Source of the DNA: Lama guanicoe
Taxonomy: Eukaryota
Assembly: GCA_013239625.1 (NCBI GenBank)
Contig: MU053594.1
Span: 1,678,127-1,742,126 of the forward strand
Length of the DNA: 64,000 bases
Direction of reading: 5' to 3'
Shown: in pieces, positions 1 through 64,000 of the stretch
How positions within the stretch are numbered: the stretch's first letter is position 1
Layout of the letters: each line of letters opens with the position of its first letter
Program-made: the position numbers and the translations under genes
The notes under the pieces: generated by a model
Told to the model about the DNA's origin: nothing
Seen by the model: only the letters and a program-made list of their open reading frames with translations
The model's database searches: none

Positions 1-39
1 GTGTGTGTGTGTGTGAGTGTGTGTGTGTGTGTGTGTGTG
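1..39. repeat. (GT)n microsatellite with one GA interruption
   Basis: Direct reading; the same interruption is present in the paralogous tract. Confidence 0.95.
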
Positions 40-1305
40 GTGTTTAAATACAAGCTTTAACCAAGAGTAAGAAACATTAGTCTTTCTCCATGACCAGATA
101 ATAGATCTTCCTCACGAGCCCCCAAACTCTGAAGTACATCTAGTGTGCTGCTCAATTTCCTGTCAGTCAAGCATTGCAAATGTGGTCAAAGGCTTATCGA
201 TTTTCAACAACAAATGTGAAAGTGATTATGCCTAATGAAACTATTATGTGAACGCCTTAAGTGTTTCCTTGGTGGTTTCCCCTCTGTGAAAAGACAGACA
301 TTATTTTCTTTCTCCAGGACATTTTCAAAAGGAACACTGGTATAAATGGTAGGAAAGAAAAAAACAAAGTTTGTTTCTGGTCAGAACTCCTTAGCTCCAT
401 GCTAATAAAATCCAGATTTAAAAAGAGGAGACAGAGAAAAAGAAAGTGGCTGTGTTCAGACTTTTGGCTCAGGGGTGGCCTAGAGGAACACCTGCCCTGG
501 GGAAATGTTCCACGAGATAAGATCCTGCCACAGAGCTAGAAGGCGCCCTGCAGGGGGACAGGGTGCACAGGCTGGAGCAAATCACTGCACATTTCCTGCC
601 TTCTTCCTTATAGTCCCCTCTGTGGTTCACTCAGACCCTTGGAGGTGTCATGGCCAAGCTCTAGTTTTCCAAGATCAGACAGCCCCCCAGGTTTGGCTTT
701 CTCTGCTTCTCCGCCAGGCAACCTCAAAACGCTAACATGTGGTCAGATCCCTGTCTGTGAAAATGACCAGTCTCTCAGACACCACAAAAAAGAGATTCGC
801 AGGTTGGACGGGGCCTCTTTCCCCTTCCTTTAAAGCAGAGGTGGCCGTCCTTGGGTCTGGATGCTGTCTATTTCTTACCACTTTTACATGCAACCTTTGA
901 AATGAGCAGAGAAACCAAAGACCAAAAAAGAAAAGGCATTCAAGTGTACCACTCTGGACCATGTTTGCACTGATTGATCCAATGTAATACTAAGAACATG
1001 AGGACATCTGAGGGCAGACTACCTACCTAACAACAAACTCAGTAGTCATGTAAATTCAGTGTAAGTTCCTTCTCCTGTAGGGCTGTGCAGAGCTTAAGGG
1101 TAGATTGTTTCTTATTTTTGGTTCCTTGACATCCTGTGCCCTCCTAGTTTCCCCGTCCTCTACACACTCTGAGCCCTTGAGAAGTGCTTACTGAGTTTTG
1201 CTCATGAACTCTGGCTCCAGCATCCTATCCGATTAGTCTCCTCTCTCCAGTGTGCACCTGCCACCCAAAAGAGGTTCTGATGACATTGTTTTTTTTTTCC
1301 CCTAG

Positions 1306-1739
1306 TGGAATCTACATCCATGACCAAGATCTCCACAACAAAGCAAAAGACAACCCCAGCTCCAAAACCAACCACAACCCGCAAACCAGCAGCCACACCC
1401 CGCAAAACAGCAGCAACACCCGGCAAACCAGCAGCCAGAACCCCCAAATCGAAATCCACACCCCGCAGACCGCCAGCCACAACCCCTAAACTGGCATCCA
1501 CAACCCGTACCACAGCCAGAACCCATACCACATCCACAAACTATACCAAACCCAAACCCCATACCATAGTCACAAACCATACCACATCCACCAACCATAG
1601 CAAACCCACACCCCGTACCACAGCCCGAACCTCAGCCCGAACCTCAGCCAATAGTTTGGCCAACACAGCCTTCCGCGGCCCCATCAGATACGCCATCCAG
1701 CTCCTGCTCGTCTTCCTCACCAGCAAACTCCTCTTCTAG
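1306..1739 (+). CDS. PLET1: PLET1-like paralogue A, terminal coding exon (Thr/Pro/Lys/Arg-rich stalk plus GPI-anchor signal); upstream exons lie outside the window
   Basis: Poly-T/cctag acceptor at 1301-1305; open frame to TAG at 1737-1739; C-terminus LANTAFRGPIRYAIQLLLVFLTSKLLF resembles the PLET1 hydrophobic tail; paralogous to exon 4 of copy B. Confidence 0.88.
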
Positions 1740-2272
1740 AAAGGACGCTACGGGAACACTTGCTTCTGCTGCCACTGCATCCTTCTATGTTCAGTTCCAA
1801 GCCAGGACTCTGACACACGTGAACAAAGCTTTACGTTCTCAGACGTCCACCTCCACTCCCGCTCCTTCAGACCAAAACGGAGACCTGAGGGTCACTCGGT
1901 GAGGGGAACAGTCCACTCAGTGGTGTTCAACTGTGTGTCTCAGGACACAAATTAGGCTTTTTGTAACTACTTAGACCTAGATTTTGGCTCCTGGCTTAAC
2001 ATGTTCACAGCCAGTTACACAGCCAGTCCAAACTTTTATTTAGATGCAACACCAGTAGCATCTGAAGGGCAAGAAAATAAGAATGTACCAGGTCTTGAGT
2101 AGTCAAGGATAGGGAAAGATCATGGTATAAAGGCATTATTTTCTGTGTCATACCAACTAAACTATACCTCAAACAAGAATAATGAATGTGTTAAATTCAA
2201 ATATGTCTTTAATGAGTGATCAATTTAAAATATAGAAAATGTCATCTAATTTTATTCATTTATGGGAGCATT

Positions 2273-2278
2273 AATAAA
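2273..2278 (+). terminator. Polyadenylation signal, PLET1 copy A
   Basis: AATAAA ~530 nt after the stop codon, followed by a GT-rich tract. Confidence 0.65.
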
Positions 2279-2539
2279 ATCAATGGAATGGTGAGAGTGT
2301 GTATGTTTTCGAAGCCAGATATAAGGGTAACATTTTCTCAATTTTAATTTTTCTCGACTGCAAACTGGTCAGTTTTCCCCTAGTGGTAATCTCCACTAAG
2401 AAACATGGGTAAAATATTTATAATATTCATAATATAACATAAAACCAAAACAAAACATGGTATTTCCAGTAATAAGTAACAAAGTTTTCTTTTAATAGCT
2501 ATGCTAAATTCCAAGATGCCAACTTCAGTGACATATGTG

Positions 2540-3180
2540 ACCCTAGTGGCTGTGAGGTAGCATCTCTACACAGTGGTATCTCTTTCTGGTTTTGATGTGC
2601 ATTTTCCTAATGACTATTAAAGTTGAGTATTTTCATCTGCTTATTTACCTTTTTTTGAAAGTTACATCATATTCATATTATACTTATTTACCATTTATAT
2701 ATCTACTTTGGAGAAAGTATTCAGATTTTAAAATTGGGATATTTGTCTATTTATTGTTGAGTTGTTAGTGTTCTTTGTATATTCTGGATACTAGGCCCTT
2801 CTCAGAAATATAATTTGCAAATATTTTCTCCCAATATTTGGGTTATTTTTTCACTTTGATAGTTGTCCTTTGAAGAACAAAAGATTTTAGTTTCGATAAA
2901 GTCCAACTTATCTATTTTTCCTTTGGTTGCTTTTGTTTTATGCATTATACCTACTAAACTGTTGCTTAATCCAAAGCCATGAAGATTCATACTTATGTTT
3001 TTGCTAGGGTTTTAAAGCATTTCGGTCATTGAGCCACCTTGAGCTGATTTTTATACGGTGTGACAGAGGGGTACACTTTCACTCTTTTGCATGGGAGTAT
3101 CCTGTTTTCCCAGCACCATTTGTTGAAAAGACTGTTTCACCCTGATTGAACTATCTAGGCACCCTTGTCAAAAATCTGTT
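2540..3180 (-). mobile_element. Old LINE-1 fragment (3' ORF2 region), continuing at ~3621-3711 and ~6817-6925
   Basis: Typical antisense L1 text (tttgcaaatattttctccca, ccagcaccatttgttgaaaagact) interrupted by younger insertions. Confidence 0.75.
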
Positions 3181-3711
3181 GTTATACAATAATCCATAAA
3201 AACACTGAATCACTATGTTATACACTTGAAACTAGTATAACTTTGTAAGTCAACTATACATCAATCTTTAAAAGTAGTTTTTTAAAAAAAGGATATGATG
3301 GGTAGAAGAATTTATAAGTTTCAAGCCAAAGTGGAGTATGGCAGTGTTTCCAAGCATACAAATTTATGATTTCATAAGAATTCCTAATTTCATAAAAGGA
3401 GTCATTGGACCAATATAGCAGCAAATTGTTTTAATTCTAGCATTCAAAATAACTTTCACTCCTTTTTGGAGCAACCTGAAGCAAAAACACTGTCAAAGAT
3501 ACATTTAGTAAATTTCATTTCTTCAGAGTCATTGGAAAAAGTTTTTTAATCTGGTATGAATCTCCTTGCAACAGAGGTTTAATCTTTCTGTAATAAAATT
3601 TATCCTTAAATGACAAAAAAGTTCATCGTAAGTATATGAGTTTATTTCTGACCTTGCAGCTCTGTTTCATTGATCTACATGTCTATCTTGATGGCAGTAC
3701 CACAATGACTT

Positions 3712-6700
3712 TTTTTTAAATTAAAGTATAGTCGATTTACAATTAGTTTCAGGTGTACAACATAGTGATTCACAATTTTTTTACACTATACTTCATTTGA
3801 AGCTATTATAAAGTATTGGTTTATTCCCTATGCTATATAGTATGTCCCTGTAGCTTATTTATTTTATACATAGTAGTTTGTACCTCTTAATCCCTTACCC
3901 CTATCGTGCCCCTCCCCTCCCCCTCTCCCCACTGATAACTACTACTTTATTCTCTTTGTCTGTGAGTCTGTTTCTGCTTTGTTATACTCATTCACTTGAG
4001 GTTTTTTTAGATTCTGCATATAAGTGATAACATACAGTGTTTGTCTTTCTCTGACTTATGTCACTAAGCATAATAAGGTCCATCCATGTTGTTGCAAATG
4101 GCAACATTTCATCCTTTTTATGGCTGAGTAGTATTCCATTGTGTATATACACCTCATCTTCCTTAACAATTCATCTGTTCATGGACACTTAGGTTGCTTC
4201 AGAGTCTTGGCTATTGTAAATAATGCTGCTATGAACATTGGGGTGTATGTATCTTTTCAAACTAGTGTTTTGGGGCTTTTTGGATATATACCAAAGAGTG
4301 GAATTGCTGGGTCATATGGTAGTTCTATTTTCAGTGTTTTCAGAAACTTTCATACTGTTTTCCACTGTGGCTACACCAATTTACATTTCTGTCAACAGTG
4401 TACAGGAGTTCCCTTTTCTCCACATCCTCATCAACATTTGTTATATGTGGTCATTTTCATGACAGCCATTCTGTCAGGTGTAGGGTGTTATCTCATTGTG
4501 CTTCTGATTTGCATTTCTCTGATGAGCAATGTTGAGGGTCTTTTCATTTCCCTGTCAGACATCTGTATGTCTTCTTTGGGAAAATGCCCATTCAGGTCCT
4601 CTGCCCATTTTTCAATTGAGTCGTTTTTTCTCTTCTTGTATTTTTTATCAATTTTTCATTTTTTTCAATCAATTTTTTCCTCTATATCTTATAGTTTTCT
4701 GAGTACAGGTCTTTTACTTGCTTGGTTATTTTATTCCCAGGTATTTTATTTTTTTGATGTGATTATCAATGGGATTGCTTTTTAATTTCTCTCTCTGATA
4801 CTTCATTGTCAGTGTATAGAAATGCGACAGATTTCTCTGTATTAATTTTGTATCTTGCAACTTTGCTGAATTCATTGATGAGTTCTGGTAGTTTTCTGCT
4901 GACGTCTTTAGGATTTTCTATGTATAGTATCACGTTATTGGCAAACATAATATACATAGTGAATTTTACTTCTTCTCTTCTGATTTGAATTTCTTTTTCT
5001 TCTCTGATTTCTGGGGCCAGGACTTCCAATACTATGCTGAATAAAAGTGGTGAGAACGGACATCCTTGTCTTGTTCCTGATCTTGAAGGAAGTGCTTTCA
5101 GTTTTTCACCATTCAGTGTGATACTAGCTGTGGGGTTCTCATACATGGTCTTTCTTATGTTAAAGTATGATTCCTCCAGACCCACTTTGTGGAGAGTTTT
5201 TACCACACATCGTTGCTGATTTTTTTTCAAAAGTTTTTTTGATACCTATTGAGATGATTACACGATTTTATTCTTCATTATTTTATTTTTTAAACATTTT
5301 TCATGAGTTATAGTCATTTTACAATGTTGTGTCACATTCCAGTGTACAGCTTCAGTTTTTTAATGTGCTGTATCACATGGATTGATTTGCCAATATTGAA
5401 TCCTCTTTGCATCCCTGGAATGAATTCCACTTCACTATGGTGTGCGATCCTTCTAATGTATTGTTGCATCTGGTTTCCTATACATTTGTTGAGGATATTT
5501 TGTGTCCATGTTCATCAGTGATATTGGCCAGTACTTCTCTTTTGCTGTGATATCTTCAGCACGTTTTGGTATCAGGGTGATGCTGGCCTTATCAAATAAA
5601 TTCAGAAGCAATCCTTTCTCTGTAATTTTTTGCAATCATTTACGAAGGATCTAAGTGTGAAATCTCCTCCAAATGTTTGTTAGAATTCACCAGTGAAGCC
5701 ATCTGGTCTTGCACTATTTTGTTAGGAGTTTTTTTTTTCTTAATTCCTGATTCAATTTCATTACTTGTAATTTGTCTATTCATGTTTCCTATTTCATCTT
5801 GGTTCAAGCTTGGGAGACTCTACATTTTGGAATTTGTCCATTTCTTCTAGGTTGCCCATTTTATTGGCATGTGGGTATTTGTAGTGATATCTTGGGATCA
5901 TTTGTATTTCTGTGGTGTTGGTTGTAATTTCTTTTTCATTTCTGATTTTATTGCCTTGGGTCCTTTCTTGTGTCCTGAGATCTCTGGCTGCACAGCCCTG
6001 GGCTTCCCAGCGCCTGTCCAGTGACCTGTAGGGCCAGGTCCTGGACCCTCTGGTGGACAGAGCCCTGTCCAGGAATGGCTGTGGGCTCTGAAGGTCTTAA
6101 AGAAGTCTGCCTGCTGGTAGGTGGGGCTGTGCCCCCACCTAGGTAGTTGCCTGGCCTGAGGTGTCCCAGGATTGGTGCAAAAGGCTGCTGGGTAGACTCA
6201 GGTCCTGGCATTAACAAGCTAGAGGGAGGATTCCACAAGGGTGTCGGCCAGTACCAATGTCCACATGGCAGAGCAAGCTCCCAGAAATGGCTTCGGCCAG
6301 TATCTGCCCCCAGAACGGACTCCAGTTGCCTCCTGCCTCTCCAGGAGTCTCTCCAAGATCACTGGGTGGATCTGACCCATTCCTTTCAAATCACTGCTTC
6401 TGCCCTGGGTCCTGGAGCATGTGAGATTTTGTGTGCACCCTTTCGGAGTGGACTCTCTATTTCCCCTAGCCCTCTTGCTCTCCTCACAGTAAGCCCTGCT
6501 GGCCTTCAAAGCCAAATGTTCTGAGGGCTTGTCTTCCCAGTGCAAGACTTCCAGGCTGGGGAGCCCAAAGTGTGGCTCAGACCCCTCACTCCTTGAGGAG
6601 ATCTGCAATTGTCGTTATTCACTCTGGGGCAAGGGTCTTCACGACTCCTCCCCTCCAACTCATCTCCTTGTGGCTCCTTCTTTATATCGTTAGTTGTGGG

Positions 6701-6816
6701 AGATCTTTTCCAGTAGCGTTCAGTCTTTCTCATCAATAATTACTCTGTACATAGCTGTAATCTTGGTGTGCCCGTGAAAGGATGTGAGCTCCTTGTCCTT
6801 CTACTCCACCATCTTT
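3712..6816 (-). mobile_element. Internally deleted LINE-1 retaining 5' UTR, ORF2 pieces and 3' tail, nested in an older L1
   Basis: ORF 4766-5230 carries RT motifs ([21 protein letters not shown]); 5' end AAGATGGTGGAGTAG on the minus strand; poly-T at ~3710; imperfect flanking duplication ccacaatgactt/ccacgctgtctt. Confidence 0.8.
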
Positions 6817-6989
6817 CCACGCTGTCTTGATTACAGTAGCTTTGTAGTAAGTTTTGAAATTTGCAAGTGTGAGTCCTCCAGCTTTGTTGTTGTTTCAAGA
6901 TCATTTTGGCTATTATGAGTCCTTTGTTGGAGTTTTCAGTATACAAGTCTTGCACTTGTTTTGTTACACTTACTCAGTGTCTTTACTGA

Positions 6990-8275
6990 ATATTTTCAAG
7001 TTCACTGATACTTTCTTCTGCCACTTCAAATCTGTTGTTAAAGTCTGTTAATTCCTTCTAGTCAACTTTTCATCTCAGTTATAGTTTTCAACTACAAATT
7101 TGCTGTTTGGTCCTTTTTCTCATTTCTGTTTCTTTACTGATACTCTTTACTTGGTAAGACATCATTCTGATACTTTCCTTTCATCCTTTAAGCATGGCTT
7201 CTTCTAGTTTTTTGAGCATATTTATAATAATTCAGCTAAAGGTTTTTCTAGTAAGTCCAAGATCTGGAGTTCCTCTGGGACAGTTTCTACTGACCAAGAG
7301 TTTTTTCCTGTACACAGACCATACTTTCGTATTTCTTGTGCGTCTTATAATTTTTATTGAGTATCGAACATTTGAAAAATACAATGTGATCACTCTGCAC
7401 ACCAGATTCCCTTCCCCCCAGGGTTGGCTGTAGTTTCCACTGGTTATTATTGCTTGTTGTTGCTGCTACTGCTGTCTGTTCAGTAAACTTTATGAATTAG
7501 TTGTCTGAAGTCAATATTCCTTATCATGTGTGGCCACTGAAGTATAGCTTAGTGGCCAGCTAATGAATAATCAGAGATTTCCTAAATGCCTTGAATCAAT
7601 AAGTCTCCCAACATTTGCCACATTCCTCTCTGCATGAATTCTGGGGCATGCCATCACTGGTCACATAGGCAGTTTACAACTCTGCCTTAGCCTACATTTT
7701 TTTACGTGCATAGCTCCGCAAGGTCAGCCAGAGATGAGACATAAGTGCTTCTCAGGTCTTTTCTGGGCATGTGTAGAGCCCCGTACATGCACATGGCCTT
7801 TCAGATTCCCAGGAATTTGTCAGAGCATTCCAAACCTCCCAACCAAGATCTCATTCCCCAGTGTTTCCTTTTACATTTTTTGTTAGTCCCAGTTGCAACC
7901 ACTGCTTCAGGCAGATGCACTGTTAAAAACTCCTCACTGATTATTTTCAACAAATACCCTAGCAATAAGTCTGTTTGCAAAGAACAAGTTCTGAAAGCAA
8001 TTTGTGGACAGGTCACATAGTGACAATTGTCTGGAAATGAGGCTTCGGGGCGAGCTCCAAACCCATTCTGTCCCTTTCCTTTTGGCTGCTACTTTGCTGG
8101 TCTTCATGGCTACCAGAGTTGCAAGGTTGTTGCTTCCTAAAGCTGCTTGAAGAGCTGGGGTGACAGGGATGGGGACAGGGCAAGTTAGAACGTCACGATG
8201 CCCACTGTGCTCGGTAAGATCCAGCAGTTTTTCTTAAACAAACATTTTTCTTCAGAGGTCCTCACTTCCTATTCC
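6990..8275 (-). mobile_element. Ancient L1 (L1MC/ME-like) 5' region
   Basis: Degenerate antisense L1 5'/ORF1 text; shares motifs (atgtggccactgaagt) with 20920-21410. Confidence 0.5.
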
Positions 8276-8823
8276 GTAAATACTTCTCTTGAAGAAACAT
8301 GCATAAATACCCTTTTGATTCAATTCTACGTGTTTTTGTTTTCTTTCTATTCAGAAAATAGAATACTTCTTTCCTCTTTCCTCCTTCAGTGAGTGGATTA
8401 AAATCACAGAAGAGATATGAGAAAATACACTTTCTGATTTTTTCAACTAGTTTCTTTGTGTTATGGTGTTTATAGTGAAAAGTGTCAGGCAGGAGCAAGA
8501 TGGACCAAAGTCATTTCTTTCCAAGGAAATAAATATCAATCCAGAACCACAATCTTTCCAGTTTGGTGCTAGTCACAAAATGAACCAGGTTAGGGAACAT
8601 GTTTGATAAAGAAGAACTGGAAAAGGATGTATAATGTTCCATGAGAACAAGGGCTTTTATGCCTGAGTTTCCCACAGGGAACAGAGTGGAGATTCTAAGC
8701 AGGCCAGGTATGAGATGATTACTCAACTCTGGATTTCACTTTGCCGGCATTCACCCTTCTCATGGCTTTCTTCACATACCAAATGCTGAGCTGACGGAGA
8801 TGCTAATAAGTCCATGACCAGTA

Positions 8824-9003
8824 CATTCCCCCCCGTCCTGGGCCAATCTGGAACTGATAAAGGATCATGGTGGCAGATACTGGGAGATTCATTCCTAGTG
8901 ATAACTTAGGCCAAATTCCAGAAGCCAGTTCATTTTAGGGAGGAGTGCAAGGGAGATTTGCCTGTATGATGTCACCCAGAAGATCCAGCCCAGAGCATAT
9001 AAA
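8824..9003 (+). promoter_or_regulatory. Proximal promoter of PLET1 copy B
   Basis: TATAAA at 8998-9003, ~60 nt before the ATG; CRE-like TGATGTCA at 8967-8974; TGATAA at 8855 and 8899; CATTCC at 8824 and 8890; CCAAT at 8843. Confidence 0.55.
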
Positions 9004-9063
9004 CAGGTGAGCTGTAGACCTTACCCAGTCCCAGGTCCAGCAGTTTCCAAACAGACCAAGACC

Positions 9064-9247
9064 ATGGCAGTCCTTGGTTCCCCACTGCTGCCCCTGGTGC
9101 TGTCTCTGTGCCTCGGACTGCTGGTTCCTTCGGCCAAGTGTCAGTATCCTATCGGCAAATGCATAACACTGAGTAACATCATCGCTGCCACTGATGGGGG
9201 AGTCCAGGCCTTCCCAAAGAGCTATAAAAGCAACACAATGTACACAG
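9064..9247 (+). CDS. PLET1: PLET1 copy B exon 1 (signal peptide MAVLGSPLLPLVLSLCLGLLVPSA...)
   Basis: Strong Kozak accATGG; hydrophobic leader; donor G|gtgagt. Confidence 0.92.
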
Positions 9248-12200
9248 GTGAGTAGAAGCCATCTTCTCTGCTGTCCTTGGTTCTCTGAGGTGAGGTAGCC
9301 AGAATTCTGGAACGTATCCCCTTCCATCGCTGCTTTCAACTACACAAGCAAAGCACGTGTTTTTGACTTGGATGGGACATAGAAACGGGGAGACTGAGAA
9401 CATGGAAGCGAATGGATGGGATGGGGCGGCCTCTGCAAGTTCCCTGTGTGACCTTGAGTATATCCCAGATCTCAGTGTAGCCGATTCCGTGTGAGGGCAC
9501 AACTGCGGCAAGGTGTCTGACTTCAGTAAGTTGGGCTTTGTCACAAAAAAACCTTACAACAGCCTGTGTCGGGCAGGGGTGGGGGTCATCTGTGTTATTT
9601 TCAGGGATAATAAATGCACCGCAGTTGGTAGCTCTTTCCCATCCACTTGATAGGCAGTGCCACCGTGGATGACTGTATACTGCTCAACGTTAGAAGGCAC
9701 TGCTCACACTTAGGCTATGGGTGAAAAATCTGGTGAGCTAGACAGGGAGGGAATTACTCTCCCAACGCAAGTATGAGCCTGAAGCTGAGAGAAGTGAAAT
9801 GACTTTCCTGGGGTCTCACGGCTGGTAAGCAGCAGAGCTGGCCGGATGGCAGATCTTACTCTTTTTGTTCCTAATCCAGTGCTTTTTTGAGGTGCTTAGA
9901 AATATTTTATGAATATTCCTTTGGGATCAGTCAAGCCTACATGTCAAGGCAAGTGCTGTCTAATGACTTTCTTAATAACAACAAATTTAATGTGGCTGTT
10001 TACAGGGACTAGTGCATTGAGTCCTCCTCGACCTTCAAGGTAGATAATGTTGTCATTCCCAGTTTGTGGATGAGAAAACAGAGGCACAGCTGTTAGTACC
10101 TCGCTAGGTCACAGCTACTTGAGTGATGGACCAGGCCCTCAGAGACCCTGCTCGTGGCCAAGACACGATTTGCCTCTCAATTACAGTAATGAGAGCTAAG
10201 ATTTCTTACTGTGGTGTGGGCTGATCCAAGGGCAAATGCTATTGTCTGCCCCATTTTGCAGGTAAGAACTGAGGCATAGGGAAGTTAAAGTTTTACCCAA
10301 GGTCACTAGCAGTTAGCAGGTAATATTGGAACCTAAAACATACCCAAGGTTTGTCCAGCTTTACCCTGCCAGGCTGTCCAGCTTCAGAGCCTACCTTCTC
10401 GTCTGCCATATTACCCTGCCCGGCTTAGAACTCGGAGAATTTCAGGATGACATCCACACCCAGGCTCTACACACTGCAGGCTTCAGCATAAGCATGGCTA
10501 TGGCCTGCCTTCGCACAGTCATCCTGGCTTGTCCTGGTTTCCATTTTCTCGTGGGGAGTGTCACTGTGTGTCTCAGTTGGGATGGGGCTCCCTATGACCC
10601 ACTCCTGCAGACAGCAGGTCTTGTCCTAACCAGGACAGGGAAGATAAACTTGTAATTCAAGATGAGAGGACCATCTTGTATGATCTTGTATACAGGGAAG
10701 GACCTGGGTGGTCTGAGGGACTACTGCAAAAGACACCTCAGACCTCTGACTTAAGATAACATATCACTAAGTGATGGATTTTGTGGCTGAAATGGAAGAG
10801 AAAGAAACCTATCTTGGGAAGATGTGGGAGGGGGGGCAGTGGAGCCTCTTTACAGTAGGAAGACATGAGAAAGAAGAATCAAAAGCCAACACACCAGACC
10901 CCTCGAGGGGACCGTGCTAGATGAGAAGAGAAATCACGCCATTTACACAGGGGTTGATTGCAGCAGAGTTTCAGGAAGGGGAAGGAGGAGAGGAACCATG
11001 GTTCCCTGAATGGCTACTATGTGCCATGCACTCCCCAAAACCTCATTTGACTTCATCTCAGCAAGAAATGTGCTAACGCTCTGGGATAAACTGATTTGCT
11101 ACAGGAATCATTTAGTTGAGACTCAAAATCCTGTATTCTGGGTGATGGGAAGGGCCTGATCCCACACCTGGAATTACACAACAGGCTACATGATTTCCTG
11201 GCAGACTGTCATTATCGGACCTGGCTGGGACTTGGACTATTGCAGAGACTGAGTAAATGCCCACACAGGCCAACAACTTTCCCTGATTTTAAAGTTGAAT
11301 TTTTTTTTAATTTCAAGATTTGTGTTAAAATTGGTATAAATGACATATATAAATGGCTTCACAGGTTCTAAGACACAAGTGCAGCTCAGGCAATATCTTA
11401 GAACAGGTTCTCTGGGTATGCCTTGGTATCAGTCAAAGAAACTCGTAATGCAGTAGCATTCCTATTACAGCTGTGCCGGGTAAGCGCCTGCCTCCACTGT
11501 TTAACTTCCATGGGCCAGAGAAATGTAACTTGCTTGCCCTTCTCCCTGAACCCTCATATTTAAGGCACTAAGCAACATCGGATGCACAACCTTTTTTTCT
11601 TTAACATCAACCAATGAATAGTGACTTAGTGCCTTCCAGGTGCCCAGCACTGGGGATAGCCAGATACTGACACACATGAAATGACAGCATATAGTACAAG
11701 CCAGAACATAATTGAGTCCTCAACTCAAGTAAACATAAGTAAATGAATAAATGATCCAGGAGTGAGAGGGCAAGAGGGCTGAATTGGCCCAGAGGCGGGA
11801 TCTTGGAGAGTCAGTGGGGCTGGGATTCGTGATGAGAAGGAAGGAAGGATTCCAGACAGGCACCCGACATGAACAAAGGCCAGGGGCAGGCGAACCAGGT
11901 GCGTCTGCAGAACCAGACAAGACGGCCACCCCTAGAGTGGGGGTGCGAAGAGCAGAGTGAGCCGGCTAATGAGGCTCATGAGAGCCATGTGTACTGTAAT
12001 TAACACAACAGAAGCAGAAATGTAAAACCAGAAATGTTTAGAGGCTCTAAAATACAAGGGCAGGCACGTCGAAGGTTTTGGACAGCTGTGGGTCCTGATG
12101 GAAGTGTTGGCTGGGGAAATCTGATCTGGTTGCAACCTGGAGGGAGGAGACTGAGGAGGCCAGGAGGAGTGAACAGAGCATGTAAGCCAGGGAGAAGGGA

Positions 12201-13624
12201 ACAGAACAAAGGACAGAGGCAGGAGCATGCCTGTGGGAGAGCTGACAGGATTGATGACTATCTGCATGACACGTCCCTTGTCACCATCCACCTCACCATC
12301 GTGCACACATCCAGGACAGATGCCAGGTTCTGGCTGAGCAAGTCAGGGCCCCGGGGATCTGGCTCAGATACCTTGATTGGCAAACACAAACAAGCAGAAC
12401 AGAGAAATGTTTCATACTAACGACAACAATCGAGATTTATCTGACACCCACCCAGATTCAAGTCTTTACACACTTCTCTTTACTCTTCCCAGGAAACTTT
12501 CAAGATAACGTATCCTGATCTCCATACACTGAGGGATAATGTCGTTATCCTCAGACCTAGAACCAACCCTTGTGCAAAGTGCACACTCAGTAAATATTTG
12601 TGGAGTGAGTGATGAACAGTAAAGAAACCAAGGATCAGAGGGGAAGTGACCTGGCCTTAAATGTTAGAACTAGAATTCAGATCCAGGACTGTCTGATCCT
12701 ATTCTGCGACACAGTCAGTTTTCTTTGCTTTGTGAAGAAGACTTTCAAGGAGTTTTGGGTGGCTGAGAGGGCCCTAAAGACTACCACCTGAGCACTGAGA
12801 GATTTGTTCAGAAAGGATCTTCTAAGGGAGGAAATGGACAAACTGAAATATTCTCTTGAAATCCCCTACCCATTACACCTTAGAATGCTGAAGTAACCAG
12901 TGGAATTAACAAGTGTCAGCGGGGTCCCCGTGAGCGCATACTAAGCTAGGTCATCAGACTAGAGGGTTCAGGGAACCCTGAGTGGTTATTTGACCCGTAC
13001 TTAGATTAGTGCCTTTGGGGCTCAGAGGCCCTGCCTCCTTCTTCCCTCAGCCTCAACAACAGAGACCAAGAACATCAGCATTTCTGGGACCAAAAAAAAA
13101 CCAAAAACACTTGCCTTGGCTTTGACTTGGCAGTAATGGTCCCTTATTTCATGAAGCACTTCCCAGGGGAGCCCACTTGACCCTTTCACAGGCATCGACC
13201 CCTTCTCTCCCCACACTCCACTCCCCCTGAGAGAAGGGCAGAGCTCTCATCTTGAGCAGGGCTCAAGAGGTTAAAAGCCAGCCAGGATCTCATCCCTGCT
13301 ATGCAGCAAAGCAGAGTATAGGTCTTCTGTTGTCCAACTTCTCCACCTTTTTCTGGAGAAAACTTGGAAAACAGACACACACAAAAACAGCTAGGGGGGA
13401 AATAAAAATCATTTATCATCCCACTCACAAGAAATCACCATAGTTAATATCTAGATGTATTTATTCCCTTCCAGATTTTTTGCAACTTCTTTTATAAGAA
13501 TGGGACCTTACTATACGTACATATATTTGTAACTTTTTTTTTCACACTTCATTTTGATTTCATGACCCTCATCTCTTGTCTTACGGCACAGATGGTTCAT
13601 TGTTTCCTTATCATTTCCTACCAG

Positions 13625-13823
13625 TAATAGTGCCTGTGACTGACAACACTGAAGCTGTGATCATCCGAGCAATGTACAACATGCACCCAGTAGGCTTCTG
13701 GAAAGATGTAGACAAGAATTGTACAAACAGTGTCATGTACGAACTGAAGAACCCACGCATGAAATGGTTCAAGACAAGATGGGTATCTCCTGGGGACATG
13801 GACCTATCCTCAGTCCAGCTACA
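13625..13823 (+). CDS. PLET1: PLET1 copy B exon 2
   Basis: ccag acceptor; VPVTDNTEAVIIRA...GFWKDVDKNC...RWVSP resembles PLET1; donor CA|gtaaga. Confidence 0.92.
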
Positions 13824-14066
13824 GTAAGAACCTGTCCATGTATCATTCGCTTTGGGCTTTTGCAATTTCATATTGGGTTTCTGCAGTTTTATACTGACCT
13901 TGGAGGACTCATAATACAACCCCGATGTGACGTGGAGGATTCAGTAGCTGCACTCCTTTTCCACCTCCCCATTCTTTGACTACTTTTATCTATAGGAGTT
14001 TCTACACTATACATGTGCACACACGCACACATACCACGTATGCTCTGCACCAAGAGAAAGAACTGG

Positions 14067-14547
14067 TGTTAAATAAAACCAGAACCAGACAGTTGCTAAA
14101 GCAAGATGAGTGAATGAACCAATGAATGAATGAATAAAAACAGATTTTATTCAGGACTATTGCAATTAAGACAAGAGACCTCAGTATAGAACAAGTCTCA
14201 ATGCTGAATGCAACATGGGTAAGTGGGGATTTACAGCCAGGGAACAGGGTAGGAGTGTCAATGGATAGGAAAACACTAAAAGGAAACATCAAACCCTGTA
14301 AGGGGGACTCTCGCCAAACTGACCTAACAGGATTCTTGCTGAAGACAGGCCAGGGTGATCCCAAAGTAGACGATGAGAAACTCAATCAGATAATAAAAGT
14401 GATCAGCTATCGAGGGTGGGAGGTTCGTGTTATACTGACTTAACAGGATTCTGGCTAAAACTGGATTTTCCAAGGAAGTACACAGATGGGCCTAGGAGAA
14501 CGTTCCAGACTCCAACTAAACTTTGGTCAAGCAGAGAATCCTTGTCA
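14067..14547 (-). mobile_element. Solo ERV1-class LTR (MER31-like)
   Basis: TG...CA termini; 4-bp target-site duplication CTGG on both sides; minus strand begins TGACAAGGATTCTCTGCTTGACCAAAG. Confidence 0.8.
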
Positions 14548-14825
14548 CTGGCACCCTGTTTGTTTCAAATTCTCTTTACCCCTTCCCACCCCAACCCAAC
14601 TCACTCCTGCTAGTCTGGGGCAGACAGTACTCCAGAGCCAGGCAGGGCAAACAGCAGTGACAAACAATTAAAAATAAAAACACTCTGGTACTGAAGACAC
14701 CTGGCCACCTTGGAGCTCCCCTCTCTGCCTTCTCCACTGCAGTCCTCCAGGAGCCCTTGCTAAGCTAGGGTGCAGAGAAACTGCCTGTGGCCAAGAACCT
14801 GGGGGAGGGGTGCTCTTGGTCCCCA

Positions 14826-15560
14826 TGTTTACCAAGTCAAACTTGAATCCGCTTGCCCACTGAGCAGCAGACTCAATTTACTGACACCAGGTTGTGGTGA
14901 AGGAAAGTACAGCATTTATTGCAGGCACCAAGCAAGCAGAATGGGCAGCTCATGCTCAAAAGACATGAGCTCCCATCAGCTTTCTGGGCAGCTCTTATAA
15001 AGGCTACATTTGTGGTGAGGATGCAGGGGCCATGACTTTCTTCTGATTGGTTGGTGATGTTGTAACAGGATGATGTTTCACAAATTGTAAACATCAGTCT
15101 TCCGATCCCACCCAGTCCGGGGTCTGTGTGCTTATGCTCAGCATGTAGTCACTGTCCTCCACCTGGGTCTTACTTCCTGCAAAACAACTCAAAGATCTGT
15201 GTCACATTATTATCGATAACCCTCGAGGAGGAACCAGAGCTCTGTTTTATCATGGAACTATTGTTTCTTGACTACTTTGCCTTTGTTTCTGCACTCCTTC
15301 ATTTCCCTCATTAGTAACTGCTTGAGTCTGCTCTTTGGAACTCAGGGTAAGCTTAGGAGACTAACGCTTTTCTCTACAAACAAGAAATGGGGAGACACAG
15401 AGGGGCTTTTGTACCAGGGAGGGCCCCACAGGGTCCTGCTTGGATTCAGTTTCCCCTTTTCTTTGATGCTCCTCAATCCTGAGGGGAACAGGGGATAAGA
15501 AAGAGGATAACGTTCTAAGCAGAGAGTTTAATCATAAACTCGGCAGAGGAATTCACTTTT
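14826..15560 (-). mobile_element. ERV1-class 3' LTR (14826-15448) with adjoining polypurine tract and internal remnant
   Basis: Minus strand reads AGAAAAGGGGAAAC then TGAATCC..., ends in CA at 14826, and has an AATAAA near 14915. Confidence 0.7.
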
Positions 15561-17290
15561 AGGGGGACCTGGTTTCACCACCACATGAAGAATCATGTTT
15601 TTCAAACACATGCATTTTGGAAGTGGCTTGCTGGCAGAACGTGTGGTGATTGTGTAATAAAACTGGCTTCCTAGTGTTACACAAAATGGACACATTCAGA
15701 TTCCGCGCTGAGGCCACCTGAGGGCTCATGTTACATGCTAACAACAACAACAACAAACTTCCCTCCCAGCTAGGGATTTGTTATCAAATTCACTTTAGGA
15801 AGCAAAGGTTGAGAGATCCTTACACTTTGACTGCCGTTTTGTTCTGAAAGGGCAGGTCTCACCATCGGAGCCGTGTCCATTACGAGCAGCCACCAGGGGT
15901 CGAGGGACATTGGAGATAATGATGCAGTCAAGCCTCCCCACCCTCTGCTGCCACGCCCTGCGCCTGGTGGAACCTAGCTGGCTCTGAAGGAGGAACTGTT
16001 ATGCCCACAGACAGACGTGCAAGAGTGGAATCCAAAGGAAGCTGCTACAGTCCAGCCTCACAATGACAGCAGGCTCTTACTAGCCAGTCAGGACTCATGA
16101 GGGCAGTGACTTTCCTTTCATCTCACCTCCTTAAGGCCTCCACACTCCACGCAACAACAGATAAAAGACCACAGAGTGACAATCTGCAATGGAAACACAT
16201 TCCCACTGACAGGGCAGTCTCCAGACCCCCCCTCACTCTCACCACGATGATGCACTGGCTCCTCTGCTTCTTTACCGTGCACAACAAGGCTGACACCTGG
16301 AGGGGAGCAGCATACAGGATGGGAGAGCCCCTTCTGTGGGGTAGGGCACAAAAGGGCATATGAAGAGGTTCCTGCCCACAGAGCTTCACAGTGAGGTGTA
16401 GGGAGGCAAGGCCCATGGAGAAGTAAATACTCAGGTTAGACAGCACCTCCTCAGAAAGAATCCTCTAAACTCCCAGATCAACTCCCGGCTTCCTGTTTGC
16501 TCTCTCTCATAACTTCCACTGCTTCATCAGAGCGCGTATCACAATGGTGATCAGTTACTTAACTTGTTGGTCGATTATTTGTTTAAAATCTCCCTCTCTA
16601 AAGGGACTTTAAGGGCCATCAAGGAAAGAAGCATGCCAGTGTTCACCAGCGTCCCCTTAGCACCAAGCACAGTGACTGGCATGTCGTCCACTCACGAACT
16701 GTTAAATGAACAAGAGACTGAACGGGCCCACTGACAGAAGAGCAACACACCAAGCTGCACCGCTCGTTTAATGGCCATTAAGTACCTGTGACACTACGTG
16801 TCAGGCATTGTGGACAACAGAACCTGCCCTCAAGGAGCTGGTCCTCCAGTGCGAGGAGAGGCTGATGGCAAAGCAATGCAGCACAGGGGCATGTCTGTCT
16901 GATGGAGATCTATCTGGGTTCATGATGATAGGGAGAAATGACTTCCCAGAGGTTACTGATGAGTCTGTAGGCAGATGTTCCCTGGGCCGGATTATTACGA
17001 TCAGAAAGACTAACCCGAAGGAAGACCAGAGGTGTATACCAGCCTGTGGGGAGTTCAGGGTGCTGGCGTGGGTGGGGGTGGGGGATGGACATGGCCTTGT
17101 CTGGAGCAAGATCATGAAGGATCTTGGTCAAGACAATATAGAGCAGACCAGGACTTATGATCTGCTAATTGTGCTGTAGAGAATGTAGGCACAACAGCAA
17201 TTAAGGGCTGGGGTCTGCTGGCAAGGCAGCAACTGTGAAATGAACTTGTGAATTCCTCACCATTACCTCTCATTTATTTGCCCTCCACAG

Positions 17291-17352
17291 AACCTTCACT
17301 GTCGATTCGCAAAAAGTGGCTGCATTTTCTACCCAGGATCTGATGAGAAGAG
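17291..17352 (+). CDS. PLET1: PLET1 copy B exon 3 (QTFTVDSQKVAAFSTQDLMRR)
   Basis: ccctccacag acceptor; G|gtaagt donor; 62 nt keeps the frame; resembles the PLET1 QAFTV segment. Confidence 0.9.
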
Positions 17353-18123
17353 GTAAGTTCCTCTGCAGCCTATTTCCGTATCTGGCAGTGAAATCAATCA
17401 GCCTGGAAAATTATTTTGTGGGTGTCCTAGCAAAACAGAGTCTTCTAGTCATGTGTTACCCAGATACCAGCTGAGGCTCCTAGCACCTTGAGATTGGCAT
17501 AAGATTAGCTCGGCCCCTTATCCTGTGCCCTGTGCAAAACAAAAGCCATCCCCCTCCCCACCCCAACATTTCTGCCAATTCTGAGGGGACTCTGAGTCTC
17601 TCAGTCACCTTGACTCCGGACTCTGGCTCAGGACCCGTTTCCAGTCAACACCACACAGACGTGGCTATGAGAGTCGGCTGCTCCCTCAGTTTCCACAAAG
17701 AATTCCCACTCACACAAAGCCTTCATCGGTGGAGCAGGTGTTACCGAAGGGCTTATGCGATGAGAAGGGAGATTCGCACAAAGAAGGGCTGATAGCACAG
17801 AAAACCAATCATTTCACTAGTTCTCGGAGTAGCCTCTGGCCTCCAGCACCACCACCAGGAAATCCCACTGGCCTTTCCCAGGCTGCAGTCCCCAACTTCA
17901 AGCCATCCTGAGGCTCCTTGTCCCTTGTCTCCCTTCTCTGCCCCTTTGCTTCTCTCTTGTCTCTTTCTGGGGAGCTAAAACAAATTCAAGGAACTGAGGT
18001 TCAGAAAAGACTGGTAACTTGCTTAAGACCACACAGAAAGTAAATGGCAAAGCTAGGACTCAAATTCCACATCTTATACTTTTTTCCACTTTTCTTTGAC
18101 TAACATGAAAACTATAAAGACAG

Positions 18124-18125
<2 letters not shown>

Positions 18126-18166
<41 letters not shown>

Positions 18167-18188
18167 TGTGTGTGTGTGTGTGTGTGTG
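18126..18188. repeat. (GT)n microsatellite in PLET1 intron 3
   Basis: Direct reading. Confidence 0.95.
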
Positions 18189-19455
18189 GTGTTTAAATAC
18201 AAGCTTTAACCAAGAGTAAGAAACATTAGTCTTTCTCCATGACCAGATAATAGATCTTCCTCACGAGCCCCCAAACTCTGAAGTACATCTAGTGTGCTGC
18301 TCAATTTCCTGTCAGTCAAGCATTGCAAATGTGGTCAAAGGCTTATCGATTTTCAACAACAAATGTGAAAGTGATTATGCCTAATGAAACTATTATGTGA
18401 ACGCCTTAAGTGTTTCCTTGGTGGTTTCCCCTCTGTGAAAAGACAGACATTATTTTCTTTCTCCAGGACATTTTCAAAAGGAACACTGGTATAAATGGTA
18501 GGAAAGAAAAAAACAAAGTTTGTTTCTGGTCAGAACTCCTTAGCTCCATGCTAATAAAATCCAGATTTAAAAAGAGGAGACAGAGAAAAAGAAAGTGGCT
18601 GTGTTCAGACTTTTGGCTCAGGGGTGGCCTAGAGGAACACCTGCCCTGGGGAAATGTTCCACGAGATAAGATCCTGCCACAGAGCTAGAAGGCGCCCTGC
18701 AGGGGGACAGGGTGCACAGGCTGGAGCAAATCACTGCACATTTCCTGCCTTCTTCCTTATAGTCCCCTCTGTGGTTCACTCAGACCCTTGGAGGTGTCAT
18801 GGCCAAGCTCTAGTTTTCCAAGATCAGACAGCCCCCCAGGTTTGGCTTTCTCTGCTTCTCCGCCAGGCAACCTCAAAACGCTAACATGTGGTCAGATCCC
18901 TGTCTGTGAAAATGACCAGTCTCTCAGACACCACAAAAAAGAGATTCGCAGGTTGGACGGGGCCTCTTTCCCCTTCCTTTAAAGCAGAGGTGGCCGTCCT
19001 TGGGTCTGGATGCTGTCTATTTCTTACCACTTTTACATGCAACCTTTGAAATGAGCAGAGAAACCAAAGACCAAAAAAGAAAAAGCATTCAAGTGTACCA
19101 CTCTGGACCATGTTTGCACTGATTGATCCAATGTAATACTAAGAACATGAGGACATCTGAGGGCAGACTACCTACCTAACAACAAACTCAGTAGTCATGT
19201 AAATTCAGTGTAAGTTCCTTCTCCTGTAGGGCTGTGCAGAGCTTAAGGGTAGATTGTTTCTTATTTTTGGTTCCTTGACATCCTGTGCCCTCCTAGTTTC
19301 CCCGTCCTCTACACACTCTGAGCCCTTGAGAAGTGCTTACTGAGTTTTGCTCATGAACTCTGGCTCCAGCATCCTATCCGATTAGTCTCCTCTCTCCAGT
19401 GTGCACCTGCCACCCAAAAGAGGTTCTGATGACATTGTTTTTTCTTTTTCCCTAG

Positions 19456-20096
19456 TGGAAACTACATCCATGACCACGACCTCCACAACCAAGCCAGTCG
19501 CAACCCCAGCTCCAAAACCAGCCGAACCCTGCAAACCAGAAGCCGCAACCCGCAATCCGGCAGCCACTGTTCCCATGCCGGCAGAACCAATCCCCATACC
19601 ACCAGTGACATCCTCCATACGGGCATTCCTAATCCCACCCAGAAACCGCAAACCGGCAGCCACACCCCGCAAACCAGCATCCACACCCCGCAGACCCGCA
19701 GCCGCACCCCGGAAACTGGCAGCCACACCCCGCAAACCGGCAGCAACACCCCGCAAACCATCACCCACACCCCGCAAACCATCACCCACACCCCACAAAC
19801 TGGCAGCCACACCCCGCAAACCGGCAGCCACAATCCCACAACCAACAACCACACCTCGTACCACAGCCACAACCCACACCACATTCAAAGACCGTAGCAC
19901 ACCCAGAACTCACACCAGAGCCACTCCCCCTACCACATCCACAAAGCGTACCAAACCCTCACCCCGTACCACAGCCCGAACCTCAGCCCCAGCCCAAACC
20001 ACAGCCAATAGTTTGGCCAACACAGCCTTCCGCGGCCCCATCAGATACGCCATCCAGCTCCTGCTCGTCTTCCTCACCAGCAAACTCCTCTTCTAG
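19456..20096 (+). CDS. PLET1: PLET1 copy B exon 4 (cationic Thr/Pro-rich stalk plus GPI signal)
   Basis: cctag acceptor; open frame to TAG; C-terminal signal identical to copy A. Confidence 0.92.
19662..19829 (+). repeat. Coding 21-bp minisatellite, 8 units of the TPRKPAA-type heptad
   Basis: Unit acaccccgcaaaccggcagcc repeated with few changes; decayed units on both sides. Confidence 0.9.
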
Positions 20097-20629
20097 AAAG
20101 GACGCTACGGGAACACTTGCTTCTGCTGCCACTGCATCCTTCTATGTTCAGTTCCAAGCCAGGACTCTGACACACGTGAACAAAGCTTTACGTTCTCAGA
20201 CGTCCACCTCCACTCCCGCTCCTTCAGACCAAAACGGAGACCTGAGGGTCACTCGGTGAGGGGAACAGTCCACTCAGTGGTGTTCAACTGTGTGTCTCAG
20301 GACACAAATTAGGCTTTTTGTAACTACTTAGACCTAGATTTTGGCTCCTGGCTTAACATGTTCACAGCCAGTTACACAGCCAGTCCAAACTTTTATTTAG
20401 ATGCAACACCAGTAGCATCTGAAGGGCAAGAAAATAAGAATGTACCAGGTCTTGAGTAGTCAAGGATAGGGAAAGATCATGCTATAAAGGCATTATTTTC
20501 TGTGTCATACCAACTAAACTATACCTCAAACAAGAATAATGAATGTGTTAAATTCAAATATGTCTTTAATGAGTGATCAATTTAAAATATAGAAAATGTC
20601 ATCTAATTTTATTCATTTATGGGAGCATT

Positions 20630-20635
20630 AATAAA
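20630..20635 (+). terminator. Polyadenylation signal, PLET1 copy B
   Basis: AATAAA paralogous to 2273-2278. Confidence 0.65.
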
Positions 20636-20919
20636 ATCAATGGAATGGTGAGAGTGTGTATGTTTTCGAAGCCAGATATAAGGGTAACATTTTCTCAATT
20701 TTAATTTTTCTCGACTGCAAACTGGTCAGTTTTCCCCTAGTGGTAATCTCCACTAAGAAACATGGGTAAAATATTTATAATATTCATAATATAACATAAA
20801 ACCAAAACAAAACATGGTATTTCCAGTAATAAGTAACAAAGTTTTCTTTTAATAGCTATGCTAAATTCCAAGATGCCAACTTCAGTGACTGAATGCCAAC
20901 TTCCACCTGGCCTTTCTCA

Positions 20920-21410
20920 GGGACAGTTTCTGTCAATTTCTTCTTTTTCCCTGTGACCATTTTTTCCTATTTTGTCCTTTTTTTTTTTGGTCAAAAACTG
21001 AACATTTTGAATATTGTAACGTGGTAACTGTGGAAATCAGATTCTCCCTTCTCATCAGGGTCCGCTGTTGTTGCTCGTTGAGGGCTGCAGTCACCCATTC
21101 GACTAGTAACTTTTCTAAATTAGTTTTGCAAAGACTGCATTCCTGAATGTGGCCACTGAAGTCTTTTCTGTTATCTCAGTGGTCAGCCAGTGACCTCACA
21201 GACTTCCGTAAATTTCATGTCAAAATTTAGCAGCCTCTTTCCTCATTAAGCCTGCCCCAAAGAAATGTAAGTGTTTTTTTTTATTATTATTATTAGATTC
21301 TAGAGTTCAGAACAAGTTGACCCTGACATTTTTTGCCAGCTTAATGGCTGCTTCAGTGGAGGGAACAATTTTTGGAGCTCCTTCCTCCACCATTTTCTGT
21401 GACATCACTT
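20920..21410 (-). mobile_element. Ancient L1 (L1MC-like) 5' fragment
   Basis: Degenerate antisense L1 5' text ending ccaccattttctgtgacatcac. Confidence 0.5.
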
Positions 21411-23444
21411 GGTAGCCACTATTAGTGTCTGCCAGGCACTAAACGAAGCACTTTATATGTGTCACCTCATTTAATTCTGACAACAACCCTATGATATTTA
21501 GCCACTTTACGGAAGAGGACACTCAGGCAGAGAGAGAGAAATAATTTGCCCAAAGTCACTCAGTGAGTAAGTAGTGAAGCTGGGTTTTGAAGAGTGGTCT
21601 CTACCACTTCAGGGCCTGCACTTTTAACCAGGACACCCTAGAGGCTCCCTGGGCAGCTCCTGCATCACCTGGGCTCCCCCAGAACAACTGGGTCATACGA
21701 CAAGGAGAAGGAATGGGGGGTGTCTCGCTGTCACAACAAGCAGGCTGCATGCTCCAGAAGTATTCCTGCAGGCCCCGCTCCCCTGCTGCCGTGTCCAAGA
21801 CCAACTGCTAGGAGTCCTGACCCAAAAAGCTAGAGCCAAGTTTCATATTTATCCTTCATGGCCCAACCTGGCCCCCCATCTCAGATTCAATGCAGAAGGT
21901 ATGACAAATATTGGAGCCTCAGCAAAGATGCTAACTGAAGCTGGAAAATTCTTAGACTAAACGAAATCTGAGGAGCTGAATTCAGACAAGCAGTACAGAG
22001 GCGTCTGAGCAAGAGCATGGGATTTGGGGGCAGGACACCTGTTAAATTCTAGTTCTATTAAGCAGAAAGATAATCTTAAACAAATCGTTTTACCTTCTGT
22101 TTCAGTTGGTATCTCCTGGATAAAAGGTTGGCTTCTGGTGGTATCTCATCCCTCTTCCAAGTCTCAATTTTGATTTTTCTGTCACACCCAGACCTAGTTC
22201 TAAGGATCTAGTCAGAGATGGTCAATCCCTTATGCCATGTTTGATTGACTGACAGAAGCTGCTGGGAACACTGTTGAGAAGGATTCTGAAGCAAAAATCC
22301 AGGCTCAAAAGTAACTCATATTCAACTAGTGACATGAACTATCTTCCTTGGGCACAGGAGGCAGGAACTGCAGCAGTGCCGGCTCCCGGGACTGTCATTC
22401 TTGTCACTTCTTACGTGAATCCTGTGGGAGGCAAGCACGATGGGTAGCAGAGGAAGAGAAGAGGGTTAAAGGAAAAGCTTGTCCTGATCCTCACATTTAT
22501 AATCCACCTCCTGATTCCCACTAGTGGGAAAGTGATACACCAAAAGGGAAAAAAACAAAGGCATCCAGGCAACAGCAAGGGAGCCACAGGCTGCAGCGCA
22601 TGCGCAGCCAGGAGAGATGAATACCAGTTTATTCCTCCCACGCTCACTTGCCCAACCTTGTTCTTCCACTTGTGTTTTCTGGTTTGTAGCTTCATGTTTT
22701 GTAAATTCAATGCATTCCCATTCTGTGATAGAAATAGCAATGATCTACCCATTTAAGGGAAGTGATAATTACATTCTGAGAAAGTAGGAAAGAAAATTGT
22801 TTTCCAAATCCCATTACCTCAAAGATCTTCACACACCAGAAAGTGCTCCAAACCCGATCAACAGTCCAACTGTAACACCAACCATTCAGAGCAAGGAAAA
22901 AATGCAGAACAGGCAGAAAATTTAGACAGTATCTTGTTTTCTACCAAACCCCCACATTATTTTTTAAAGTAAATATTGAAAATATTACTCTAAAAATTAT
23001 TATTATTTCATAGGAGAGGTATTTTTGGCAAATATCGTAAAGCATAAACTCTGAAGCCAGGCTGTGTGAGTTCAATTTCTTTAGATTTTACCCCTTATGA
23101 GTTGTGGGACCTGGTACAAGTTACTTAACTTCTGTGTGCCTTGCTTTCTTCATCTGTGAAATAGGGAGAAAAACAGTAGCTACCATTGGTTGTTGTGGAG
23201 ATTAAACCAGTTAATGTAAAGCACCCAGAGTAGCACCTGGCACAAAGGAAGGGCTGTATCATTATTTAATGCCTAAAACAGGCATCACAAATGGTACACT
23301 GATGTACAAGAAAGCCAAGTATTACAACAATAAAACAGTGATCTAAACAATGCGTAAAGGGGTTAAATTATTCTGCATAATAAAGAGCTGAGTCGAGGGA
23401 AAGGGTGAGGAAGAAAAAACAAAAGCAAAGTGTGGGCTGAGTAT

Positions 23445-23880
23445 TGTAGAAGTTGAGATGGAAGCTTTCAAGCCTCTGTGGATTAGAAGGAGAGGCTAGC
23501 GGATTTCCTAGGCGCTGCTCTCAGTTATAAACTGGTCCTCTTAAGGTCCCTCAAGAGATACAAGTGAAAATCGGAATTATTTTACTTCTGATTGCTGGAC
23601 GGTATTTCTTCGAATGTGGCACAGCAGTGAAACCAGGACATGTGGACTGGCTGTGTACATGCGGATCTGTTTTTTGAAATCTTGGAGGAATATATCCCTG
23701 ACTTGTTTGATGTTCTTTGTTCTAGTAAGTTATAAAACTGCTAAAACAGGTTCTCCGTAGCAGTTCCTCAGAGTTAACTGAGAGGTTGTCTTCTGGACTA
23801 CAGTCCTCACCACAGTCTGACTCAAATAAAACTCTCCTCTATGTCTATTATAAATTATAAATTGATTACTTTCACTGACA
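23445..23880 (+). mobile_element. Degenerate LTR (MER34-like); 5' boundary uncertain
   Basis: 3' portion cctcagag...ctgagaggttgtc...cagtcctca...aataaaactc...tgaca is typical of this LTR group. Confidence 0.45.
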
Positions 23881-25204
23881 CTCTTAAAGTATAAAAGTCA
23901 AATTGATATTCAAGGCTCTCTAGGCTGTCCCCATCATGTATTTCCAAGCTAACTTCCCACTACTCTCTCACACTGCATCACCATTCTATTAAGACCAATT
24001 TACTCACTGTATCCCAAATACACTTTGTACATTCCCACCCTAGAAACCTTACTTACAAAATGTTACCCTTTCAGTATTTTTTCTCTCTTTTCTCCTGAAT
24101 TCTAAGCCACCATCCTTCCTACCCCATCACTTAAGTACCATTCAGGACTCACCTCCTCCACTAAGCTTTTCCAAACCTCACCACCCCATAATAATTTTTT
24201 TCCTTTTCTAAATTAGTATTAATCATTTGGTATTTAAAAGTCATCAGGATATAAAATCTGAGAACAAGCAGAAGCAACTTCAGAAAACCTCTGTCCGAGC
24301 ATTCATTTTACGGGTAAAGAAACTAAGGTTCTGAGATCAAAGTGACACAATTGAGCAGCAAAGGCCCGAGGACTAGAACTCAAGCCTCAAAACCTTCAGT
24401 CATTCAATTCTAAAAATATTTACCAAGTGTCCATTATGTATAAGACACTATAAAAATCTCAGCAGTTTCTACGAATATGCCATCCATTAATTTAATCAAT
24501 GAAAACTTATTGAGTACTATTCACCAGATACTCTTAGAATAATTTTGACCACAAGATACTGGGGTAGTGAAAAACCAAAACGGTAGAGCAGTAAGCACAA
24601 TATACCTTGATAAGGTCTCTGAGGGCAGGTTCTGTGGAGACTTAGAACAAATGAGCTATATATCCTGTCTTTGGTCCTTCAGTCACTCATTCATTCCCTA
24701 AATGGACAGACAGGTAGGTAGACAGAATTCTCACTTTCCTAAAGAGAGCAAGCAGGAAAAACATGTTCTCTTGAAGCAACTCATGAACACCTGCATGACA
24801 TTTGTGGGATTTTAAGACATAAAGTAACTTAACAAGTTACAGCTATCCTACCTTTCAGGTAATCAATACAAAACATACATGAATAAGTAACATTAAAGTT
24901 GTGTTGATAACTAAAACACATTCACATTTAATCAAGTGGGCATTGTATCATTGTCAAAATTTACCATAAAATTCCTGCAGTTAGTAACTCTCCAAAATAT
25001 AAGTGTACTTGCTCCTTTGAAAACTGCGTTACTATGGTAATCACGGCACACGTCCTTTTACTATTTTCAGGCAGCAACAGTCTAAGAATCCACTGTGTAC
25101 TAGCTGCCATGTGGAGAGAAAAATAAAGCCCTATATTTAAGAAGTTTAGAACACAAATCAGAACACGAGAGAACACAGTTCTTTGTGCAAAGAAAGCAAA
25201 TACA

Positions 25205-25420
25205 AAAACTACCATATGGCATCACTCATATGTGGAATCTAAAAAAAAAAAGGGAAAAAAAGGACACTATGAACTCACCTACAAAACAGAAATAGACTCA
25301 CAGACATAGGAAACAGTCTTACGGTTACCGGGGAAAGAGGGTGGGAAGCAATAAATTTGGGAGTTTGAGATTTGCAAATGTTAGCTACAATATATAAAAA
25401 CAGATTTAAGAAAAAAACAT
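25205..25420 (+). mobile_element. L1 3' UTR fragment
   Basis: atcactcatatgtggaatctaaaa...gactcacagacata. Confidence 0.7.
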
Positions 25421-25931
25421 TTTTGTGGATTGGGGCATGAGGAAAAGATATCAGAGATGAATGCCAAACATATAGTTAACTTAGGCAGCTAAGTTTAATA
25501 ATCAGAACAAAAGGGGATTAATTAGGAAAAACTTTATACAAGAGACACATTACAGAGTTACATAGTCTTTTTGTGTTGATTATTTTAACACTGTTTAATA
25601 CCTGTGATTATTCTTCAGTCTTCTGAGTTTAAATTGTTCAGGTAGCCATAAGGTCTGGAAACAAAGTTTACTGATATTCCACGACACGTTCAACGTGCTA
25701 TTCCTCATGAGTGGTTCACAGTCCAATTAGCTGTGCAAATTTGTAATGAACAATGTGCACTAAAGCAGCATCTCCATCAATCCTTGTACCTCCATCTACA
25801 ATGCGATGTCTGTCTAATTTTCACTGAATCTACTTGCACCTTTTGCATATCCTGGAAGAAGTGATCAAGGGAGCTCAATATACTAAGAAATATATATTGT
25901 CTATGTTTCCAGACTTCGTGGTCATTTGCAC

Positions 25932-25937
25932 TTTATT
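25932..25937 (-). terminator. Candidate polyadenylation signal of PTS
   Basis: AATAAA on the minus strand ~385 nt after the stop codon. Confidence 0.55.
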
Positions 25938-26321
25938 TTGTACAAGATTCACCTACTGTAAGTCTTATTATATTTTTGCTATTTATATTATACCGAGAAA
26001 AAAATGAACACTAAAAAGGAGATAATGGACAAACAAAAGTAGATTTCTTTTGCTTTCAAATAATTCTACACCAAAACATTTTGCTGAAGTGATTTTAATC
26101 TATAGATTAAAAAACTCTTTAAATGATACTCAGAATACATCACAAATTTGGTTTTAAAATGGATTTGAATTTAAAACAGATCTTACTCACAATGATTTCA
26201 ATAAATCAAGTCCCCCAGAATCCAATGTGGAGGCGAAACAATTATCCAAGGGGATGAGGGGGATAAAGATCTTCAAATGTGGAAAGAAATTAAATTTTTC
26301 TGTAGTAGTAACCTCTAGGAG

Positions 26322-26445
26322 CTATTCTCCTTTATAGACTACAATATTATTGTCCGTTTCATATACTTTGACTTTGTAAAGAACTCCCACAGGAAGAAAT
26401 TTCTGGAGGTTTTCCCAGATATATACAGCTACATTTTCTGTCGTG
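26322..26445 (-). CDS. PTS: PTS exon 6
   Basis: [15 protein letters not shown]...[13 protein letters not shown]; cag acceptor. Confidence 0.97.
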
Positions 26446-26638
26446 CTGTAGAAGAGAAGGAAAGAAGGTCAAAAGGCAAATAAACAAAACTTCATGTTTA
26501 ATATTTACAGAGAAAAGAAACTCGAGTTTTAAAAGATATCATCAGACGCGAACTCAAGAAATTACACAATAATCAGATCAAACGTTAAAACCAATTCTTC
26601 TTTCTTTCTATTTATATATGGTAGAAACAGTCACTCAC

Positions 26639-26709
26639 CTTACAACATCTGCAAAGTATGGCACATCCAGATCCAGATTCTTATGGTCAAGGGGCTTCAT
26701 AATTGCCTC
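26639..26709 (-). CDS. PTS: PTS exon 5
   Basis: EAIMKPLDHKNLDLDVPYFADVV; AG/GT boundaries. Confidence 0.97.
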
Positions 26710-27389
26710 CTACAAAGGAGGAATATCACTGATTCATTTCGTGACTCATATTCCAAAGGGTTCTGCCTTTGTCTCTAAACTTTACCTTATCATTTAGCCA
26801 CTAAATACTTGGAAGCGCTCTGTGTCTTACAAAGCAATCTCAGAAAGTTTAAAGCTGTGAAACAAAAAAAAAAAGCAAAACAAAAGTAAGGCCTAGCTCT
26901 CATAATGACTAGAGAGCCTCATTACTAAATGCAAAGTGGTAAGAAACCAAAAAAATAGAGAATTCACTGGAGCTTTCTCATAACAAGCCGTGGTGATTCA
27001 GAATTCAGTCTAACACTTCTTGAACTCTGTTCAAAATGTTACCAGAAAAACTTCTTCCTAACAGTCTCAGCACAATGCCACAATGTCATTAGGACAAACA
27101 TCCAGTGAGTGCTACATCTTATAAAGCACTCACTGCTTTATTATAAAGATTAAGACTGAAATTATGTAAGTAGTTCCAAATTTCTGTAAGGAGTAATCTA
27201 AGAATGATCTTGGGCTCTTTCAAGAAAAAATATAAACATGCAAAGAGTACTGTGTCCTAATACTTACATACACTAAACAATGTTTTCCTTTGTCAAAGAC
27301 AAGAACTGTAATTGCCTTGTTCTGCGTATGCATTTACTTTCAGCTATTGCAAAAAAATCTAAGCAATCTGAAGAGTACAATAAACTAGT

Positions 27390-27665
27390 GAGTTTACAAA
27401 AAAGAAAGACTCACAGACATAGAGAACAAACTGCTAACCAGTGGGGAGGGACGGGGAGAGGGCAATACAGGGGTAGGGGGCTAAACAATACAAACAATTA
27501 TGTATAAAATAAGCTACAAAGATATACTGTATGACACGGGGAATACAGCCAATCTTTTATAATAACTATAAATGGAGTACAAACTTTAAAAACTGTGACT
27601 TACTATATCATATACCTGTAACCTATATAATATTGTACATCAACTAAACCTACATTAAAAAAAAT
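27390..27665 (+). mobile_element. L1 3' end in PTS intron 4
   Basis: gactcacagacatagagaacaaact...tattgtacatcaacta followed by an A tail. Confidence 0.75.
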
Positions 27666-29182
27666 CTAAGCATTTGTGAAACAATCTAATTTTCCATGTG
27701 GTATGGTTTCAAGAAGCGTACATTAATAATAGCAATCATTTTTGAGCAAAATTAGAAACATACAAAAAGAGTAAGTCCTAAACCCAAACAACTTTTAAAA
27801 TAGATCAAATGAAAATATATATCAAATATTTTAAAACAGAAAAAGAGTACGTCCTAAACCAAACAACTCTCAAAATAAATCAAATGATATCCATATGGGT
27901 ACCCGGAAAATAAATCTTGGTTTTATCTTCAATTCCAGTTCAAATCCCAAGTTTTCCATTGCAGTCTCTTCTGCAGGGCTCTCATTCGACTCTGCATGCC
28001 ATGAGCCTCTTTTACTGAGCGGAGTGTGTAGTGCCCTTCAGGTGTGCAAAGGGGGGAAAGTGCAGAGAGCTCCTCCTGCAGTATTTCACTGTATGCCTTC
28101 TTAGGACATCTCTTATTTCTCACACTGTTCTTGTATTATACAACACTCTGTGTATACACAGTTTGTGTCCCTAGTAAATACAAGAACTCTGTCTTCATAG
28201 CTTTCCTAACGTACTCTGAGCACAGCACTGTTTGTTCATTCACTCATTCTGTTATTCATTTATTCAACAAACACTTACTGAGCACTTACTGGTCTTTACC
28301 TCCTAGAAAAGGTCACGTGCGCACTACGTGGCTAAGAGCTATGTCTCATTCATCGCTGTATTCCTAATAGTTCAAAGACGGGTGCAAAGTAGGCAAACTT
28401 GTTGAATATTCGGATGATAAGTAACATGAAAGAAGCGATGATTATTAATAACAGCATCTTTGTGAAACAAATGTCAAATTTTAGAACAAAAGGAAGGAGC
28501 AAAGCTGAAGCGAAATAAACAGGCGAAATAATGGCACCATGAAAACTAAACCATATGGAAGGAAACCTAACCCCAGCTTTGTCAAGGACTAACCACATGA
28601 CCTAGGGCAAGTCGGCTGGCTAACTGTTCAGCATCTCTCAGTCTTAATCTACGGAATGTAGAAGCTGGCTTAGATAGCCTCTGAGCTCTCTTTCAACACA
28701 AGAATTCTGAATGGCCCAATCAGTCAGTCCTTTACTGAGCACTTTCTTCTGTGTTATCCCTACGATGAACTGCCCCAGTGAGTTTATATTAAAGCTAGAG
28801 TGAGTAAAACAGGGTAGTATTAAAGTCTGCGATTAAAGGCGTCAGGAAAACTCACAGAAGGAATAGAGAGCTTCGAGGAGAAAGCTGTGTCTTGAAAGAA
28901 GGGCAGAATTTGTTAAATGGAGGAAACCAGGATATGCCAACAAAGAAGACAAGATGAGAATTCTTCCTTTATTCCCATCATTGAAATACAACCGTGAGTC
29001 ATTTCCACTAAGTCATCCAAACACCTTTAGGAGAACACTGAGCGTTCTTCCAACTACCACCACACTCCCACACCCAATTCCACTTGTGGGGGCACAGGAC
29101 CTCTGGTCAGGGAAGCAAAAAGGGGGCAATTAAATATTACATTTAGAAGACAGCACATAATAAGCATTCAACATGCCATTAC

Positions 29183-29239
29183 CTCCATATGCTCTTTGAG
29201 GTCAGTCAAATTCATAACCATTCCTGTAACAGGATCAAT
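29183..29239 (-). CDS. PTS: PTS exon 4
   Basis: IDPVTGMVMNLTDLKEHME; AG/GT boundaries. Confidence 0.97.
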
Positions 29240-29619
29240 CTAAAGAATAAACAAAGGTGAGCATTACTATAATATGCTCTTCATACTTAAACCTCTGGTA
29301 AATTATTGAAGGCTGCACAATGTGCAGAAATCGTGCCCACATTTGCCTTCATTCCCCGAGACACTCCATCTCAGCATGGAAACACCAAGGACTCTCGGCA
29401 TCCTTGCCACTGTCCTGCTTTTCTGCCTGTCCACATACAGCACATTAAAGATGACACTTTGGGAGAGAAAAGGCTGAAATGGCAGCAGCTCACCATACAC
29501 AATGACCAACAATGAAGCCAAACTGATTAGAACAGAATTTTTCAACACAGAATCCATCACGTTGGCTGAAAGAGGGCCCAGCAATCTGCACAAACCACAT
29601 GGACATTCTCAGCACGTAC

Positions 29620-29642
29620 CTCTCCATGGACTGTCACCACAA
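29620..29642 (-). CDS. PTS: PTS exon 3 (23 nt)
   Basis: TTGTGGTGACAGTCCATGGAGAG; AG/GT boundaries. Confidence 0.95.
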
Positions 29643-30787
29643 CTATGGGGAAGAAAACAAAATACCAAAAAACCAACATGACTTTCAACAGATAACATCC
29701 AAACACAAGTTAGCAACATAAATTAAGTATTAGATCTCTGCCCCACAAAGCTGTATTTTCCCCCAGAACATCTGTTCTTTTAGCTAAGAATTTTTTTATC
29801 AACTAAAGCAAGACTCGACCAAGGCAGAGGAACTTAAGAGGAGCTTAGCCAAGGCCAAAAAGGGTATAAGTTCTGCTTAATGATGCTGATGCACTTGGTC
29901 ACTGCCTGTAACAGTAAAATATGCACAGGAAGAAATCCAGCTACACAGTGAGCTGGTCCAATGCTGGGCAGTGCCTTTTTGAGCAAGCAAAACTACTCCT
30001 GGGTCTAAAATTCTTACCCCTTTTACTCATGTGAACGTAAGCACAGTTTAGAGTCATGCTTTGCAGAAGAACAACTACTTGTATGAAGCTTTTGAAAATG
30101 CCTGATGATCAGAGTGCCTTACAAATTAATGACTTTTATATATGTGTATTTTTAGCTCCATACAAACACCATTAGGTACTAACATAAGAGAGCAAACTGA
30201 GAGAGGTATCATAGGTCAAGTAAGAGGCAGTAACTAAACCAGAACTCTCAGTCTTCTGACATCTTTTCTGGTCTTTTTACTCCAACATCCCATATGCTGT
30301 GATGCCCCATGGCTTACATATCTGTTTTCCGAGATATTATCTCTATCTCGAATGATCAAGTCTCTTGCATAATTTAATTACTGTCTTGGAACACCACTGG
30401 CAAAGTTTTAGACCCCACTTATTTTCCTGCCATACAGCATATTCTGAGTCAATATTCCCCTTTTGTCAGTCATTATTACTCAAAGATACAATCTAATGTT
30501 AACATTAGCCTCAGCAATACCTAATTAGAAGGAAACACGGTGCCAAAAGAATGTCACTATGTACTCCAAAGCTGTGGAAAAAGTTATTTAAACCATTCAC
30601 TGTTTTGGACTATCTGTAACAGCAGGCAAATGCAAAGCAAAACTTGATACATCCAACCAAGGTAACAGATCTTTTCATTTTGAACTTCCATTTAATTTCT
30701 CATTCAAGGCTCAAAGAATTCATGTTCTGTCCCTAATGTTTCTTATTCACTAAGACTATATTTACTGAACACTTTCATCATCACTCA

Positions 30788-30952
<165 letters not shown>

Positions 30953-32119
30953 TCACTTTCTCTGTTCCCTACACTTGCTTGCTCTAGCCTCTGAAAAACT
31001 TCACAATTTATTACTCTTTAGCTCAACAAATGGAGAGTCATAAATGAATTTGATTTCATCACTCAACTTTATGTCAGGAAACAGTGTTATGTCCCCTAAT
31101 TAAACTTCTATATCATACAAATTAGCATATTAACTCAACATCCCTGTTCCACAGCAAGACCCCAACAACTGACCCACTCAAGGCCCTTCCATTTTCAACA
31201 CAACATTCACTGAGTACCTACACACATTCTAGGCACCGGCTGAATGAATCAAAGGCTCATGGTGATAAAAAGATGCCTGTCCTCAAGCGGCCTAAAAAAT
31301 CTCATTCCTCCTGAAAAATAATTACAGGACCTAGTATGTCTCTTCTTTAAAATCTTGCTTTAATATCCCTCAACTACTGCCTACTGATAACTTCACCAAT
31401 CCATTGAGAGGTATTCAAACTAGGTGAAACAGTAAAATTACAATACTGAGCTGCTGTTCCAAGCAGAGAACAATTTTCTTAATAGGTTTTTGCACGTATA
31501 GCTGCCCAACCAACTGTGCAACTTCAATGAGGCCTTTCCACCCTCACATATTTGAGCTTCCCATTAAATAACCCCTTTCTTTTTGAGACTCTCTTGATTA
31601 TTTTCCTCACTTTTTCCTGCTCATCCACTTCTTACGTTTAGAGTGTTAAGTTTGGAAAGCGTTTACACAAAATTATCTCACTGTACCCTCCACAAAACTG
31701 GCCAGTCTGTACATTTCAGACGGAAGGCTCTGGCAGACCTTGATCCCTGCATCCCTGTTACCTGTTACCTAGTACAGGACCTGACAAACACCTGCCAGTG
31801 AATGAATGGATGAATCTTGCTCGGTGGGAATTAACTTCATTTTACAGACGGGGAAACATGTTCAGAGAGTGGAGCTTGCTAATGAGTGGCAAAACTCTCC
31901 TCAATACCAGCTCTTGAATGCGATCAAGCAGTCTGAGTACTCCGAGTTCAAATCCCAGCTGTGCTGCCTGCTCTCTGGAAAATGAACACCTGGGCTCATT
32001 TTCTCCTGGGTAGAAAGTGGACAAACCTCGCCTTGCTGAGACTGTATCAGTCACGGTGGCTAACGCTCCTGACATGTAACAGTATTTACGTGTACCGAGT
32101 GTTTACCATGTGCCTGGCA

Positions 32120-32670
32120 CTGCGTAACCGGGGCGAGCTAAGGCTCCGCGGCCGAGCCCCCTCCTCGGCAGGCACCCCCGCCCCGGCCGCACCCGGGCCC
32201 CGCCCCGCGGCTCGAAGGTCCCGCCCCCACCACTGTCACGTGGGCACAACCCACCTGTGGAGCCGATGGCTCGCGCTGAAGGAGACCAGGCGGGACACCC
32301 GCGCCCGGCGGCGAGGCCCCGAGCCCGCCGCGCTCATTGCTTCGCAGGCCGCGAGCCCAGTCAGCGCCTCCTCCATCCGCCCGCGGCTCCTCCTCGGCTG
32401 CGCAGTGCGGGCAGCGCCGGCCGGAAGCGCTCCCCGCTTCACTCTATGGCCGAGCTCCCTCTGCCGGCCGGAGGCCGTAACAGGCGTCCCTTCTACCGCA
32501 GTCTCTTCGGAGAGCAAGATCTCAGAGAGCTGTGCATGCCTCAGAGCGGCCAGGTAAGGTGGGTGGGGTCTTTTTATGTCCGCTAAACCTGAGGCCATGT
32601 CACGCGGTTAGGGTGAGCCTGGTTGGGCCTGCTTTGGGTCCGAGAGGAACCTCGTTGAGCCGCCTCTCCC
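32120..32670. promoter_or_regulatory. CpG island / PTS promoter
   Basis: High GC and CpG density; ETS-type CCGGAAG at 32421; GC boxes. Confidence 0.85.
32255..32337 (-). CDS. PTS: PTS exon 1
   Basis: MSAAGSGPRRRARVSRLVSFSASHRLH; donor AG|gtgggt. Confidence 0.95.
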
Positions 32671-32920
32671 TCTCTCTTCTAGAAAACCCTGGGTTACAAT
32701 AGAAACCTCCAGTAACTTCCCTGATTACTCCCGGGGCCCAGTCTACTTACAGCTTAAAGGGAGCAGAAATTTGAGGGCACGTGTAGGACCACGTGACTTT
32801 CACAGACGCTACCACCTTTGGACTGTCCACAATGAAATTCTCAAGCTGTTTTTAGCCACATGCATGCAAGGGCCCGTTTATCACTTTGTGTTGCCACAGG
32901 GTAAACACATGCACCCGTAA

Positions 32921-32988
32921 ACACACACACACACACGTTTCCAGTGCACCGTGTCGCCTCCTGCAATATTCTCCTACACCCCCCCACG

Positions 32989-33027
<39 letters not shown>

Positions 33028-33062
33028 CCAGTGCACCGTGTCGCCTCCTGCAATATTCTCCT
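32921..33062. repeat. Two-unit tandem duplication: (CA)n plus a 40-bp identical core
   Basis: cgtttccagtgcaccgtgtcgcctcctgcaatattctcct at 32936-32975 and 33023-33062. Confidence 0.9.
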
Positions 33063-33456
33063 CCCCCCACCCCGGGCTGTAAAAAAAGAACTTCGAATAA
33101 TTATAAACCAGAAATTTCTGAAATAGAGACTCTAAATCTAGTTCAGTCCTCTCACTTTAAAGAAAACACAGGCCCAGATAAGTGAATTTACCCAAGATCA
33201 CTTACAATATAAACAATGTTTCCCAGGCATTGACTGCATCAGAGATGAATACTCTAGTGTTTACACAAATACTTCATTTGTTCCTAAAACAGTTTAAACA
33301 ATCAAAATAAAGGGTAAAAAGTGGAAAGAATTTCTGAGAAATTGATTTACTTCTTTGCTTCAATAAAATACGTAATTGCATTTGCAGAGTTCTTGTTCTA
33401 TTTTGTTGAAGCTAATTCTGTATAAAGGTACTCACCAAATTCACTCTCGGTCATCC

Positions 33457-33590
33457 TGTTATGGATTGAATTGAGTCCCCCCAAAGTTAAATGGTTGAAG
33501 TCCCGACTCCCAGTACTTCAGAATATGGCTTTATTTGGAAATTGTGTCTTTGCAGATGTAATTAAGGTCACTAGGGTGCACCCTAATTCC
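33457..33590 (+). mobile_element. MLT1-type (ERVL-MaLR) LTR 5' fragment
   Basis: tgttatggattgaattg...tttggaaat..gtctttgcagatgtaattaag. Confidence 0.65.
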
Positions 33591-35114
33591 TTTTCCCCTC
33601 ACTTGTGCACTTTATACACCCTTTCCTTGAGTATCTGGACACTGTCCAGTGATGAGTTGGAGTTAGGGAGAGGAAGAGGCCCTGCCTAGGCTTTGAGTTC
33701 ATTCAATTTCCAGAACTTTCTACACTGGATTACCAGCCATATTCACCTAGATTATAAAATATCTGTGTACCTCTCAGATGTCAACTGGAGTTTCCTTCAC
33801 CCACCAGAAAAGATCTGAATCAAACTTTCATGTCTCATCTCAGGGAGGGAGGAGAGGGCGCAAGTGCAATGCCTTTTCGAAGCCTTCTGTGAAGTAACGG
33901 GAGATTTATGGTCTGTGGTTGTCTCAGCCTCTGAGCTCCCACATCCACTGTATTCATTCCATTTAGACATCTTCCTGCCATTCCGTATCTATTGCTGTTG
34001 TTCTGTGACTCACCAACCCAGCCACAAAACTCAGAGCTTTTACTTTATGGCCACAAGGTAAACCCCAGCATGTGGCATCTGTATGTATGGGACACTTCAC
34101 TAAAGAGAACAGGGTCTGCGTCATTTATAAAACTCTGAAGGAAAACTGAGAAGTCATTGTGTTGCTCTACAACTGTGCAGTGAGCCTAATGCGTTCACAT
34201 TGCCCCAAACTACACGTCTGGGGCGCCCCTCCAGCCACACTCAACAGGCACATAGAGATGCACAGTTTAACTGGCCCCGGGTGGGAGTTCAGCAGAAGAA
34301 AGGAGTGTAACTGAAGGAAAAGGGGACAAGGGATCTTATCATGTGGCTTAAGTGACAGATCTTGGCTGGTCTGGACTGTTGGTAAAAATGATGGGGATGT
34401 AGAGATGTGGAGATTAGAAGGTCTAGATGCCACCTGCTGCCCAACTAGATGAAGAACTATCAACTGCTCCTCAATCTCTGAAGAACTCTAAGGCTGGAGA
34501 TTTGAAGAAATGCCTGATGTTAAACAACGCCCCTCCAGACAGCACCCTCCCAAGGCTAATCTGGGGTGGAAAGGGATGTGGTAGCGGGTGGTTCAACTGC
34601 AGTGGCACCTGCTGTGGAAGCAGAGGAACAGCCAGTTTAGAAGAAGCCTCCAAGCATGACATAGCTGGCTTCCTGTTCTCTGTGATACCTTAGGACCACT
34701 GCCAACAGGCAGGCTGTCATGGAATAAACAAAGGGTTTTTCAGACAATGTTCTACCACCTATGGTTGTGTGTATTTCTTCTCCCAAGTATGGGAACCTCT
34801 GTCACCACCTATCTGGTGGTGATAATGACCTAGTTCTAGTTTTTCTTTCATGTGTTCTTATTACCTAGAGGAAGATATATCCAGTAAATATATATTTAAA
34901 ATTCTCTTCAAAGGTTGTATCAACACTTGCTTAATGTTTTCAAGGAAGATCTCTAAGAAAATATAAAGCCATAATGATTTCATGAATCCCGTTTTTAATA
35001 GAAATTTTAAAACTAGATGTCTAAGGTTGGGATGGTAAGGTGCACCTTTTGCTTTCGCTTTTGTACAGAGCACATTTATTTCAAACCTAGTTCCCAGACC
35101 TTGTGGTGGTTCCA

Positions 35115-35228
35115 TCAGATGGTTACGAAGGAGCCATGGAACCCATAAGGCATTTGCACAGGCACCTCCGCTCGGCCCAGTTCTTCAAAGTTCTTGGCAT
35201 CCAAGACTAAGAGGAAATTACTTTCATT
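35115..35228 (-). CDS. BCO2: BCO2 exon 12
   Basis: [37 protein letters not shown]. Confidence 0.97.
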
Positions 35229-36317
35229 CTAGAGAAGGAAAGACAATAGAAGATAATTTTTTTCCCATCAAAAATCTTTCTCCCCCACGGGGCTGTAAAA
35301 CTCCTAAGGAAGAGACCATGTCTTATTGATCTTCATATCTATACCCAGCACCTAGCACAGTGCCATGCCTAGTCATTCACTGAACGTCTGCAGAATGATA
35401 AACTGGAATGAAAAGGAAATTATGGCTGAAGAAGTTCCTATCTAGAGTGAAGAAACTAAGTTGTTTATATCAATCACCTTCATAGTATCTCTTTGGGTTT
35501 AAGGATCCATGCCCCTTTTCAATCTCCTAAGAGACCTAAAAATTCTTTCTTTCAAAATAGAAATGCCTCTATTTTTTGTTAATCTGGATCTATTCAAAAA
35601 GAAGCAGTGAAAAGCAGACTGAGATTTGCCCTGGTCTAATTACAGGAGTGGCACATACATGGTATGAGGACTAAGTCCTCCTAAGTCCATGGCAGACATT
35701 ACTAATTGATAACAGCACTTTTCTCCCCCACACCTTAAAAAGCCTCAGAATCCTACACCCCAGGCAGCCACTATTAATTGATCAGAGCTGGTACTCAAAG
35801 TGAACCTATTTGTTCTAGATGAGAAGTTAGATTGATCCACATTATTGACGCACTAGGTCAGGGTCTACCACATTCGATTTTTGGGTCACTCAGTTAAAAT
35901 CAGCAGCACAGATGGTGAAATGAAATATTAGACCAGAATTCAGGAGATTGAGATTTAAATACTGGCTTTACCACTATGAGGTCTAATGCAAGTCTCTTTC
36001 AACTTCCTTAAGCTACAGATTTCACATGTGTAAAATGGTATCTCAGAAATCTATTTTGATGACTAAATAAGATAATTTGTGTGAAAGTAGTTTGTAAATA
36101 AATTCCTATGCAAATGTAAATTATTATTATGGTTCTACAAATACAACTTTAAAACAGTATTACAGTATGAATTATGATAAAAGGGTATATAAATAATAAG
36201 GAGAGGAAGAAAAGGGAAAAGGTGCCATATTGGAATCAAAATAAACTATCAACAGCATCACTACATATAACCCTCAAAGGCTCTTTTCTTTTTGACTAGT
36301 GACAGAAATATGTTTAC

Positions 36318-36428
36318 CTGGTTGGGGGTGATCACCACAGAAAGAATAACCCCACCATCTTCTTCGCTCGTTCCTGGTACTGGAACAAAAACAGGTTCTG
36401 AGGGATAAAAGCCAACTTCTCTCCAAAC
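36318..36428 (-). CDS. BCO2: BCO2 exon 11
   Basis: [37 protein letters not shown]. Confidence 0.97.
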
Positions 36429-36899
36429 CTGTAAGTCACCAAAAAAAAAAAGGATTTGATAAAAGACTAGTTATGAGCTGGAAATTTTCTACAGCTTTTG
36501 TCACTCCCAGCGTGAATCTGACTGTCAGCCTAACAGTCCAGCAGTAGAAGAATCAGGCTTACTGACTTGAATACAGGAGAGGGAGCTCTTGCAGCTGCAT
36601 CACCAAGCACAACTGGTGTAATTATAATTTCCCATCAACCTTAAATAGATGTGTCCCATGATTTCTCTCAAAGTACCATCAAGCATAGAATTATTCTTCT
36701 GGGCTTGTGGTTCATTTAGATTCCCTACAGGGAATAAACCCTAACCTACGTGACTCTGTGGTTCTTAAACTTAATAAAAGTAAGTGGCTGAGCTGCTTAA
36801 ATATTAAAGAATCTCAATACCTACCTTAAACAAAACAAATTAATTCTACAGGCAGAGCAGGTTTTGTACAAGTTCAGAAAAGAAAGAGATTTTCATTAC

Positions 36900-37082
36900 C
36901 TTCAGTGTCTTGTTCACCACATCAACCTTGATCAGAGAATCCCCCACCAAATGCCGAAAGCCACATCCATAGAAGAAATGATACTTTTTGCCACTGAACT
37001 GGCCATAGTTGATCTGGGGAAATTCAACACCTCCTTCCTCTTCTAGGTCCTCGGGATACAGATTTTCATAAGAGCACCAAAT
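36900..37082 (-). CDS. BCO2: BCO2 exon 10
   Basis: IWCSYENL...EFPQINY...[15 protein letters not shown]. Confidence 0.97.
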
Positions 37083-37656
37083 CTAAAAGAGGTCACAAAA
37101 GGATTTGCAGTGATCGCTTAATTCTTACTTTTTTCAGCATAGATCAGTGAGGAGGCTAACACCCTGTAAGAGTTTGTGATAGGGCTTGAAACTGAGGTTC
37201 TATGTCACTTTTTATATTGTTCCTCTTTTCATCATGTGTATGAATGCATAAAAGATTATGGGGGTTTGTGACTAAGCTGTCAGATGGCATAGGAGGTGGA
37301 AGTGGAAGTGGACTTTTATTCTACTAAAGCTAAAACACTGATAGCTACACAATGATGTGTAAATGCAAATATCTAAAAGTTGGGGATGGTCAACACCAAT
37401 CTCAAATACTTAGATATTCCACAACCATTAGAAAGTTGCATATACCTGTTTCAAAACACAAAAGGGTTTGATAAATACAATGCTCGCCCCCAGGCAGAAT
37501 TCTGCAACTCTTTTGCAGGCCATGCTCCATGACCTTACCCTGCTCAGCTCAATGCTATGAAACTTACTGGGCACCAAACATTGTGGAGAACAGCCAATGA
37601 ATAAAGTAACACCACTAAAGTTCAAAGTCTTAGTCTAATGTCCATTCATAGCATAC

Positions 37657-37794
37657 CTTTCCATCAGCCTGTTTCACAGCACTGGCTGAAGAATAAGACA
37701 ACGGACTGAGGTTCTCGCTCTCAGGGGCATTCAGACTGACATGTAAGGGCAAAACAAATCTTCGAGGGAAAGATCTAGCTACTGAATTATAGAC
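37657..37794 (-). CDS. BCO2: BCO2 exon 9
   Basis: [17 protein letters not shown]...KQADGK. Confidence 0.97.
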
Positions 37795-38189
37795 CTGTTC
37801 ACGAGAGAGAAATAAAGAAATAAAGAAAATTGTCATTAATAGGATAACAGCATGTCCCAATAAGTTAGATTCAGTCAACATTATTGGCATTTCTAAGTAA
37901 CTGCATAAATGATCATTTTCATTTATTCATTTACTCAACAAATATCTGTTGAGTACTGATCATAGGCCAAGCACTGTTTTAGACACTGGGAATACAGCAG
38001 TGAACAAAGCAGTCTCTGGCCTCAGTGAACTTATGTTCCAGTAGAGAAAGAATGGTAATAGATAAGAACTAAAATATATGTTACTTAAGTAGTGTCAAAG
38101 GAACAAATGATTACATAGCCCAAAGTCTGACAGTGATAAGTGCCATCAAGAACATACTGCAGGGTAAGTGACTAGAAATTAAGACTGTT

Positions 38190-40515
38190 ATCAAAACAAA
38201 CTAACAAAAAAAAAAACCCAGAAAACAACAAGTGTTAGAATGTGAAGAAACTGGAACCCTTGTGCATTGGTGGTGGAAATGTAAAATTGCACATCTGCTG
38301 TTGAAACAGTTTGGCAGTTCCTCAAACAGTTAGATATTGAATTAACATACAACCCAGTAATTCCATTTCTAGGTATATACCAAAAAAGAATCAAAAACAA
38401 AGAGTCAAATATATATTTGTACACCAATGTTCATAACAGCATTATTCATAATAGCCAAAAGGTGAAAACAACCCAAATGTCCACCAACAGATTAATAAAC
38501 AAAATGTAGTGTATATATATGTATATACATACGTATACAAGGAATATTATTCAATCTTTAAAAGGAATGAGACTCTGATACACATTACAACATGGATGAC
38601 TTATGAAAAGATTATGATAAATATAATAAGCCAGACACAAAAGAACAAATCTTGTATGATTCCACTTACATGAGGTACCTAGAATAGGCAAAATCATAGA
38701 AAAAGCAGAATAAAGTCTACCAAGGGCTGGGGAGGCGGGGAATAGGAAGTCGATATTTAATGGGTATAGAGTTTCTGTTAGGGATGATGAAAAAGTTCTG
38801 GAAATGAATAGTGATAAAGGTTGCAAAACATTGTTCATGTATTTAATGTCACTGACTTATACACATAAAGATGATTAAAATGGTAAAATATACATAATGT
38901 AAATTTCAACAAAATGCCCCAATTAAAAGTCAAGAAGTCAGCATAATAGATTTTTAAAATATATGTTCCTTACATGGTACACATTAAGTAAAAGGATGGG
39001 AAAGTTCCAGCATGCAAATATTAAGCAAAAAAGTAAACTTTATGGCAAAAAGCATTACTCAGAGATAAATATTCAAAAAACCAGGAAGAGAAAACAATTC
39101 TAAATTTGTATGCACACAGAGCACTAAAATGTATAAATTTAAATTAGCATAACTATAAGAAGAAACAGAAAAATGTGTATTCTAAGCGAAAGACTTTAAT
39201 ATACCTTTCATGTTATATGATAACTAATATAATAGAGATCAATAAGAACAAAGAAGATTTGAATAATATTATTAACAAATGTAACCTAATTGACATATAA
39301 AACACTACATCCAAAATTCAAAATTCGTTATTTTAAACGCACATGAAATATTTTTTAAATAATCTTATGCTAGGCCATAAAGCAAATCTCAATAAATCTC
39401 ATAAATTTTCAAATCATACAGTAAAATTAAGCTAAAGATCAATGGCAGAAAAATAACTAGAAAAATCTCCATTTGTTTGAAAATTTTTTAAAAAATTCAA
39501 AGAACAAATCTGAATGAAAGTTAGAAAATACTTTGAAAAGTAATAAAAGTAATAAAAATAAAATATTTCAAAACTTGGGGAATGCTCTGCTAAAAAGAAA
39601 TGTATCATCCCAAAGGTATATGTTGAGGAGGGAAAGGATAAAAAAATAACAAACTAAGTTTCTATATCCTTAGTCAGAAAAGGAACACATTAAGCACAAA
39701 GAAAATAGAAAAAGGAAATAAAAATAATAGCAAAAATTGATGACACTGAAAACAAACACATTAAAGATCAACTAACTCAAAAAGATGATCTTTTGAAAAG
39801 ACTCATTAAATCGATAAGATCCCGGCAAGACTAAACAAACAAAAAAGACAGTCAGCAAAAACAACCATATGAGAGATAAAAACAGGGGCTATTAATTAAC
39901 CCTACATACATTTTTTTAAACACAGAATATCATGAATAATGTTAGGTCAACAAATTTGAAATTTTAGATAACATGAATAAATTTCTTAGAAAAACACTAA
40001 CAAATCTGATACAATAAGAAATAAGAGAATCAGAATAACACTATACTATTAAAGAAACATACTTCGTAATTTAAGATCTACCTATAAAGAAATTTACAGG
40101 CCCATATGGCTTTACTGTTAAATTTAAGAAATAAGAAATAATGTCAATCTTACACATTCTCATGCAGAGAATAGAAAAGAAAACAATTTCCTACTCACTG
40201 TATGAGATCAGCAAAACCCTAATACCAAAATCTAACAAAAATATTATAAGAAAGAAAAATTACAGCTCAATCTTATTCATGAAATAGATGCCAAAAATCC
40301 TAAACAAATATTAATAAAGCAAATTTAGGAATATATTAAAATAAAAATACACTGCAGCCAATTGGAATTTGGTCCAGGAGTGGAAGGCTAGCTTAATATT
40401 AAAAAATCAATCAATGGCTGTTATAAATATTTTCTAATCAATCAATGTATTTCCAATAGTGCAGAAAAAAATTGATAAAATCCAGCATCCATCCATCAGA
40501 AAAATTATTAGTAAA
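38190..40515 (+). mobile_element. Old L1 fragments (an L1MB-like 3' end at ~38190-38910, then degenerate ORF2 of an older L1)
   Basis: L1 3' text (aacccaaatgtccacca, tgtatgattccacttacatgagg) and A-rich ORF2 remnants. Confidence 0.75.
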
Positions 40516-40519
40516 CAAG

Positions 40520-43500
40520 TAGGTGTACATCAGCCTCACAGCAGCATGAGATGCTCAGTTTGTCTCTCCCTTTCAATCTACACCAATAAAACAATCATAA
40601 CTCAACAAAGGTTCTCTGCCCAACACACTGGGATGCCAGAGAGTTCCACACATCTGTACACCTAGAGGTGGGTGCACTGGAACACACAGAAGAGGCAGAA
40701 CTGAGGGAAAAGCAGAGACGGTCCCAGTAATCCCGACTCCTCACTCACAGCAGCTAAACCCAAAGCCCCAGAGAACCCATAACAGCAGAGGAGGCAGCCC
40801 ACATGACTCTAGCCTCCAGACTGCAGCAGTAGCCACAGTCACAGGGAACCGAGCAGCAGCACCAGCAGGGCCGGGACCCTGGTCCCTCCAGCCACAGAGG
40901 CGGCCACACTCCAGCCCCCATCCACAGTGGTGGTGCCTGGGAACCCAACAATCCCAGACACTGCAGAGGCTCCTCAACCCTGGCTACCCCCACCACCTCC
41001 CTCTCCCAACAGCATCAATACCTGCAACATAAACAACCTCAAATGCGGCAGAGACACCTGTCATCCTGGTGCCCCAGGCAGCAGCATCAGTGACACCAGC
41101 AGCAGCAAGGCACCAGTGACCCTGGAGGCACAAGCAATGACAAGGACACCAGACAACAACGCTCACAGAGGCGGTACAGAATGGAAAACTGCTGATTCTC
41201 AAATATGACCAGAGGCAGCTCAAGTAAGAGAATCCAAAAACTTGTGCTATAGTGCCACCTACCTATTAACAAAAGAAAGGCCTCCTCCCATAAGTTAATC
41301 TGTTGAATTGCTAAAATCAAGTTAAAAAAGAAAAGAAAAGCTTTACCTGAGGAAGAAAGGTGTTTGCTATTTCAAATATGCTAGCTATTGCAACTCATCA
41401 AGCACCATAAAAAACCATGATAACACGGTATCACAAAAAGAAAATAACAAATCTCCAAAAATGAAACTTAAAGTCATAGAATATTACGATTTAACAGACA
41501 AGGAATTCAAAATAGCTGTTCTGAAGAAACTCAGTAAGCAATAAGAAAACTCAGAAAAGCAGTTCAATAAGCTCAGAAATAAAATTAATGTACAGAAGAA
41601 ATGCTTTACCAAGGAGATTGAAACTATAAAAAAAAAAGAAGCAACCAGAAATTCTGGAGCTGAAGAATTCAATAAATAAGATACAGACTACATTAGGAAG
41701 CACTGGAAATAGAGCAGACCACACAGAAAAGAGAATTAGCAAGCCTGAAGACAGAAATCTAGGAATAATACAGATAGAAAAAGAAAGGGAACTAAAATCT
41801 TTAAAAAATGGAAGAATTCTGCAAGAACTATCCAACTTCATTAGAAAAGGTAACATAAGGATAATGGGTTTCCCAGAAGGAGAAGAGTAAGAGAAAGGAT
41901 CAAAGAATTTAAAGAAATAATAGCTGAGAACTTCCCAAACCTGGACAACTGGAGATACAAGTCCATGAAGTAAAGATAACACCTAAGCAAAAAGACCTTC
42001 TCCAGGATACACTGTATTAACACTCTTAAAAGTCAATGCCCACCCCCCCAAATTTTTTAAGGTAGCCAGGGAAAAAGGAGAGTAACCTACAACAGAACTA
42101 GGCTACCCAGCAGATTTCTCAGCAGAAACCCTACAGTCAAAAGAGAGTAGAATGACATACTAAAGATAGCAAAAGATAAAAACTGTCACCCAAGAATATT
42201 CTATCCAGCAAAGATATCCTTCAGATATGAAGGAGAAACAAAGGCATTTCCAAATAAACAAAAGCTGAGAGAGTTCAGCCACACTAAACCTGCCTTACAA
42301 TAATTGTTGAAAGGAGCTCTTCTATCTGAAACAAAAAGGCAAAAGTACATAAAACTTTAAAGTCATAAACAGACAGAATCATAAAATTGCAACTCTATAT
42401 CAGAATAGGTTGTTAAACACTTACTTACAGCATAAAGTTTAAGAAGAAAAAAGCAGTAAATTTAACTAGAACTACTTCAATTTGGTAATAAACTCACAAC
42501 ATGAAATGAGATAACTTGAGACAAAACATAAATGGTGAAGAGGAAAAGGACAGAACCCATTTAGGAAAATGAAGATGCCATCAGGAGAAAAAGAACCATT
42601 TTTATCCATCAAGTGTTTTATACAAATCTTATGGTAACCACAAACCATAGATCTAGAGCAGAGACATGAAACATAAAAAAAAGAGAGAGAGAGAGAGAAA
42701 ACTGGGAAAAACATCATAGAAAACCACCGAACTAAAATAGCTGACATAATCACAAGGAAAAAGAAACAATGGAGATACAGAGCAACCAGAAAACAACAGA
42801 TAAAATGGAAGTACTAAGTCTTCATTCATCAGTAATCACCCTAAAAGTAAATAGATTGAATTCACCAGCCAAAAGACACAGAGTAGCTGGCTGGATTTTT
42901 TTTCCCAAAGACCCAACTATATGCTGCCTCTAGGATGTCTCAGCTGTAAAGACAAACATAGGTTCAGAGTAAAGAGATGAAAGATGATTTTCAAAAAACA
43001 ACAAATGGCGGCCAAAGAAAGTGGGTGTAGTCACACTCATGTCAGACAAAAATAGACTTCAAACCAAAAAAGGTAGTGAGAGACAAAGATAGACATTATA
43101 TAATGACCAAGGGAGATAACTCACTAAGAAGCTATTAATATATATGCACCTAACATAGGAGCACCAAAATATATAGATCAGTTATTAACAGACCTAAAGA
43201 GAGAAGTTGACAGCAACACAATAATAGTAGGGAACTTAATAGTGACATCAAAACAGAAAGTCAGCCCGGAAACAGTGGCCTTAAATGAAACATTAGACCA
43301 GATGGATTTAACAAGTCTATATAGAACATTCCATCCAAATGGAGCAGAATACACTTTCTTCTCAAGTTAACATGGAACATTGTCAAGGATAGGCCACATA
43401 TTAGGACATAAAACAGGTCTTACTACATTTAAGAAGACTGAATTCATATTAAGTATTTTCTCCAAACACAATAGTATGAAGCTAGAAATCAACTACAGGA

Positions 43501-45765
43501 AGAAAGCTGGAAAAAAAATCACAAATATATGGTGACTAAACATGCTGCTACAACAATTGGGTCAAGGGAGAAACCAAGAGAGAAATCAAAAAGTACCTGA
43601 AGACAAATGAAAATGAAAACATGACATACCAAAGTCTGTCAGATGCAGCAAACACAGTACTAAGAAAATTTACAGCAATAGAGGGCTACCTCAAGAAATG
43701 AGAAAATTTTCAAATAAACAATATAAATTACACCTAAAGAAACTAGAAAAACAAGATTACACTGTATAGCACAGGGAAATATACACAAAATGTTATGATA
43801 AATCACAGAGAAAAAAAATGTGACAATGAGTGTGTGTATGTCCATGAATGACTGAAAAATTGTGCTGAACACTGGAAATTGACACAACATTGTAAAATGA
43901 ATATAAATCAATAAAAAATGTTAAAAAAATAAAAAATAAAAACATAATACCTCAATTTAAAAAAAAAAAAAGGACAAATGAACTCCAAAGTCAGTAGAAG
44001 GAAGAAAGTAATAAAGACCAGAGTAGAAATAAATGAAATTGAGACTAAAAGAACAATAGAAAAGATCACTGAAACTAAGAGCTGGTTCTTTGAAAAGGTA
44101 AACAAAACTGACATATCTTTAGCTAGATTAAGAAAAAAAGAAGTTTCAAATAAGATCAGAAATGAAAGAGAAGAAATTACAATGTAATCTACAATTACAG
44201 AAATAAAAAGATTATGAGAACACTATAAATGCCAAAAAAAATTGGACAACCTAGAAAATGCATAAATTCTTAGAATCATACAACCTCCCATGACTGAATC
44301 ATGAATAGAAAATCTGAACAGACCAATCATTAGTAAGGATATGGAAACAGTAATCAAAAACTTGCCAAAAAACAAAAACCCAGGACCACACAGCTTCACA
44401 AGTGAATTCTACCAACATTCAAGATTTAATACCTATTTTTCTCAAACTCTTCCAAAAAACTGAAGAGGAGGGACTATGTTCTAACTCATGTTTACAAGGC
44501 CAACACCACCCTGATACCAAAACCAGGCAAAGACAACACACAAAAAAAGAAAATTACAGGCCAATATCTCTGATGAACACAGATGCAAAAATTCTCGATA
44601 AAATATTAGAAACTGAATACAACAATACATTAAAAGGACTATACACAATAGTCAAATGGGATTTATTTCAAGGATGCAAGATTGGTTCAACAACCACAAA
44701 TCAATCAATGTAATATATCACATTAATAAAATGAAGTATAAATATCATATGATCATCTCAATAAATGCAGAAAAAAATGACAAGATTCAACACCCATTTA
44801 TGATCAAAAACTCCAAATAAAACAGGTACAGAAGAAATATACCTCAACATTATAAAGGCAATATATGACAAAATTACAGCTAACATCACACTCAATGGTG
44901 AAAAACTGAAAGTTATTCCTCTATGATCAGAAACAAGAAAAGGATGCCCACTCTCATCACTCTTATTAACAAAGTATTGGAAGTCCTAGCCACAGCAATT
45001 AGGCAAGATAAAGAAATAAAATACATTCAAGTTGGAAAGGAATAAGTAAAACTGTTACTACTTGCAGATGAATCCTAAAGACCCCATAGGAAAACACACA
45101 CACACACACAAAATCTGTTAGAAATAATAAATCCAGTAAAGTTGCAAGGTACAATATTAGTATACAAAACTCTGTTGCATGTCTATATACTAACAATGAA
45201 CTAGCAGTAGGAGAAATTAAGAAAACAATCCCATTTACACTTGCAACTAAAAGAATAAAATTCCTAGAAATAAATTTAAGCAAGGCGGTGAAAGATTATA
45301 CACTAAAAAACTATAAGACATTGCTGAAAGAAACTGAGGAAGACATAAAGAAATGGAAATATATTCTTTGGTTATGGATAGGAAGAATTAACATTGTTTA
45401 AATGTCCATACCACCTAAAGCTATATAGAGATTCAATGCAATCCTTATCAAAATTCCAATGATATATTTCACAGAAATAAAACCAAAAAATCCTAAAATT
45501 TGTATAGAACCATAAAAGACCCTGAATAGCCAAAACAATCCTGAGAAAAATGAACAAAGCTCCCTATTTCAAATCATATTACCAAGTTATAGTAATCAAA
45601 ACAGCGTGGCGTTGGCAGAAAAACAGACACACAGATAAATGGAAAAGAACTGAGAGCCCAGAAATAAAGCTATACATATGTGGACAATTAATTTGTGACA
45701 AAGGAGCAAAGAACATATAATGGAAAAGGGCCAGTCTCTTTAATAAATGATGCTGGGAAAACTGT
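40520..45765 (+). mobile_element. Long decayed LINE-1 (5' UTR, ORF1, ORF2; 3' end missing) in BCO2 intron 8, antisense to BCO2
   Basis: GC-richer 5' UTR, ORF1 remnants, ORF2 motifs (KENYRPISLMNTDAKIL, KSWFFEKVNK) with stops and frameshifts. Confidence 0.9.
43752..43971 (+). mobile_element. Short younger L1 3' tail (camelid-type) nested in the long L1
   Basis: tatagcacagggaaatatac...gacacaacattgtaaaatga plus an A-rich tail interrupting ORF2. Confidence 0.75.
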
Positions 45766-45999
45766 AGATATTCAAAATCTAAAAGAATCTATAAATTATT
45801 AGAATTTATAAGTGTAATTACAGCATTACTGAATATAAGATCATTAAATAAATGCCACAATTATAACTTCAATGCTTTAAAACACTTCTCCCTCCTAATT
45901 TGCCAAAGAGGTAAGAGAAACAGCTAATTCCGAACCCAAACCAGAACTTGACAAGATCAAAAGTATTCTGACAGCCCCTGACAAATAAGAGGTTTTTAC

Positions 46000-46167
46000 C
46001 TGATCAAGCCCTTTCCCAGCTTTTCTAAGATTCTGTAGCTGGTAAACTTCTAGGTTTCTTCCATCATCTTGACAGCACAAATCAATTACAACACAGCCTT
46101 GGTCCTCAAAGGCATTGATTTGGTGAAAAGTAACAAAAGGTTTACTGTAGTACATCCCTGGAAGAAG
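46000..46167 (-). CDS. BCO2: BCO2 exon 8
   Basis: [24 protein letters not shown]...GLDQ. Confidence 0.97.
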
Positions 46168-47094
46168 CTGCAGGGGGAAACACAAACAATGAAAAAGAGA
46201 CATTTTCTTTTATTTCCTTTAGGGTACAGATCCACAAAGCTCAAATTAAGAATATTTCTCCCCCTTTAAGTGACAGGCCTAGTAGATGTAAAAAGTAGAA
46301 TTTGGAATGTAAAAGCCAATATGCTTTGATTTAAAGTCATCTCATCTTACACTAATCAATGAACTGGGACTATCTGATCAATCAACTGTCACAACCAACT
46401 TGAAAGTTCTCATGAAACATTGTTGTGAAGGCTCAGTGTTGTAAAGGATAAATAAATCCTGGACTCTTAACCACACGGTTCAATAGAAAATACTTCTATT
46501 ACGAGCTTATGATAAATTAAGTGACTAATTCTTTGAAATGTGTACTCATTACTAAAATGGGAATTTTTTGGTAATGGAATTAGGGTCCAGTAAATTTAGG
46601 ACACTTTTTCTTTAGAGACGTAACAAGTAGACAAATATAATAGTACTATTAATCAGGAGTACATAGAAAGATATTTAACCAATGTACTTTGAACTTTGGT
46701 AGGATTATCATATTTACATGTCAAGAAGTCAATGGAAACAACTAATAAAAATATCACTGCAAAAGTTACAGAAGACCTCTGCATGAAGAGCATTGTCTTT
46801 AGTAAATAGTATTATATGGGAAAAATACACGCTAAGATGCTAAGAGGGTTTTCTAGATGTCATTTTAATTGAATCAGATAATGTAAAGCATAAAACCATT
46901 ACTTACAATTTTCTAATATGCAAAATCCACTGTATTAATTAACAAATAACCAGCTCTACCTATGGAAGAAGGTAATATCCTTGATTAAGAGTGTCATGCA
47001 ACTAATGCCTGGCGAAGGTAGAAAAAATCAATCATGTGGAAATTTGCTTTCATGTACAATTATTTTCATGATAAATACACTCAAAATTCTCCAC

Positions 47095-47255
47095 CTGACC
47101 AGTGTGCTTATCCACCACATGAAACCGTGTATTATACTGGGGTTCCCAGCTTATTCCATCTGAAAAGGCCTTTCCCCGGATTTTAGAAGTGATGATTTTC
47201 CACAGATTCATCTTTAGAGGCTGTTCAATGAAGATTATGTAGTTCTTTGTCATTC
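47095..47255 (-). CDS. BCO2: BCO2 exon 7
   Basis: [19 protein letters not shown]...HTGQ. Confidence 0.97.
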
Positions 47256-48185
47256 CTAAAAGATTCGGGCAAACAATAAAATGTTATTTAGCAAACTAGA
47301 GTTGTCTGAAGTGTGACAGTTATGGTGACCTGTCTGAATGCTTGGACGTATCAGTGCTGACCTAAACAAACACTGGTCAGAAATAATTCCTCATCATTTC
47401 CCAGCTTTGCTGTACATATTTTCTGTTCCTATATAAAAAAGGGAACTGCTTAGAATGGCTTGAGTTGAATGCCCTCAACTTGCTCTTTATCTTTTTTTTC
47501 TGTCTTTCTCTTCAAATTGTTCTGGTTTAGGAACAAAGTAAAGGCATATTATATTAAAGTGTCATTTATGATCTGGACCTACACTGACGCTGACACATCA
47601 TGATCACCCAAAGTCCACAGTTTCCTTTATGGAAACATACATGAATGCATTTCTTTCCTTTGTATTTAAATCTTCTATGATGTACGACATAATACAAAAC
47701 AAACCAAACAGACTGATCTCTATGACGAGGGGTTATTCATTGTATCATCCTAGAGCAGAAGACTGCAGGGAGACACTGTTCTCCAAAGAGAACTGAAGTG
47801 GAGTTGGTGCTGCGTGGCTAAATCTCAGCCTGTTTCTTCCCTACCCAATGTGCTGTGAAGCAGCCAGTGATTTCTTAAACTGACAACTGTTTCCTAGAGC
47901 AGTCAGTATTTTTAACATAAATTCAATTTAAAAATTAATTGGTGTTGTCAATTTTTTAGAAATTGCTTGTACTAAAATAACTGTATCTTTTCAAGTAGTC
48001 AGTTGGCTAGGGTAAGAAGTACATGAGTAAACAGAATAAACTTAACTGGTGTTAAAATGCAACCCTAGTCTTTCATCACCATACTCTGATAAACTGTATT
48101 AACATAGTACTTGCCAAAACTAGTCCCTCTGCTACAGTGACATTAATGCAGGCCCCATCACAATGTGCCTTATTCTGGGGCTCAC

Positions 48186-48314
48186 CAAAGCTGTGGTAGT
48201 AAGAAGGTTTCATCCTCTCTGTAGAAACAACAGAACATATCACCTGGGCTCCATGCATTGTCTCCCCAAGCTCCTCTTTCTCTGGAGGAACCCGAATAAC
48301 ATTATAGCAAGAAC
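48186..48314 (-). CDS. BCO2: BCO2 exon 6
   Basis: [21 protein letters not shown]...PSYYHSF. Confidence 0.97.
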
Positions 48315-49244
48315 CTGGAAAATAGAAAGTCCTGTCTTAACTGTTTTATATACATTTTAAGAATAAAAGATAACCCTTGCACTTACGAATCAGGCAAAAG
48401 TAGATAAGAGAGTTATGCAATGTGCATGACACCCATATTTCATAAAGACCTGAATATATAAAATATATTAACTTTATAAACGGCATTAGCTAAAGTTCTG
48501 AAACATCATGCACAAAGTAATCAATCAACTCCTTATTGTATTTTAGTGTTCACAAATGGTTCCTCTTTATCTCTCTGAAGATGAACTCATTCCATACTTC
48601 ATAGGAAAACATACGGTAACAGCCAGGAATACCTCAAATTCTATTTGTTCCTCTCCCCACTCCCCAGTCCCAACAATTGGAATCTCCATTTGTACCTATG
48701 TCTAACTCCTTTTCTTCGGTCTTCTGGTCACTTTGGGTCCCATATCATCCTGTCTCATCAACATTCACTCACACAGTCAGTCACCGGACTATCACTACTT
48801 CCTCAAGAATCAACTCAGGCACCCACTCCTCAAGTAGCCTTTCCTGACTCTTCCCCACCAAAGGCATTTGGTGACCCTCCTCTATGCTCTGATGATATCT
48901 TGTACTGTCACGGCACTTATCTCATTGTACTGTAATTTTCTACTTGTTTATCTACTTCCCAGTAGACTGAACTCTTCATTGTGTCTGATACAAATCTGCA
49001 TCCTCAGTATCAAACAATGACTTAGCTGTTAGTAGGTTCACTATAAATAGCTATTGATGGATTAACTAACAACATATGTTTGTCAAATTATTCAATGAAT
49101 GAACAAATATTGAGGTCATATTGAATTATCTTCCTGGTGTTAGAATTGCCAATGTAAGTCCTGAAGAACTTAGGTAACTTACAGAATTTCACAATCACTA
49201 AGTTTCTTTTGGAACAAAATAACCATATGGTTCTCTACTCACTT

Positions 49245-50225
49245 ATTTAGCAACTACTTACTGGATGTCAACTATATTCCAGGTGTCTTCTAAGAGTCCT
49301 AAGTACCATATTCCAGACACTTGCATACAGCAGTATCCAAAATAGACAAAAGGCTCTTTTATAAAGCTTAAATTCTAAAAAAAAATTATACAATATGTAT
49401 GTTTTACTTTTCATACAATTCAGCTTACAAGTAAAAACAAAATGCATCAGATGATGAGAAGAACTGTAATGAAAAATTAACCAGGGAATGGGGATTAGGA
49501 GTGAGTATATAAGGATGGGGGCTACTGTTTGCAGCTTCAATTATAGTGGTCTGGGAAGACTTCACTAAGAAGGTGACACTTGAGCAAAGACATGAAGGAA
49601 GTGAGGACGAGTGCCTTGAGGATACCTGGGAGAAATGCATTTCAGGTGGAAAGAAGAGCAAATGCAAAGACTCTCAGCCAAGAGCAAGTTTGGAGTGTTC
49701 AAGTAACAGCAATGAGGCAGGGTGGCCCTGTCATAGAAAGCAAAGAGAAAACTCTAGGAGATGAGGTGGGGTGGGTTAAAAGGACAAACTGGCTTATGTG
49801 CTGAGAATAAACTGAAGTGGGACAAGGGTAGAAGTAAGGAGACTAGTTAAGAAGCTATTGCAATGATTCAAATGAGAAAGAATGGTAGCCCAAACCAGAG
49901 TGGTGGCAGTGGAGGTGACAAGAAGGGTCGAATTTTGGATATATTTTGAAGGCATTGCTGGAATTACTTTTGACCAATTAAACATGGATGTGAGAGATAG
50001 GTATAAAAAAGGATTCCAAAGTTATCACCTCGACAGCTGGAAGGATAGCGCTACCATCAACTGAGATGGGGAACAATTTGAGCAGAGAAAGTTTAGGGGG
50101 AAAGATCAAGAGTTTGGTTTTAAACAAATTAATTTTGTAATGTCTATTAGACATCCAAGTAAAATGCTAGGTAAGCAACTGGATATAAATATTGGGGAGG
50201 TCTAGGTTGGGAATATAGGTATGTT
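49245..50225 (-). mobile_element. L2 fragment
   Basis: Antisense L2 text (aaggtgacacttgagcaaagacatgaagg, tgtctattagacatccaagt). Confidence 0.6.
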
Positions 50226-50417
50226 TTGAGAACCCATTATAAATGTGAGTTTTGCTCATGCTCATGCCAGACACCCAGAGAACACTCAGCAGAAGACTAA
50301 ACACCCAGGGGAGTGACTTGCACAATACTGTGAGTCTAACTCTGGGAGACTCTTCAAGACTTTGTGTAAACATCAAATTGAGGCAAAATAATAAGCACAG
50401 CCTCTGATAATTGGTGG

Positions 50418-50621
50418 CAGGGTTTCTCAGAGATCCATGGGCCACTCGCACCAAAATCACCTGGGGACCTTGTTAAAATGCACCAAGATAAGGAGAGAAC
50501 GGGTAGTTAAAATGTAGGTTCTTGGCCCCTTTCCCAGTCTCTGAAGATGAAGCTCAATGATCTGCATTGCTAGGAAGCGTCCCAGGTGATTCTCAGGCAC
50601 ACTAAAGGCTGAGAATCACTG
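50418..50621. mobile_element. MER5A-like hAT-Charlie DNA transposon
   Basis: Inverted termini CAGGGTTTCTCA...TGAGAATCACTG; internal aatcacctgggga / cccaggtgattct. Confidence 0.7.
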
Positions 50622-51264
50622 ATTTAATGATCAATTTCTTTTAGAAAGATAATTCAGAATGGTTAAACAGTATTTCTCATATAATGAACTAGTTACAAAG
50701 TTATATACTTGGTTAACATGGTTCATTTATGAAGAAATGGATTTTTTAATGATCAAAAAAAATGAATGGACAAAAGACTACTGAGTCAGTCTACCCATCT
50801 GCCAAAACATTTTACCTTAAAAAAAAAAGTTTGCTGTTTCCTGTAACAGCTTTGAAGAATACATCCCTATCTGAGATCAGGTAACAAAGAAGAGGAGAGA
50901 GGGCTGAGCGATGATGCTTCCAGGGTACCCTATCTCTTCTTGAGCCAGTAAAAAAAAAAAAATGCAGTATTCATTTTCATATACACTCGTATGTGTAAAC
51001 ATGAAGATGTAGAGATGAACAATGCACAAAGTCAGCTACCCACCAAAAGGTACACTAACCATCCAAAAGTTAACCCTATACAAAAACCTCACAGGCTATG
51101 GATGATAGACTGACAGCTAACACAGTCAGAAATAACTGATATTTACACTTACACAATTCTTTTCAAACAGAGAGAGACAATGTGTACTTGGGTATAGGAA
51201 CATGAATTTGCAGGTCCTGAGAGAGTCTTCTGTACTCAGTGATAAATAATTATTAAGATGGTCT

Positions 51265-51406
51265 TGGGGGAATGGCATAGCTCAAGCGGTAGAGCGCATG
51301 CTCAGTATGCAGGAAGTCCTGGGTTCAATCCTCAGTACCTCCTCTAAAAATAAATAAATAAGTAAATGAACCTAATTCTCCCTGCCAAAAAAAATTAAAA
51401 AAAAAA
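51265..51406 (+). mobile_element. tRNA-derived SINE (camelid Vic-1-like)
   Basis: A box tagctcaagcgg, B box gggttcaatcc, A-rich tail, TSD aagatggtct/aagatgatct. Confidence 0.85.
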
Positions 51407-52213
51407 AAGATGATCTAACAGAGTGACTAATAGCAAGCTTTTGGGTGTTATTCAGGGTTGATGCCAAGTTGGTATTAGACACTTAGCAGCTTGCCTAGGC
51501 AAGTATTCTAAATGTTTTCAAGGTTCACTGCCCTGCTCTGTAAAATGGAGGATTATAATAATATGTTTCTCAGAGAGTTGTTATAAGGAGTAAATGAGAA
51601 AATGTATGGGGAAAAAATGATTAACACCAGCACTTACTAGGCACTCAATAAATGTTAGCTATCATTATTAGCCATTAGAACTTCCTGGAACAGATTGGTA
51701 GGTAGCTGGGGAAGTATGTGGATGACAAGGAAAGAGATGTGATATCAGTGATTGTGAATGCAACCAAACTATAACCTTAACTTCCTTTGTGGTGTATTAT
51801 TCCCATGATAAAAATAAATTCCTTCCCATGTACTAGACAGTGTAACTTCTCTATATCTCTTTGCTGTAGCTTTCCAAATTTCTTATACTTACAATATGGT
51901 ACTTCCTAAAAATTCACATTTTAGAAATTCATGCTGAAAATTCCTACAATGCTTGTCAATCAAAAAGCACAATGGAACATGCAAATATGAGTTACACTGA
52001 AAAGGTCAAATAGAAAATTAGCTGCTAGACATATGTGCAAAAAGACTACAGAACTTAAGGATAATTTATTTTAAGTTCAGTAAGGCTACTCTGGAGATTT
52101 CTTTCTGAACCTTTGAAATGAACTTACATATGTTAATATCTTGACTGTAATAGAACTCTGGGAAGACAGTTAATGCCCTTTTATTTTTCAAAAGACGTCC
52201 ATCCCAAATTTAC

Positions 52214-52316
52214 CATGTGGCCCATAGGAGTTCCCCATGTTGTATGCTGTTCCATCTGGGTCATAATGAGGATGTGCAGTTGCTCCATTCACAGCAATAA
52301 ATTTGCTCCAGTCTAC
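52214..52316 (-). CDS. BCO2: BCO2 exon 5
   Basis: [34 protein letters not shown]. Confidence 0.97.
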
Positions 52317-53090
52317 CTGCAAATTGAAGATTGTCAGAGACTTAAATGTTACATGGGCAGATCTCTATTTAGATGCAAAGACAATAGGAATGTGTCAAAT
52401 ATTAAAATAAGATATAAAAACTACAGTTTTAGCCCTAGTGTCTCATCTCTGAGAAATCGAAGTTATTTTTCCTACTAATGAAAAAGAAATTGAGACCGAA
52501 CAACAACAATAACAAAACCAAACAAAACCTTACCAACAGCACAAAAAAAAATGGACAAAAATGATTATCCAGTAAGGATTTTTTTTTTGCCCAAGATCAC
52601 AAGATGAGAGCAAAGTTCAAAAGAATAAGAATTAAAAGTTAAAATTCTCATCCAAAATTTTATTTTATTTGTTTTTTAAAACAATTTTACTGAGTTATAG
52701 TCATTTTACAATGTTGTGTCAATTACTTTACTTTTAATTAATGTGTTAAGTGAAGGCAGTGTGGGTCTAGATAACCTCCAGTCCAGTTCTACCTGTTGCC
52801 AGGTAGAACGTGAACTGGCCAAAGTAAATCTGTACTATTCTACTTCTCCTTCACTCTAGCCTTCAGATATAAGGACTAAGGAAGAAGTCGTCTAGAATTA
52901 TCTTAAAGGAAAACCAACCCCACAGGCCATTCTAACCAGGACAGAGGGTGCACAATGACCCAAATCAGTGGGTAACTTCGTTTTTCTTTAAGGCTCCAAT
53001 TTCTTCTTCAGATATCTACTACCCTAAAAGGTATGTTCAATGGAAAGTAATTTTAGGGTCCATTATATTCATTTTAACTCTGTATTTTAC

Positions 53091-53206
53091 CTTTTCTGTT
53101 TTTTCCAGGGTTTCAATGTCCACTTTATTCATAAAGTTGGTTTCTGTACTAATGTAGTAATCACCCTTGTACCGCACATAGTTGACGTTGGTGTTGTCAG
53201 TCATTG
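53091..53206 (-). CDS. BCO2: BCO2 exon 4
   Basis: [38 protein letters not shown]. Confidence 0.97.
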
Positions 53207-53415
53207 CTGAAACCAAACCCAAGTTATTTAAGCGCCACAACTTAGTGTAGCAGGCCCTAAGCACACAATCAGGGGGAGAAAACAGTTTAAACATCCTCTC
53301 ATACCAAGAAATATATATTTCAAGATTTATATTTATAAAGATTGTCATATACCAGAATAATTTAAAGAATCATCACTATCACCTGTAAATTATGGGCATG
53401 TTAAGGGCTGCTTAC

Positions 53416-53627
53416 CAGGCAGCTCAAATTTTGACATGAAACGTTCAAAAACATTCTTGCATGGATCAGGGAAAGCCAGTGTGCCAAATTCTGAGATCAC
53501 AATTCGGTCACGAGCACTGTTGGCCTTATATGTATCGCTCTGTAGAAACTTGCTCCTATATGTCACTGTGCCCTTCTCCATCTTGAACTGGTGAAGTAAA
53601 GCCATTCCATCAAACCAGTGGTTGTAC
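53416..53627 (-). CDS. BCO2: BCO2 exon 3
   Basis: [14 protein letters not shown]...[18 protein letters not shown]; donor G|gtaagc. Confidence 0.96.
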
Positions 53628-54264
53628 CTTTAAATGGGAGCAAAAATAGAAAATATTAGTAAGAAAAACATGGGGTCAAAATGAGAGACTTCAAATGTAG
53701 AGATAAGCAAATGGCATGGGTTCCTGGCACAACCTGATTAGTGAAAGAACTTGAAATTAAGGAATGATAGCTTATGAGGATATCCTGAAGTACAACAATG
53801 AAAGAGCAACTTACATTCCCCTGACCCTTACCCCTTGTCGAAAAGCTCACTTCAGAGGGCTAAAGAAAAACCCTAAGCTGGTGACTCCTAAGATAATTCT
53901 ATCTTTACCCTATAACCAAGAGAACAGCATGAGAGGATATGGAATGCTTGACATTTCCCAAATTAAAATGGGTCCCAAAACTTTTAGAAATACTTATCTT
54001 CATATCTTTTACATATTACATTTCTACTTTAAAAATTTTCAAATTTATCAAAACTATTAAAGTAAGCAAACAAGATAACTGTCCTTACTGGATAATCATT
54101 TTTGTCCATTTAATTACACTGGAAATGATGTATTTAAATGATGGAATATCAAAACCTTGTAAGGAAACATTTGTAGCTTTGCTTTTAAAAGGGTTTAACA
54201 TTACATAGTCTTTTCTCTCATATGTTTGACAGATTGAATGTTTAATATCTTTAGCATAACTAAG

Positions 54265-54356
54265 GTGGAGAGGATATAGGTCAGTGGCAGAGTGCGTGCT
54301 TAGCATGCACAAGGTCCGGGGTTCAATCCCCAGTATCTCTGTGAAAAAAAAAAAAG
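54265..54356 (+). mobile_element. tRNA-derived SINE (camelid Vic-1-like)
   Basis: B box gggttcaatccc, poly-A tail, ~15-bp TSD tttagcataactaag/tttagcatgactaag. Confidence 0.85.
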
Positions 54357-54407
54357 TTATTTAGCATGACTAAGCAAAACTAACATCATTGTCTTAAAAG
54401 GCTACGG

Positions 54408-54890
54408 TCCTGAAAGCAGGGGTTCAAAGATACATTTGTACACCCATGTTATAGCAGCATTATTTACAATAACCAAAATGTAGAAGCAACCCAAGTGTCA
54501 ATCAGTGGATGAATGGATAAACAAAATTTAACATACAATGGAAAATTATTCAGCCTTAAGAAGGGAAGAAATCCTGACACATGCTATAACATGGATGAAC
54601 CTTAAGGACACCACACTTAAATTAAATAAGCCAGTCACAAAGACAAATACTGTATGATAGCACTAACATGAGGTATCAAAATAGTCAAATTCACAGAAAC
54701 GGGAAGCAGAATGGTGGTTACCAGGGGCTGAGAGGATGGGAAAACGGAAAGCTATTGTTTAATAGGTATAGAGTTTCAGTTTTGCAAGATGAAAAAGTTC
54801 TGAAGATTTGTTTCACAGCACTAACCTGGACACTTAAAAAATGGTTGAGATGGTAAATATTGTGGTTTTTTTATGACAATTTTTTTAAAC
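54408..54890 (+). mobile_element. L1 (L1MB-like) 3' end
   Basis: gaagcaacccaagtgtc...gatgaaaaagttctg. Confidence 0.75.
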
Positions 54891-54929
54891 AAACCACAGG
54901 AAATAAGAAAGTTTCTTTTTTTAAGGCCC

Positions 54930-56760
54930 TTTTTACCCAGTGATTTGAGATGCCATCTTTATCATAAACTAAATTTCCGTAAGTTCTTGGGTCTATTTCC
55001 GGGCTTTCTATTCTATATCACTTACCTATTTATCTATTCATGCACTGATATCACAATGTTTTAATTATAAAGGACTTGTATTTTAACATCTGATACAGCT
55101 AGTTACCCTCTACACTGAGAATTTTCTTTTTTAGTGTTTTCTTGACTATTCTTGCATATTTATTTTTCCATATGAACTTTAGATTTCATTTGTCTAGCTT
55201 CCTTTTAAGTCTTTGGAATTTTTATTAAGATTGTATTAAATTTAAAAATTAACTTAGAACTGACATCTTTGTGATGCTATATCATCCATCCTGTTCAAGA
55301 ACAAAGGATCTTTCCATTTAATTGTGTCTTTCAGGCGTGTCTGAAAGTTTGCACATTTCTTGTTAAGTTCATTTCTAAGTATTTAATCTTCTTTGTTGCT
55401 ATTGTAAATAATGTTTTTTTCTACCGTTATGTCCCCTAACTGGTTATTCTTTGTGTATATGAAGGCTAGTGATTCAGCATGTTAATTTTACATCCTGTTA
55501 CTACACCTTTTATTCTTTGTGCTATTTTGCCATTAATTCTCTGTGGTTTTCCAGGTTTACTGTGATGTCATCTGCAAAAAGAGACAGTTTTACTTTACTA
55601 ATCATTGTGCCTCTAATCAATTTCTTTAGTCAAATTGTATTAGTTGTATCTGGTTAAGTAGTAGTAGAGATAGTACCCATCCTTTCCTTGTTCCTGCTTT
55701 AGAAAAAATACTAGTAGTGTATCCCAATTTAGTATTACTGGTTTTAGGACTGAGATTAAAATATACTAATTTACAAATGTGTGTGTGTATATACACACAT
55801 ATATACTCACATATTATGTGTATATACATATATACACACATATGTATATACACATATTTTTCTTCTAATATATGTATATGTAAAATATGTATGTATATAT
55901 ACATGTATATGTATATGTGTATATACATACATATATACAAAATCATATTGAGAAAATATCCATGAAGTCCTATTTTCCTGATTACTTTTATGAGGAATGG
56001 ATGTTGAGTTTCAACAAATGTTTTGTTAGTATTTATGGAGAAGATTATGATTATGACTATGATTATTTTTCCTGAGATCTTTTAATATGGTATATGACAG
56101 TAATGGATTTCCAAATAATGAAACTACCTTGCATTCTTGGAATTAATCTTATCTGATAATAGTGAATTATATTTTTCATGTAGTGTTGGATTCTGTTTGC
56201 TAATGAAATATTTATTAGTATTATATTAGTACTATATATTTTGTACTTTTTCATGGGTATTCATAAATAATATGAATAAATGATAGTTTTCTTTTTGTAA
56301 CAACTTTATCATGTGTAGCTATCAATATTACACCTGCTTCATAAGAAAAGCAGGAAATTTCCTTTCACTTTTAATCCTCTGAAATAATCTATGCAGCATT
56401 GGAACTATAAAATATTTGAAGGTTTGGTAGAATTTCCCTGTGAAGCAATCGGGGCCTAGAGCTTTTTTAAAGAAGTAGTTTCTCAATAAGTTTCTTGTTT
56501 TCCTCTACAGAAATTGGTCTGTTTAAATTTTCTACCTCTATCAATTTGGGTAATCTGTATTTCCCCAGGAAATTATCCATTTCTTTGAGGTTTTCAAATG
56601 TATTTACACAGAGGCCCATAAAGTCTCTTGTAATTTTTTGTCTGTTTCAATAAATCTTCTTTCACATCATCATTTCTTATTTTGTACATTTGTGCTTTCT
56701 TTTCCTTCTTGATAATGTTAGCCAGTGGTTTCTCTCTCTATTTTGGTAATTTTTTTCAAT
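54930..56760 (-). mobile_element. Old antisense L1 ORF2 remnant containing a (TA/CA)-rich simple repeat at ~55777-55937
   Basis: Degenerate antisense ORF2 text; low-complexity tract. Confidence 0.65.
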
Positions 56761-57119
56761 AATACTGAAAACAAAATACTTTCAATAATTATTGCTATTC
56801 TGGTCTACAGCCCAATAGAACCATGATACATAGAGCCAAATACAATACTCTGGGTGTAAACTCAGATACTCAGCTTCCTCATTTAAGATATTTCATATTC
56901 TTTTCTTTCCTTCTTATTTTTTCTGTTATCACCTCATATTGTTGACTCACACTGAGCTGTCAAGAAAAACCTCTAATTTTTTAACACATTCTGCTGTTAA
57001 GCCAATCACTTCCATTTTCATTCTTGGGTAACTAGCTTTCTTGATCCATATTTATCTTTAATAAATTTCAACTTGTTAGATTCCATCTCACAAGATACTT
57101 CTAGACACTGTCATTCAAT

Positions 57120-60100
57120 GCATTCATTTATTCAAATCAATCAATATTACTTGAGTCCCTACTATGTGCAAGGCACTGTGCCAAGCTCAGCAATTATAGG
57201 CATATAAATACCTATAATACAAAGTGATTACTGCGACAATGGAGAAGTGTTGGGGGAAAATAACACTATCTATGCAAAGAGGGAGCAACAGCACGGAAGG
57301 ATGTGGACATCATGGAAGGGCCAGAGGGAAGACGACATTTGTCTGGTCCTTTAAGAATATCTGCCAGTTGGAAAAGGGTAGAAGGGCATTCTAGGGAGAG
57401 GTAATTTTTAAAAAAGGAAGAGCCTGAAGGTACATGGCATCTTGGAGAAATAGGCAGTTAAGAAATGAGTGTGTAGGCAGAGCCATCAGTGGCAGGAGAT
57501 GATGATGGAGAAACAGGTCAGCACAAGGCCCAACAGTACTTAGACTTAAGGCTTAAAGTCCTTCAACAGGCAAGTGCAGAGTTTTGAAACAGGAGAGTGA
57601 AACTGTGAGATCTGTATTTTAGAAAGGTCACTCTGGACACAGAGTAGAACATGGGACAGAAAGGAAATCATCCAGATGTAGAGAAACCAAAAAAAGGCCA
57701 GTCAATAATTCAAGTGAGAGAAGATGAGAGTCTAAATTGAAGCAGCACAGTTAGAAAAGGACAAACTGCAGGAATGAGTCAGAGGTCACTGACAGGAGTG
57801 ACAAAAAGAGAGAATCCAGAAAGTCACACCTGAATGGATGGTGATGCTTTAACTAAGATGGAGAACACGTGAAGAGCAAGTCCTAGGGCAAAACAAATAG
57901 TTCAGTTTTGAACAAGAGCCTGAGCCAACTGTAAAACATCAGGGTAGAGATGTTCTGCAGCCAGTGGCAAGAATCAGATCTAGAGCACAGGAGATGGGTG
58001 CGGGGTCGGAGGGTGGATGCTTGAGAGTATCTGTGTGTGATAGGCATAGCCACAGGTGCAAATGAGACAGTAACACCACCTACTGAGCATTCACAGCATG
58101 CCAGGTAGCATGCGAGGCACTTCACCACATCTTTTATATATGTATAATGTGTGTGTGTGTGTACACAGTTGACCCTTCAATAACATGTGTTTGAACTGCG
58201 AGGGTCCACTTACACCAGATTTTTTTTCAGTAGCAACTGCTCCAGCACCACACGATCCGCAGCTGGTTGAATCCACTGATGCAGAACCACAGGTGGAGGC
58301 ACGTGGCACAGGGGGCCGACCATAAGTTAGACACAGTTTTTCCACTATGCAGAGGGTTGGCACCCCTAACCCTCCTGTTGTTCAAGGCTCAAATATGTAA
58401 ATATATTACTTCCTCCCATCACATTGATTAGAGATGGGGAACTACTATTCCCATATTACAGATGTGGAAACCAAGGTTCAGAGCAACAACATGCCCAGGG
58501 TCACAGGGCTGGTAAGTGGCAGAACAAGGATCTCAGAACAGTGCTGACTTCAAAATCTGGGTTCCACAACATCCCAAAAGGCAGGTGAACTGTAAGAAGT
58601 TATTTGGCAGGACAGGGAGTGGGGAGAGAGGGCACTGAAGGGAAAGAAGAGAATGAAAATGCAGAGTGCCAGTCCTTGGCAGCCACTGAATGAAGCACTT
58701 TATATGCATCATCTCCTTTAATCCTCATACCCATTCATTAAAATGGGTATTATTAGCCTCATTTTTCATACAAGAAAACTTGCTCAAGATCATAGCACTG
58801 ATAAGTGATGAAAATGGGATCTGAACCAACTCCATCTTATAATGAAGAATGCATCATTCCTACTACACCAAAGAAAGCATACAATGAGAGAAAAGGAAGG
58901 AATACTCAGGGAAGAGGCTGGGATATATCAACATTAAAGTGACAGATGAAGTGAGGTGAGCAACAACAACAAAAAGTGATTTCAGAACATGCAATCAGAG
59001 GGACAGAGAAGAATCAGGAGAAAGTGTTATGTGGGAATCCAGGAACCAGAGAATGTTAAGACGGGTGGTCAAGAAGGTCAAATGCTGTAGAAAAGTCAGG
59101 CTGAGGACTGGAAAGCCCATTTCATCTACCATTTAACAGGCTTTGGTGATCTTTTTGAGAGCTGACACTGTAGCACAGTGAGGTGAAAAGTCAGATGGCA
59201 GTGAACTGAGAAGACCCCAGGAAGTAGGAAGACAGAAGCAGTGAGGGGAAGAGAAAGGGTCTTAGCTGGAGAGGAAGGTGGGAAGGAATCAGGGCTCTTT
59301 AGGATGAGAGGTCATTTGCAGGCTGAGTTGAGGGGCTGGTGAAGGAGAAACAGACACAAGGGGAGGGGTGTGAATGATGCAGCAAGGTTTCAGAGGCGGG
59401 GAAGAGGCCACCTCCTCCTCTGATCAGGACGAGGAAGGAACAGGTACCTCTGTGGGGAAACACGGAGGTAGGGAAGAGGGCAGTTGAAGGAGCTCAAATA
59501 CAATCACCCTTCTATTCGTTATACCTGGTTCATCTGTTGGCAGTGAAAGGGACAGGGAGAGTGAAGGAGGTTTCAGGAAAAAATGCCCTGTAGGAAGCTA
59601 GAAAAAACAGTGACTGCTAAAGATTTCCTGGCAGCACCAAGGACTCGGCTAGGACTGGAAATCCTAACTCTGTAATTGAATCAATCAGCAAGGTTATATG
59701 ATTTCCTCTAGATGTGCCCAGCAGGCTTGGACCATGAATGGAGGGAACCAGAAATAGGTTAACGGAGGACTGGAAATGGTCGGAGACGCAGCGATCAGCA
59801 GGGCCGAGGAAGTGAGGGTGGTGGTGAGAGTGTGTTTGAAGGGACTGACCACCAACTTGGAACTGGGGAGAAGAAATCAAAGAAAGCTGATAAAGGAAAG
59901 CTGATAAACTGAGGAAATGGAGAAGAGTAAGGAGAATTCGATGCGACTGAAAACAAGTTTAATGGGAATGGAGGAGTGTGGAAAGTGGGGCTTTGAGCGC
60001 ACAGTCTGAGTTCAAGATCCCAGGGGAAGGGCAGTTCTGTGGAATACGTTCCAGGATGTGGCCTCAGTATGGCCTTACTGAAGCACAGAGGGGACAATCA

Positions 60101-60190
60101 TTGCAGTGGGGACGGCCATGGAACTGGGAGGCTGGACTGTCTTCATCGTGGACCCTGAAGTCATTCCAGGAGAGTGGTTGATGTTCAAAT
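57120..60190 (-). mobile_element. Fragmented L2 interrupted by MIR and Tigger pieces
   Basis: Antisense L2 3' end (ctactatgtgcaaggcactgtg) and purine-rich L2 body. Confidence 0.5.
58166..58395. mobile_element. Tigger2a-like non-autonomous TcMar DNA transposon
   Basis: Terminal inverted repeats CAGTTGACCCTTCAATAAC...GTTGTTCAAGGCTCAA. Confidence 0.8.
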
Positions 60191-61609
60191 GCTCAGGATA
60201 GTTAGTACTCTGCCCAGATTCATCTGATTTTCAAAACTGATAAGCACGCCTCCAATGAAACCATTGATTAAAACCTTTTTAATTGAAGAAAGGCCTTTGT
60301 CATGTCACTACCATGTCTGCACGTTCTATTAAGTGGCATCTAACAAGAGATCAGACATGCACAACTGAGTGGGGCTATTCTTGTCCACAGGTTAAGGGTC
60401 ACACTGACTTCGGGTCTCTGCCCTTTAAATCTAAGTTGGGAGCCAACCACTAAACTAAGCCTCCGTTTGTCTCCTCTTTGACCTAAAAATACCTACCTAC
60501 CAAGGGGTGGGAAATACCTTGTTCTTGCTATAAATGCCTACTGCTGGCTCTGGAAAGAAGTGACTTGAAAGACCAAGTAGACGTTTATGAGGACCAGCCA
60601 CCCTACCCGCTCCCCTTTCCCCACGAAGATGTTTATCTTAAAAGAGGCCTATGGTGCAAGCCCAGGCCCTGAGCAGCTCTGCTACTTCGTTTTACAATTT
60701 GCTAGAGCTGCTCCTGCAGCAGATGAAATAAACACAGTGCTTTCTGCAAGAGGCTGGTACTCTCTGGGGGGTGGACTAGAAGTTTTCTTTTTCTTTTCCT
60801 TCTCCTCTTCCTTTTTGCTTTACAATCTTTTTGCGAATTGTAACTTCTGTGAAATCCAGATGTGTAAAATAGGGAAAAGTAGAGCTTCTCTGTTAGGCCT
60901 GGTGGGTGGGGTTCATAAGCCGGTTTGCTCCTTTTCTTTTTCCCTACCTCCAAATCACTCCCCCACCCTCCCAGCCCCACAAACACCACCCTGAGCATTT
61001 AAAGTAACTCCTTCAGGGCTTTTTGCAGCAGTTGGTTGGGGAAGGAAGGGGTGGTGGAAGCACACTGCATTTTGTTTCCTTCTAGTCTTATCATTTTGTA
61101 TGTCTAATATTCAGTGAAGACAAGATGCAAGAGGTCCAGCAAATTAAAATATCTGAGTTACTAAGAAATATCTCTTGAACATGCTCCTAATTCTTGATCT
61201 GTTTCCAACAACAGTTGGAGAAACACAGCAGGACCACAATCAGATTCCCATCAGGCCCACAGGAATGGTACAGCTAGTAGAAAGTAGAAGAGGTGGTTGC
61301 CTGGAGATTGGGGAAGAAGAAAATGGGAGTTACTGTTTAATGGGTACAGAGTTCCAGTTTTGCAAGATGAAAAGCGGATGGATGCTGGTGATGACAGCAC
61401 ATCAATGTGAATATACTTAATGCTACTGAACTGTACACTCAAAATCAGTTGTCAAACTTTAGATGGTAAATTTTATGTTATGTGTATTTTCACCACATTT
61501 TTTTTAAAAAAGGCAATGGTTTCTGGAATATCATCCAGCCATTAAAAGTAATGGTCATTCAGATTTCATAACACAGATGAAAAGGCTTATGATGGTGTGA
61601 AATTTTTAG

Positions 61610-62170
61610 GGCAAAAAAATTCAGTTGATATCTAAACTATATAAAGAGCTCATATAACTCAATAGCAAAAAAACGAACAACCTGATTTAAAAATGAGCAG
61701 AAGACCTGAACTGACATTTTCCAAAAAAAGACATACAGATGGTCAACAGGTACATGAAAAGATGTCCAAAATCACTAATCATTGGGGAAACGCAAATCAA
61801 AACCACAATGGCATACCAACCCACACCTGTTAGAATAACTATTATCAAAAAGATAAGAAATAACAAGTGCTGGGGAAGATATGGAGAAATGAGAATTCTT
61901 GCACACTGCTGGTGAAAATGTAAATTAGTACAGCTACTATGGAAACCTGTATGGAGGGTCCTCAAAAAAGTTAAAAAATAGAACTATCATATGATCCAGC
62001 AGCTCCACTCACTTCTAGATATTTACCCAAAGAAACTAAAAACACTAACTCGAAAAGATATATGCACCCCTACGTTTATTGCAGCATTATTTACAAGAGC
62101 CAAGCTATGGAAACAAGTGCCCATGGACACATGAATGGATAAAGAAGATGTGTTGTATACACACACACAA

Positions 62171-62219
<49 letters not shown>

Positions 62220-62690
62220 TACTACTCAGCCATAAAAAAGGAAATAAATCTTGCCATTTGTGACATGGATACAGCTTGAAGGCATTATGCTACGTGAAAT
62301 AAGTCAGACAGAGAAAGACAAATACTATATGATCTCAGTTATATGTGGAATCTTTGGAAAAAAAAACAGAAGTTCAAAGATACAGAGAATAGATTGGTGG
62401 TTGCAAGAGACTAGTAGTCGCAAGAGGTGAAGGAGGTGAAAAGGTAAAAACTTCCAGTTATAAAATAAGTAAGGGATATAATGTATAGCATGGAGACTAC
62501 AGTAAATAATACTATATTGCATATTTGAAAGTTGCTAAGAGAGTAAATCTTAACAATCTTCAACACAAGAAAAAAATTTTGTAACCATGATGATGTATGA
62601 TAATTAAACAATATACAGAAATACTGAATCATTATGTTGTATGTCTGAAACTAATATAATGTTACATGTCAATTATACCTCACTAAAAAT
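61610..62690 (+). mobile_element. L1 3' end (end of ORF2 plus 3' UTR) with an internal (CA)n(GA)n repeat at ~62158-62216
   Basis: gacctgaactgacattttccaaa...gaatcattatgttgtatgtctgaaactaatataatg. Confidence 0.85.
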
Positions 62691-63705
62691 ATTTTATATA
62701 TAACTGTAATTATTTAAAACAAATCTGCAGAAATGGAAGGACTAACAGGAAATACACCAAAGTGCTAACAGAGGATGTGGTACACAATTTTCTCCCCACT
62801 CCATTCTACATTTCAAAAAGTTCTACTCAGGTAAAAACTTTCATAATGAAAAAAAAGTTTCTAATATTTTTAAATGTTTAAAGCAAAGTAGATTCCTTCC
62901 TGACTATAGTGGTTTCTTCACATCACTTCATGTCCCTAGTAGACACACAGAGAAATGATATACTAAAGAGTTACTGGGATTTTTTTTCATTCTTTACATA
63001 TATTTATTGAGTGCTATTTAAGGACAGGGCACTGTCCTAGATACTGGGGGTATGGGGTGAATAAGAAAAAGTCCCAGCCCTCACAGAACTGATATCTAGT
63101 GAGGGAACACAGCTAATAAATAAAAAACAAATAAAATATGCTAAATACCGATAGCGCTGAGAATTAAAATAGGTAATACGATAAACAATAGCATTTTTAG
63201 ATTGGGAGATCATGAAAGGCTCAAAGGATATGAAATTTGAGCTGATATCTGACTGACAAGAATCAGACTTGGGAAGAAAGATGAGTGAGCCAATGCCAAG
63301 ACCTTGAGCAAAAATAAATGTGCCTGGTTTGAGGAACTGAAAGAGCCATTGTGTCTGGGGGGTACTGGGTAAGGGAGTGGTATGAGGTGAAGACATTGCC
63401 CCTTCCTTCAGGAACTTGTGATGAAATAGAGCGCGGTAGTCATGGAGATAGTTCCTGACACTTCTCTTTTGGTATAAACCTTCAGACAACTTAAAACTTA
63501 CAATATTCTGCAAAGCAAAAAAAGTCAGGACTTTTAAAAAAGAATTTAAGTATCCATTTTTTTTCTACAGACTAGTTTCCTCATCTGTAATCAAAGGGAT
63601 TGCATGGCAACGTTTAGCCTCAGAGAGGAAGCAGACATTAGTGCATATTCCAAAGAACGAGCCCATGCTAAGAAACCGAAATTGTTCTCCAAAATCAAGG
63701 CTTAC

Positions 63706-63910
63706 CTATCCTTCCCAAACTCAAATTTCCCAGGTCCAATTCGAAGTAGATAGCCATTGAGCCACTCAGGAAAACGTCCCTGGACTCGAGCAGAGATGAT
63801 CTGCGGAGTCTCCTCTACCGTGGTTAGAAGTGGTGCAATACATGGAAGATTCTTCTGCTTACTGAAGACCACTTCTTTCTGATGAGAATTTCTGACATAC
63901 TTTTTCAAAA
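63706..63910 (-). CDS. BCO2: BCO2 exon 2
   Basis: [15 protein letters not shown]...[19 protein letters not shown]; ttcag acceptor; AG|gtaag donor. Confidence 0.96.
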
Positions 63911-64000
63911 CTGAAGAGGAAATCAAAAGCACAAAAATGTTACCAATCTTCTGTAAACATGCTGGTTCTTTATAGACAATAATCTCATCTACCGATAAGG

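Follow-up and report, generated by a model that had tools for sequence, protein, structure and literature searches.

A tandem pair of PLET1 genes in camelids, probably old and homogenised by gene conversion

Two PLET1 last exons lie in the same orientation within 64,000 nucleotides of Lama guanicoe DNA (the whole stretch analysed, hereafter the window). Are they part of a recent, possibly larger or copy-number-variable array of elongated paralogues, as a preliminary description proposed, or does the locus have an older history? We analysed the window together with 100 kb of sequence upstream of it and compared both copies with camelid and other PLET1 proteins.

Extent and gene content of the duplication

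A BLAST comparison of window 1-3500 against the rest bore out the two terminal exons in tandem: positions 1-2532 are repeated at 18150-20889, with a PLET1 last exon in each. The same-strand matches join 1-1405 to 18150-19555 (98.65% over 1,407 columns, E = 0) and 1369-2532 to 19720-20889 (94.70% over 1,170 columns, E = 0), and the similarity ends exactly at 2532/2533 on the copy A side and at 20889/20890 on the copy B side. Exon 4 starts at 1306 (A) and 19456 (B) after a pyrimidine tract and AG, and its frame is open in both copies, with the identical tail ...ANSLANTAFRGPIRYAIQLLLVFLTSKLLF and stops at 1737-1739 and 20094-20096; an AATAAA follows at 2273 and 20630. The intact acceptors, open frames, GPI-type tail and poly(A) signal described earlier were all found in both copies. 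Since the window contains no N, the copy A last exon, the junction and all of copy B stand on a single uninterrupted stretch.

1..43, no strand: (GT)n microsatellite following a 3,937-N run; copy B intron 3 has the corresponding (GT)n at 18126-18192
1..1305, +: 3' part of copy A intron 3; 1 substitution against copy B within 1-1294
1306..1739, +: coding sequence of copy A exon 4; split codon, then 143 aa with a Thr/Pro/Arg/Lys-rich stalk and GPI-signal tail
1740..2532, +: copy A 3' UTR (with its AATAAA) and downstream flank, to the end of unit A
2526..2540, no strand: junction 2532|2533; end of unit A, about 7 unmatched bases, then the inside of a dispersed repeat starting unit B
2533..20889, +: duplication unit B (18,357 bp) with the entire copy B
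4766..5245, -: antisense LINE, represented by a reverse-transcriptase (RVT_1) fragment; lies past the junction and ahead of the copy B promoter

With the upstream sequence added, the repeat proved to span the whole gene, as a tandem duplication whose unit measures about 18.4-18.8 kb. Unit A lies approximately at G000:C1244:1661871-1680658 (window -16255 to 2532) and aligns to unit B at 2540-20889, exon-4 region included, with 95.3% identity over 12,093 columns; just past the junction, from 2540 on, the sequence again resembles the start of unit A. The pair would have been created when the PLET1 3' flank was joined, without homology, to sequence within a dispersed repeat lying upstream. Copy A exons 1 and 2 were found upstream of the window (1668328-1668511 and 1672889-1673087 on the same contig), and exon 3 is expected inside the run of 3,937 N immediately preceding window base 1, the exons seen being 1, 2 and 4. 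The earlier concern that copy A might lack exons 1-3 falls for the first two, the position of the third being occupied by the N run. The expectation of more copies upstream held only in so far as exons 1 and 2 of copy A itself are there; no third PLET1 copy was found in the 100 kb upstream, in the 43 kb downstream in the window, or in the rest of the 2.05-Gb assembly, where the exon 4 region occurs in 2 places and the exon 2 peptide gave 2 matches among the 6 candidates scored.

Copy B is, as had been described, a complete gene: its four exons have GT-AG sites at all junctions and the spliced model gives exactly 361 aa. The spliced Camelus model P0034 led to exon 3.

9064..9247, +: copy B exon 1; encodes the signal peptide and the first part of the globular domain; 9 A/B differences crowded into 9211-9232
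13625..13823, +: copy B exon 2; core of the reeler-like domain; divergence island (K2P 0.088) flanked by near-identical blocks
15851..15977, +: alternative last exon, AGLTIG...PGGT and stop, used in 169-aa RefSeq models; without GPI tail
17291..17352, +: copy B exon 3, TFTVDSQKVAAFSTQDLMRR; encodes the final beta-hairpin of the domain; acceptor AG, donor GTAAGT
19456..20096, +: coding sequence of copy B exon 4; split codon, then 212 aa with the expanded stalk and GPI-signal tail
19646..19855, +: 21-nt tandem repeat of about 9-10 copies, encoding PRKPAAT-type heptads (7 regular, copy B residues 226-274)
20097..20889, +: 3' UTR of copy B, then flank up to where unit B ends; 1 substitution against A in 878 bp

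The counterpart of the 21-nt repeat in copy A (1372-1507) has 6.5 copies and is more degenerate. Neither AATAAA nor ATTAAA occurs from 15977 to 17290, after the alternative last exon.

In a word-based search the exon 1 and exon 2 peptides matched only camelid "placenta-expressed transcript 1" proteins (E 1.6e-29 and 8.2e-39). A profile search gave 47 proteins at E <= 0.001, among which the named clusters looked up were mammalian PLET1 except for one frog protein, and one more cluster was nameless. Of the neighbours named earlier, PTS is matched by a PTPS-family exon, and the RPE65-family exons belong to a gene that we take to be BCO2 by human synteny.

26325..26465, -: PTPS-family (PTS) exon, downstream neighbour
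35124..53635, -: four RPE65-family exon matches

Between 0.92 and 0.94 of the sampled words of copy B exon 4 and its UTR are present in 14 runs carrying 5 organism labels, from 6 studies. The two same-strand PLET1 genes, A upstream and B downstream, are a real camelid tandem duplication of the entire gene, and a fairly ordinary lineage-specific one.

Camelid counterparts and age of the pair

The camelid RefSeq/GenBank models correspond to this pair of genes. Copy B shows 100% identity with Vicugna pacos PLET1 XP_031531376.1 (169 aa) over exons 1-2 and the alternative exon (100% over 127 columns in the comparison with the V. pacos RefSeq protein) and 95-99% with C. ferus PLET1-like XP_032328664.1 (128 aa); for copy A, identity with C. 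dromedarius PLET1 XP_064338063.1 (169 aa) is about 87-92%. Both C. ferus PLET1 (XP_032328659.1, 207 aa) and PLET1-like are annotated, each listed with a longest contig of 21,415,058 bp, and C. bactrianus LOC141575847 (XP_074213032.1) also has 207 aa. In a comparison of last exons that took in A-type Camelus sequence only, copy A exon 4 is 86% identical to that of C. bactrianus LOC141575847 (P0034), against 66% to copy B. Fragmentary PLET1 and PLET1-like camel models are already known in RefSeq. All the camelid RefSeq models found are fragments (128, 169 or 207 aa), with read-through after exon 2, the alternative last exon or a start in the middle of exon 2 as their faults; those of 169 aa end in the alternative exon without the GPI tail. 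The full 361-aa form is in none of the camelid RefSeq/GenBank models found, and our literature search returned no paper on the camelid pair.

In a maximum likelihood tree of 17 rows the camelids form a clade (support 100/100) on a long branch of 0.92 changes per column. Within it copy B clusters with V. pacos PLET1 and C. ferus PLET1-like (98/91), and copy A with C. dromedarius PLET1 at a support of only 82/71. Since each copy pairs with a Camelus gene of its own, A with PLET1 and B with PLET1-like, the sequences indicate that the pair is old and that the duplication took place before the Camelus/Vicugna split.

A mosaic of identity between the copies

The divergence between the copies is far from uniform. 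The background is 7-9%, with K2P values of 0.073 (2540-5900) and 0.088 (13445-13944) in unconverted blocks, against 0.003-0.011 in near-identical ones, and the fine mosaic contains difference-free runs of 300-1,046 bp. Around exon 4 there are 2 substitutions in 2,172 bp (1 in 1,294 bp and 1 in 878 bp).

5729..6775, no strand: longest difference-free stretch, 1,046 bp; putative conversion tract
11551-12394, 12422-13096, 7019-7622 and 7733-8182: other difference-free runs, putative conversion tracts
8873..9211, +: difference-free stretch of 338 bp; proximal promoter with a TATAAA-like motif, 5' UTR and first 147 coding bases

Camelus A and B can be told apart at 27 diagnostic positions. Of the 7 that fall in residues 1-49, copy A has the B-type state at 6; it has the A-type state at all 6 in residues 50-61 and at 12 of the 14 in exon 2. 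The B-type residues, which fall within the 8873-9211 stretch, read as the mark of B-to-A conversion. The near-identical blocks, exon 4 flanks included, are most likely gene conversion tracts, and it is the near-identity of these flanks that had suggested a recent origin. After the duplication, repeated interlocus conversion would have wiped differences from much of the introns, proximal promoter and UTR (the 99-100% blocks), leaving coding parts (the end of exon 1, exon 2 and the exon 4 repeat core) as islands of divergence. In exons 1 and 2 the copies differ by 29 nonsynonymous and 3 synonymous changes (dN 0.107, dS 0.034), an excess with a one-sided Fisher p = 0.029 that comes from 32 differences, in counts of a kind that conversion distorts. 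Gene conversion has likewise homogenised the primate red and green opsin genes, tandem paralogues in which coding differences persist. As in such paralogues, the camelid PLET1 introns and flanks are near-identical and specific coding segments are paralogue-specific; the differences kept in PLET1, however, include a fast-evolving repeat core, whose divergence could itself halt conversion tracts mechanically, selection not being required. We consider it probable that the locus is an old two-copy camelid tandem, homogenised by conversion, with divergent coding islands and with both copies encoding GPI-tailed stalk proteins.

The duplication could be real and old, and the 99-100% blocks, including the exon 4 flanks, could still stem from assembly, gap filling or short-read polishing, given that block 1-1294 starts directly after the N run and that the divergence around exon 4 is at an allelic level. 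We find this unlikely: most identical runs lie in gap-free sequence of both copies, far from any N, and there are many sharp-edged tracts of 300-1,046 bp, as expected of conversion. Moreover, the exon 4 core, A-type by its 86% identity to Camelus, sits between identical flanks, so that an artefact would need two switches exactly at the core edges.

That copy A is a decaying duplicate, a pseudogene beside a solely functional copy B, is rather improbable. Its exons 1, 2 and 4 have open frames and intact GT/AG sites, it retains the GPI tail and the three N-glycan sequons of exons 1-2, and A-type open frames are kept in three Camelus species, one of them in a spliced exon 2-3-4 model; on the other side stand the unseen exon 3, with its position in the N run, and a search of protein collections that found no A-type protein of V. 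pacos.

A recent duplication, possibly within a larger or copy-number-variable array, would fit the near-identical last-exon flanks, yet the background divergence and the separate Camelus counterpart of each paralogue speak against recency, and the 164 kb of local sequence and the 2.05-Gb assembly hold only two copies; this part of the preliminary description was not upheld, and we regard it as very improbable. Two haplotypes of a single locus assembled in tandem are scarcely credible and were rejected: although an unplaced 355-bp contig with 99.4% identity to copy B intron 1 points to some haplotypic redundancy in the assembly, alleles would differ far less than the 7-9% seen here, the junction runs from a 3' flank into the interior of a dispersed repeat in N-free sequence, and A-type and B-type genes each have their own Camelus counterpart, both being annotated in C. 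ferus with listed longest contigs of equal length.

Predicted proteins and their relatives

Under the preferred reading of an old, conversion-homogenised pair, each gene encodes a protein in which a predicted signal peptide is followed by a reeler-like beta-sandwich domain of about 120 aa, a stalk that is basic and rich in Pro/Thr, and the GPI tail conserved in PLET1; the tail of copy B aligns with those of 23 other PLET1 proteins, and the GPI-type tail claimed for both copies was confirmed as the same conserved one. The stalk, presumably O-glycosylated in both, has 113 residues in A and 183 in B, where the 21-nt unit is expanded and K+R account for 33/183 residues. N-glycan sequons number 3 in exons 1-2 and 3 in exon 4 of copy A against 1 in copy B, and the copies also differ in domain surface residues. 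Both would be expressed as GPI-anchored epithelial/trophoblast surface glycoproteins that have diverged in function. They are elongated, as had been claimed, relative to baboon (206 aa) and pig (210 aa) PLET1, but long stalks of Thr/Pro repeats occur in PLET1 generally and are no camelid invention, the protein having 285 aa in deer and 306 aa in cotton rat.

According to the parts of the published accounts consulted, mouse Plet1 is GPI-anchored and N-glycosylated, with a minor short isoform without anchor, and pig PLET1 (210 aa) is N-glycosylated and apical on the trophoblast of an epitheliochorial placenta (PMC4848516, PMC5187848). The camelid proteins belong to the same family and share the signal peptide, the beta domain with two near-invariant Cys, Thr/Ser/Pro-rich repeats, the conserved GPI-signal tail and the place beside PTS. 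In those same parts the mouse and pig papers describe one gene, whereas the camelid has two in tandem (PMC4848516, PMC5187848). The camelid stalks are also longer and basic, with an expanded PRKPAAT heptad array in B, and an N-x-T sequon near the end of exon 2, present in most other species of the PLET1 alignment, is absent from both camelid paralogues.

The reeler-like character of the PLET1 globular domain is suggested by a fold that was predicted for sperm-whale PLET1 rather than for a camelid protein. Of 28 PLET1 proteins, 8 gave a match to Pfam Reeler (best E 4.3e-6), and the camelid sequences on their own gave none. F-spondin, like other known proteins with this domain, is a large secreted matrix protein, not a small GPI-anchored one. 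In the predicted sperm-whale structure the blocks of residues 41-150 are all-beta with a mean pLDDT of 86-97, and among solved structures the F-spondin reeler domain matches best (Foldseek E 1.1e-6). The Reeler domain (PF02014; F-spondin, PDB 2zot and 3coo) superposes on it at 16-17% sequence identity, with a VIA Z of 11.0-11.8 and an rmsd of 2.7-3.1 over 116-118 residues, the next unrelated fold reaching Z 9.5.

Extent and structure of the PLET1 duplication

Positions 1-2532 of the window are directly repeated at 18150-20889 (by BLAST, 1-1405 matched 18150-19555 with 98.65% identity and 1369-2532 matched 19720-20889 with 94.70%), and the similarity ends sharply at 2532/2533 and 20889/20890. 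With 100 kb added upstream of the window and a self-BLAST over 164 kb in all, the stretch from -16255 to -3944 (negative coordinates lie upstream of window base 1) aligned with 2540-15020 over 12,093 columns at 95.3%, with further short pieces at the ends. The duplicated segments (units A and B) and the exons of the genes they carry (copies A and B) are listed with the other features of the region.

Features of the PLET1 locus and its surroundings
About -16255 to 2532: unit A, upstream
-9798 to -9615: copy A exon 1, open frame, intact GT/AG sites
-5237 to -5039: copy A exon 2, open frame, intact GT/AG sites
2533-20889: unit B, downstream
4766-5245, minus strand: RVT_1 match (Pfam)
9064-9247, plus strand: copy B exon 1, 184 nt
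13625-13823, plus strand: copy B exon 2, 199 nt
15851-15977, plus strand: alternative or read-through last exon, ending the 169-aa RefSeq models of V. pacos and C. dromedarius
17291-17352, plus strand: copy B exon 3, 62 nt
19456-20096, plus strand: copy B exon 4, 641 nt
26325-26465, minus strand: PTPS-family exon
35124-53635, minus strand: RPE65-family exons

Since the upstream alignment is accompanied by exons 1 and 2 of copy A, the locus is a tandem duplication of the whole PLET1 gene. Exon 4 of copy A is also present with an intact site, and exon 3 is not seen because its expected position, near -858, falls within a run of 3,937 N that directly abuts window base 1 on the upstream side. With an exon 3 of 62 nt, the length found in copy B, the product of copy A would come to about 292 aa. 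Two more N runs occur in the upstream 100 kb, at -56978 to -56847 (132 N) and -43972 to -42962 (1,011 N).

The window contains no N, and the junction 2532|2533, where the end of unit A meets the start of unit B, is on N-free sequence. About 7 bases at the junction match neither side and the 5′ breakpoint lies inside a dispersed repeat that extends upstream of unit A, which points to a non-homologous join. The repeat, presumably an L1 3′ end, gave 3,099 first-look candidates genome-wide, and the 40 that were scored were mostly 73-84% identical. A 35-mer spanning the junction had 0 matches in metagenome contigs, which has no bearing on the junction either way. The segment at the unit boundary (2540-2900, plus strand) has thousands of dispersed genomic relatives, and LINE-derived sequence occupies much of the 6.5 kb separating the junction from the copy B promoter. 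Five other long ORFs, in the stretch from junction to promoter and upstream of unit A, matched no Pfam family.

The preliminary description had allowed for a larger array, which our searches do not bear out: there are only two copies in the assembly. Self-BLAST of the 164 kb gave no third PLET1 copy, and whole-genome searches with the exon 2 peptide (6 candidates scored) and with the exon 4 region each returned two places. An unplaced contig of 355 bp (G000:C40494:1-355) is 99.4% identical to intron 1 of copy B (window 9276-9630, minus strand) and 90.7% to copy A, and is probably a haplotype remnant.

The four exons of copy B, all with GT-AG splice sites, give a coding sequence of 1,086 nt and exactly the complete 361-aa gene that had been proposed, and their limits match the domain blocks of other PLET1 proteins in an alignment of 28 sequences (A2). 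Exon 3 was found with the C. bactrianus LOC141575847 protein (P0034), a spliced exon 2-3-4 model whose third exon reads TFTVDSQKVAAFSSQDLMRR; in the window the exon has a GTAAGT donor and a clean acceptor (AG). This canonical exon rules out a 379-aa model with 15851-15966 as exon 3. The form ending with 15851-15977 would have neither stalk nor GPI tail, and in this would resemble the minor mouse Plet1 isoform without anchor; its last exon may be a prediction artefact, since no AATAAA or ATTAAA occurs between it and exon 3.

The peptides of 9064-9246 and 13624-13824 matched solely Camelus placenta-expressed transcript 1 in a word-based search (E 1.6e-29 and 8.2e-39), and a Vicugna pacos protein shares a 90% cluster with those matches. 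Word-based searches reached camelid proteins only and a profile search was needed for other mammals; among 1.84 billion representatives it returned 47 proteins at E ≤ 0.001. Of the clusters checked among these, those with a name were PLET1 of other mammals except for one frog protein, and one further cluster was unnamed. Homology, an exon structure with the same split-codon junctions, the tail and synteny all place the genes in the PLET1 family. The expected PTS/BCO2 neighbourhood is likewise in place, with the PTPS-family exon and the RPE65-family exons, which from synteny we take to be BCO2, downstream of copy B. The RNA runs X15 and X18-X20 contained 0.11-0.21 of the sampled words, values with no bearing on expression or tissue.

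Age of the duplication and probable gene conversion between the copies

The duplication had been regarded as recent, a view contradicted by the divergence of the unconverted blocks (K2P 0.073 at 2540-5900 and 0.088 at 13445-13944) and by the separate Camelus counterpart of each copy. C. dromedarius PLET1 is the protein nearest to copy A, with 90% identity across 127 columns; for copy B, which has the same sequence as V. pacos PLET1, it is C. ferus PLET1-like. Exon 4 of copy A is 86% identical to the last exon of C. bactrianus and 66% to copy B, the cross-genus counterparts being compared at the protein level and among sequences that do not include a Camelus B-type last exon (B-type meaning similar to copy B, as C. 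ferus PLET1-like, and A-type similar to copy A, as Camelus PLET1). PLET1 and PLET1-like proteins are both present in C. ferus RefSeq, and the longest contig given for the one is as long as that given for the other. All camelid sequences fall in a single clade (100/100) within Cetartiodactyla in a 17-sequence ML tree, and this clade divides into an A group (support 82/71) and a B group (98/91).

Taken together, the 7-9% divergence and the Camelus counterparts of each copy indicate that the duplication happened on the camelid stem, later than the separation from other cetartiodactyls and earlier than the split between Camelus and Vicugna. The latter split is roughly 16-25 million years old, which is consistent with a neutral divergence of 7-9%. 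The same evidence disposes of two haplotypes assembled in tandem, since the divergence is above the allelic level and each copy has its counterpart in Camelus. Both genes are already in camel and alpaca RefSeq as fragments, and the full 361-aa structure of copy B helps to correct these gene models.

Identity between the units forms a fine mosaic, in which stretches of 90-94% are interspersed with runs without differences, the longest measuring 1,046, 843, 674, 603 and 449 bp. The near-identical flanks of exon 4 belong to this pattern, with one substitution between 1-1294 and its partner and one in the 878 bp of 1655-2532. We compared exons 1-2 at a diagnostic set of 27 residues that separate Camelus A-type from B-type. 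In copy A, residues 1-49 are B-type at 6 of 7 diagnostic positions, residues 50-61 are A-type at all six and exon 2 is A-type at 12 of 14; over positions 50-127 the A-type is found at 18 of 20, the other two matching neither type. V21 and A41 are common to both window copies and occur in neither Camelus type. That some segments group by species and others by paralogue supports interlocus gene conversion as the explanation of the mosaic. Given the B-type residues 1-49 of copy A and the lack of any A/B difference at 8873-9211, B-to-A conversion in this lineage most likely took in the proximal promoter together with the 5′ UTR and the opening 147 coding bases. Some of the identical blocks may instead stem from assembly polishing; however, no N lies near most of them, and between the identical flanks of exon 4 there is a true A-type core.

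Divergence of the coding segments

All three visible coding segments are islands of divergence. At the end of exon 1, nine mostly nonsynonymous differences are packed into the 22 nt of 9211-9232, within 450 bp that are otherwise identical, and the 199 nt of exon 2 contain 23 differences and are flanked by blocks with K2P of 0.003 and 0.022. The third island is the core of exon 4, where 1306 to about 1650 is strongly diverged from 19456 to about 20010, starting exactly at the splice acceptor. The downstream copy is 207 bp longer here, mainly because of a 21-nt tandem repeat that is present in 8.9-9.9 copies in B (19646-19855) and in 6.5 degenerate copies in A (1372-1507). Thr, Pro, Ala, Arg and Lys abound in the open frames of both stretches, which are closed by the identical hydrophobic tail ANSLANTAFRGPIRYAIQLLLVFLTSKLLF, and an AATAAA follows about 535 bp 3′ of each tail. 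Exon 4 of copy B also contains, at 19519-19645 (plus strand), a segment (…AATVPMPAEPIPIPPVTSSIRAFLIPPRN…) that is only partly composed of the 21-nt unit and has no equivalent in either copy A or the A-type protein of Camelus.

Between copies A and B, exons 1 and 2 differ by 29 nonsynonymous and 3 synonymous changes (dN 0.107, dS 0.034), a nonsynonymous excess with a one-sided Fisher p of 0.029. Selection may keep the paralogues apart, or drive them apart, but positive selection is suggestive only, since the sample is small. In the repeat core, sequence divergence alone may be enough to stop conversion tracts. The joint reading, that diversifying selection maintains the A/B difference against ongoing conversion of introns, promoter and UTR, is one that we put forward tentatively and consider rather doubtful; under it, the three coding islands may persist in Vicugna as well as Camelus as signatures of each paralogue. 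The camelid placenta is epitheliochorial, as is that of pigs, and if diversifying selection were at work the pair could be distinct adhesion or spacing molecules at its feto-maternal interface, or alternatively targets in host-pathogen or maternal-fetal conflict. The locus is in any case a compact example of gene conversion beside coding divergence; it is otherwise an ordinary lineage-specific tandem duplication, with a conversion-and-divergence pattern that is clear but not unusual.

Both camelid paralogues have SPGD[MI]DLS near the end of exon 2 in place of the N-x-T sequon found in most species (SPNSxN[IV]T; A2 columns ~150-165). Together with a long camelid stem branch (0.92 changes per column), the loss of this sequon points to accelerated change around the time of the duplication.

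Predicted proteins and their possible roles

The 28 PLET1 sequences have a common build, with a signal peptide, a conserved domain of ~120 residues containing two near-invariant cysteines, Thr/Ser/Pro-rich repeats of very variable length, and a conserved tail. The putative C-terminal GPI-attachment signal (small residues, a spacer and the hydrophobic ...ILLVFLTSKLLF) is identical in A and B and aligns with 23 other PLET1 tails, and its last ~15 residues are hydrophobic (Kyte-Doolittle 11-residue means of 1.4-2.2). The two copies differ in predicted glycan load, with at least 6 sequons in A versus 1 in B, and in the stalk.

Properties of the predicted proteins of copies A and B
N-glycan sequons, exons 1-2: N56, N68 and N93 in A; N93 only in B
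N-glycan sequons, exon 4: 3 in A; 0 in B
Stalk length: 113 residues in A; 183 residues in B
Ser + Thr in stalk: 46 in A; 52 in B
Lys + Arg in stalk: 23 in A; 33 in B
PRKPAAT-type heptads: not seen as a regular array in A; 7 regular heptads in B

Of the sequences inspected, no other form with an intact tail reaches the 361 aa of copy B; longer database entries have N-terminal extensions or retained introns. Long stalks also occur outside camelids, as in PLET1 of deer (285 aa) and cotton rat (306 aa).

Mouse Plet1 is described as directing trophoblast differentiation and as a GPI-anchored, N-glycosylated surface protein of trophoblast stem cells that also has a minor isoform lacking the anchor (PMC4848516), and pig PLET1 as a trophoblast-confined protein of 210 aa, N-glycosylated at Asn-67 and Asn-94, that shifts to the apical trophoblast face towards the uterine epithelium (PMC5187848). 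By inference, the camelid pair would encode two predicted GPI-anchored glycoproteins of the epithelial or trophoblast surface, diverged in surface, glycan load and stalk length. Given the trophoblast roles in mouse and pig and the placenta type shared with the latter, the camelid-specific second PLET1, in which surface residues, glycosylation and stalk length are changed, is a candidate for placental or epithelial biology particular to this lineage, and the locus is of moderate interest in this respect. We found no publication on a camelid PLET1 duplication in a search that left some 1.7 million PMC articles and the subscription journals outside.

For the globular domain of PLET1 the prediction is a reeler-like beta sandwich, a fold taken from the sperm-whale protein (P0003) and not from a camelid one. 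Its AlphaFold model (m6d4168e49df8), confident throughout the domain with 10-residue block means of 86-97 over residues 41-150, is all-beta, and the part encoded by exon 3 forms the last hairpin. The best solved match was the reeler domain of F-spondin (Foldseek E 1.1e-6), with which VIA gave Z of 11.0-11.8 and rmsd of 2.7-3.1 over 116-118 residues, the next unrelated fold having Z 9.5. Pfam Reeler (PF02014) matched 8 of the 28 PLET1 proteins (best E 4.3e-6) and none of the camelid sequences, and single camelid exon peptides matched 0 Pfam families at E ≤ 1. No paper naming PLET1 together with a reeler domain was found in the literature searched, and the available portions of the mouse and pig papers (PMC4848516, PMC5187848) leave the globular domain unnamed.

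A frog protein of 309 aa (P0048, Discoglossus pictus) contains a tandem pair of PLET1-like domains along with numerous N-x-S/T sequons, and its hydrophobic tail (...ISKLLS) is similar too, which suggests that the PLET1 family is older than mammals and able to duplicate its domain internally.

What the first reader, a model, noticed from the sequence alone, without database searches (positions are those of the whole stretch)
1306..20001. Divergence confined to the coding stalk while flanking intron and UTR are nearly identical
By eye, the ~1.29 kb of intron differs by one substitution (~935) plus changes in the poly-T tract, and the ~0.89 kb of GPI signal, 3' UTR and flank differs by one (2125/20482). 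In contrast, the first 45 nt of the exon carry 9 substitutions changing 6 amino acids (S>T, K>T, I>T, Q>P, K>V, T>A), and the stalks differ by 207 nt without frameshift. Neutral duplication predicts the reverse pattern. Inference: older paralogues whose flanks are homogenised by gene conversion while selection keeps the stalks distinct, or exchange of stalk cassettes among array members.
Basis: partly seen in the sequence, partly recalled or inferred. Interest (0 to 1): 0.88.

Follow-up and report, generated by a model that had tools for sequence, protein, structure and literature searches.

The report
Gene-conversion mosaic in duplicated camelid PLET1
Two neighbouring copies of the placental surface-protein gene PLET1 in a camelid keep copying stretches of DNA from each other, so their introns and tails are almost identical, while the protein-coding stalk and other outer parts of the protein stay very different, a known evolutionary pattern seen here in a gene where it had not been described.

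Summary
Between the two copies the last 1,305 nt of the intron differ by 2 substitutions and 1 indel. The 888 nt of GPI signal, 3'UTR and flank differ by 1 substitution. The 334-nt stalk carries 60 substitutions plus 207 nt of in-frame indels (Fisher p=4e-51).

The gene is PLET1, tandemly duplicated with an ~18.8-kb unit and only two copies in the assembly. Both paralogues exist in Camelus, so the duplication predates the camel/llama split.

The stalk is not unique. The whole unit is a mosaic of 13 difference-free tracts of 300 nt or more between blocks about 6.8% diverged. The end of exon 1 and exon 2 are also divergence islands, with dN/dS 3.2.

Best reading: recurrent interlocus gene conversion, with peaks of divergence over the mature-protein coding parts. 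The stalk is a coding minisatellite whose heterology blocks conversion. Selection is suggested but not proven.

Cassette exchange is not supported.

The parts
1..1305 (+). Copy 1 (upstream PLET1 paralogue, type 1): last 1,305 nt of intron 3. It starts in a (GT)n run directly after a 3,937-N gap. Near-identical tract with copy 2 (2 substitutions + 1 indel).
1306..1739 (+). Copy 1 terminal exon 4 coding part: stalk codons 1308-1646, C-terminal hydrophobic GPI-type signal 1647-1736, stop 1737-1739.
1311..1644 (+). Divergence island in copy 1 (type-1 stalk): 60 substitutions against copy 2. Degenerate 21-nt (1372-1507), 18/54-nt (1498-1631) and 12-nt repeats.
1645..2532 (+). Copy 1 GPI-signal codons, 3'UTR and downstream flank up to the end of duplication unit 1. 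One difference from copy 2 (2125).
2533..2539 (.). 7-nt filler at the junction between tandem unit 1 (window -16255..2532) and unit 2 (2540..20889).
2540..20889 (+). Duplication unit 2 (type-2 PLET1 gene). It aligns to unit 1 as a mosaic of difference-free tracts between blocks about 6.8% diverged. The tracts are 5734-6774, 7020-7621, 7734-8181, 8874-9210, 10666-11004, 11552-12393, 12423-13095, 13113-13432 and 13849-14267.
9064..9247 (+). Copy 2 exon 1 (signal peptide and N-terminus). The first 146 nt are identical to copy 1. Then comes a 24-nt island with 9 differences (AFPKSYKSN against ANPDIYEND), followed by identical intron.
13625..13823 (+). Copy 2 exon 2, inside a diverged block (13433-13848). 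Exons 1+2 together have 29 nonsynonymous and 3 synonymous differences from copy 1.
15849..15974 (+). Alternative terminal exon used by the RefSeq model XP_031531376.1 (169 aa). That model lacks stalk and GPI signal.
17291..17352 (+). Copy 2 exon 3 (62 nt). The copy 1 counterpart lies in the N gap.
18126..18189 (.). (GT)n microsatellite in intron 3 of copy 2. The alignable near-identical tract starts inside it, and the assembly gap of copy 1 ends in its counterpart.
18150..19455 (+). Copy 2 intron 3, last 1.3 kb: near-identical tract.
19456..20096 (+). Copy 2 terminal exon 4: type-2 stalk (182 aa, Pro 23%, Thr 23%), GPI-type signal identical to copy 1 (30 of 30 codons), stop 20094-20096. The four exons give an open 361-codon frame.
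19461..20001 (+). Divergence island in copy 2 (type-2 stalk): 21-nt repeat array 19646-19855 (8.9-9.9 units, including an exact tandem duplicate at 19746/19767). A 138-nt block (19519-19656) is absent from copy 1.
20002..20889 (+). Copy 2 GPI-signal codons, 3'UTR and flank: near-identical tract that ends at the duplication boundary.

Best explanation
The window holds the 3' end of one PLET1 gene and all of a second. PLET1 (placenta-expressed transcript 1) encodes a GPI-anchored surface glycoprotein. The two genes are products of an ~18.8-kb tandem duplication that arose in the camelid lineage before camels and llamas/alpacas split.

Since then the copies have repeatedly exchanged short tracts by interlocus (non-allelic) gene conversion. 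This leaves a mosaic: tracts of about 0.3-1.3 kb with zero or nearly zero differences, alternating with blocks about 7% diverged.

The intron 3 end and the GPI-signal/3'UTR segment are two such recently converted tracts. The stalk between them was not converted. It is a coding minisatellite of 21-, 18/54- and 12-nt units that has diverged about 19-20% at reliably aligned positions and by 207 nt in length. Heteroduplex extension coming from either side therefore stops at its edges (inferred).

Conversions that would erase the paralogue-specific mature protein are probably also selected against (inferred). The grounds are that the other divergence islands also sit on mature-protein codons, and that nonsynonymous divergence exceeds both synonymous and non-coding divergence.

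Shown: the duplication, its age relative to Camelus, the mosaic, the repeat structure, and the excess of nonsynonymous change. Inferred: the conversion mechanism, the heterology barrier and the selection.
For: Gene identity:
- phmmer with exon 2 finds 18 proteins. All 17 looked up that carry a source name are PLET1 or a camelid PLET1 paralogue model.
- The C-terminus ...LLVFLTSKLLF is conserved across orders.

Tandem duplication:
- Unit 1 = -16255..2532 and unit 2 = 2540..20889.
- There are only two copies of exon 2, exon 4 and the flanks in the 2.05-Gb assembly.

Age:
- C. ferus has PLET1 and PLET1-like on one contig.
- The window's copy 1 stalk is 79% identical to Camelus PLET1, against 44% for copy 2. 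Copy 2 exons 1-2 are 95-98% identical to Camelus PLET1-like, against 75-85% for copy 1.
- In the tree, the camelid clade has support 100/100 and copy 2 + Camelus PLET1-like 99/96.

Mosaic:
- 494 substitutions sit in 7,236 nt of unconverted blocks (6.8%), beside 5,021 nt in nine difference-free tracts.
- Counting the two flanks, there are 13 runs of 300 nt or more, the longest 1041, 934 and 842 nt. Under random scatter the longest run averages 183 nt, and 69 of 10,000 permutations have any run of 300 nt or more.

Species-wise identity of converted coding parts:
- The first 49 residues and the 30-residue GPI signal are identical between the two copies here. Camelus type 2 differs at 3 of 49 residues, and Camelus type 1 at 1-2 of 30.

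Stalk:
- TRF arrays are found in both copies. 21-nt units are as alike between copies as within them.
- The collinear register of 1508-1632 gives 80.8% identity, against 64.8% or less for any shift, so about 19% real divergence.

Selection hints:
- Exons 1-2: 29 nonsynonymous against 3 synonymous differences, dN/dS 3.2, Fisher p=0.05.
- Pooled nonsynonymous against synonymous: p=0.03. Nonsynonymous sites against unconverted non-coding: 13.2% against 6.8%, p=6e-6.
- Copy 2 stalk: biased A/T-to-G/C change, 31 against 12, p=0.005.

Against collapse:
- The flanks still differ at isolated sites, and no extra diverged flank contig exists.
- The assembler kept a 355-bp unplaced contig that is only 0.6% different from copy 2 intron 1.
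Against: - No read-level check was made.
- Copy 1's terminal-exon contig begins right after a 3,937-N gap, in a microsatellite. The 5' limit of the intron tract and copy 1's exon 3 are therefore unseen, and local mis-assembly or gap-filling with paralogous reads is conceivable.
- No Camelus or other lamine DNA could be fetched. The decisive flank-versus-stalk tree test rests only on 49 + 30 amino acids.
- Stalk dN/dS is not significantly above 1, and exons 1-2 reach only p=0.05.
- Both flanks being equally young (about 0.1%) requires either two recent events or one discontinuous tract.
- The transition:transversion ratio in the diverged blocks is 252:242. That is lower than I would expect for neutral mammalian divergence (expectation recalled) and is unexplained.
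- No protein model anywhere contains the type-2 stalk, so its expression is unproven.
Confidence: 0.68

Rival explanations
1. Assembly artefact. The near-identity of the flanks, and of the other difference-free tracts, was produced by collapse, gap filling or polishing with reads of the paralogue. The real copies would be several percent apart everywhere.
For: - A 3,937-N gap ends exactly at window position 1, inside a (GT)n run.
- The locus is a tandem repeat and hard to assemble.
- No reads could be laid.
- The k-mer shares of 0.93-0.95 in 14 runs cannot tell the two flanks apart.
Against: - The flanks are not perfectly identical: they differ at 935, the poly-T tract, 1299 and 2125. A contig used twice would be identical.
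- Neighbouring blocks at 7-10% divergence were resolved cleanly within the same gap-free 64-kb stretch.
- No leftover diverged flank contig exists in the assembly, although a 0.6%-different 355-bp allelic contig was kept.
- Identity tracts end within a few nucleotides of coding islands that are conserved in Camelus. An assembler has no reason to produce that.
- Erasing differences by polishing is only plausible where divergence was already low, so the mosaic would remain.
Confidence: 0.13
2. No conversion barrier by selection and no old stalk difference. A very recent re-duplication or a single long conversion made the whole 3' end identical, and the stalk then diverged explosively through minisatellite instability alone.
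For: - The stalk is built of tandem units.
- 21-nt units are interchangeable between copies, and one unit is an exact tandem duplicate.
- 63 of the 207 nt are whole 21-nt units.
Against: - The type-1 stalk is already present in Camelus with the same C-terminal half: 4 of 54 residues differ, against 26 of 54 between the two types here.
- The non-repetitive first 45 nt carry 9 substitutions, and copy 1's residues there match Camelus type 1.
- The collinear register of 1508-1632 is clearly best, so its 19% divergence is substitutional.
- Sixty substitutions cannot accumulate in the time that gave 3 in 2,193 flanking nucleotides.
Confidence: 0.06
3. Cassette exchange. One stalk was imported from another member of a larger PLET1 array, or from a segregating haplotype that is not in this assembly.
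For: - The boundaries of the diverged segment are sharp on both sides.
- The 3.9-kb gap and the unplaced contigs show the assembly of this locus is imperfect.
Against: - Only two places in the whole assembly match exon 2, exon 4 or the flanks.
- Each stalk type is linked to the matching exon 2 type, as in Camelus.
Confidence: 0.05
4. The flanks are identical because strong purifying selection conserves an intronic or 3'UTR regulatory element in both copies.
For: The 3' tract includes the GPI-signal codons and the 3'UTR, which are plausibly constrained. The GPI signal is conserved across mammals.
Against: - 99.9% identity over 1.3 kb of intron and beyond the likely poly(A) site to the very end of the duplication unit is far more than constraint usually gives.
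- Nine further difference-free tracts lie in introns and upstream sequence.
Confidence: 0.03

Closest known systems
Red/green opsin genes of Old World primates: 'peak of divergence' under gene conversion. Teshima & Innan 2008, as described in the review PMC3924837 (passages read).
   Same: - Tandem paralogues about 20 kb apart and older than the species compared.
- Introns are homogenised by frequent interlocus conversion.
- A coding segment between them stays diverged, so exons group by paralogue and introns by species.
   Different: - In opsins the peak is two known spectral-tuning residues in exon 5. Here the largest peak is a 113-182-codon repetitive stalk with a length difference, so a mechanical heterology barrier may suffice.
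- No functional difference between the PLET1 copies is known.
- The intron-by-species tree is not yet shown here at the DNA level.
Mosaic divergence in tandem paralogues from interlocus gene conversion: HMA4 model, bioRxiv 10.1101/2025.10.29.685298, and GOT1 paralogues in Tigriopus, PMC3728101. For both I saw only the search listing and the start of the abstract.
   Same: Alternating converted and unconverted tracts along tandem copies. Islands of divergence are read as candidate targets of selection.
   Different: Different organisms and genes. I did not read their methods, so no quantitative comparison was made.
PLET1 of mouse, a GPI-anchored, N-glycosylated trophoblast surface protein with a long anchored and a short soluble isoform. 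PMC4848516 (passages read).
   Same: - Same gene family by sequence.
- Signal peptide, conserved two-cysteine ectodomain, variable Ser/Thr/Pro stalk and conserved C-terminal GPI-type signal.
- A short model without the anchor also exists for the camelid copy 2.
   Different: - Two tandem paralogues in camelids. Among the representative proteins I retrieved, no other species showed two paralogue types, but copy number in other mammals was not surveyed.
- Camelid ectodomains sit on a long branch (stem 1.13).
- The copy 2 stalk is 182 aa and proline-rich.
Human fetal globin genes HBG1/HBG2, where a (TG)n run in intron 2 bounds the converted tract
   Same: A tandem gene pair with a converted tract whose visible edge lies at a GT/TG microsatellite in an intron (18126-18189 here).
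   Different: Here the true 5' edge is hidden by the assembly gap in copy 1, so the microsatellite may be only where the assembly broke.
Exon-sized conversion between MUC5AC and MUC5B, noted earlier in this same genome (earlier finding e1-7858877).
   Same: Interlocus conversion between neighbouring paralogues of glycoprotein genes in the same camelid genome.
   Different: There a coding exon is homogenised. Here coding parts escape and non-coding parts are homogenised. I did not re-test that finding.

Membership tests
PLET1 (placenta-expressed transcript 1) genes | Sequence homology of the ectodomain to named PLET1 proteins | tested here: met
   phmmer with exon 2 found 18 hits at E<=0.001. 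All 17 that were looked up and carry a source name are PLET1 or camelid PLET1 paralogue models. Invariant C33, C94, W87 and W114 appear in a 15-sequence alignment. There is no Pfam family: 0 real hits for 20 ORFs, only one chance-level match at E=0.24.
PLET1 (placenta-expressed transcript 1) genes | C-terminal hydrophobic GPI-attachment-type signal after a Ser/Thr/Pro-rich stalk | tested here: met
   Both copies end ...ANSLANTAFRGPIRYAIQLLLVFLTSKLLF, which aligns with the conserved ...LLVFLTSKLLF of other orders. GPI attachment itself is known for mouse Plet1 (PMC4848516). It is not testable here.
PLET1 (placenta-expressed transcript 1) genes | Intact four-exon open reading frame with canonical splice sites | tested here: inconclusive
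   Copy 2: exons 9064-9247, 13625-13823, 17291-17352 and 19456-20096 give 361 codons with GT/AG borders. Copy 1: exons 1, 2 and 4 are open, but exon 3 lies in the N gap.
PLET1 (placenta-expressed transcript 1) genes | Conserved neighbourhood (PTS and BCO2 next to PLET1 in human 11q23; the order is recalled) | tested here: inconclusive
   Three minus-strand ORFs at 63.7, 53.0 and 45.9 kb match Pfam RPE65 at collinear profile positions 5-40, 101-144 and 264-308. That fits a carotenoid oxygenase such as BCO2. PTS exons were not found by Pfam.
Interlocus gene conversion with a selected peak of divergence (opsin type) | Paralogues older than the species split being compared | tested here: met
   Both types are present in Camelus. 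Orthology of each type is shown by identity and by the tree.
Interlocus gene conversion with a selected peak of divergence (opsin type) | Identical tracts longer and more numerous than chance allows | tested here: met
   13 runs of 300 nt or more were observed. 69 of 10,000 permutations gave any such run, and the longest permuted run was 477 nt against 1041 nt observed.
Interlocus gene conversion with a selected peak of divergence (opsin type) | Flanks group by species while the peak groups by paralogue | tested here: inconclusive
   The peak groups by paralogue. For the flanks there is only coding evidence: the N-terminal 49 aa and the 30-aa GPI signal are identical between the paralogues here but differ from Camelus at 3 and 1-2 residues. 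No Camelus DNA was available.
Interlocus gene conversion with a selected peak of divergence (opsin type) | Evidence of selection at the peak (dN/dS above 1 or a known functional change) | tested here: inconclusive
   Exons 1-2: 3.2 (p=0.05). Robust stalk codons: 1.7 (p=0.28). Pooled: p=0.03. Nonsynonymous sites against unconverted non-coding: p=6e-6. No functional data exist.
Interlocus gene conversion with a selected peak of divergence (opsin type) | Pattern verified in raw reads or independent assemblies | not testable with these tools
A metagenome pattern scan gave 0 hits.
Coding minisatellite / mucin-like stalk | Tandem units with period a multiple of 3, differing in number between copies, rich in Ser/Thr/Pro | tested here: met
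   21-nt units: 6.5 against 8.9-9.9 copies. There are also 18/54-nt and 12-nt units. Composition is T 31% and P 14% in copy 1, T 23% and P 23% in copy 2. O-glycosylation is not testable.
Cassette exchange within a multigene array | Three or more members, or a separate donor cassette | tested here: not met
   There are exactly two matches for the flanks, exon 2 and exon 4 in the assembly.

The most novel reading that the evidence does not exclude
Camelids evolved a second, neofunctionalised PLET1. The type-2 copy underwent a burst of adaptive amino-acid change in its ectodomain before camels and llamas split. It acquired a stalk about 60% longer and proline-rich. It is actively kept distinct from its neighbour against a continuing flow of gene conversion. 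This would make it a lineage-specific cell-surface glycoprotein of the placenta or uterine epithelium, shaped by maternal-fetal or pathogen conflict. The sharp conversion boundaries would map the selected parts of the protein to within a few nucleotides.
Probability: 0.3. Interest if true: 0.55.

Novelty: new member of a known kind. Interest (0 to 1): 0.4.

Why it matters
PLET1 is an orphan-fold surface protein needed for trophoblast differentiation in mouse (PMC4848516, passages). I found no paper that mentions it together with alpaca (0 papers). The 3 papers holding both 'PLET1' and 'camel' are, by their titles, on unrelated topics.

If the pattern is real, the conversion mosaic acts as a natural fine-scale map of which parts of the two camelid paralogues must stay different: the end of exon 1, exon 2 and the stalk. 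It also maps which parts may be shared: the signal peptide, the first 23 mature residues and the GPI signal. That gives direct targets for expression and binding experiments in a group with an unusual diffuse epitheliochorial placenta (placenta type recalled).

It is also a caution for annotation. No public protein model contains the type-2 stalk, and trees built from introns or UTRs would wrongly date the duplication as very recent.

Tried and rejected
Reads:
There is therefore no depth, variant, junction or splice evidence.
- The look-up of sequencing runs: RNA-type runs X15 and X17 held 0.26 and 0.23 of the words of window:45-2700. The 14 DNA-type runs at 0.93-0.95 show only that such sequence exists in other data sets.

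Independent DNA:
- A metagenome-contig scan with a 34-nt pattern from the GPI-signal codons gave 0 matches.

Protein searches:
- A search for a type-2 stalk model found only the two Camelus type-1 proteins at 60% identity.
- The N-terminal stalk part with 'longer' lengths found none.
- P0001 with 'longer' lengths found none. The tool itself calls these weak evidence.

Families and structure:
- Pfam on 20 ORFs gave no family.
- AlphaFold2 of P0019 with 15 sequences gave mean pLDDT 56.6. The model is beta-rich but too uncertain, so I ran no fold search.

Earlier notes:
- There is nothing near the window, by sequence or by words.

Literature:
- One search was badly posed (any 2 of 6 terms) and returned only general camelid papers.

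Ideas rejected:
- The window starts at a contig start because of a false haplotig duplication. Rejected because the units are 6.8% apart and both types occur in Camelus.
- CpG decay explains the stalk divergence. Rejected because 36 of 60 changes are transversions.
- The stalk reflects the true, much older duplication age. Not favoured, since dS in exons 1-2 is only 0.034. It is not excluded.

Full report
**What is there**

The window is a camelid sequence (earlier notes). It lies at G000:C1244:1678127-1742126.

- A phmmer search of 1.84 billion representatives with the 66 residues of the upstream exon 13625-13823 gave 18 hits at E<=0.001.
- All 17 that I looked up and that carry a source name are 'placenta-expressed transcript 1 protein' or camelid paralogue models.
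- The 169-aa Vicugna pacos RefSeq model matches copy 2's exons 1-2 at 100%.
- Pfam has no family for any of 20 ORFs tried.
- An alignment of 15 PLET1 proteins shows a conserved two-cysteine ectodomain, a stalk that cannot be aligned between orders, and a conserved C-terminal hydrophobic tail ...LLVFLTSKLLF.
- Mouse Plet1 is GPI-anchored and N-glycosylated, with a long anchored and a short soluble isoform (PMC4848516, passages).
- Downstream on the minus strand lie three collinear RPE65-family exons. This fits the recalled human order BCO2-PTS-PLET1.

**Anatomy**

Self-comparison of the window plus 30 kb fetched upstream shows one tandem duplication.
- Unit 1 is window -16255..2532 and unit 2 is 2540..20889, joined by 7 nt.
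- Copy 2 has four exons with canonical borders: 9064-9247, 13625-13823, 17291-17352 and 19456-20096. They give an open frame of 361 codons.
- Copy 1's exons 1, 2 and 4 are open.
- Copy 1's exon 3 lies in a run of 3,937 N that ends exactly at window position 1, inside a (GT)n run.
- The whole 2.05-Gb assembly holds only these two copies of the flanks, exon 2 and exon 4. There is no larger array.

**The observation**

It is correct in every detail.

| Segment (copy 1 coordinates) | Length | Differences from copy 2 |
|---|---|---|
| End of intron 3, 1-1305 | 1,305 nt | 2 substitutions, 1 single-base indel |
| Stalk, 1311-1644 | 334 nt | 60 substitutions, 207 nt of in-frame insertions (138+42+21+6) |
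| GPI signal, 3'UTR and flank, 1645-2532 | 888 nt | 1 substitution |

- The contrast between stalk and flanks gives Fisher p=4e-51.
- No other 334-nt window of the unit exceeds 38 substitutions.

**The wider pattern**

The stalk is not the only diverged segment.
- Over the 12.3 kb that can be aligned upstream of the gap, the units are 94.7% identical on average. The differences are strongly clumped.
- Nine tracts of 320-1,041 nt have no difference at all. The blocks between them carry 494 substitutions in 7,236 nt, or 6.8%.
- With the two flanks there are 13 difference-free runs of 300 nt or more. When the 545 difference events are scattered at random, the longest run averages 183 nt. Only 69 of 10,000 permutations show any run of 300 nt or more.
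- Coding sequence sits at the edges of this mosaic in a telling way:
  - The first 146 nt of exon 1 (signal peptide and the first 23 mature residues) and about 190 nt upstream are identical.
  - Then come 9 differences in 24 nt (AFPKSYKSN against ANPDIYEND).
  - After that the intron is identical again for about 95 nt.
- Exon 2 lies in a diverged block (13433-13848).
- Identical tracts are more GC-rich (0.466) than diverged blocks (0.397).

**Age**

- Camelus ferus has both a 'PLET1' and a 'PLET1-like' model on one contig.
- Copy 1's stalk is 79% identical to Camelus PLET1, against 44% for copy 2. Its exon 2 end is 87-93% identical, against 80% for copy 2.
- Copy 2's exons 1-2 are 95-98% identical to Camelus PLET1-like, against 75-85% for copy 1.
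- A maximum-likelihood tree of 14 ectodomains puts the camelid sequences together (100/100). It joins copy 2 with Camelus PLET1-like (99/96). The type-2 stem is long (0.20) and the tips are short.
- So the duplication is camelid-specific and predates the camel/llama split. Both stalk types, at least type 1 demonstrably, are old.
- By contrast, the segments that are identical here differ from Camelus. There are 3 differences in the 49 N-terminal residues (type 2) and 1-2 in the 30 residues of the GPI signal (type 1).
- That is the species-wise grouping expected after conversion, but it rests on few residues.

**The stalk itself**

- TRF finds degenerate 21-nt units: 6.5 copies at 1372-1507 and 8.9-9.9 copies at 19646-19855. 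It also finds 18/54-nt and 12-nt units.
- In register, 21-nt units differ as much within a copy (5.8 and 4.6 of 21) as between copies (5.0). Copy 2 holds an exact tandem duplicate.
- In that array, positional homology is therefore ambiguous. Unit gain and loss explains 63 of the 207 nt and makes about 25 of the 60 substitutions alignment-dependent.
- The rest is real divergence:
  - The non-repetitive first 45 nt carry 9 substitutions.
  - A 138-nt block of copy 2 has no counterpart in copy 1.
  - The collinear register of 1508-1632 gives 80.8% identity, against at most 64.8% at any shift.
- Real divergence is thus about 19-20%, roughly three times the unconverted background (binomial p=4e-6).
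- Changes from copy 1 to copy 2 are biased A/T-to-G/C (31 against 12, p=0.005). Copy 2's stalk is richer in proline (23% against 14%).

**Selection**

| Comparison | Result |
|---|---|
| Exons 1-2 | 29 nonsynonymous, 3 synonymous; dN/dS 3.2; Fisher p=0.05 |
| Whole alignable stalk | dN 0.25, dS 0.22 |
| 61 robustly aligned stalk codons | dN 0.233, dS 0.139; p=0.28 |
| Pooled nonsynonymous against synonymous | p=0.03 |
| Nonsynonymous sites against unconverted non-coding | 13.2% against 6.8%; p=6e-6 |

The last test assumes that the non-coding blocks have the same age, which earlier conversions may violate. I regard selection as likely for the ectodomain and open for the stalk.

**Mechanism**

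The best reading is recurrent interlocus gene conversion between tandem paralogues, with peaks of divergence over mature-protein codons.
- This is the situation described for primate red/green opsins (Teshima and Innan 2008, via PMC3924837, passages).
- It is modelled as 'mosaic divergence' for tandem paralogues (bioRxiv 10.1101/2025.10.29.685298 and PMC3728101; listing and abstract starts only).
- For the stalk, the length difference and about 20% divergence should by themselves stop heteroduplex extension from either flank. Two independent recent tracts, or one discontinuous tract, then end at its borders. This step is inferred.

**What remains open**

All public runs found are stored as contigs. 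A metagenome scan for independent host DNA found nothing.
- Arguments against an artefact are indirect:
  - Isolated differences persist in the flanks.
  - There is no spare diverged flank contig.
  - A 0.6%-different allelic contig was kept apart.
  - Tract borders coincide with coding islands that Camelus shares.
- No public protein model contains the type-2 stalk, so its use in mRNA is unproven.
- The structure model was too uncertain to use (pLDDT 56.6).
- A transition:transversion ratio of 252:242 in the diverged blocks is unexplained.

**Verdict**

The first interpretation, old paralogues with conversion-homogenised flanks, is supported. Selection is plausible but unproven, and cassette exchange is rejected. 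This is a clear new example of a known process, in a gene family where I found nothing in print about it.

Noticed in passing
window 19433-19897 and 1208-1489 (+1 frame of exon 4); P0004, P0006, P0008, P0018: Exon 3 is 62 nt, so skipping it reads the stalk in another frame. That frame stays open for 154 aa in copy 2. Models that read this way (His/Asp/Asn-rich tails without the GPI signal) are annotated in bear and Hipposideros isoform X2 and in Miniopterus, and P0004 (source name not looked up) reads the same way. The stalk may be dual-coding.
   Followed up: no
window 15849-15974: The V. pacos RefSeq model XP_031531376.1 splices copy 2's exon 2 to an alternative last exon here. This gives a 169-aa protein without stalk or anchor. 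It is reminiscent of the short soluble mouse isoform (PMC4848516).
   Followed up: partly
G000:C1244, window -3936..0: A run of 3,937 N ends exactly at window position 1, inside a (GT)n run. It hides copy 1's exon 3 and the 5' edge of the near-identical intron tract.
   Followed up: partly
window 2540-14796 versus unit 1: The 494 substitutions between the units are 252 transitions and 242 transversions. That is an unusually low ratio for mammalian non-coding divergence (expectation recalled). In the stalk it is 24:36.
   Followed up: no
L003 = G000:C40494:1-355: An unplaced 355-bp contig is 99.4% identical to copy 2's intron 1 (9276-9630) and 90.4% identical to copy 1. It is probably an allelic leftover of this locus.
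   Followed up: partly
window 45898-46209, 53040-53369, 63705-63998 (minus strand): Three collinear exons of an RPE65-family carotenoid oxygenase (Pfam PF03055). By recalled synteny this is probably BCO2. The CpG-rich stretch around 32-33 kb (GC 0.51) may be the PTS promoter, which was not tested.
   Followed up: partly
Camelus models P0001, P0011, P0020, P0023: The Camelus type-1 models start at an internal Met of exon 2, and the type-2 model stops at the end of exon 2. Both camel paralogues are therefore only partly annotated, and no full-length camelid PLET1 model was found.
   Followed up: partly
tree: The camelid PLET1 clade sits on a very long stem (1.13 changes per site) relative to cetaceans, carnivores, bats and pangolin. 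The ectodomain therefore changed fast in the camelid ancestor even before the duplication.
   Followed up: no

Follow-up and report, generated by a model that had tools for sequence, protein, structure and literature searches.

PLET1 as known from mouse, pig and camel combines a signal peptide, a reeler-like head, a 62-nt exon 3, a Thr/Pro stalk and a conserved GPI signal, with PTS as the neighbouring gene, and all of these features are shared by the locus described here. Mouse Plet1 is reported to be GPI-anchored, the GPI (long) isoform being by far the dominant one (PMC4848516), and the likeness of its head to reeler domains has already been recorded (PMC6492104). The mouse protein is also reported to be shed in the lung, where release by phospholipase C is indicated, in a paper that presents PLET1 as a protein without a known receptor (PMC10761876), and pig PLET1 is given as 210 amino acids long (PMC5187848). 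Closest in fold to the head is the reelin-N domain of F-spondin, which is alike at 17% identity and reportedly binds heparin (PMC3117680); this binding is shown for F-spondin and not for PLET1, and nothing in it bears directly on the stalk. On the side of the stalk, the repeats of mycobacterial HBHA are reported to bind a heparin 14-mer at about 50 μM (PMC3293801). They resemble the present array, by analogy only and with no homology claimed, in being disordered, short repeats of basic residues, Ala and Pro on a cell-surface protein, but they are Lys-only penta- and hexamers at a free C-terminus, whereas the array is internal, carries Arg-Lys and is potentially O-glycosylated. In the mucin-type VNTR stalks of MUC1, lubricin and GPIbα, a coding tandem repeat within one exon likewise sets the length of the stalk, although the camelid array is poor in Ser/Thr. 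Within the PLET1 family, the cetacean (TTTPTHKL)n and pangolin (TLTSTRRT)n stalks share with the camelid one an exon 4 tandem repeat that is basic, almost acid-free and variable in unit number, the whale octamer supplying one Lys and one His and the pangolin octamer an Arg pair. These octamers contain 42–56% Ser/Thr, with about 0.2–0.3 K/R per Ser/Thr, in contrast with 16% and 1.8 respectively for the camelid heptad block.

In the 64,000-nt stretch of Lama guanicoe DNA analysed in the present study (the window), PLET1 is present as tandem paralogs, an upstream copy A and a copy B, and the stalk of copy B reaches 182 amino acids, compared with about 30 deduced by subtraction for the pig, and holds a block in which K/R outnumber Ser/Thr. 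Copy B is a lineage-specific extreme of a known PLET1 architecture and not a new system. We found no description of a camelid PLET1 stalk in the literature searched, which left most subscription papers outside its coverage.

The four exons of copy B, all on the plus strand (9064..9247, 13625..13823, 17291..17352 and 19456..20096), have GT-AG ends and form a single open frame of 361 residues. The coding part of exon 1 (9064..9247) encodes the signal peptide and the start of the reeler-like domain, ends in a GT donor at which the frame closes, and matches Vicugna pacos XP_031531376.1 in 61 of 61 residues. Exon 2 (13625..13823), with AG and GT ends, encodes the core of the domain and shows no difference from P0003 and one from Camelus ferus P0001, compared with 14–17 from the other camel PLET1 type and a match of 33–41% with the PLET1 of other mammals. 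Over exons 1 and 2 together, none of 128 residues differs from XP_031531376.1, which establishes homology with PLET1; four of 128 differ from the C. ferus PLET1-like protein, and 28–32 of 128 from the head type of the other paralog, which has three sequons to the one of copy B. Exon 3 (17291..17352; 62 nt) encodes the last β-hairpin of the domain, with one peptide difference in Camelus P0014, P0031 and P0033, and sets the frame of the array. The coding part of exon 4 (19456..20096) follows a T-rich acceptor (14 T of 20) and comprises the 182-residue stalk and a 30-residue GPI-attachment signal (20004..20096), built of small residues, a spacer and a hydrophobic tail (mean hydropathy 2.0 over the last 15 residues), before a TAG at 20094–20096. 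This signal is identical in copies A and B and the 30-residue tail is conserved in the family alignment A1. An AATAAA polyadenylation signal lies at 20630..20635 (plus strand), with its copy A counterpart at 2273. Pfam returned no family for any of four exon peptides at E values up to 1. In a search with exon 2, the 4876-residue protein P0009 showed 32 stretches matching residues 30–64 of the exon 2 peptide (E 5e-6).

Structure was predicted for the full-length Bactrian camel paralog P0033 (22-sequence alignment), which stands in here for the protein of the window. The model has a head at about residues 32–150 with pLDDT mostly 80–95, a stalk with pLDDT below 50 and a C-terminal helix, and Foldseek placed the F-spondin reeler domain at ranks 1–8 for the head (E 6.5e-7, 17% identity). 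Exon 3 accounts for strands 124–133 and 137–147, the last two of the fold, and the prediction shows exons 1–3 of the camel paralog folding into one reeler-like β-sandwich. Exon 4, judged by its sequence, would form a disordered Pro/Thr/Ala rod that ends in a GPI signal, and copy B would be GPI-anchored by analogy with the mouse protein. An earlier sequence-only reading of this DNA had placed the array in a stalk encoded by PLET1 exon 4, and this is supported, as is the assignment of the exon to a GPI stalk.

The array itself consists of nine in-frame 21-bp units (19641..19829, plus strand) with the consensus TPRKPAA, each 0–3 bases off consensus; its 63 residues include 18 K/R, one His, no D/E, 10 Ser/Thr and 17 Pro. 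Although only two of the nine units encode TPRKPAA exactly, a K/R pair is present in eight (seven RK and one RR), the ninth having HK. Tandem Repeats Finder reported 19646–19832 with period 21, 8.9 copies and 84% matches, and the best 168-nt window gave 141 matches at lag 21, compared with at most 89 in 300 codon shuffles. The sequence-only reading had counted eight near-perfect units in a tract extending to 19870; eight is right if the first unit (RNRKPAA) is omitted, and otherwise there are nine, whereas 19830–19870 is decayed Thr-rich stalk. Its charge counts for exon 4 are exact, at 15 Lys plus 21 Arg, i.e. 36, against five D/E in the 212 residues of copy B, and 26 K/R against one D/E in the 143 residues of copy A, and the retention of CpGs that it saw in the units is real (13 per 189 bp, observed/expected 0.86, compared with 0.24 for the window). 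This ratio is also raised elsewhere, to 0.67 in the copy A stalk and 0.65 in the GPI-signal codons. On the upstream side, five decayed heptads (19524..19628, plus strand) differ from the consensus at 3–9 positions, have a K/R pair in none of the five and have gained three Glu, and on the downstream side lies a membrane-proximal Thr-rich mucin segment (19830..20003, plus strand) with 47% Ser/Thr and a weak 18-bp period. The stalk as a whole is mucin-like in composition, with 51% Ser, Thr and Pro, although Ser/Thr make up only 16% of the array.

Pieces from two DNA runs, X15 and X18, together cover exon 4 of copy B with 0–2 differences each, which argues that the array is not an assembly artefact; the two look independent but come from the same study, and one could be the source of the assembly. 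Inside the array their contigs split into pieces of 44–96 bp, and no row with an indel was found there. In X18, variant pieces with 1–2 differences have a depth of 21–25, compared with 6–7 for pieces of the reference type; as the contigs break within the array, these variant pieces are at most a hint of unit-number polymorphism. Because the short contigs overlap, we set aside summed read depth across the array as a guide to copy number.

Whether the polybasic peptide is made depends on the use of exons 3 and 4, and we consider it unlikely that an alternative exon end, skipping of exon 3 or a silent copy B would leave it rarely or never produced. The RefSeq models of alpaca and dromedary use an alternative terminal exon, located by tblastn with P0003 and P0002 at 15851..15977 (plus strand), which has an acceptor and a TAG and gives a protein of 169 residues with neither stalk nor GPI signal. 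This exon would yield a secreted form without the final hairpin that calls to mind the short isoform of the mouse. Other camelid PLET1 models end after exon 2. Copy-B exon 4 occurs in none of the database proteins found: a search with the C-terminal 42 residues returned two hits among three candidates, both of them camel proteins of copy-A type. If exon 3 is skipped, exon 4 is open over 19457–19894 (146 codons), and the array yields a neutral repeat with His and Gln, (TPQTGSH)n, with three K/R and no GPI signal; a different frame of exon 4 seems to be used in bear isoform X2 and in the models of Miniopterus, Manis pentadactyla and pika. Against this reading, the four exons have GT-AG ends and together keep a 361-residue frame open as far as the GPI signal typical of the family, and without exon 3 the fold would lack its last two strands. 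Three Camelus models (P0014, P0031 and P0033) have the identical junction of exons 3 and 4, their stalk being short and of copy-A type. The dominance of the GPI isoform in mouse (PMC4848516) points the same way, as do the type-B heads of alpaca and wild camel, which differ at only four of 128 residues and suggest a working gene. The sequence-only reading had named an array-skipping downstream acceptor as a possible refutation; by sequence none is present, the later AGs inside exon 4 having at most four T in 20, compared with 14 at 19454.

In the RNA run X1, pieces cover the array (7–8 differences per 60–70 bp) and the GPI-signal part, and also intron 3 at a depth of 77; the intron is covered as deeply as the exon, and neither a joint nor a loose end was seen at 19456 in the stretch examined, which excluded exon 3. 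We counted X1, whose coverage also has uninformative holes, neither as evidence of expression nor of splicing, and run X3, whose coverage is even across the intron, was treated as DNA. Further joins in X1 contigs, one between 15147–15175 and 18977 and the other between about 19040 and 20076, lie at short words common to both sides and lack GT-AG; they are probably library chimeras. Splicing of exon 3 to exon 4 in copy B would follow from the frame and splice sites described above. For camelid genomics the consequence is that the predicted membrane-anchored form lacks annotation: no protein in the databases searched contains this exon, and the alpaca model terminates in a different one.

We compared the charge of the stalk with that of 14 other PLET1 stalks, from camel, six whales, dingo, lion, pangolin, bat, squirrel and rat together with one Logan protein, a set that contains no pig, ruminant, horse, primate or mouse stalk and in which several whale and carnivore stalk starts were cut by hand. 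Proteins were excluded if they had no GPI tail or used another frame (P0001–3, P0006, P0007, P0010, P0025, P0040–42, P0049 and fragments), if they were near duplicates (P0011, P0014, P0030, P0031, P0038, P0046 and P0047) or if the stalk was mostly spliced out (P0020, P0026, P0028 and P0043). Twelve of the 14 are net basic with at most two D/E, and they use at least five different repeat units; the only neutral stalks are those of the two rodents. Net charge per residue is 0.154 in copy B, 0.195 in copy A, 0.185 in camel and 0.188 in pangolin, and stalk length across the set runs from 23 to 182 residues, with a difference of one heptad between camel models. The suggestion that a polybasic stalk is atypical is therefore not supported, since a net-basic, acid-poor stalk is the rule among the Laurasiatherian PLET1 proteins retrieved and the charge per residue of copy A exceeds that of copy B. 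The heptad, however, is not a shared, invariant artiodactyl feature, as whales have an octamer and pig PLET1 has only 210 residues (PMC5187848), which by subtraction would leave a stalk of about 30 residues, too short for the array. On sequence grounds, a basic, acid-poor repeat stalk appears to be a habit of the PLET1 family, with copy B as its camelid extreme.

What sets copy B apart is the relation of charge to potential O-glycosylation sites. In the best 63-residue window, net charge and number of Ser/Thr are +18 and 10 for copy B, +16 and 21 for copy A, +15 and 17 for camel and +14 and 34 for pangolin, so that net basic charge exceeds Ser/Thr sites in one of 16 stalks, that of copy B. With one sialic acid per Ser/Thr as an assumed occupancy, the copy-B stalk would carry −24 overall and the array block would still be positive; the block would stay cationic after O-glycosylation because K/R outnumber Ser/Thr there. 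We found no literature on flanking charge and O-glycosylation.

The explanation to which we give about an even chance is that the stalk of copy B serves as an elongated spacer beneath a reeler head anchored through GPI, its charge having been amplified from a founder unit and its binding to polyanions being weak and incidental. On this view the array forms the central part of the stalk that a PLET1 paralog, held by a GPI anchor, extends outside the cell. A 21-bp unit with one Arg-Lys pair, found in both paralogs and ancestral in camelids, would have gained copies in copy B through slippage or unequal exchange. This would have extended a stalk of 113 residues to one of 182 and presumably raised the head further through the glycocalyx. 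Most of the charge would be inherited: from the A/C-rich codons of PLET1 stalks, mutation reaches Lys or Arg roughly three times as easily as Asp or Glu, and amplification of one basic unit would multiply the charge of that unit. After O-glycosylation the Thr-rich ends of the stalk would probably be neutral or negative, whereas the 63-residue block would have too few Ser/Thr for neutralization by one sialic acid per site and probably confers, as a side effect, a weak electrostatic adhesion of low specificity to heparan sulphate or sialylated surfaces. Gene conversion would meanwhile keep the flanks of the paralogs alike while their stalks stay different.

This spacer explanation is supported by the net basic charge of 12 of the 14 other stalks and by the pattern of substitution. 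Changes among the nine units comprise 13 non-synonymous and six synonymous, as in the neutral expectation of about 0.7 non-synonymous. Single-step charge gains from the uncharged codons of the copy-B stalk are basic to acidic in a ratio of 2.9:1, and the stalk minus the array, with 15 K/R to five D/E, fits this ratio (p 0.59). The absence of the K/R pair from all five older units and the variation of stalk length from 23 to 182 residues support it further. Other data go against it. The CpG of the Arg codon is retained in eight of nine units and that of the Pro codon in three of nine (one-sided p 0.025, or 0.06 with the duplicated unit taken once, the units not being independent in this test). 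The three changes in RK codons of the array are silent or conservative (one silent, one K to R and one R to H), although the proportion of RK-codon sites changed (3/54, compared with 16/135 elsewhere in the array) is not significantly low (p 0.15). Pooled over six lineages, 62 K/R to three D/E exceeds the 2.9:1 skew (p 9e-6), a test that we do not trust, as non-independent repeat units inflate it and the camelid codon ratio may not fit Ala-poor stalks. In addition, A and B diverge only between the acceptor and the GPI signal, a pattern that selection acting on the mature stalk could produce, and the joint between exons 3 and 4 was not seen in run X1.

The suggestion of the sequence-only reading that the stalk may bind glycosaminoglycans or sialylated glycans is plausible. 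The main rival to the spacer, possible but distinctly less probable, is a cationic rod with few glycans that was selected in copy B for binding, by avidity and in concert with the reeler head, to heparan sulphate or sialylated mucins, for example at the contact between camelid trophoblast and uterus. Such a rod would account for the excess of net charge over Ser/Thr sites in the best window, found in copy B alone of the 16 stalks, for the retention of the Arg-codon CpG, and for the persistence of the array in a relative that is 4% diverged. Polyproline II rises 3.1 Å per residue, and in that conformation the RK pairs would recur every 21.7 Å. This is near the spacing of about 20 Å cited for heparin binding (PMC6153649). 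The heparin binding of F-spondin reelin-N, the closest fold to the head (PMC3117680), and of the Lys/Ala/Pro repeats of HBHA (PMC3293801) would also suit a rod of this kind, as would the distinctness of the copy-B head in its 28–32 residue differences and its single sequon. On the other hand, Cardin–Weintraub motifs (XBBXBX or XBBBXXBX) are absent within the units, with one reversed at the start of the array and one outside it, the ratio of non-synonymous to synonymous change among units is neutral, the conservation of RK is not significant, and the five older units have lost their charge. Across mammalian orders the PLET1 stalk has been rebuilt repeatedly from basic repeats, which points to polyanions as candidate partners and makes a cheap test possible.

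The RK pairs had also been proposed as dibasic sites for shedding of the head, and a role as protease sites now seems very improbable. Eight regularly spaced K/R pairs and the shedding of Plet1 in mouse lung (PMC10761876) speak for it. However, neither RxxR nor the furin-type RxKR/RxRR has a match in either stalk, and Pro follows seven of the eight array pairs. Lys-Pro bonds resist cleavage by trypsin-like proteases and convertases, although plasmin-like cleavage between R and K is conceivable. Release in mouse points instead to phospholipase C (PMC10761876), the rat stalk has only two K/R, and a single site would suffice. We regard as scarcely credible that the stalk is an antimicrobial or DNA-binding peptide resembling a histone H1 tail. 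The array does contain seven [ST]-P-x-[KR] motifs, the pattern of H1 tails and CDK sites, but the protein is extracellular, and the unit is nearly without hydrophobic residues for membrane insertion. Pfam assigned no family to the exon, and the best ESM Atlas score of 0.79 is within chance and uninformative.

Exon 4 of copy A (1306..1739, plus strand) encodes a stalk of 113 residues with six heptads (1374–1499), three N-glycan sequons and the same GPI signal, and 96 of the 113 stalk residues are identical with those of Camelus bactrianus P0033. A duplicated block at 18150..20889 (plus strand) matches 1–2532, the intron, GPI signal and 3′ untranslated region being 99.8–100% identical and the stalk 80–86%. 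In detail, A and B differ at two bases and one gap in 1262 of the intron, at none of 93 in the GPI signal and at one of 793 in the 3′ flank; for the stalk the figures are nine of 63 and 55 of 278. The divergent island (19461–20001, compared with 1311–1644) runs from six bases into exon 4 to the GPI signal, and the flanks are much closer to each other than to those of a camel-like relative. N-glycan sequons also differ, with three in the copy A stalk (1308–1646) and none in that of copy B (19458–20003). Gene conversion would homogenize the flanks and spare the stalk, either through selection or because conversion is blocked by a fast-changing repeat, and both would give this pattern. We entertain as a speculation, and a rather doubtful one, that selection keeps the heads and stalks of two or more camelid PLET1 paralogs distinct in the face of continuing conversion, and that part of the mucin stalk of copy B has become an unglycosylated rod of regularly spaced Arg-Lys pairs, with heparan sulphate of the uterus or matrix, or sialylated mucin, as its ligand. 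If true, the host genome would encode a GPI-anchored equivalent of the Lys/Ala/Pro adhesin repeats of bacteria, one that annotation has missed, and PLET1 would gain a candidate class of ligand.

In X15 and X18, copy-specific pieces have a depth of 15–21 and shared flanks 44–51, a ratio consistent with two or three collapsed copies, and in each of two Camelus species three PLET1 loci lie on a single contig. We rejected allelic mis-assembly as an explanation for A and B on account of the distinct 3′ breakpoint, the presence of the two stalk types together in a single run from a diverged relative, and these three loci per contig in two Camelus species. The camel PLET1 heads (P0001, P0002 and P0032–P0036) show three combinations of exons 1 and 2, i.e. 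both window-like, both of the other type, or a window-like exon 1 with an exon 2 of the other type, which suggests that exons have been shuffled individually among three or more clustered genes.

Run X3 differs from the window at up to 61 of 1364 intron positions (4.5%). One of its contigs encodes a stalk of the short kind; a second, with 37 differences and no gap, runs collinearly with copy B from 19438 to 19750 and continues into further heptads. X1 shares 14 listed intron changes (19028–19432) with X3 and has a Camelus-type codon at 20032. Because X3 carries both stalk types, both would predate the split from the camel-like lineage, and the camelid split is put at more than 11 million years (PMC13751797). 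The sequence-only reading took the CpGs as a sign of recent expansion, which is not sustained, since a collinear exon of copy B, containing TPRK-type units, is present in this relative at about 4% divergence. Nor does CpG retention serve as a measure of age: eight of the 13 array CpGs lie in the Arg codon, where the CpG is lost in one unit of nine, whereas that of the Pro codon has already decayed in six of nine.

At the far side of the locus, the first exon of PTS, a convergent neighbour, was found at 32260..32337 (minus strand; phmmer to 6-pyruvoyl tetrahydropterin synthase, E 1.1e-4). It lies within a GC-rich island, with a short duplicated block containing (CA)n near 32900–33100, and PTS adjoins PLET1 in human as well. 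The 3′ end of duplicate A is met exactly by an AT-rich sequence on the minus strand (2533 to about 6000), which is about 70% identical to other old repeats of the window and which we take to be L1-like.
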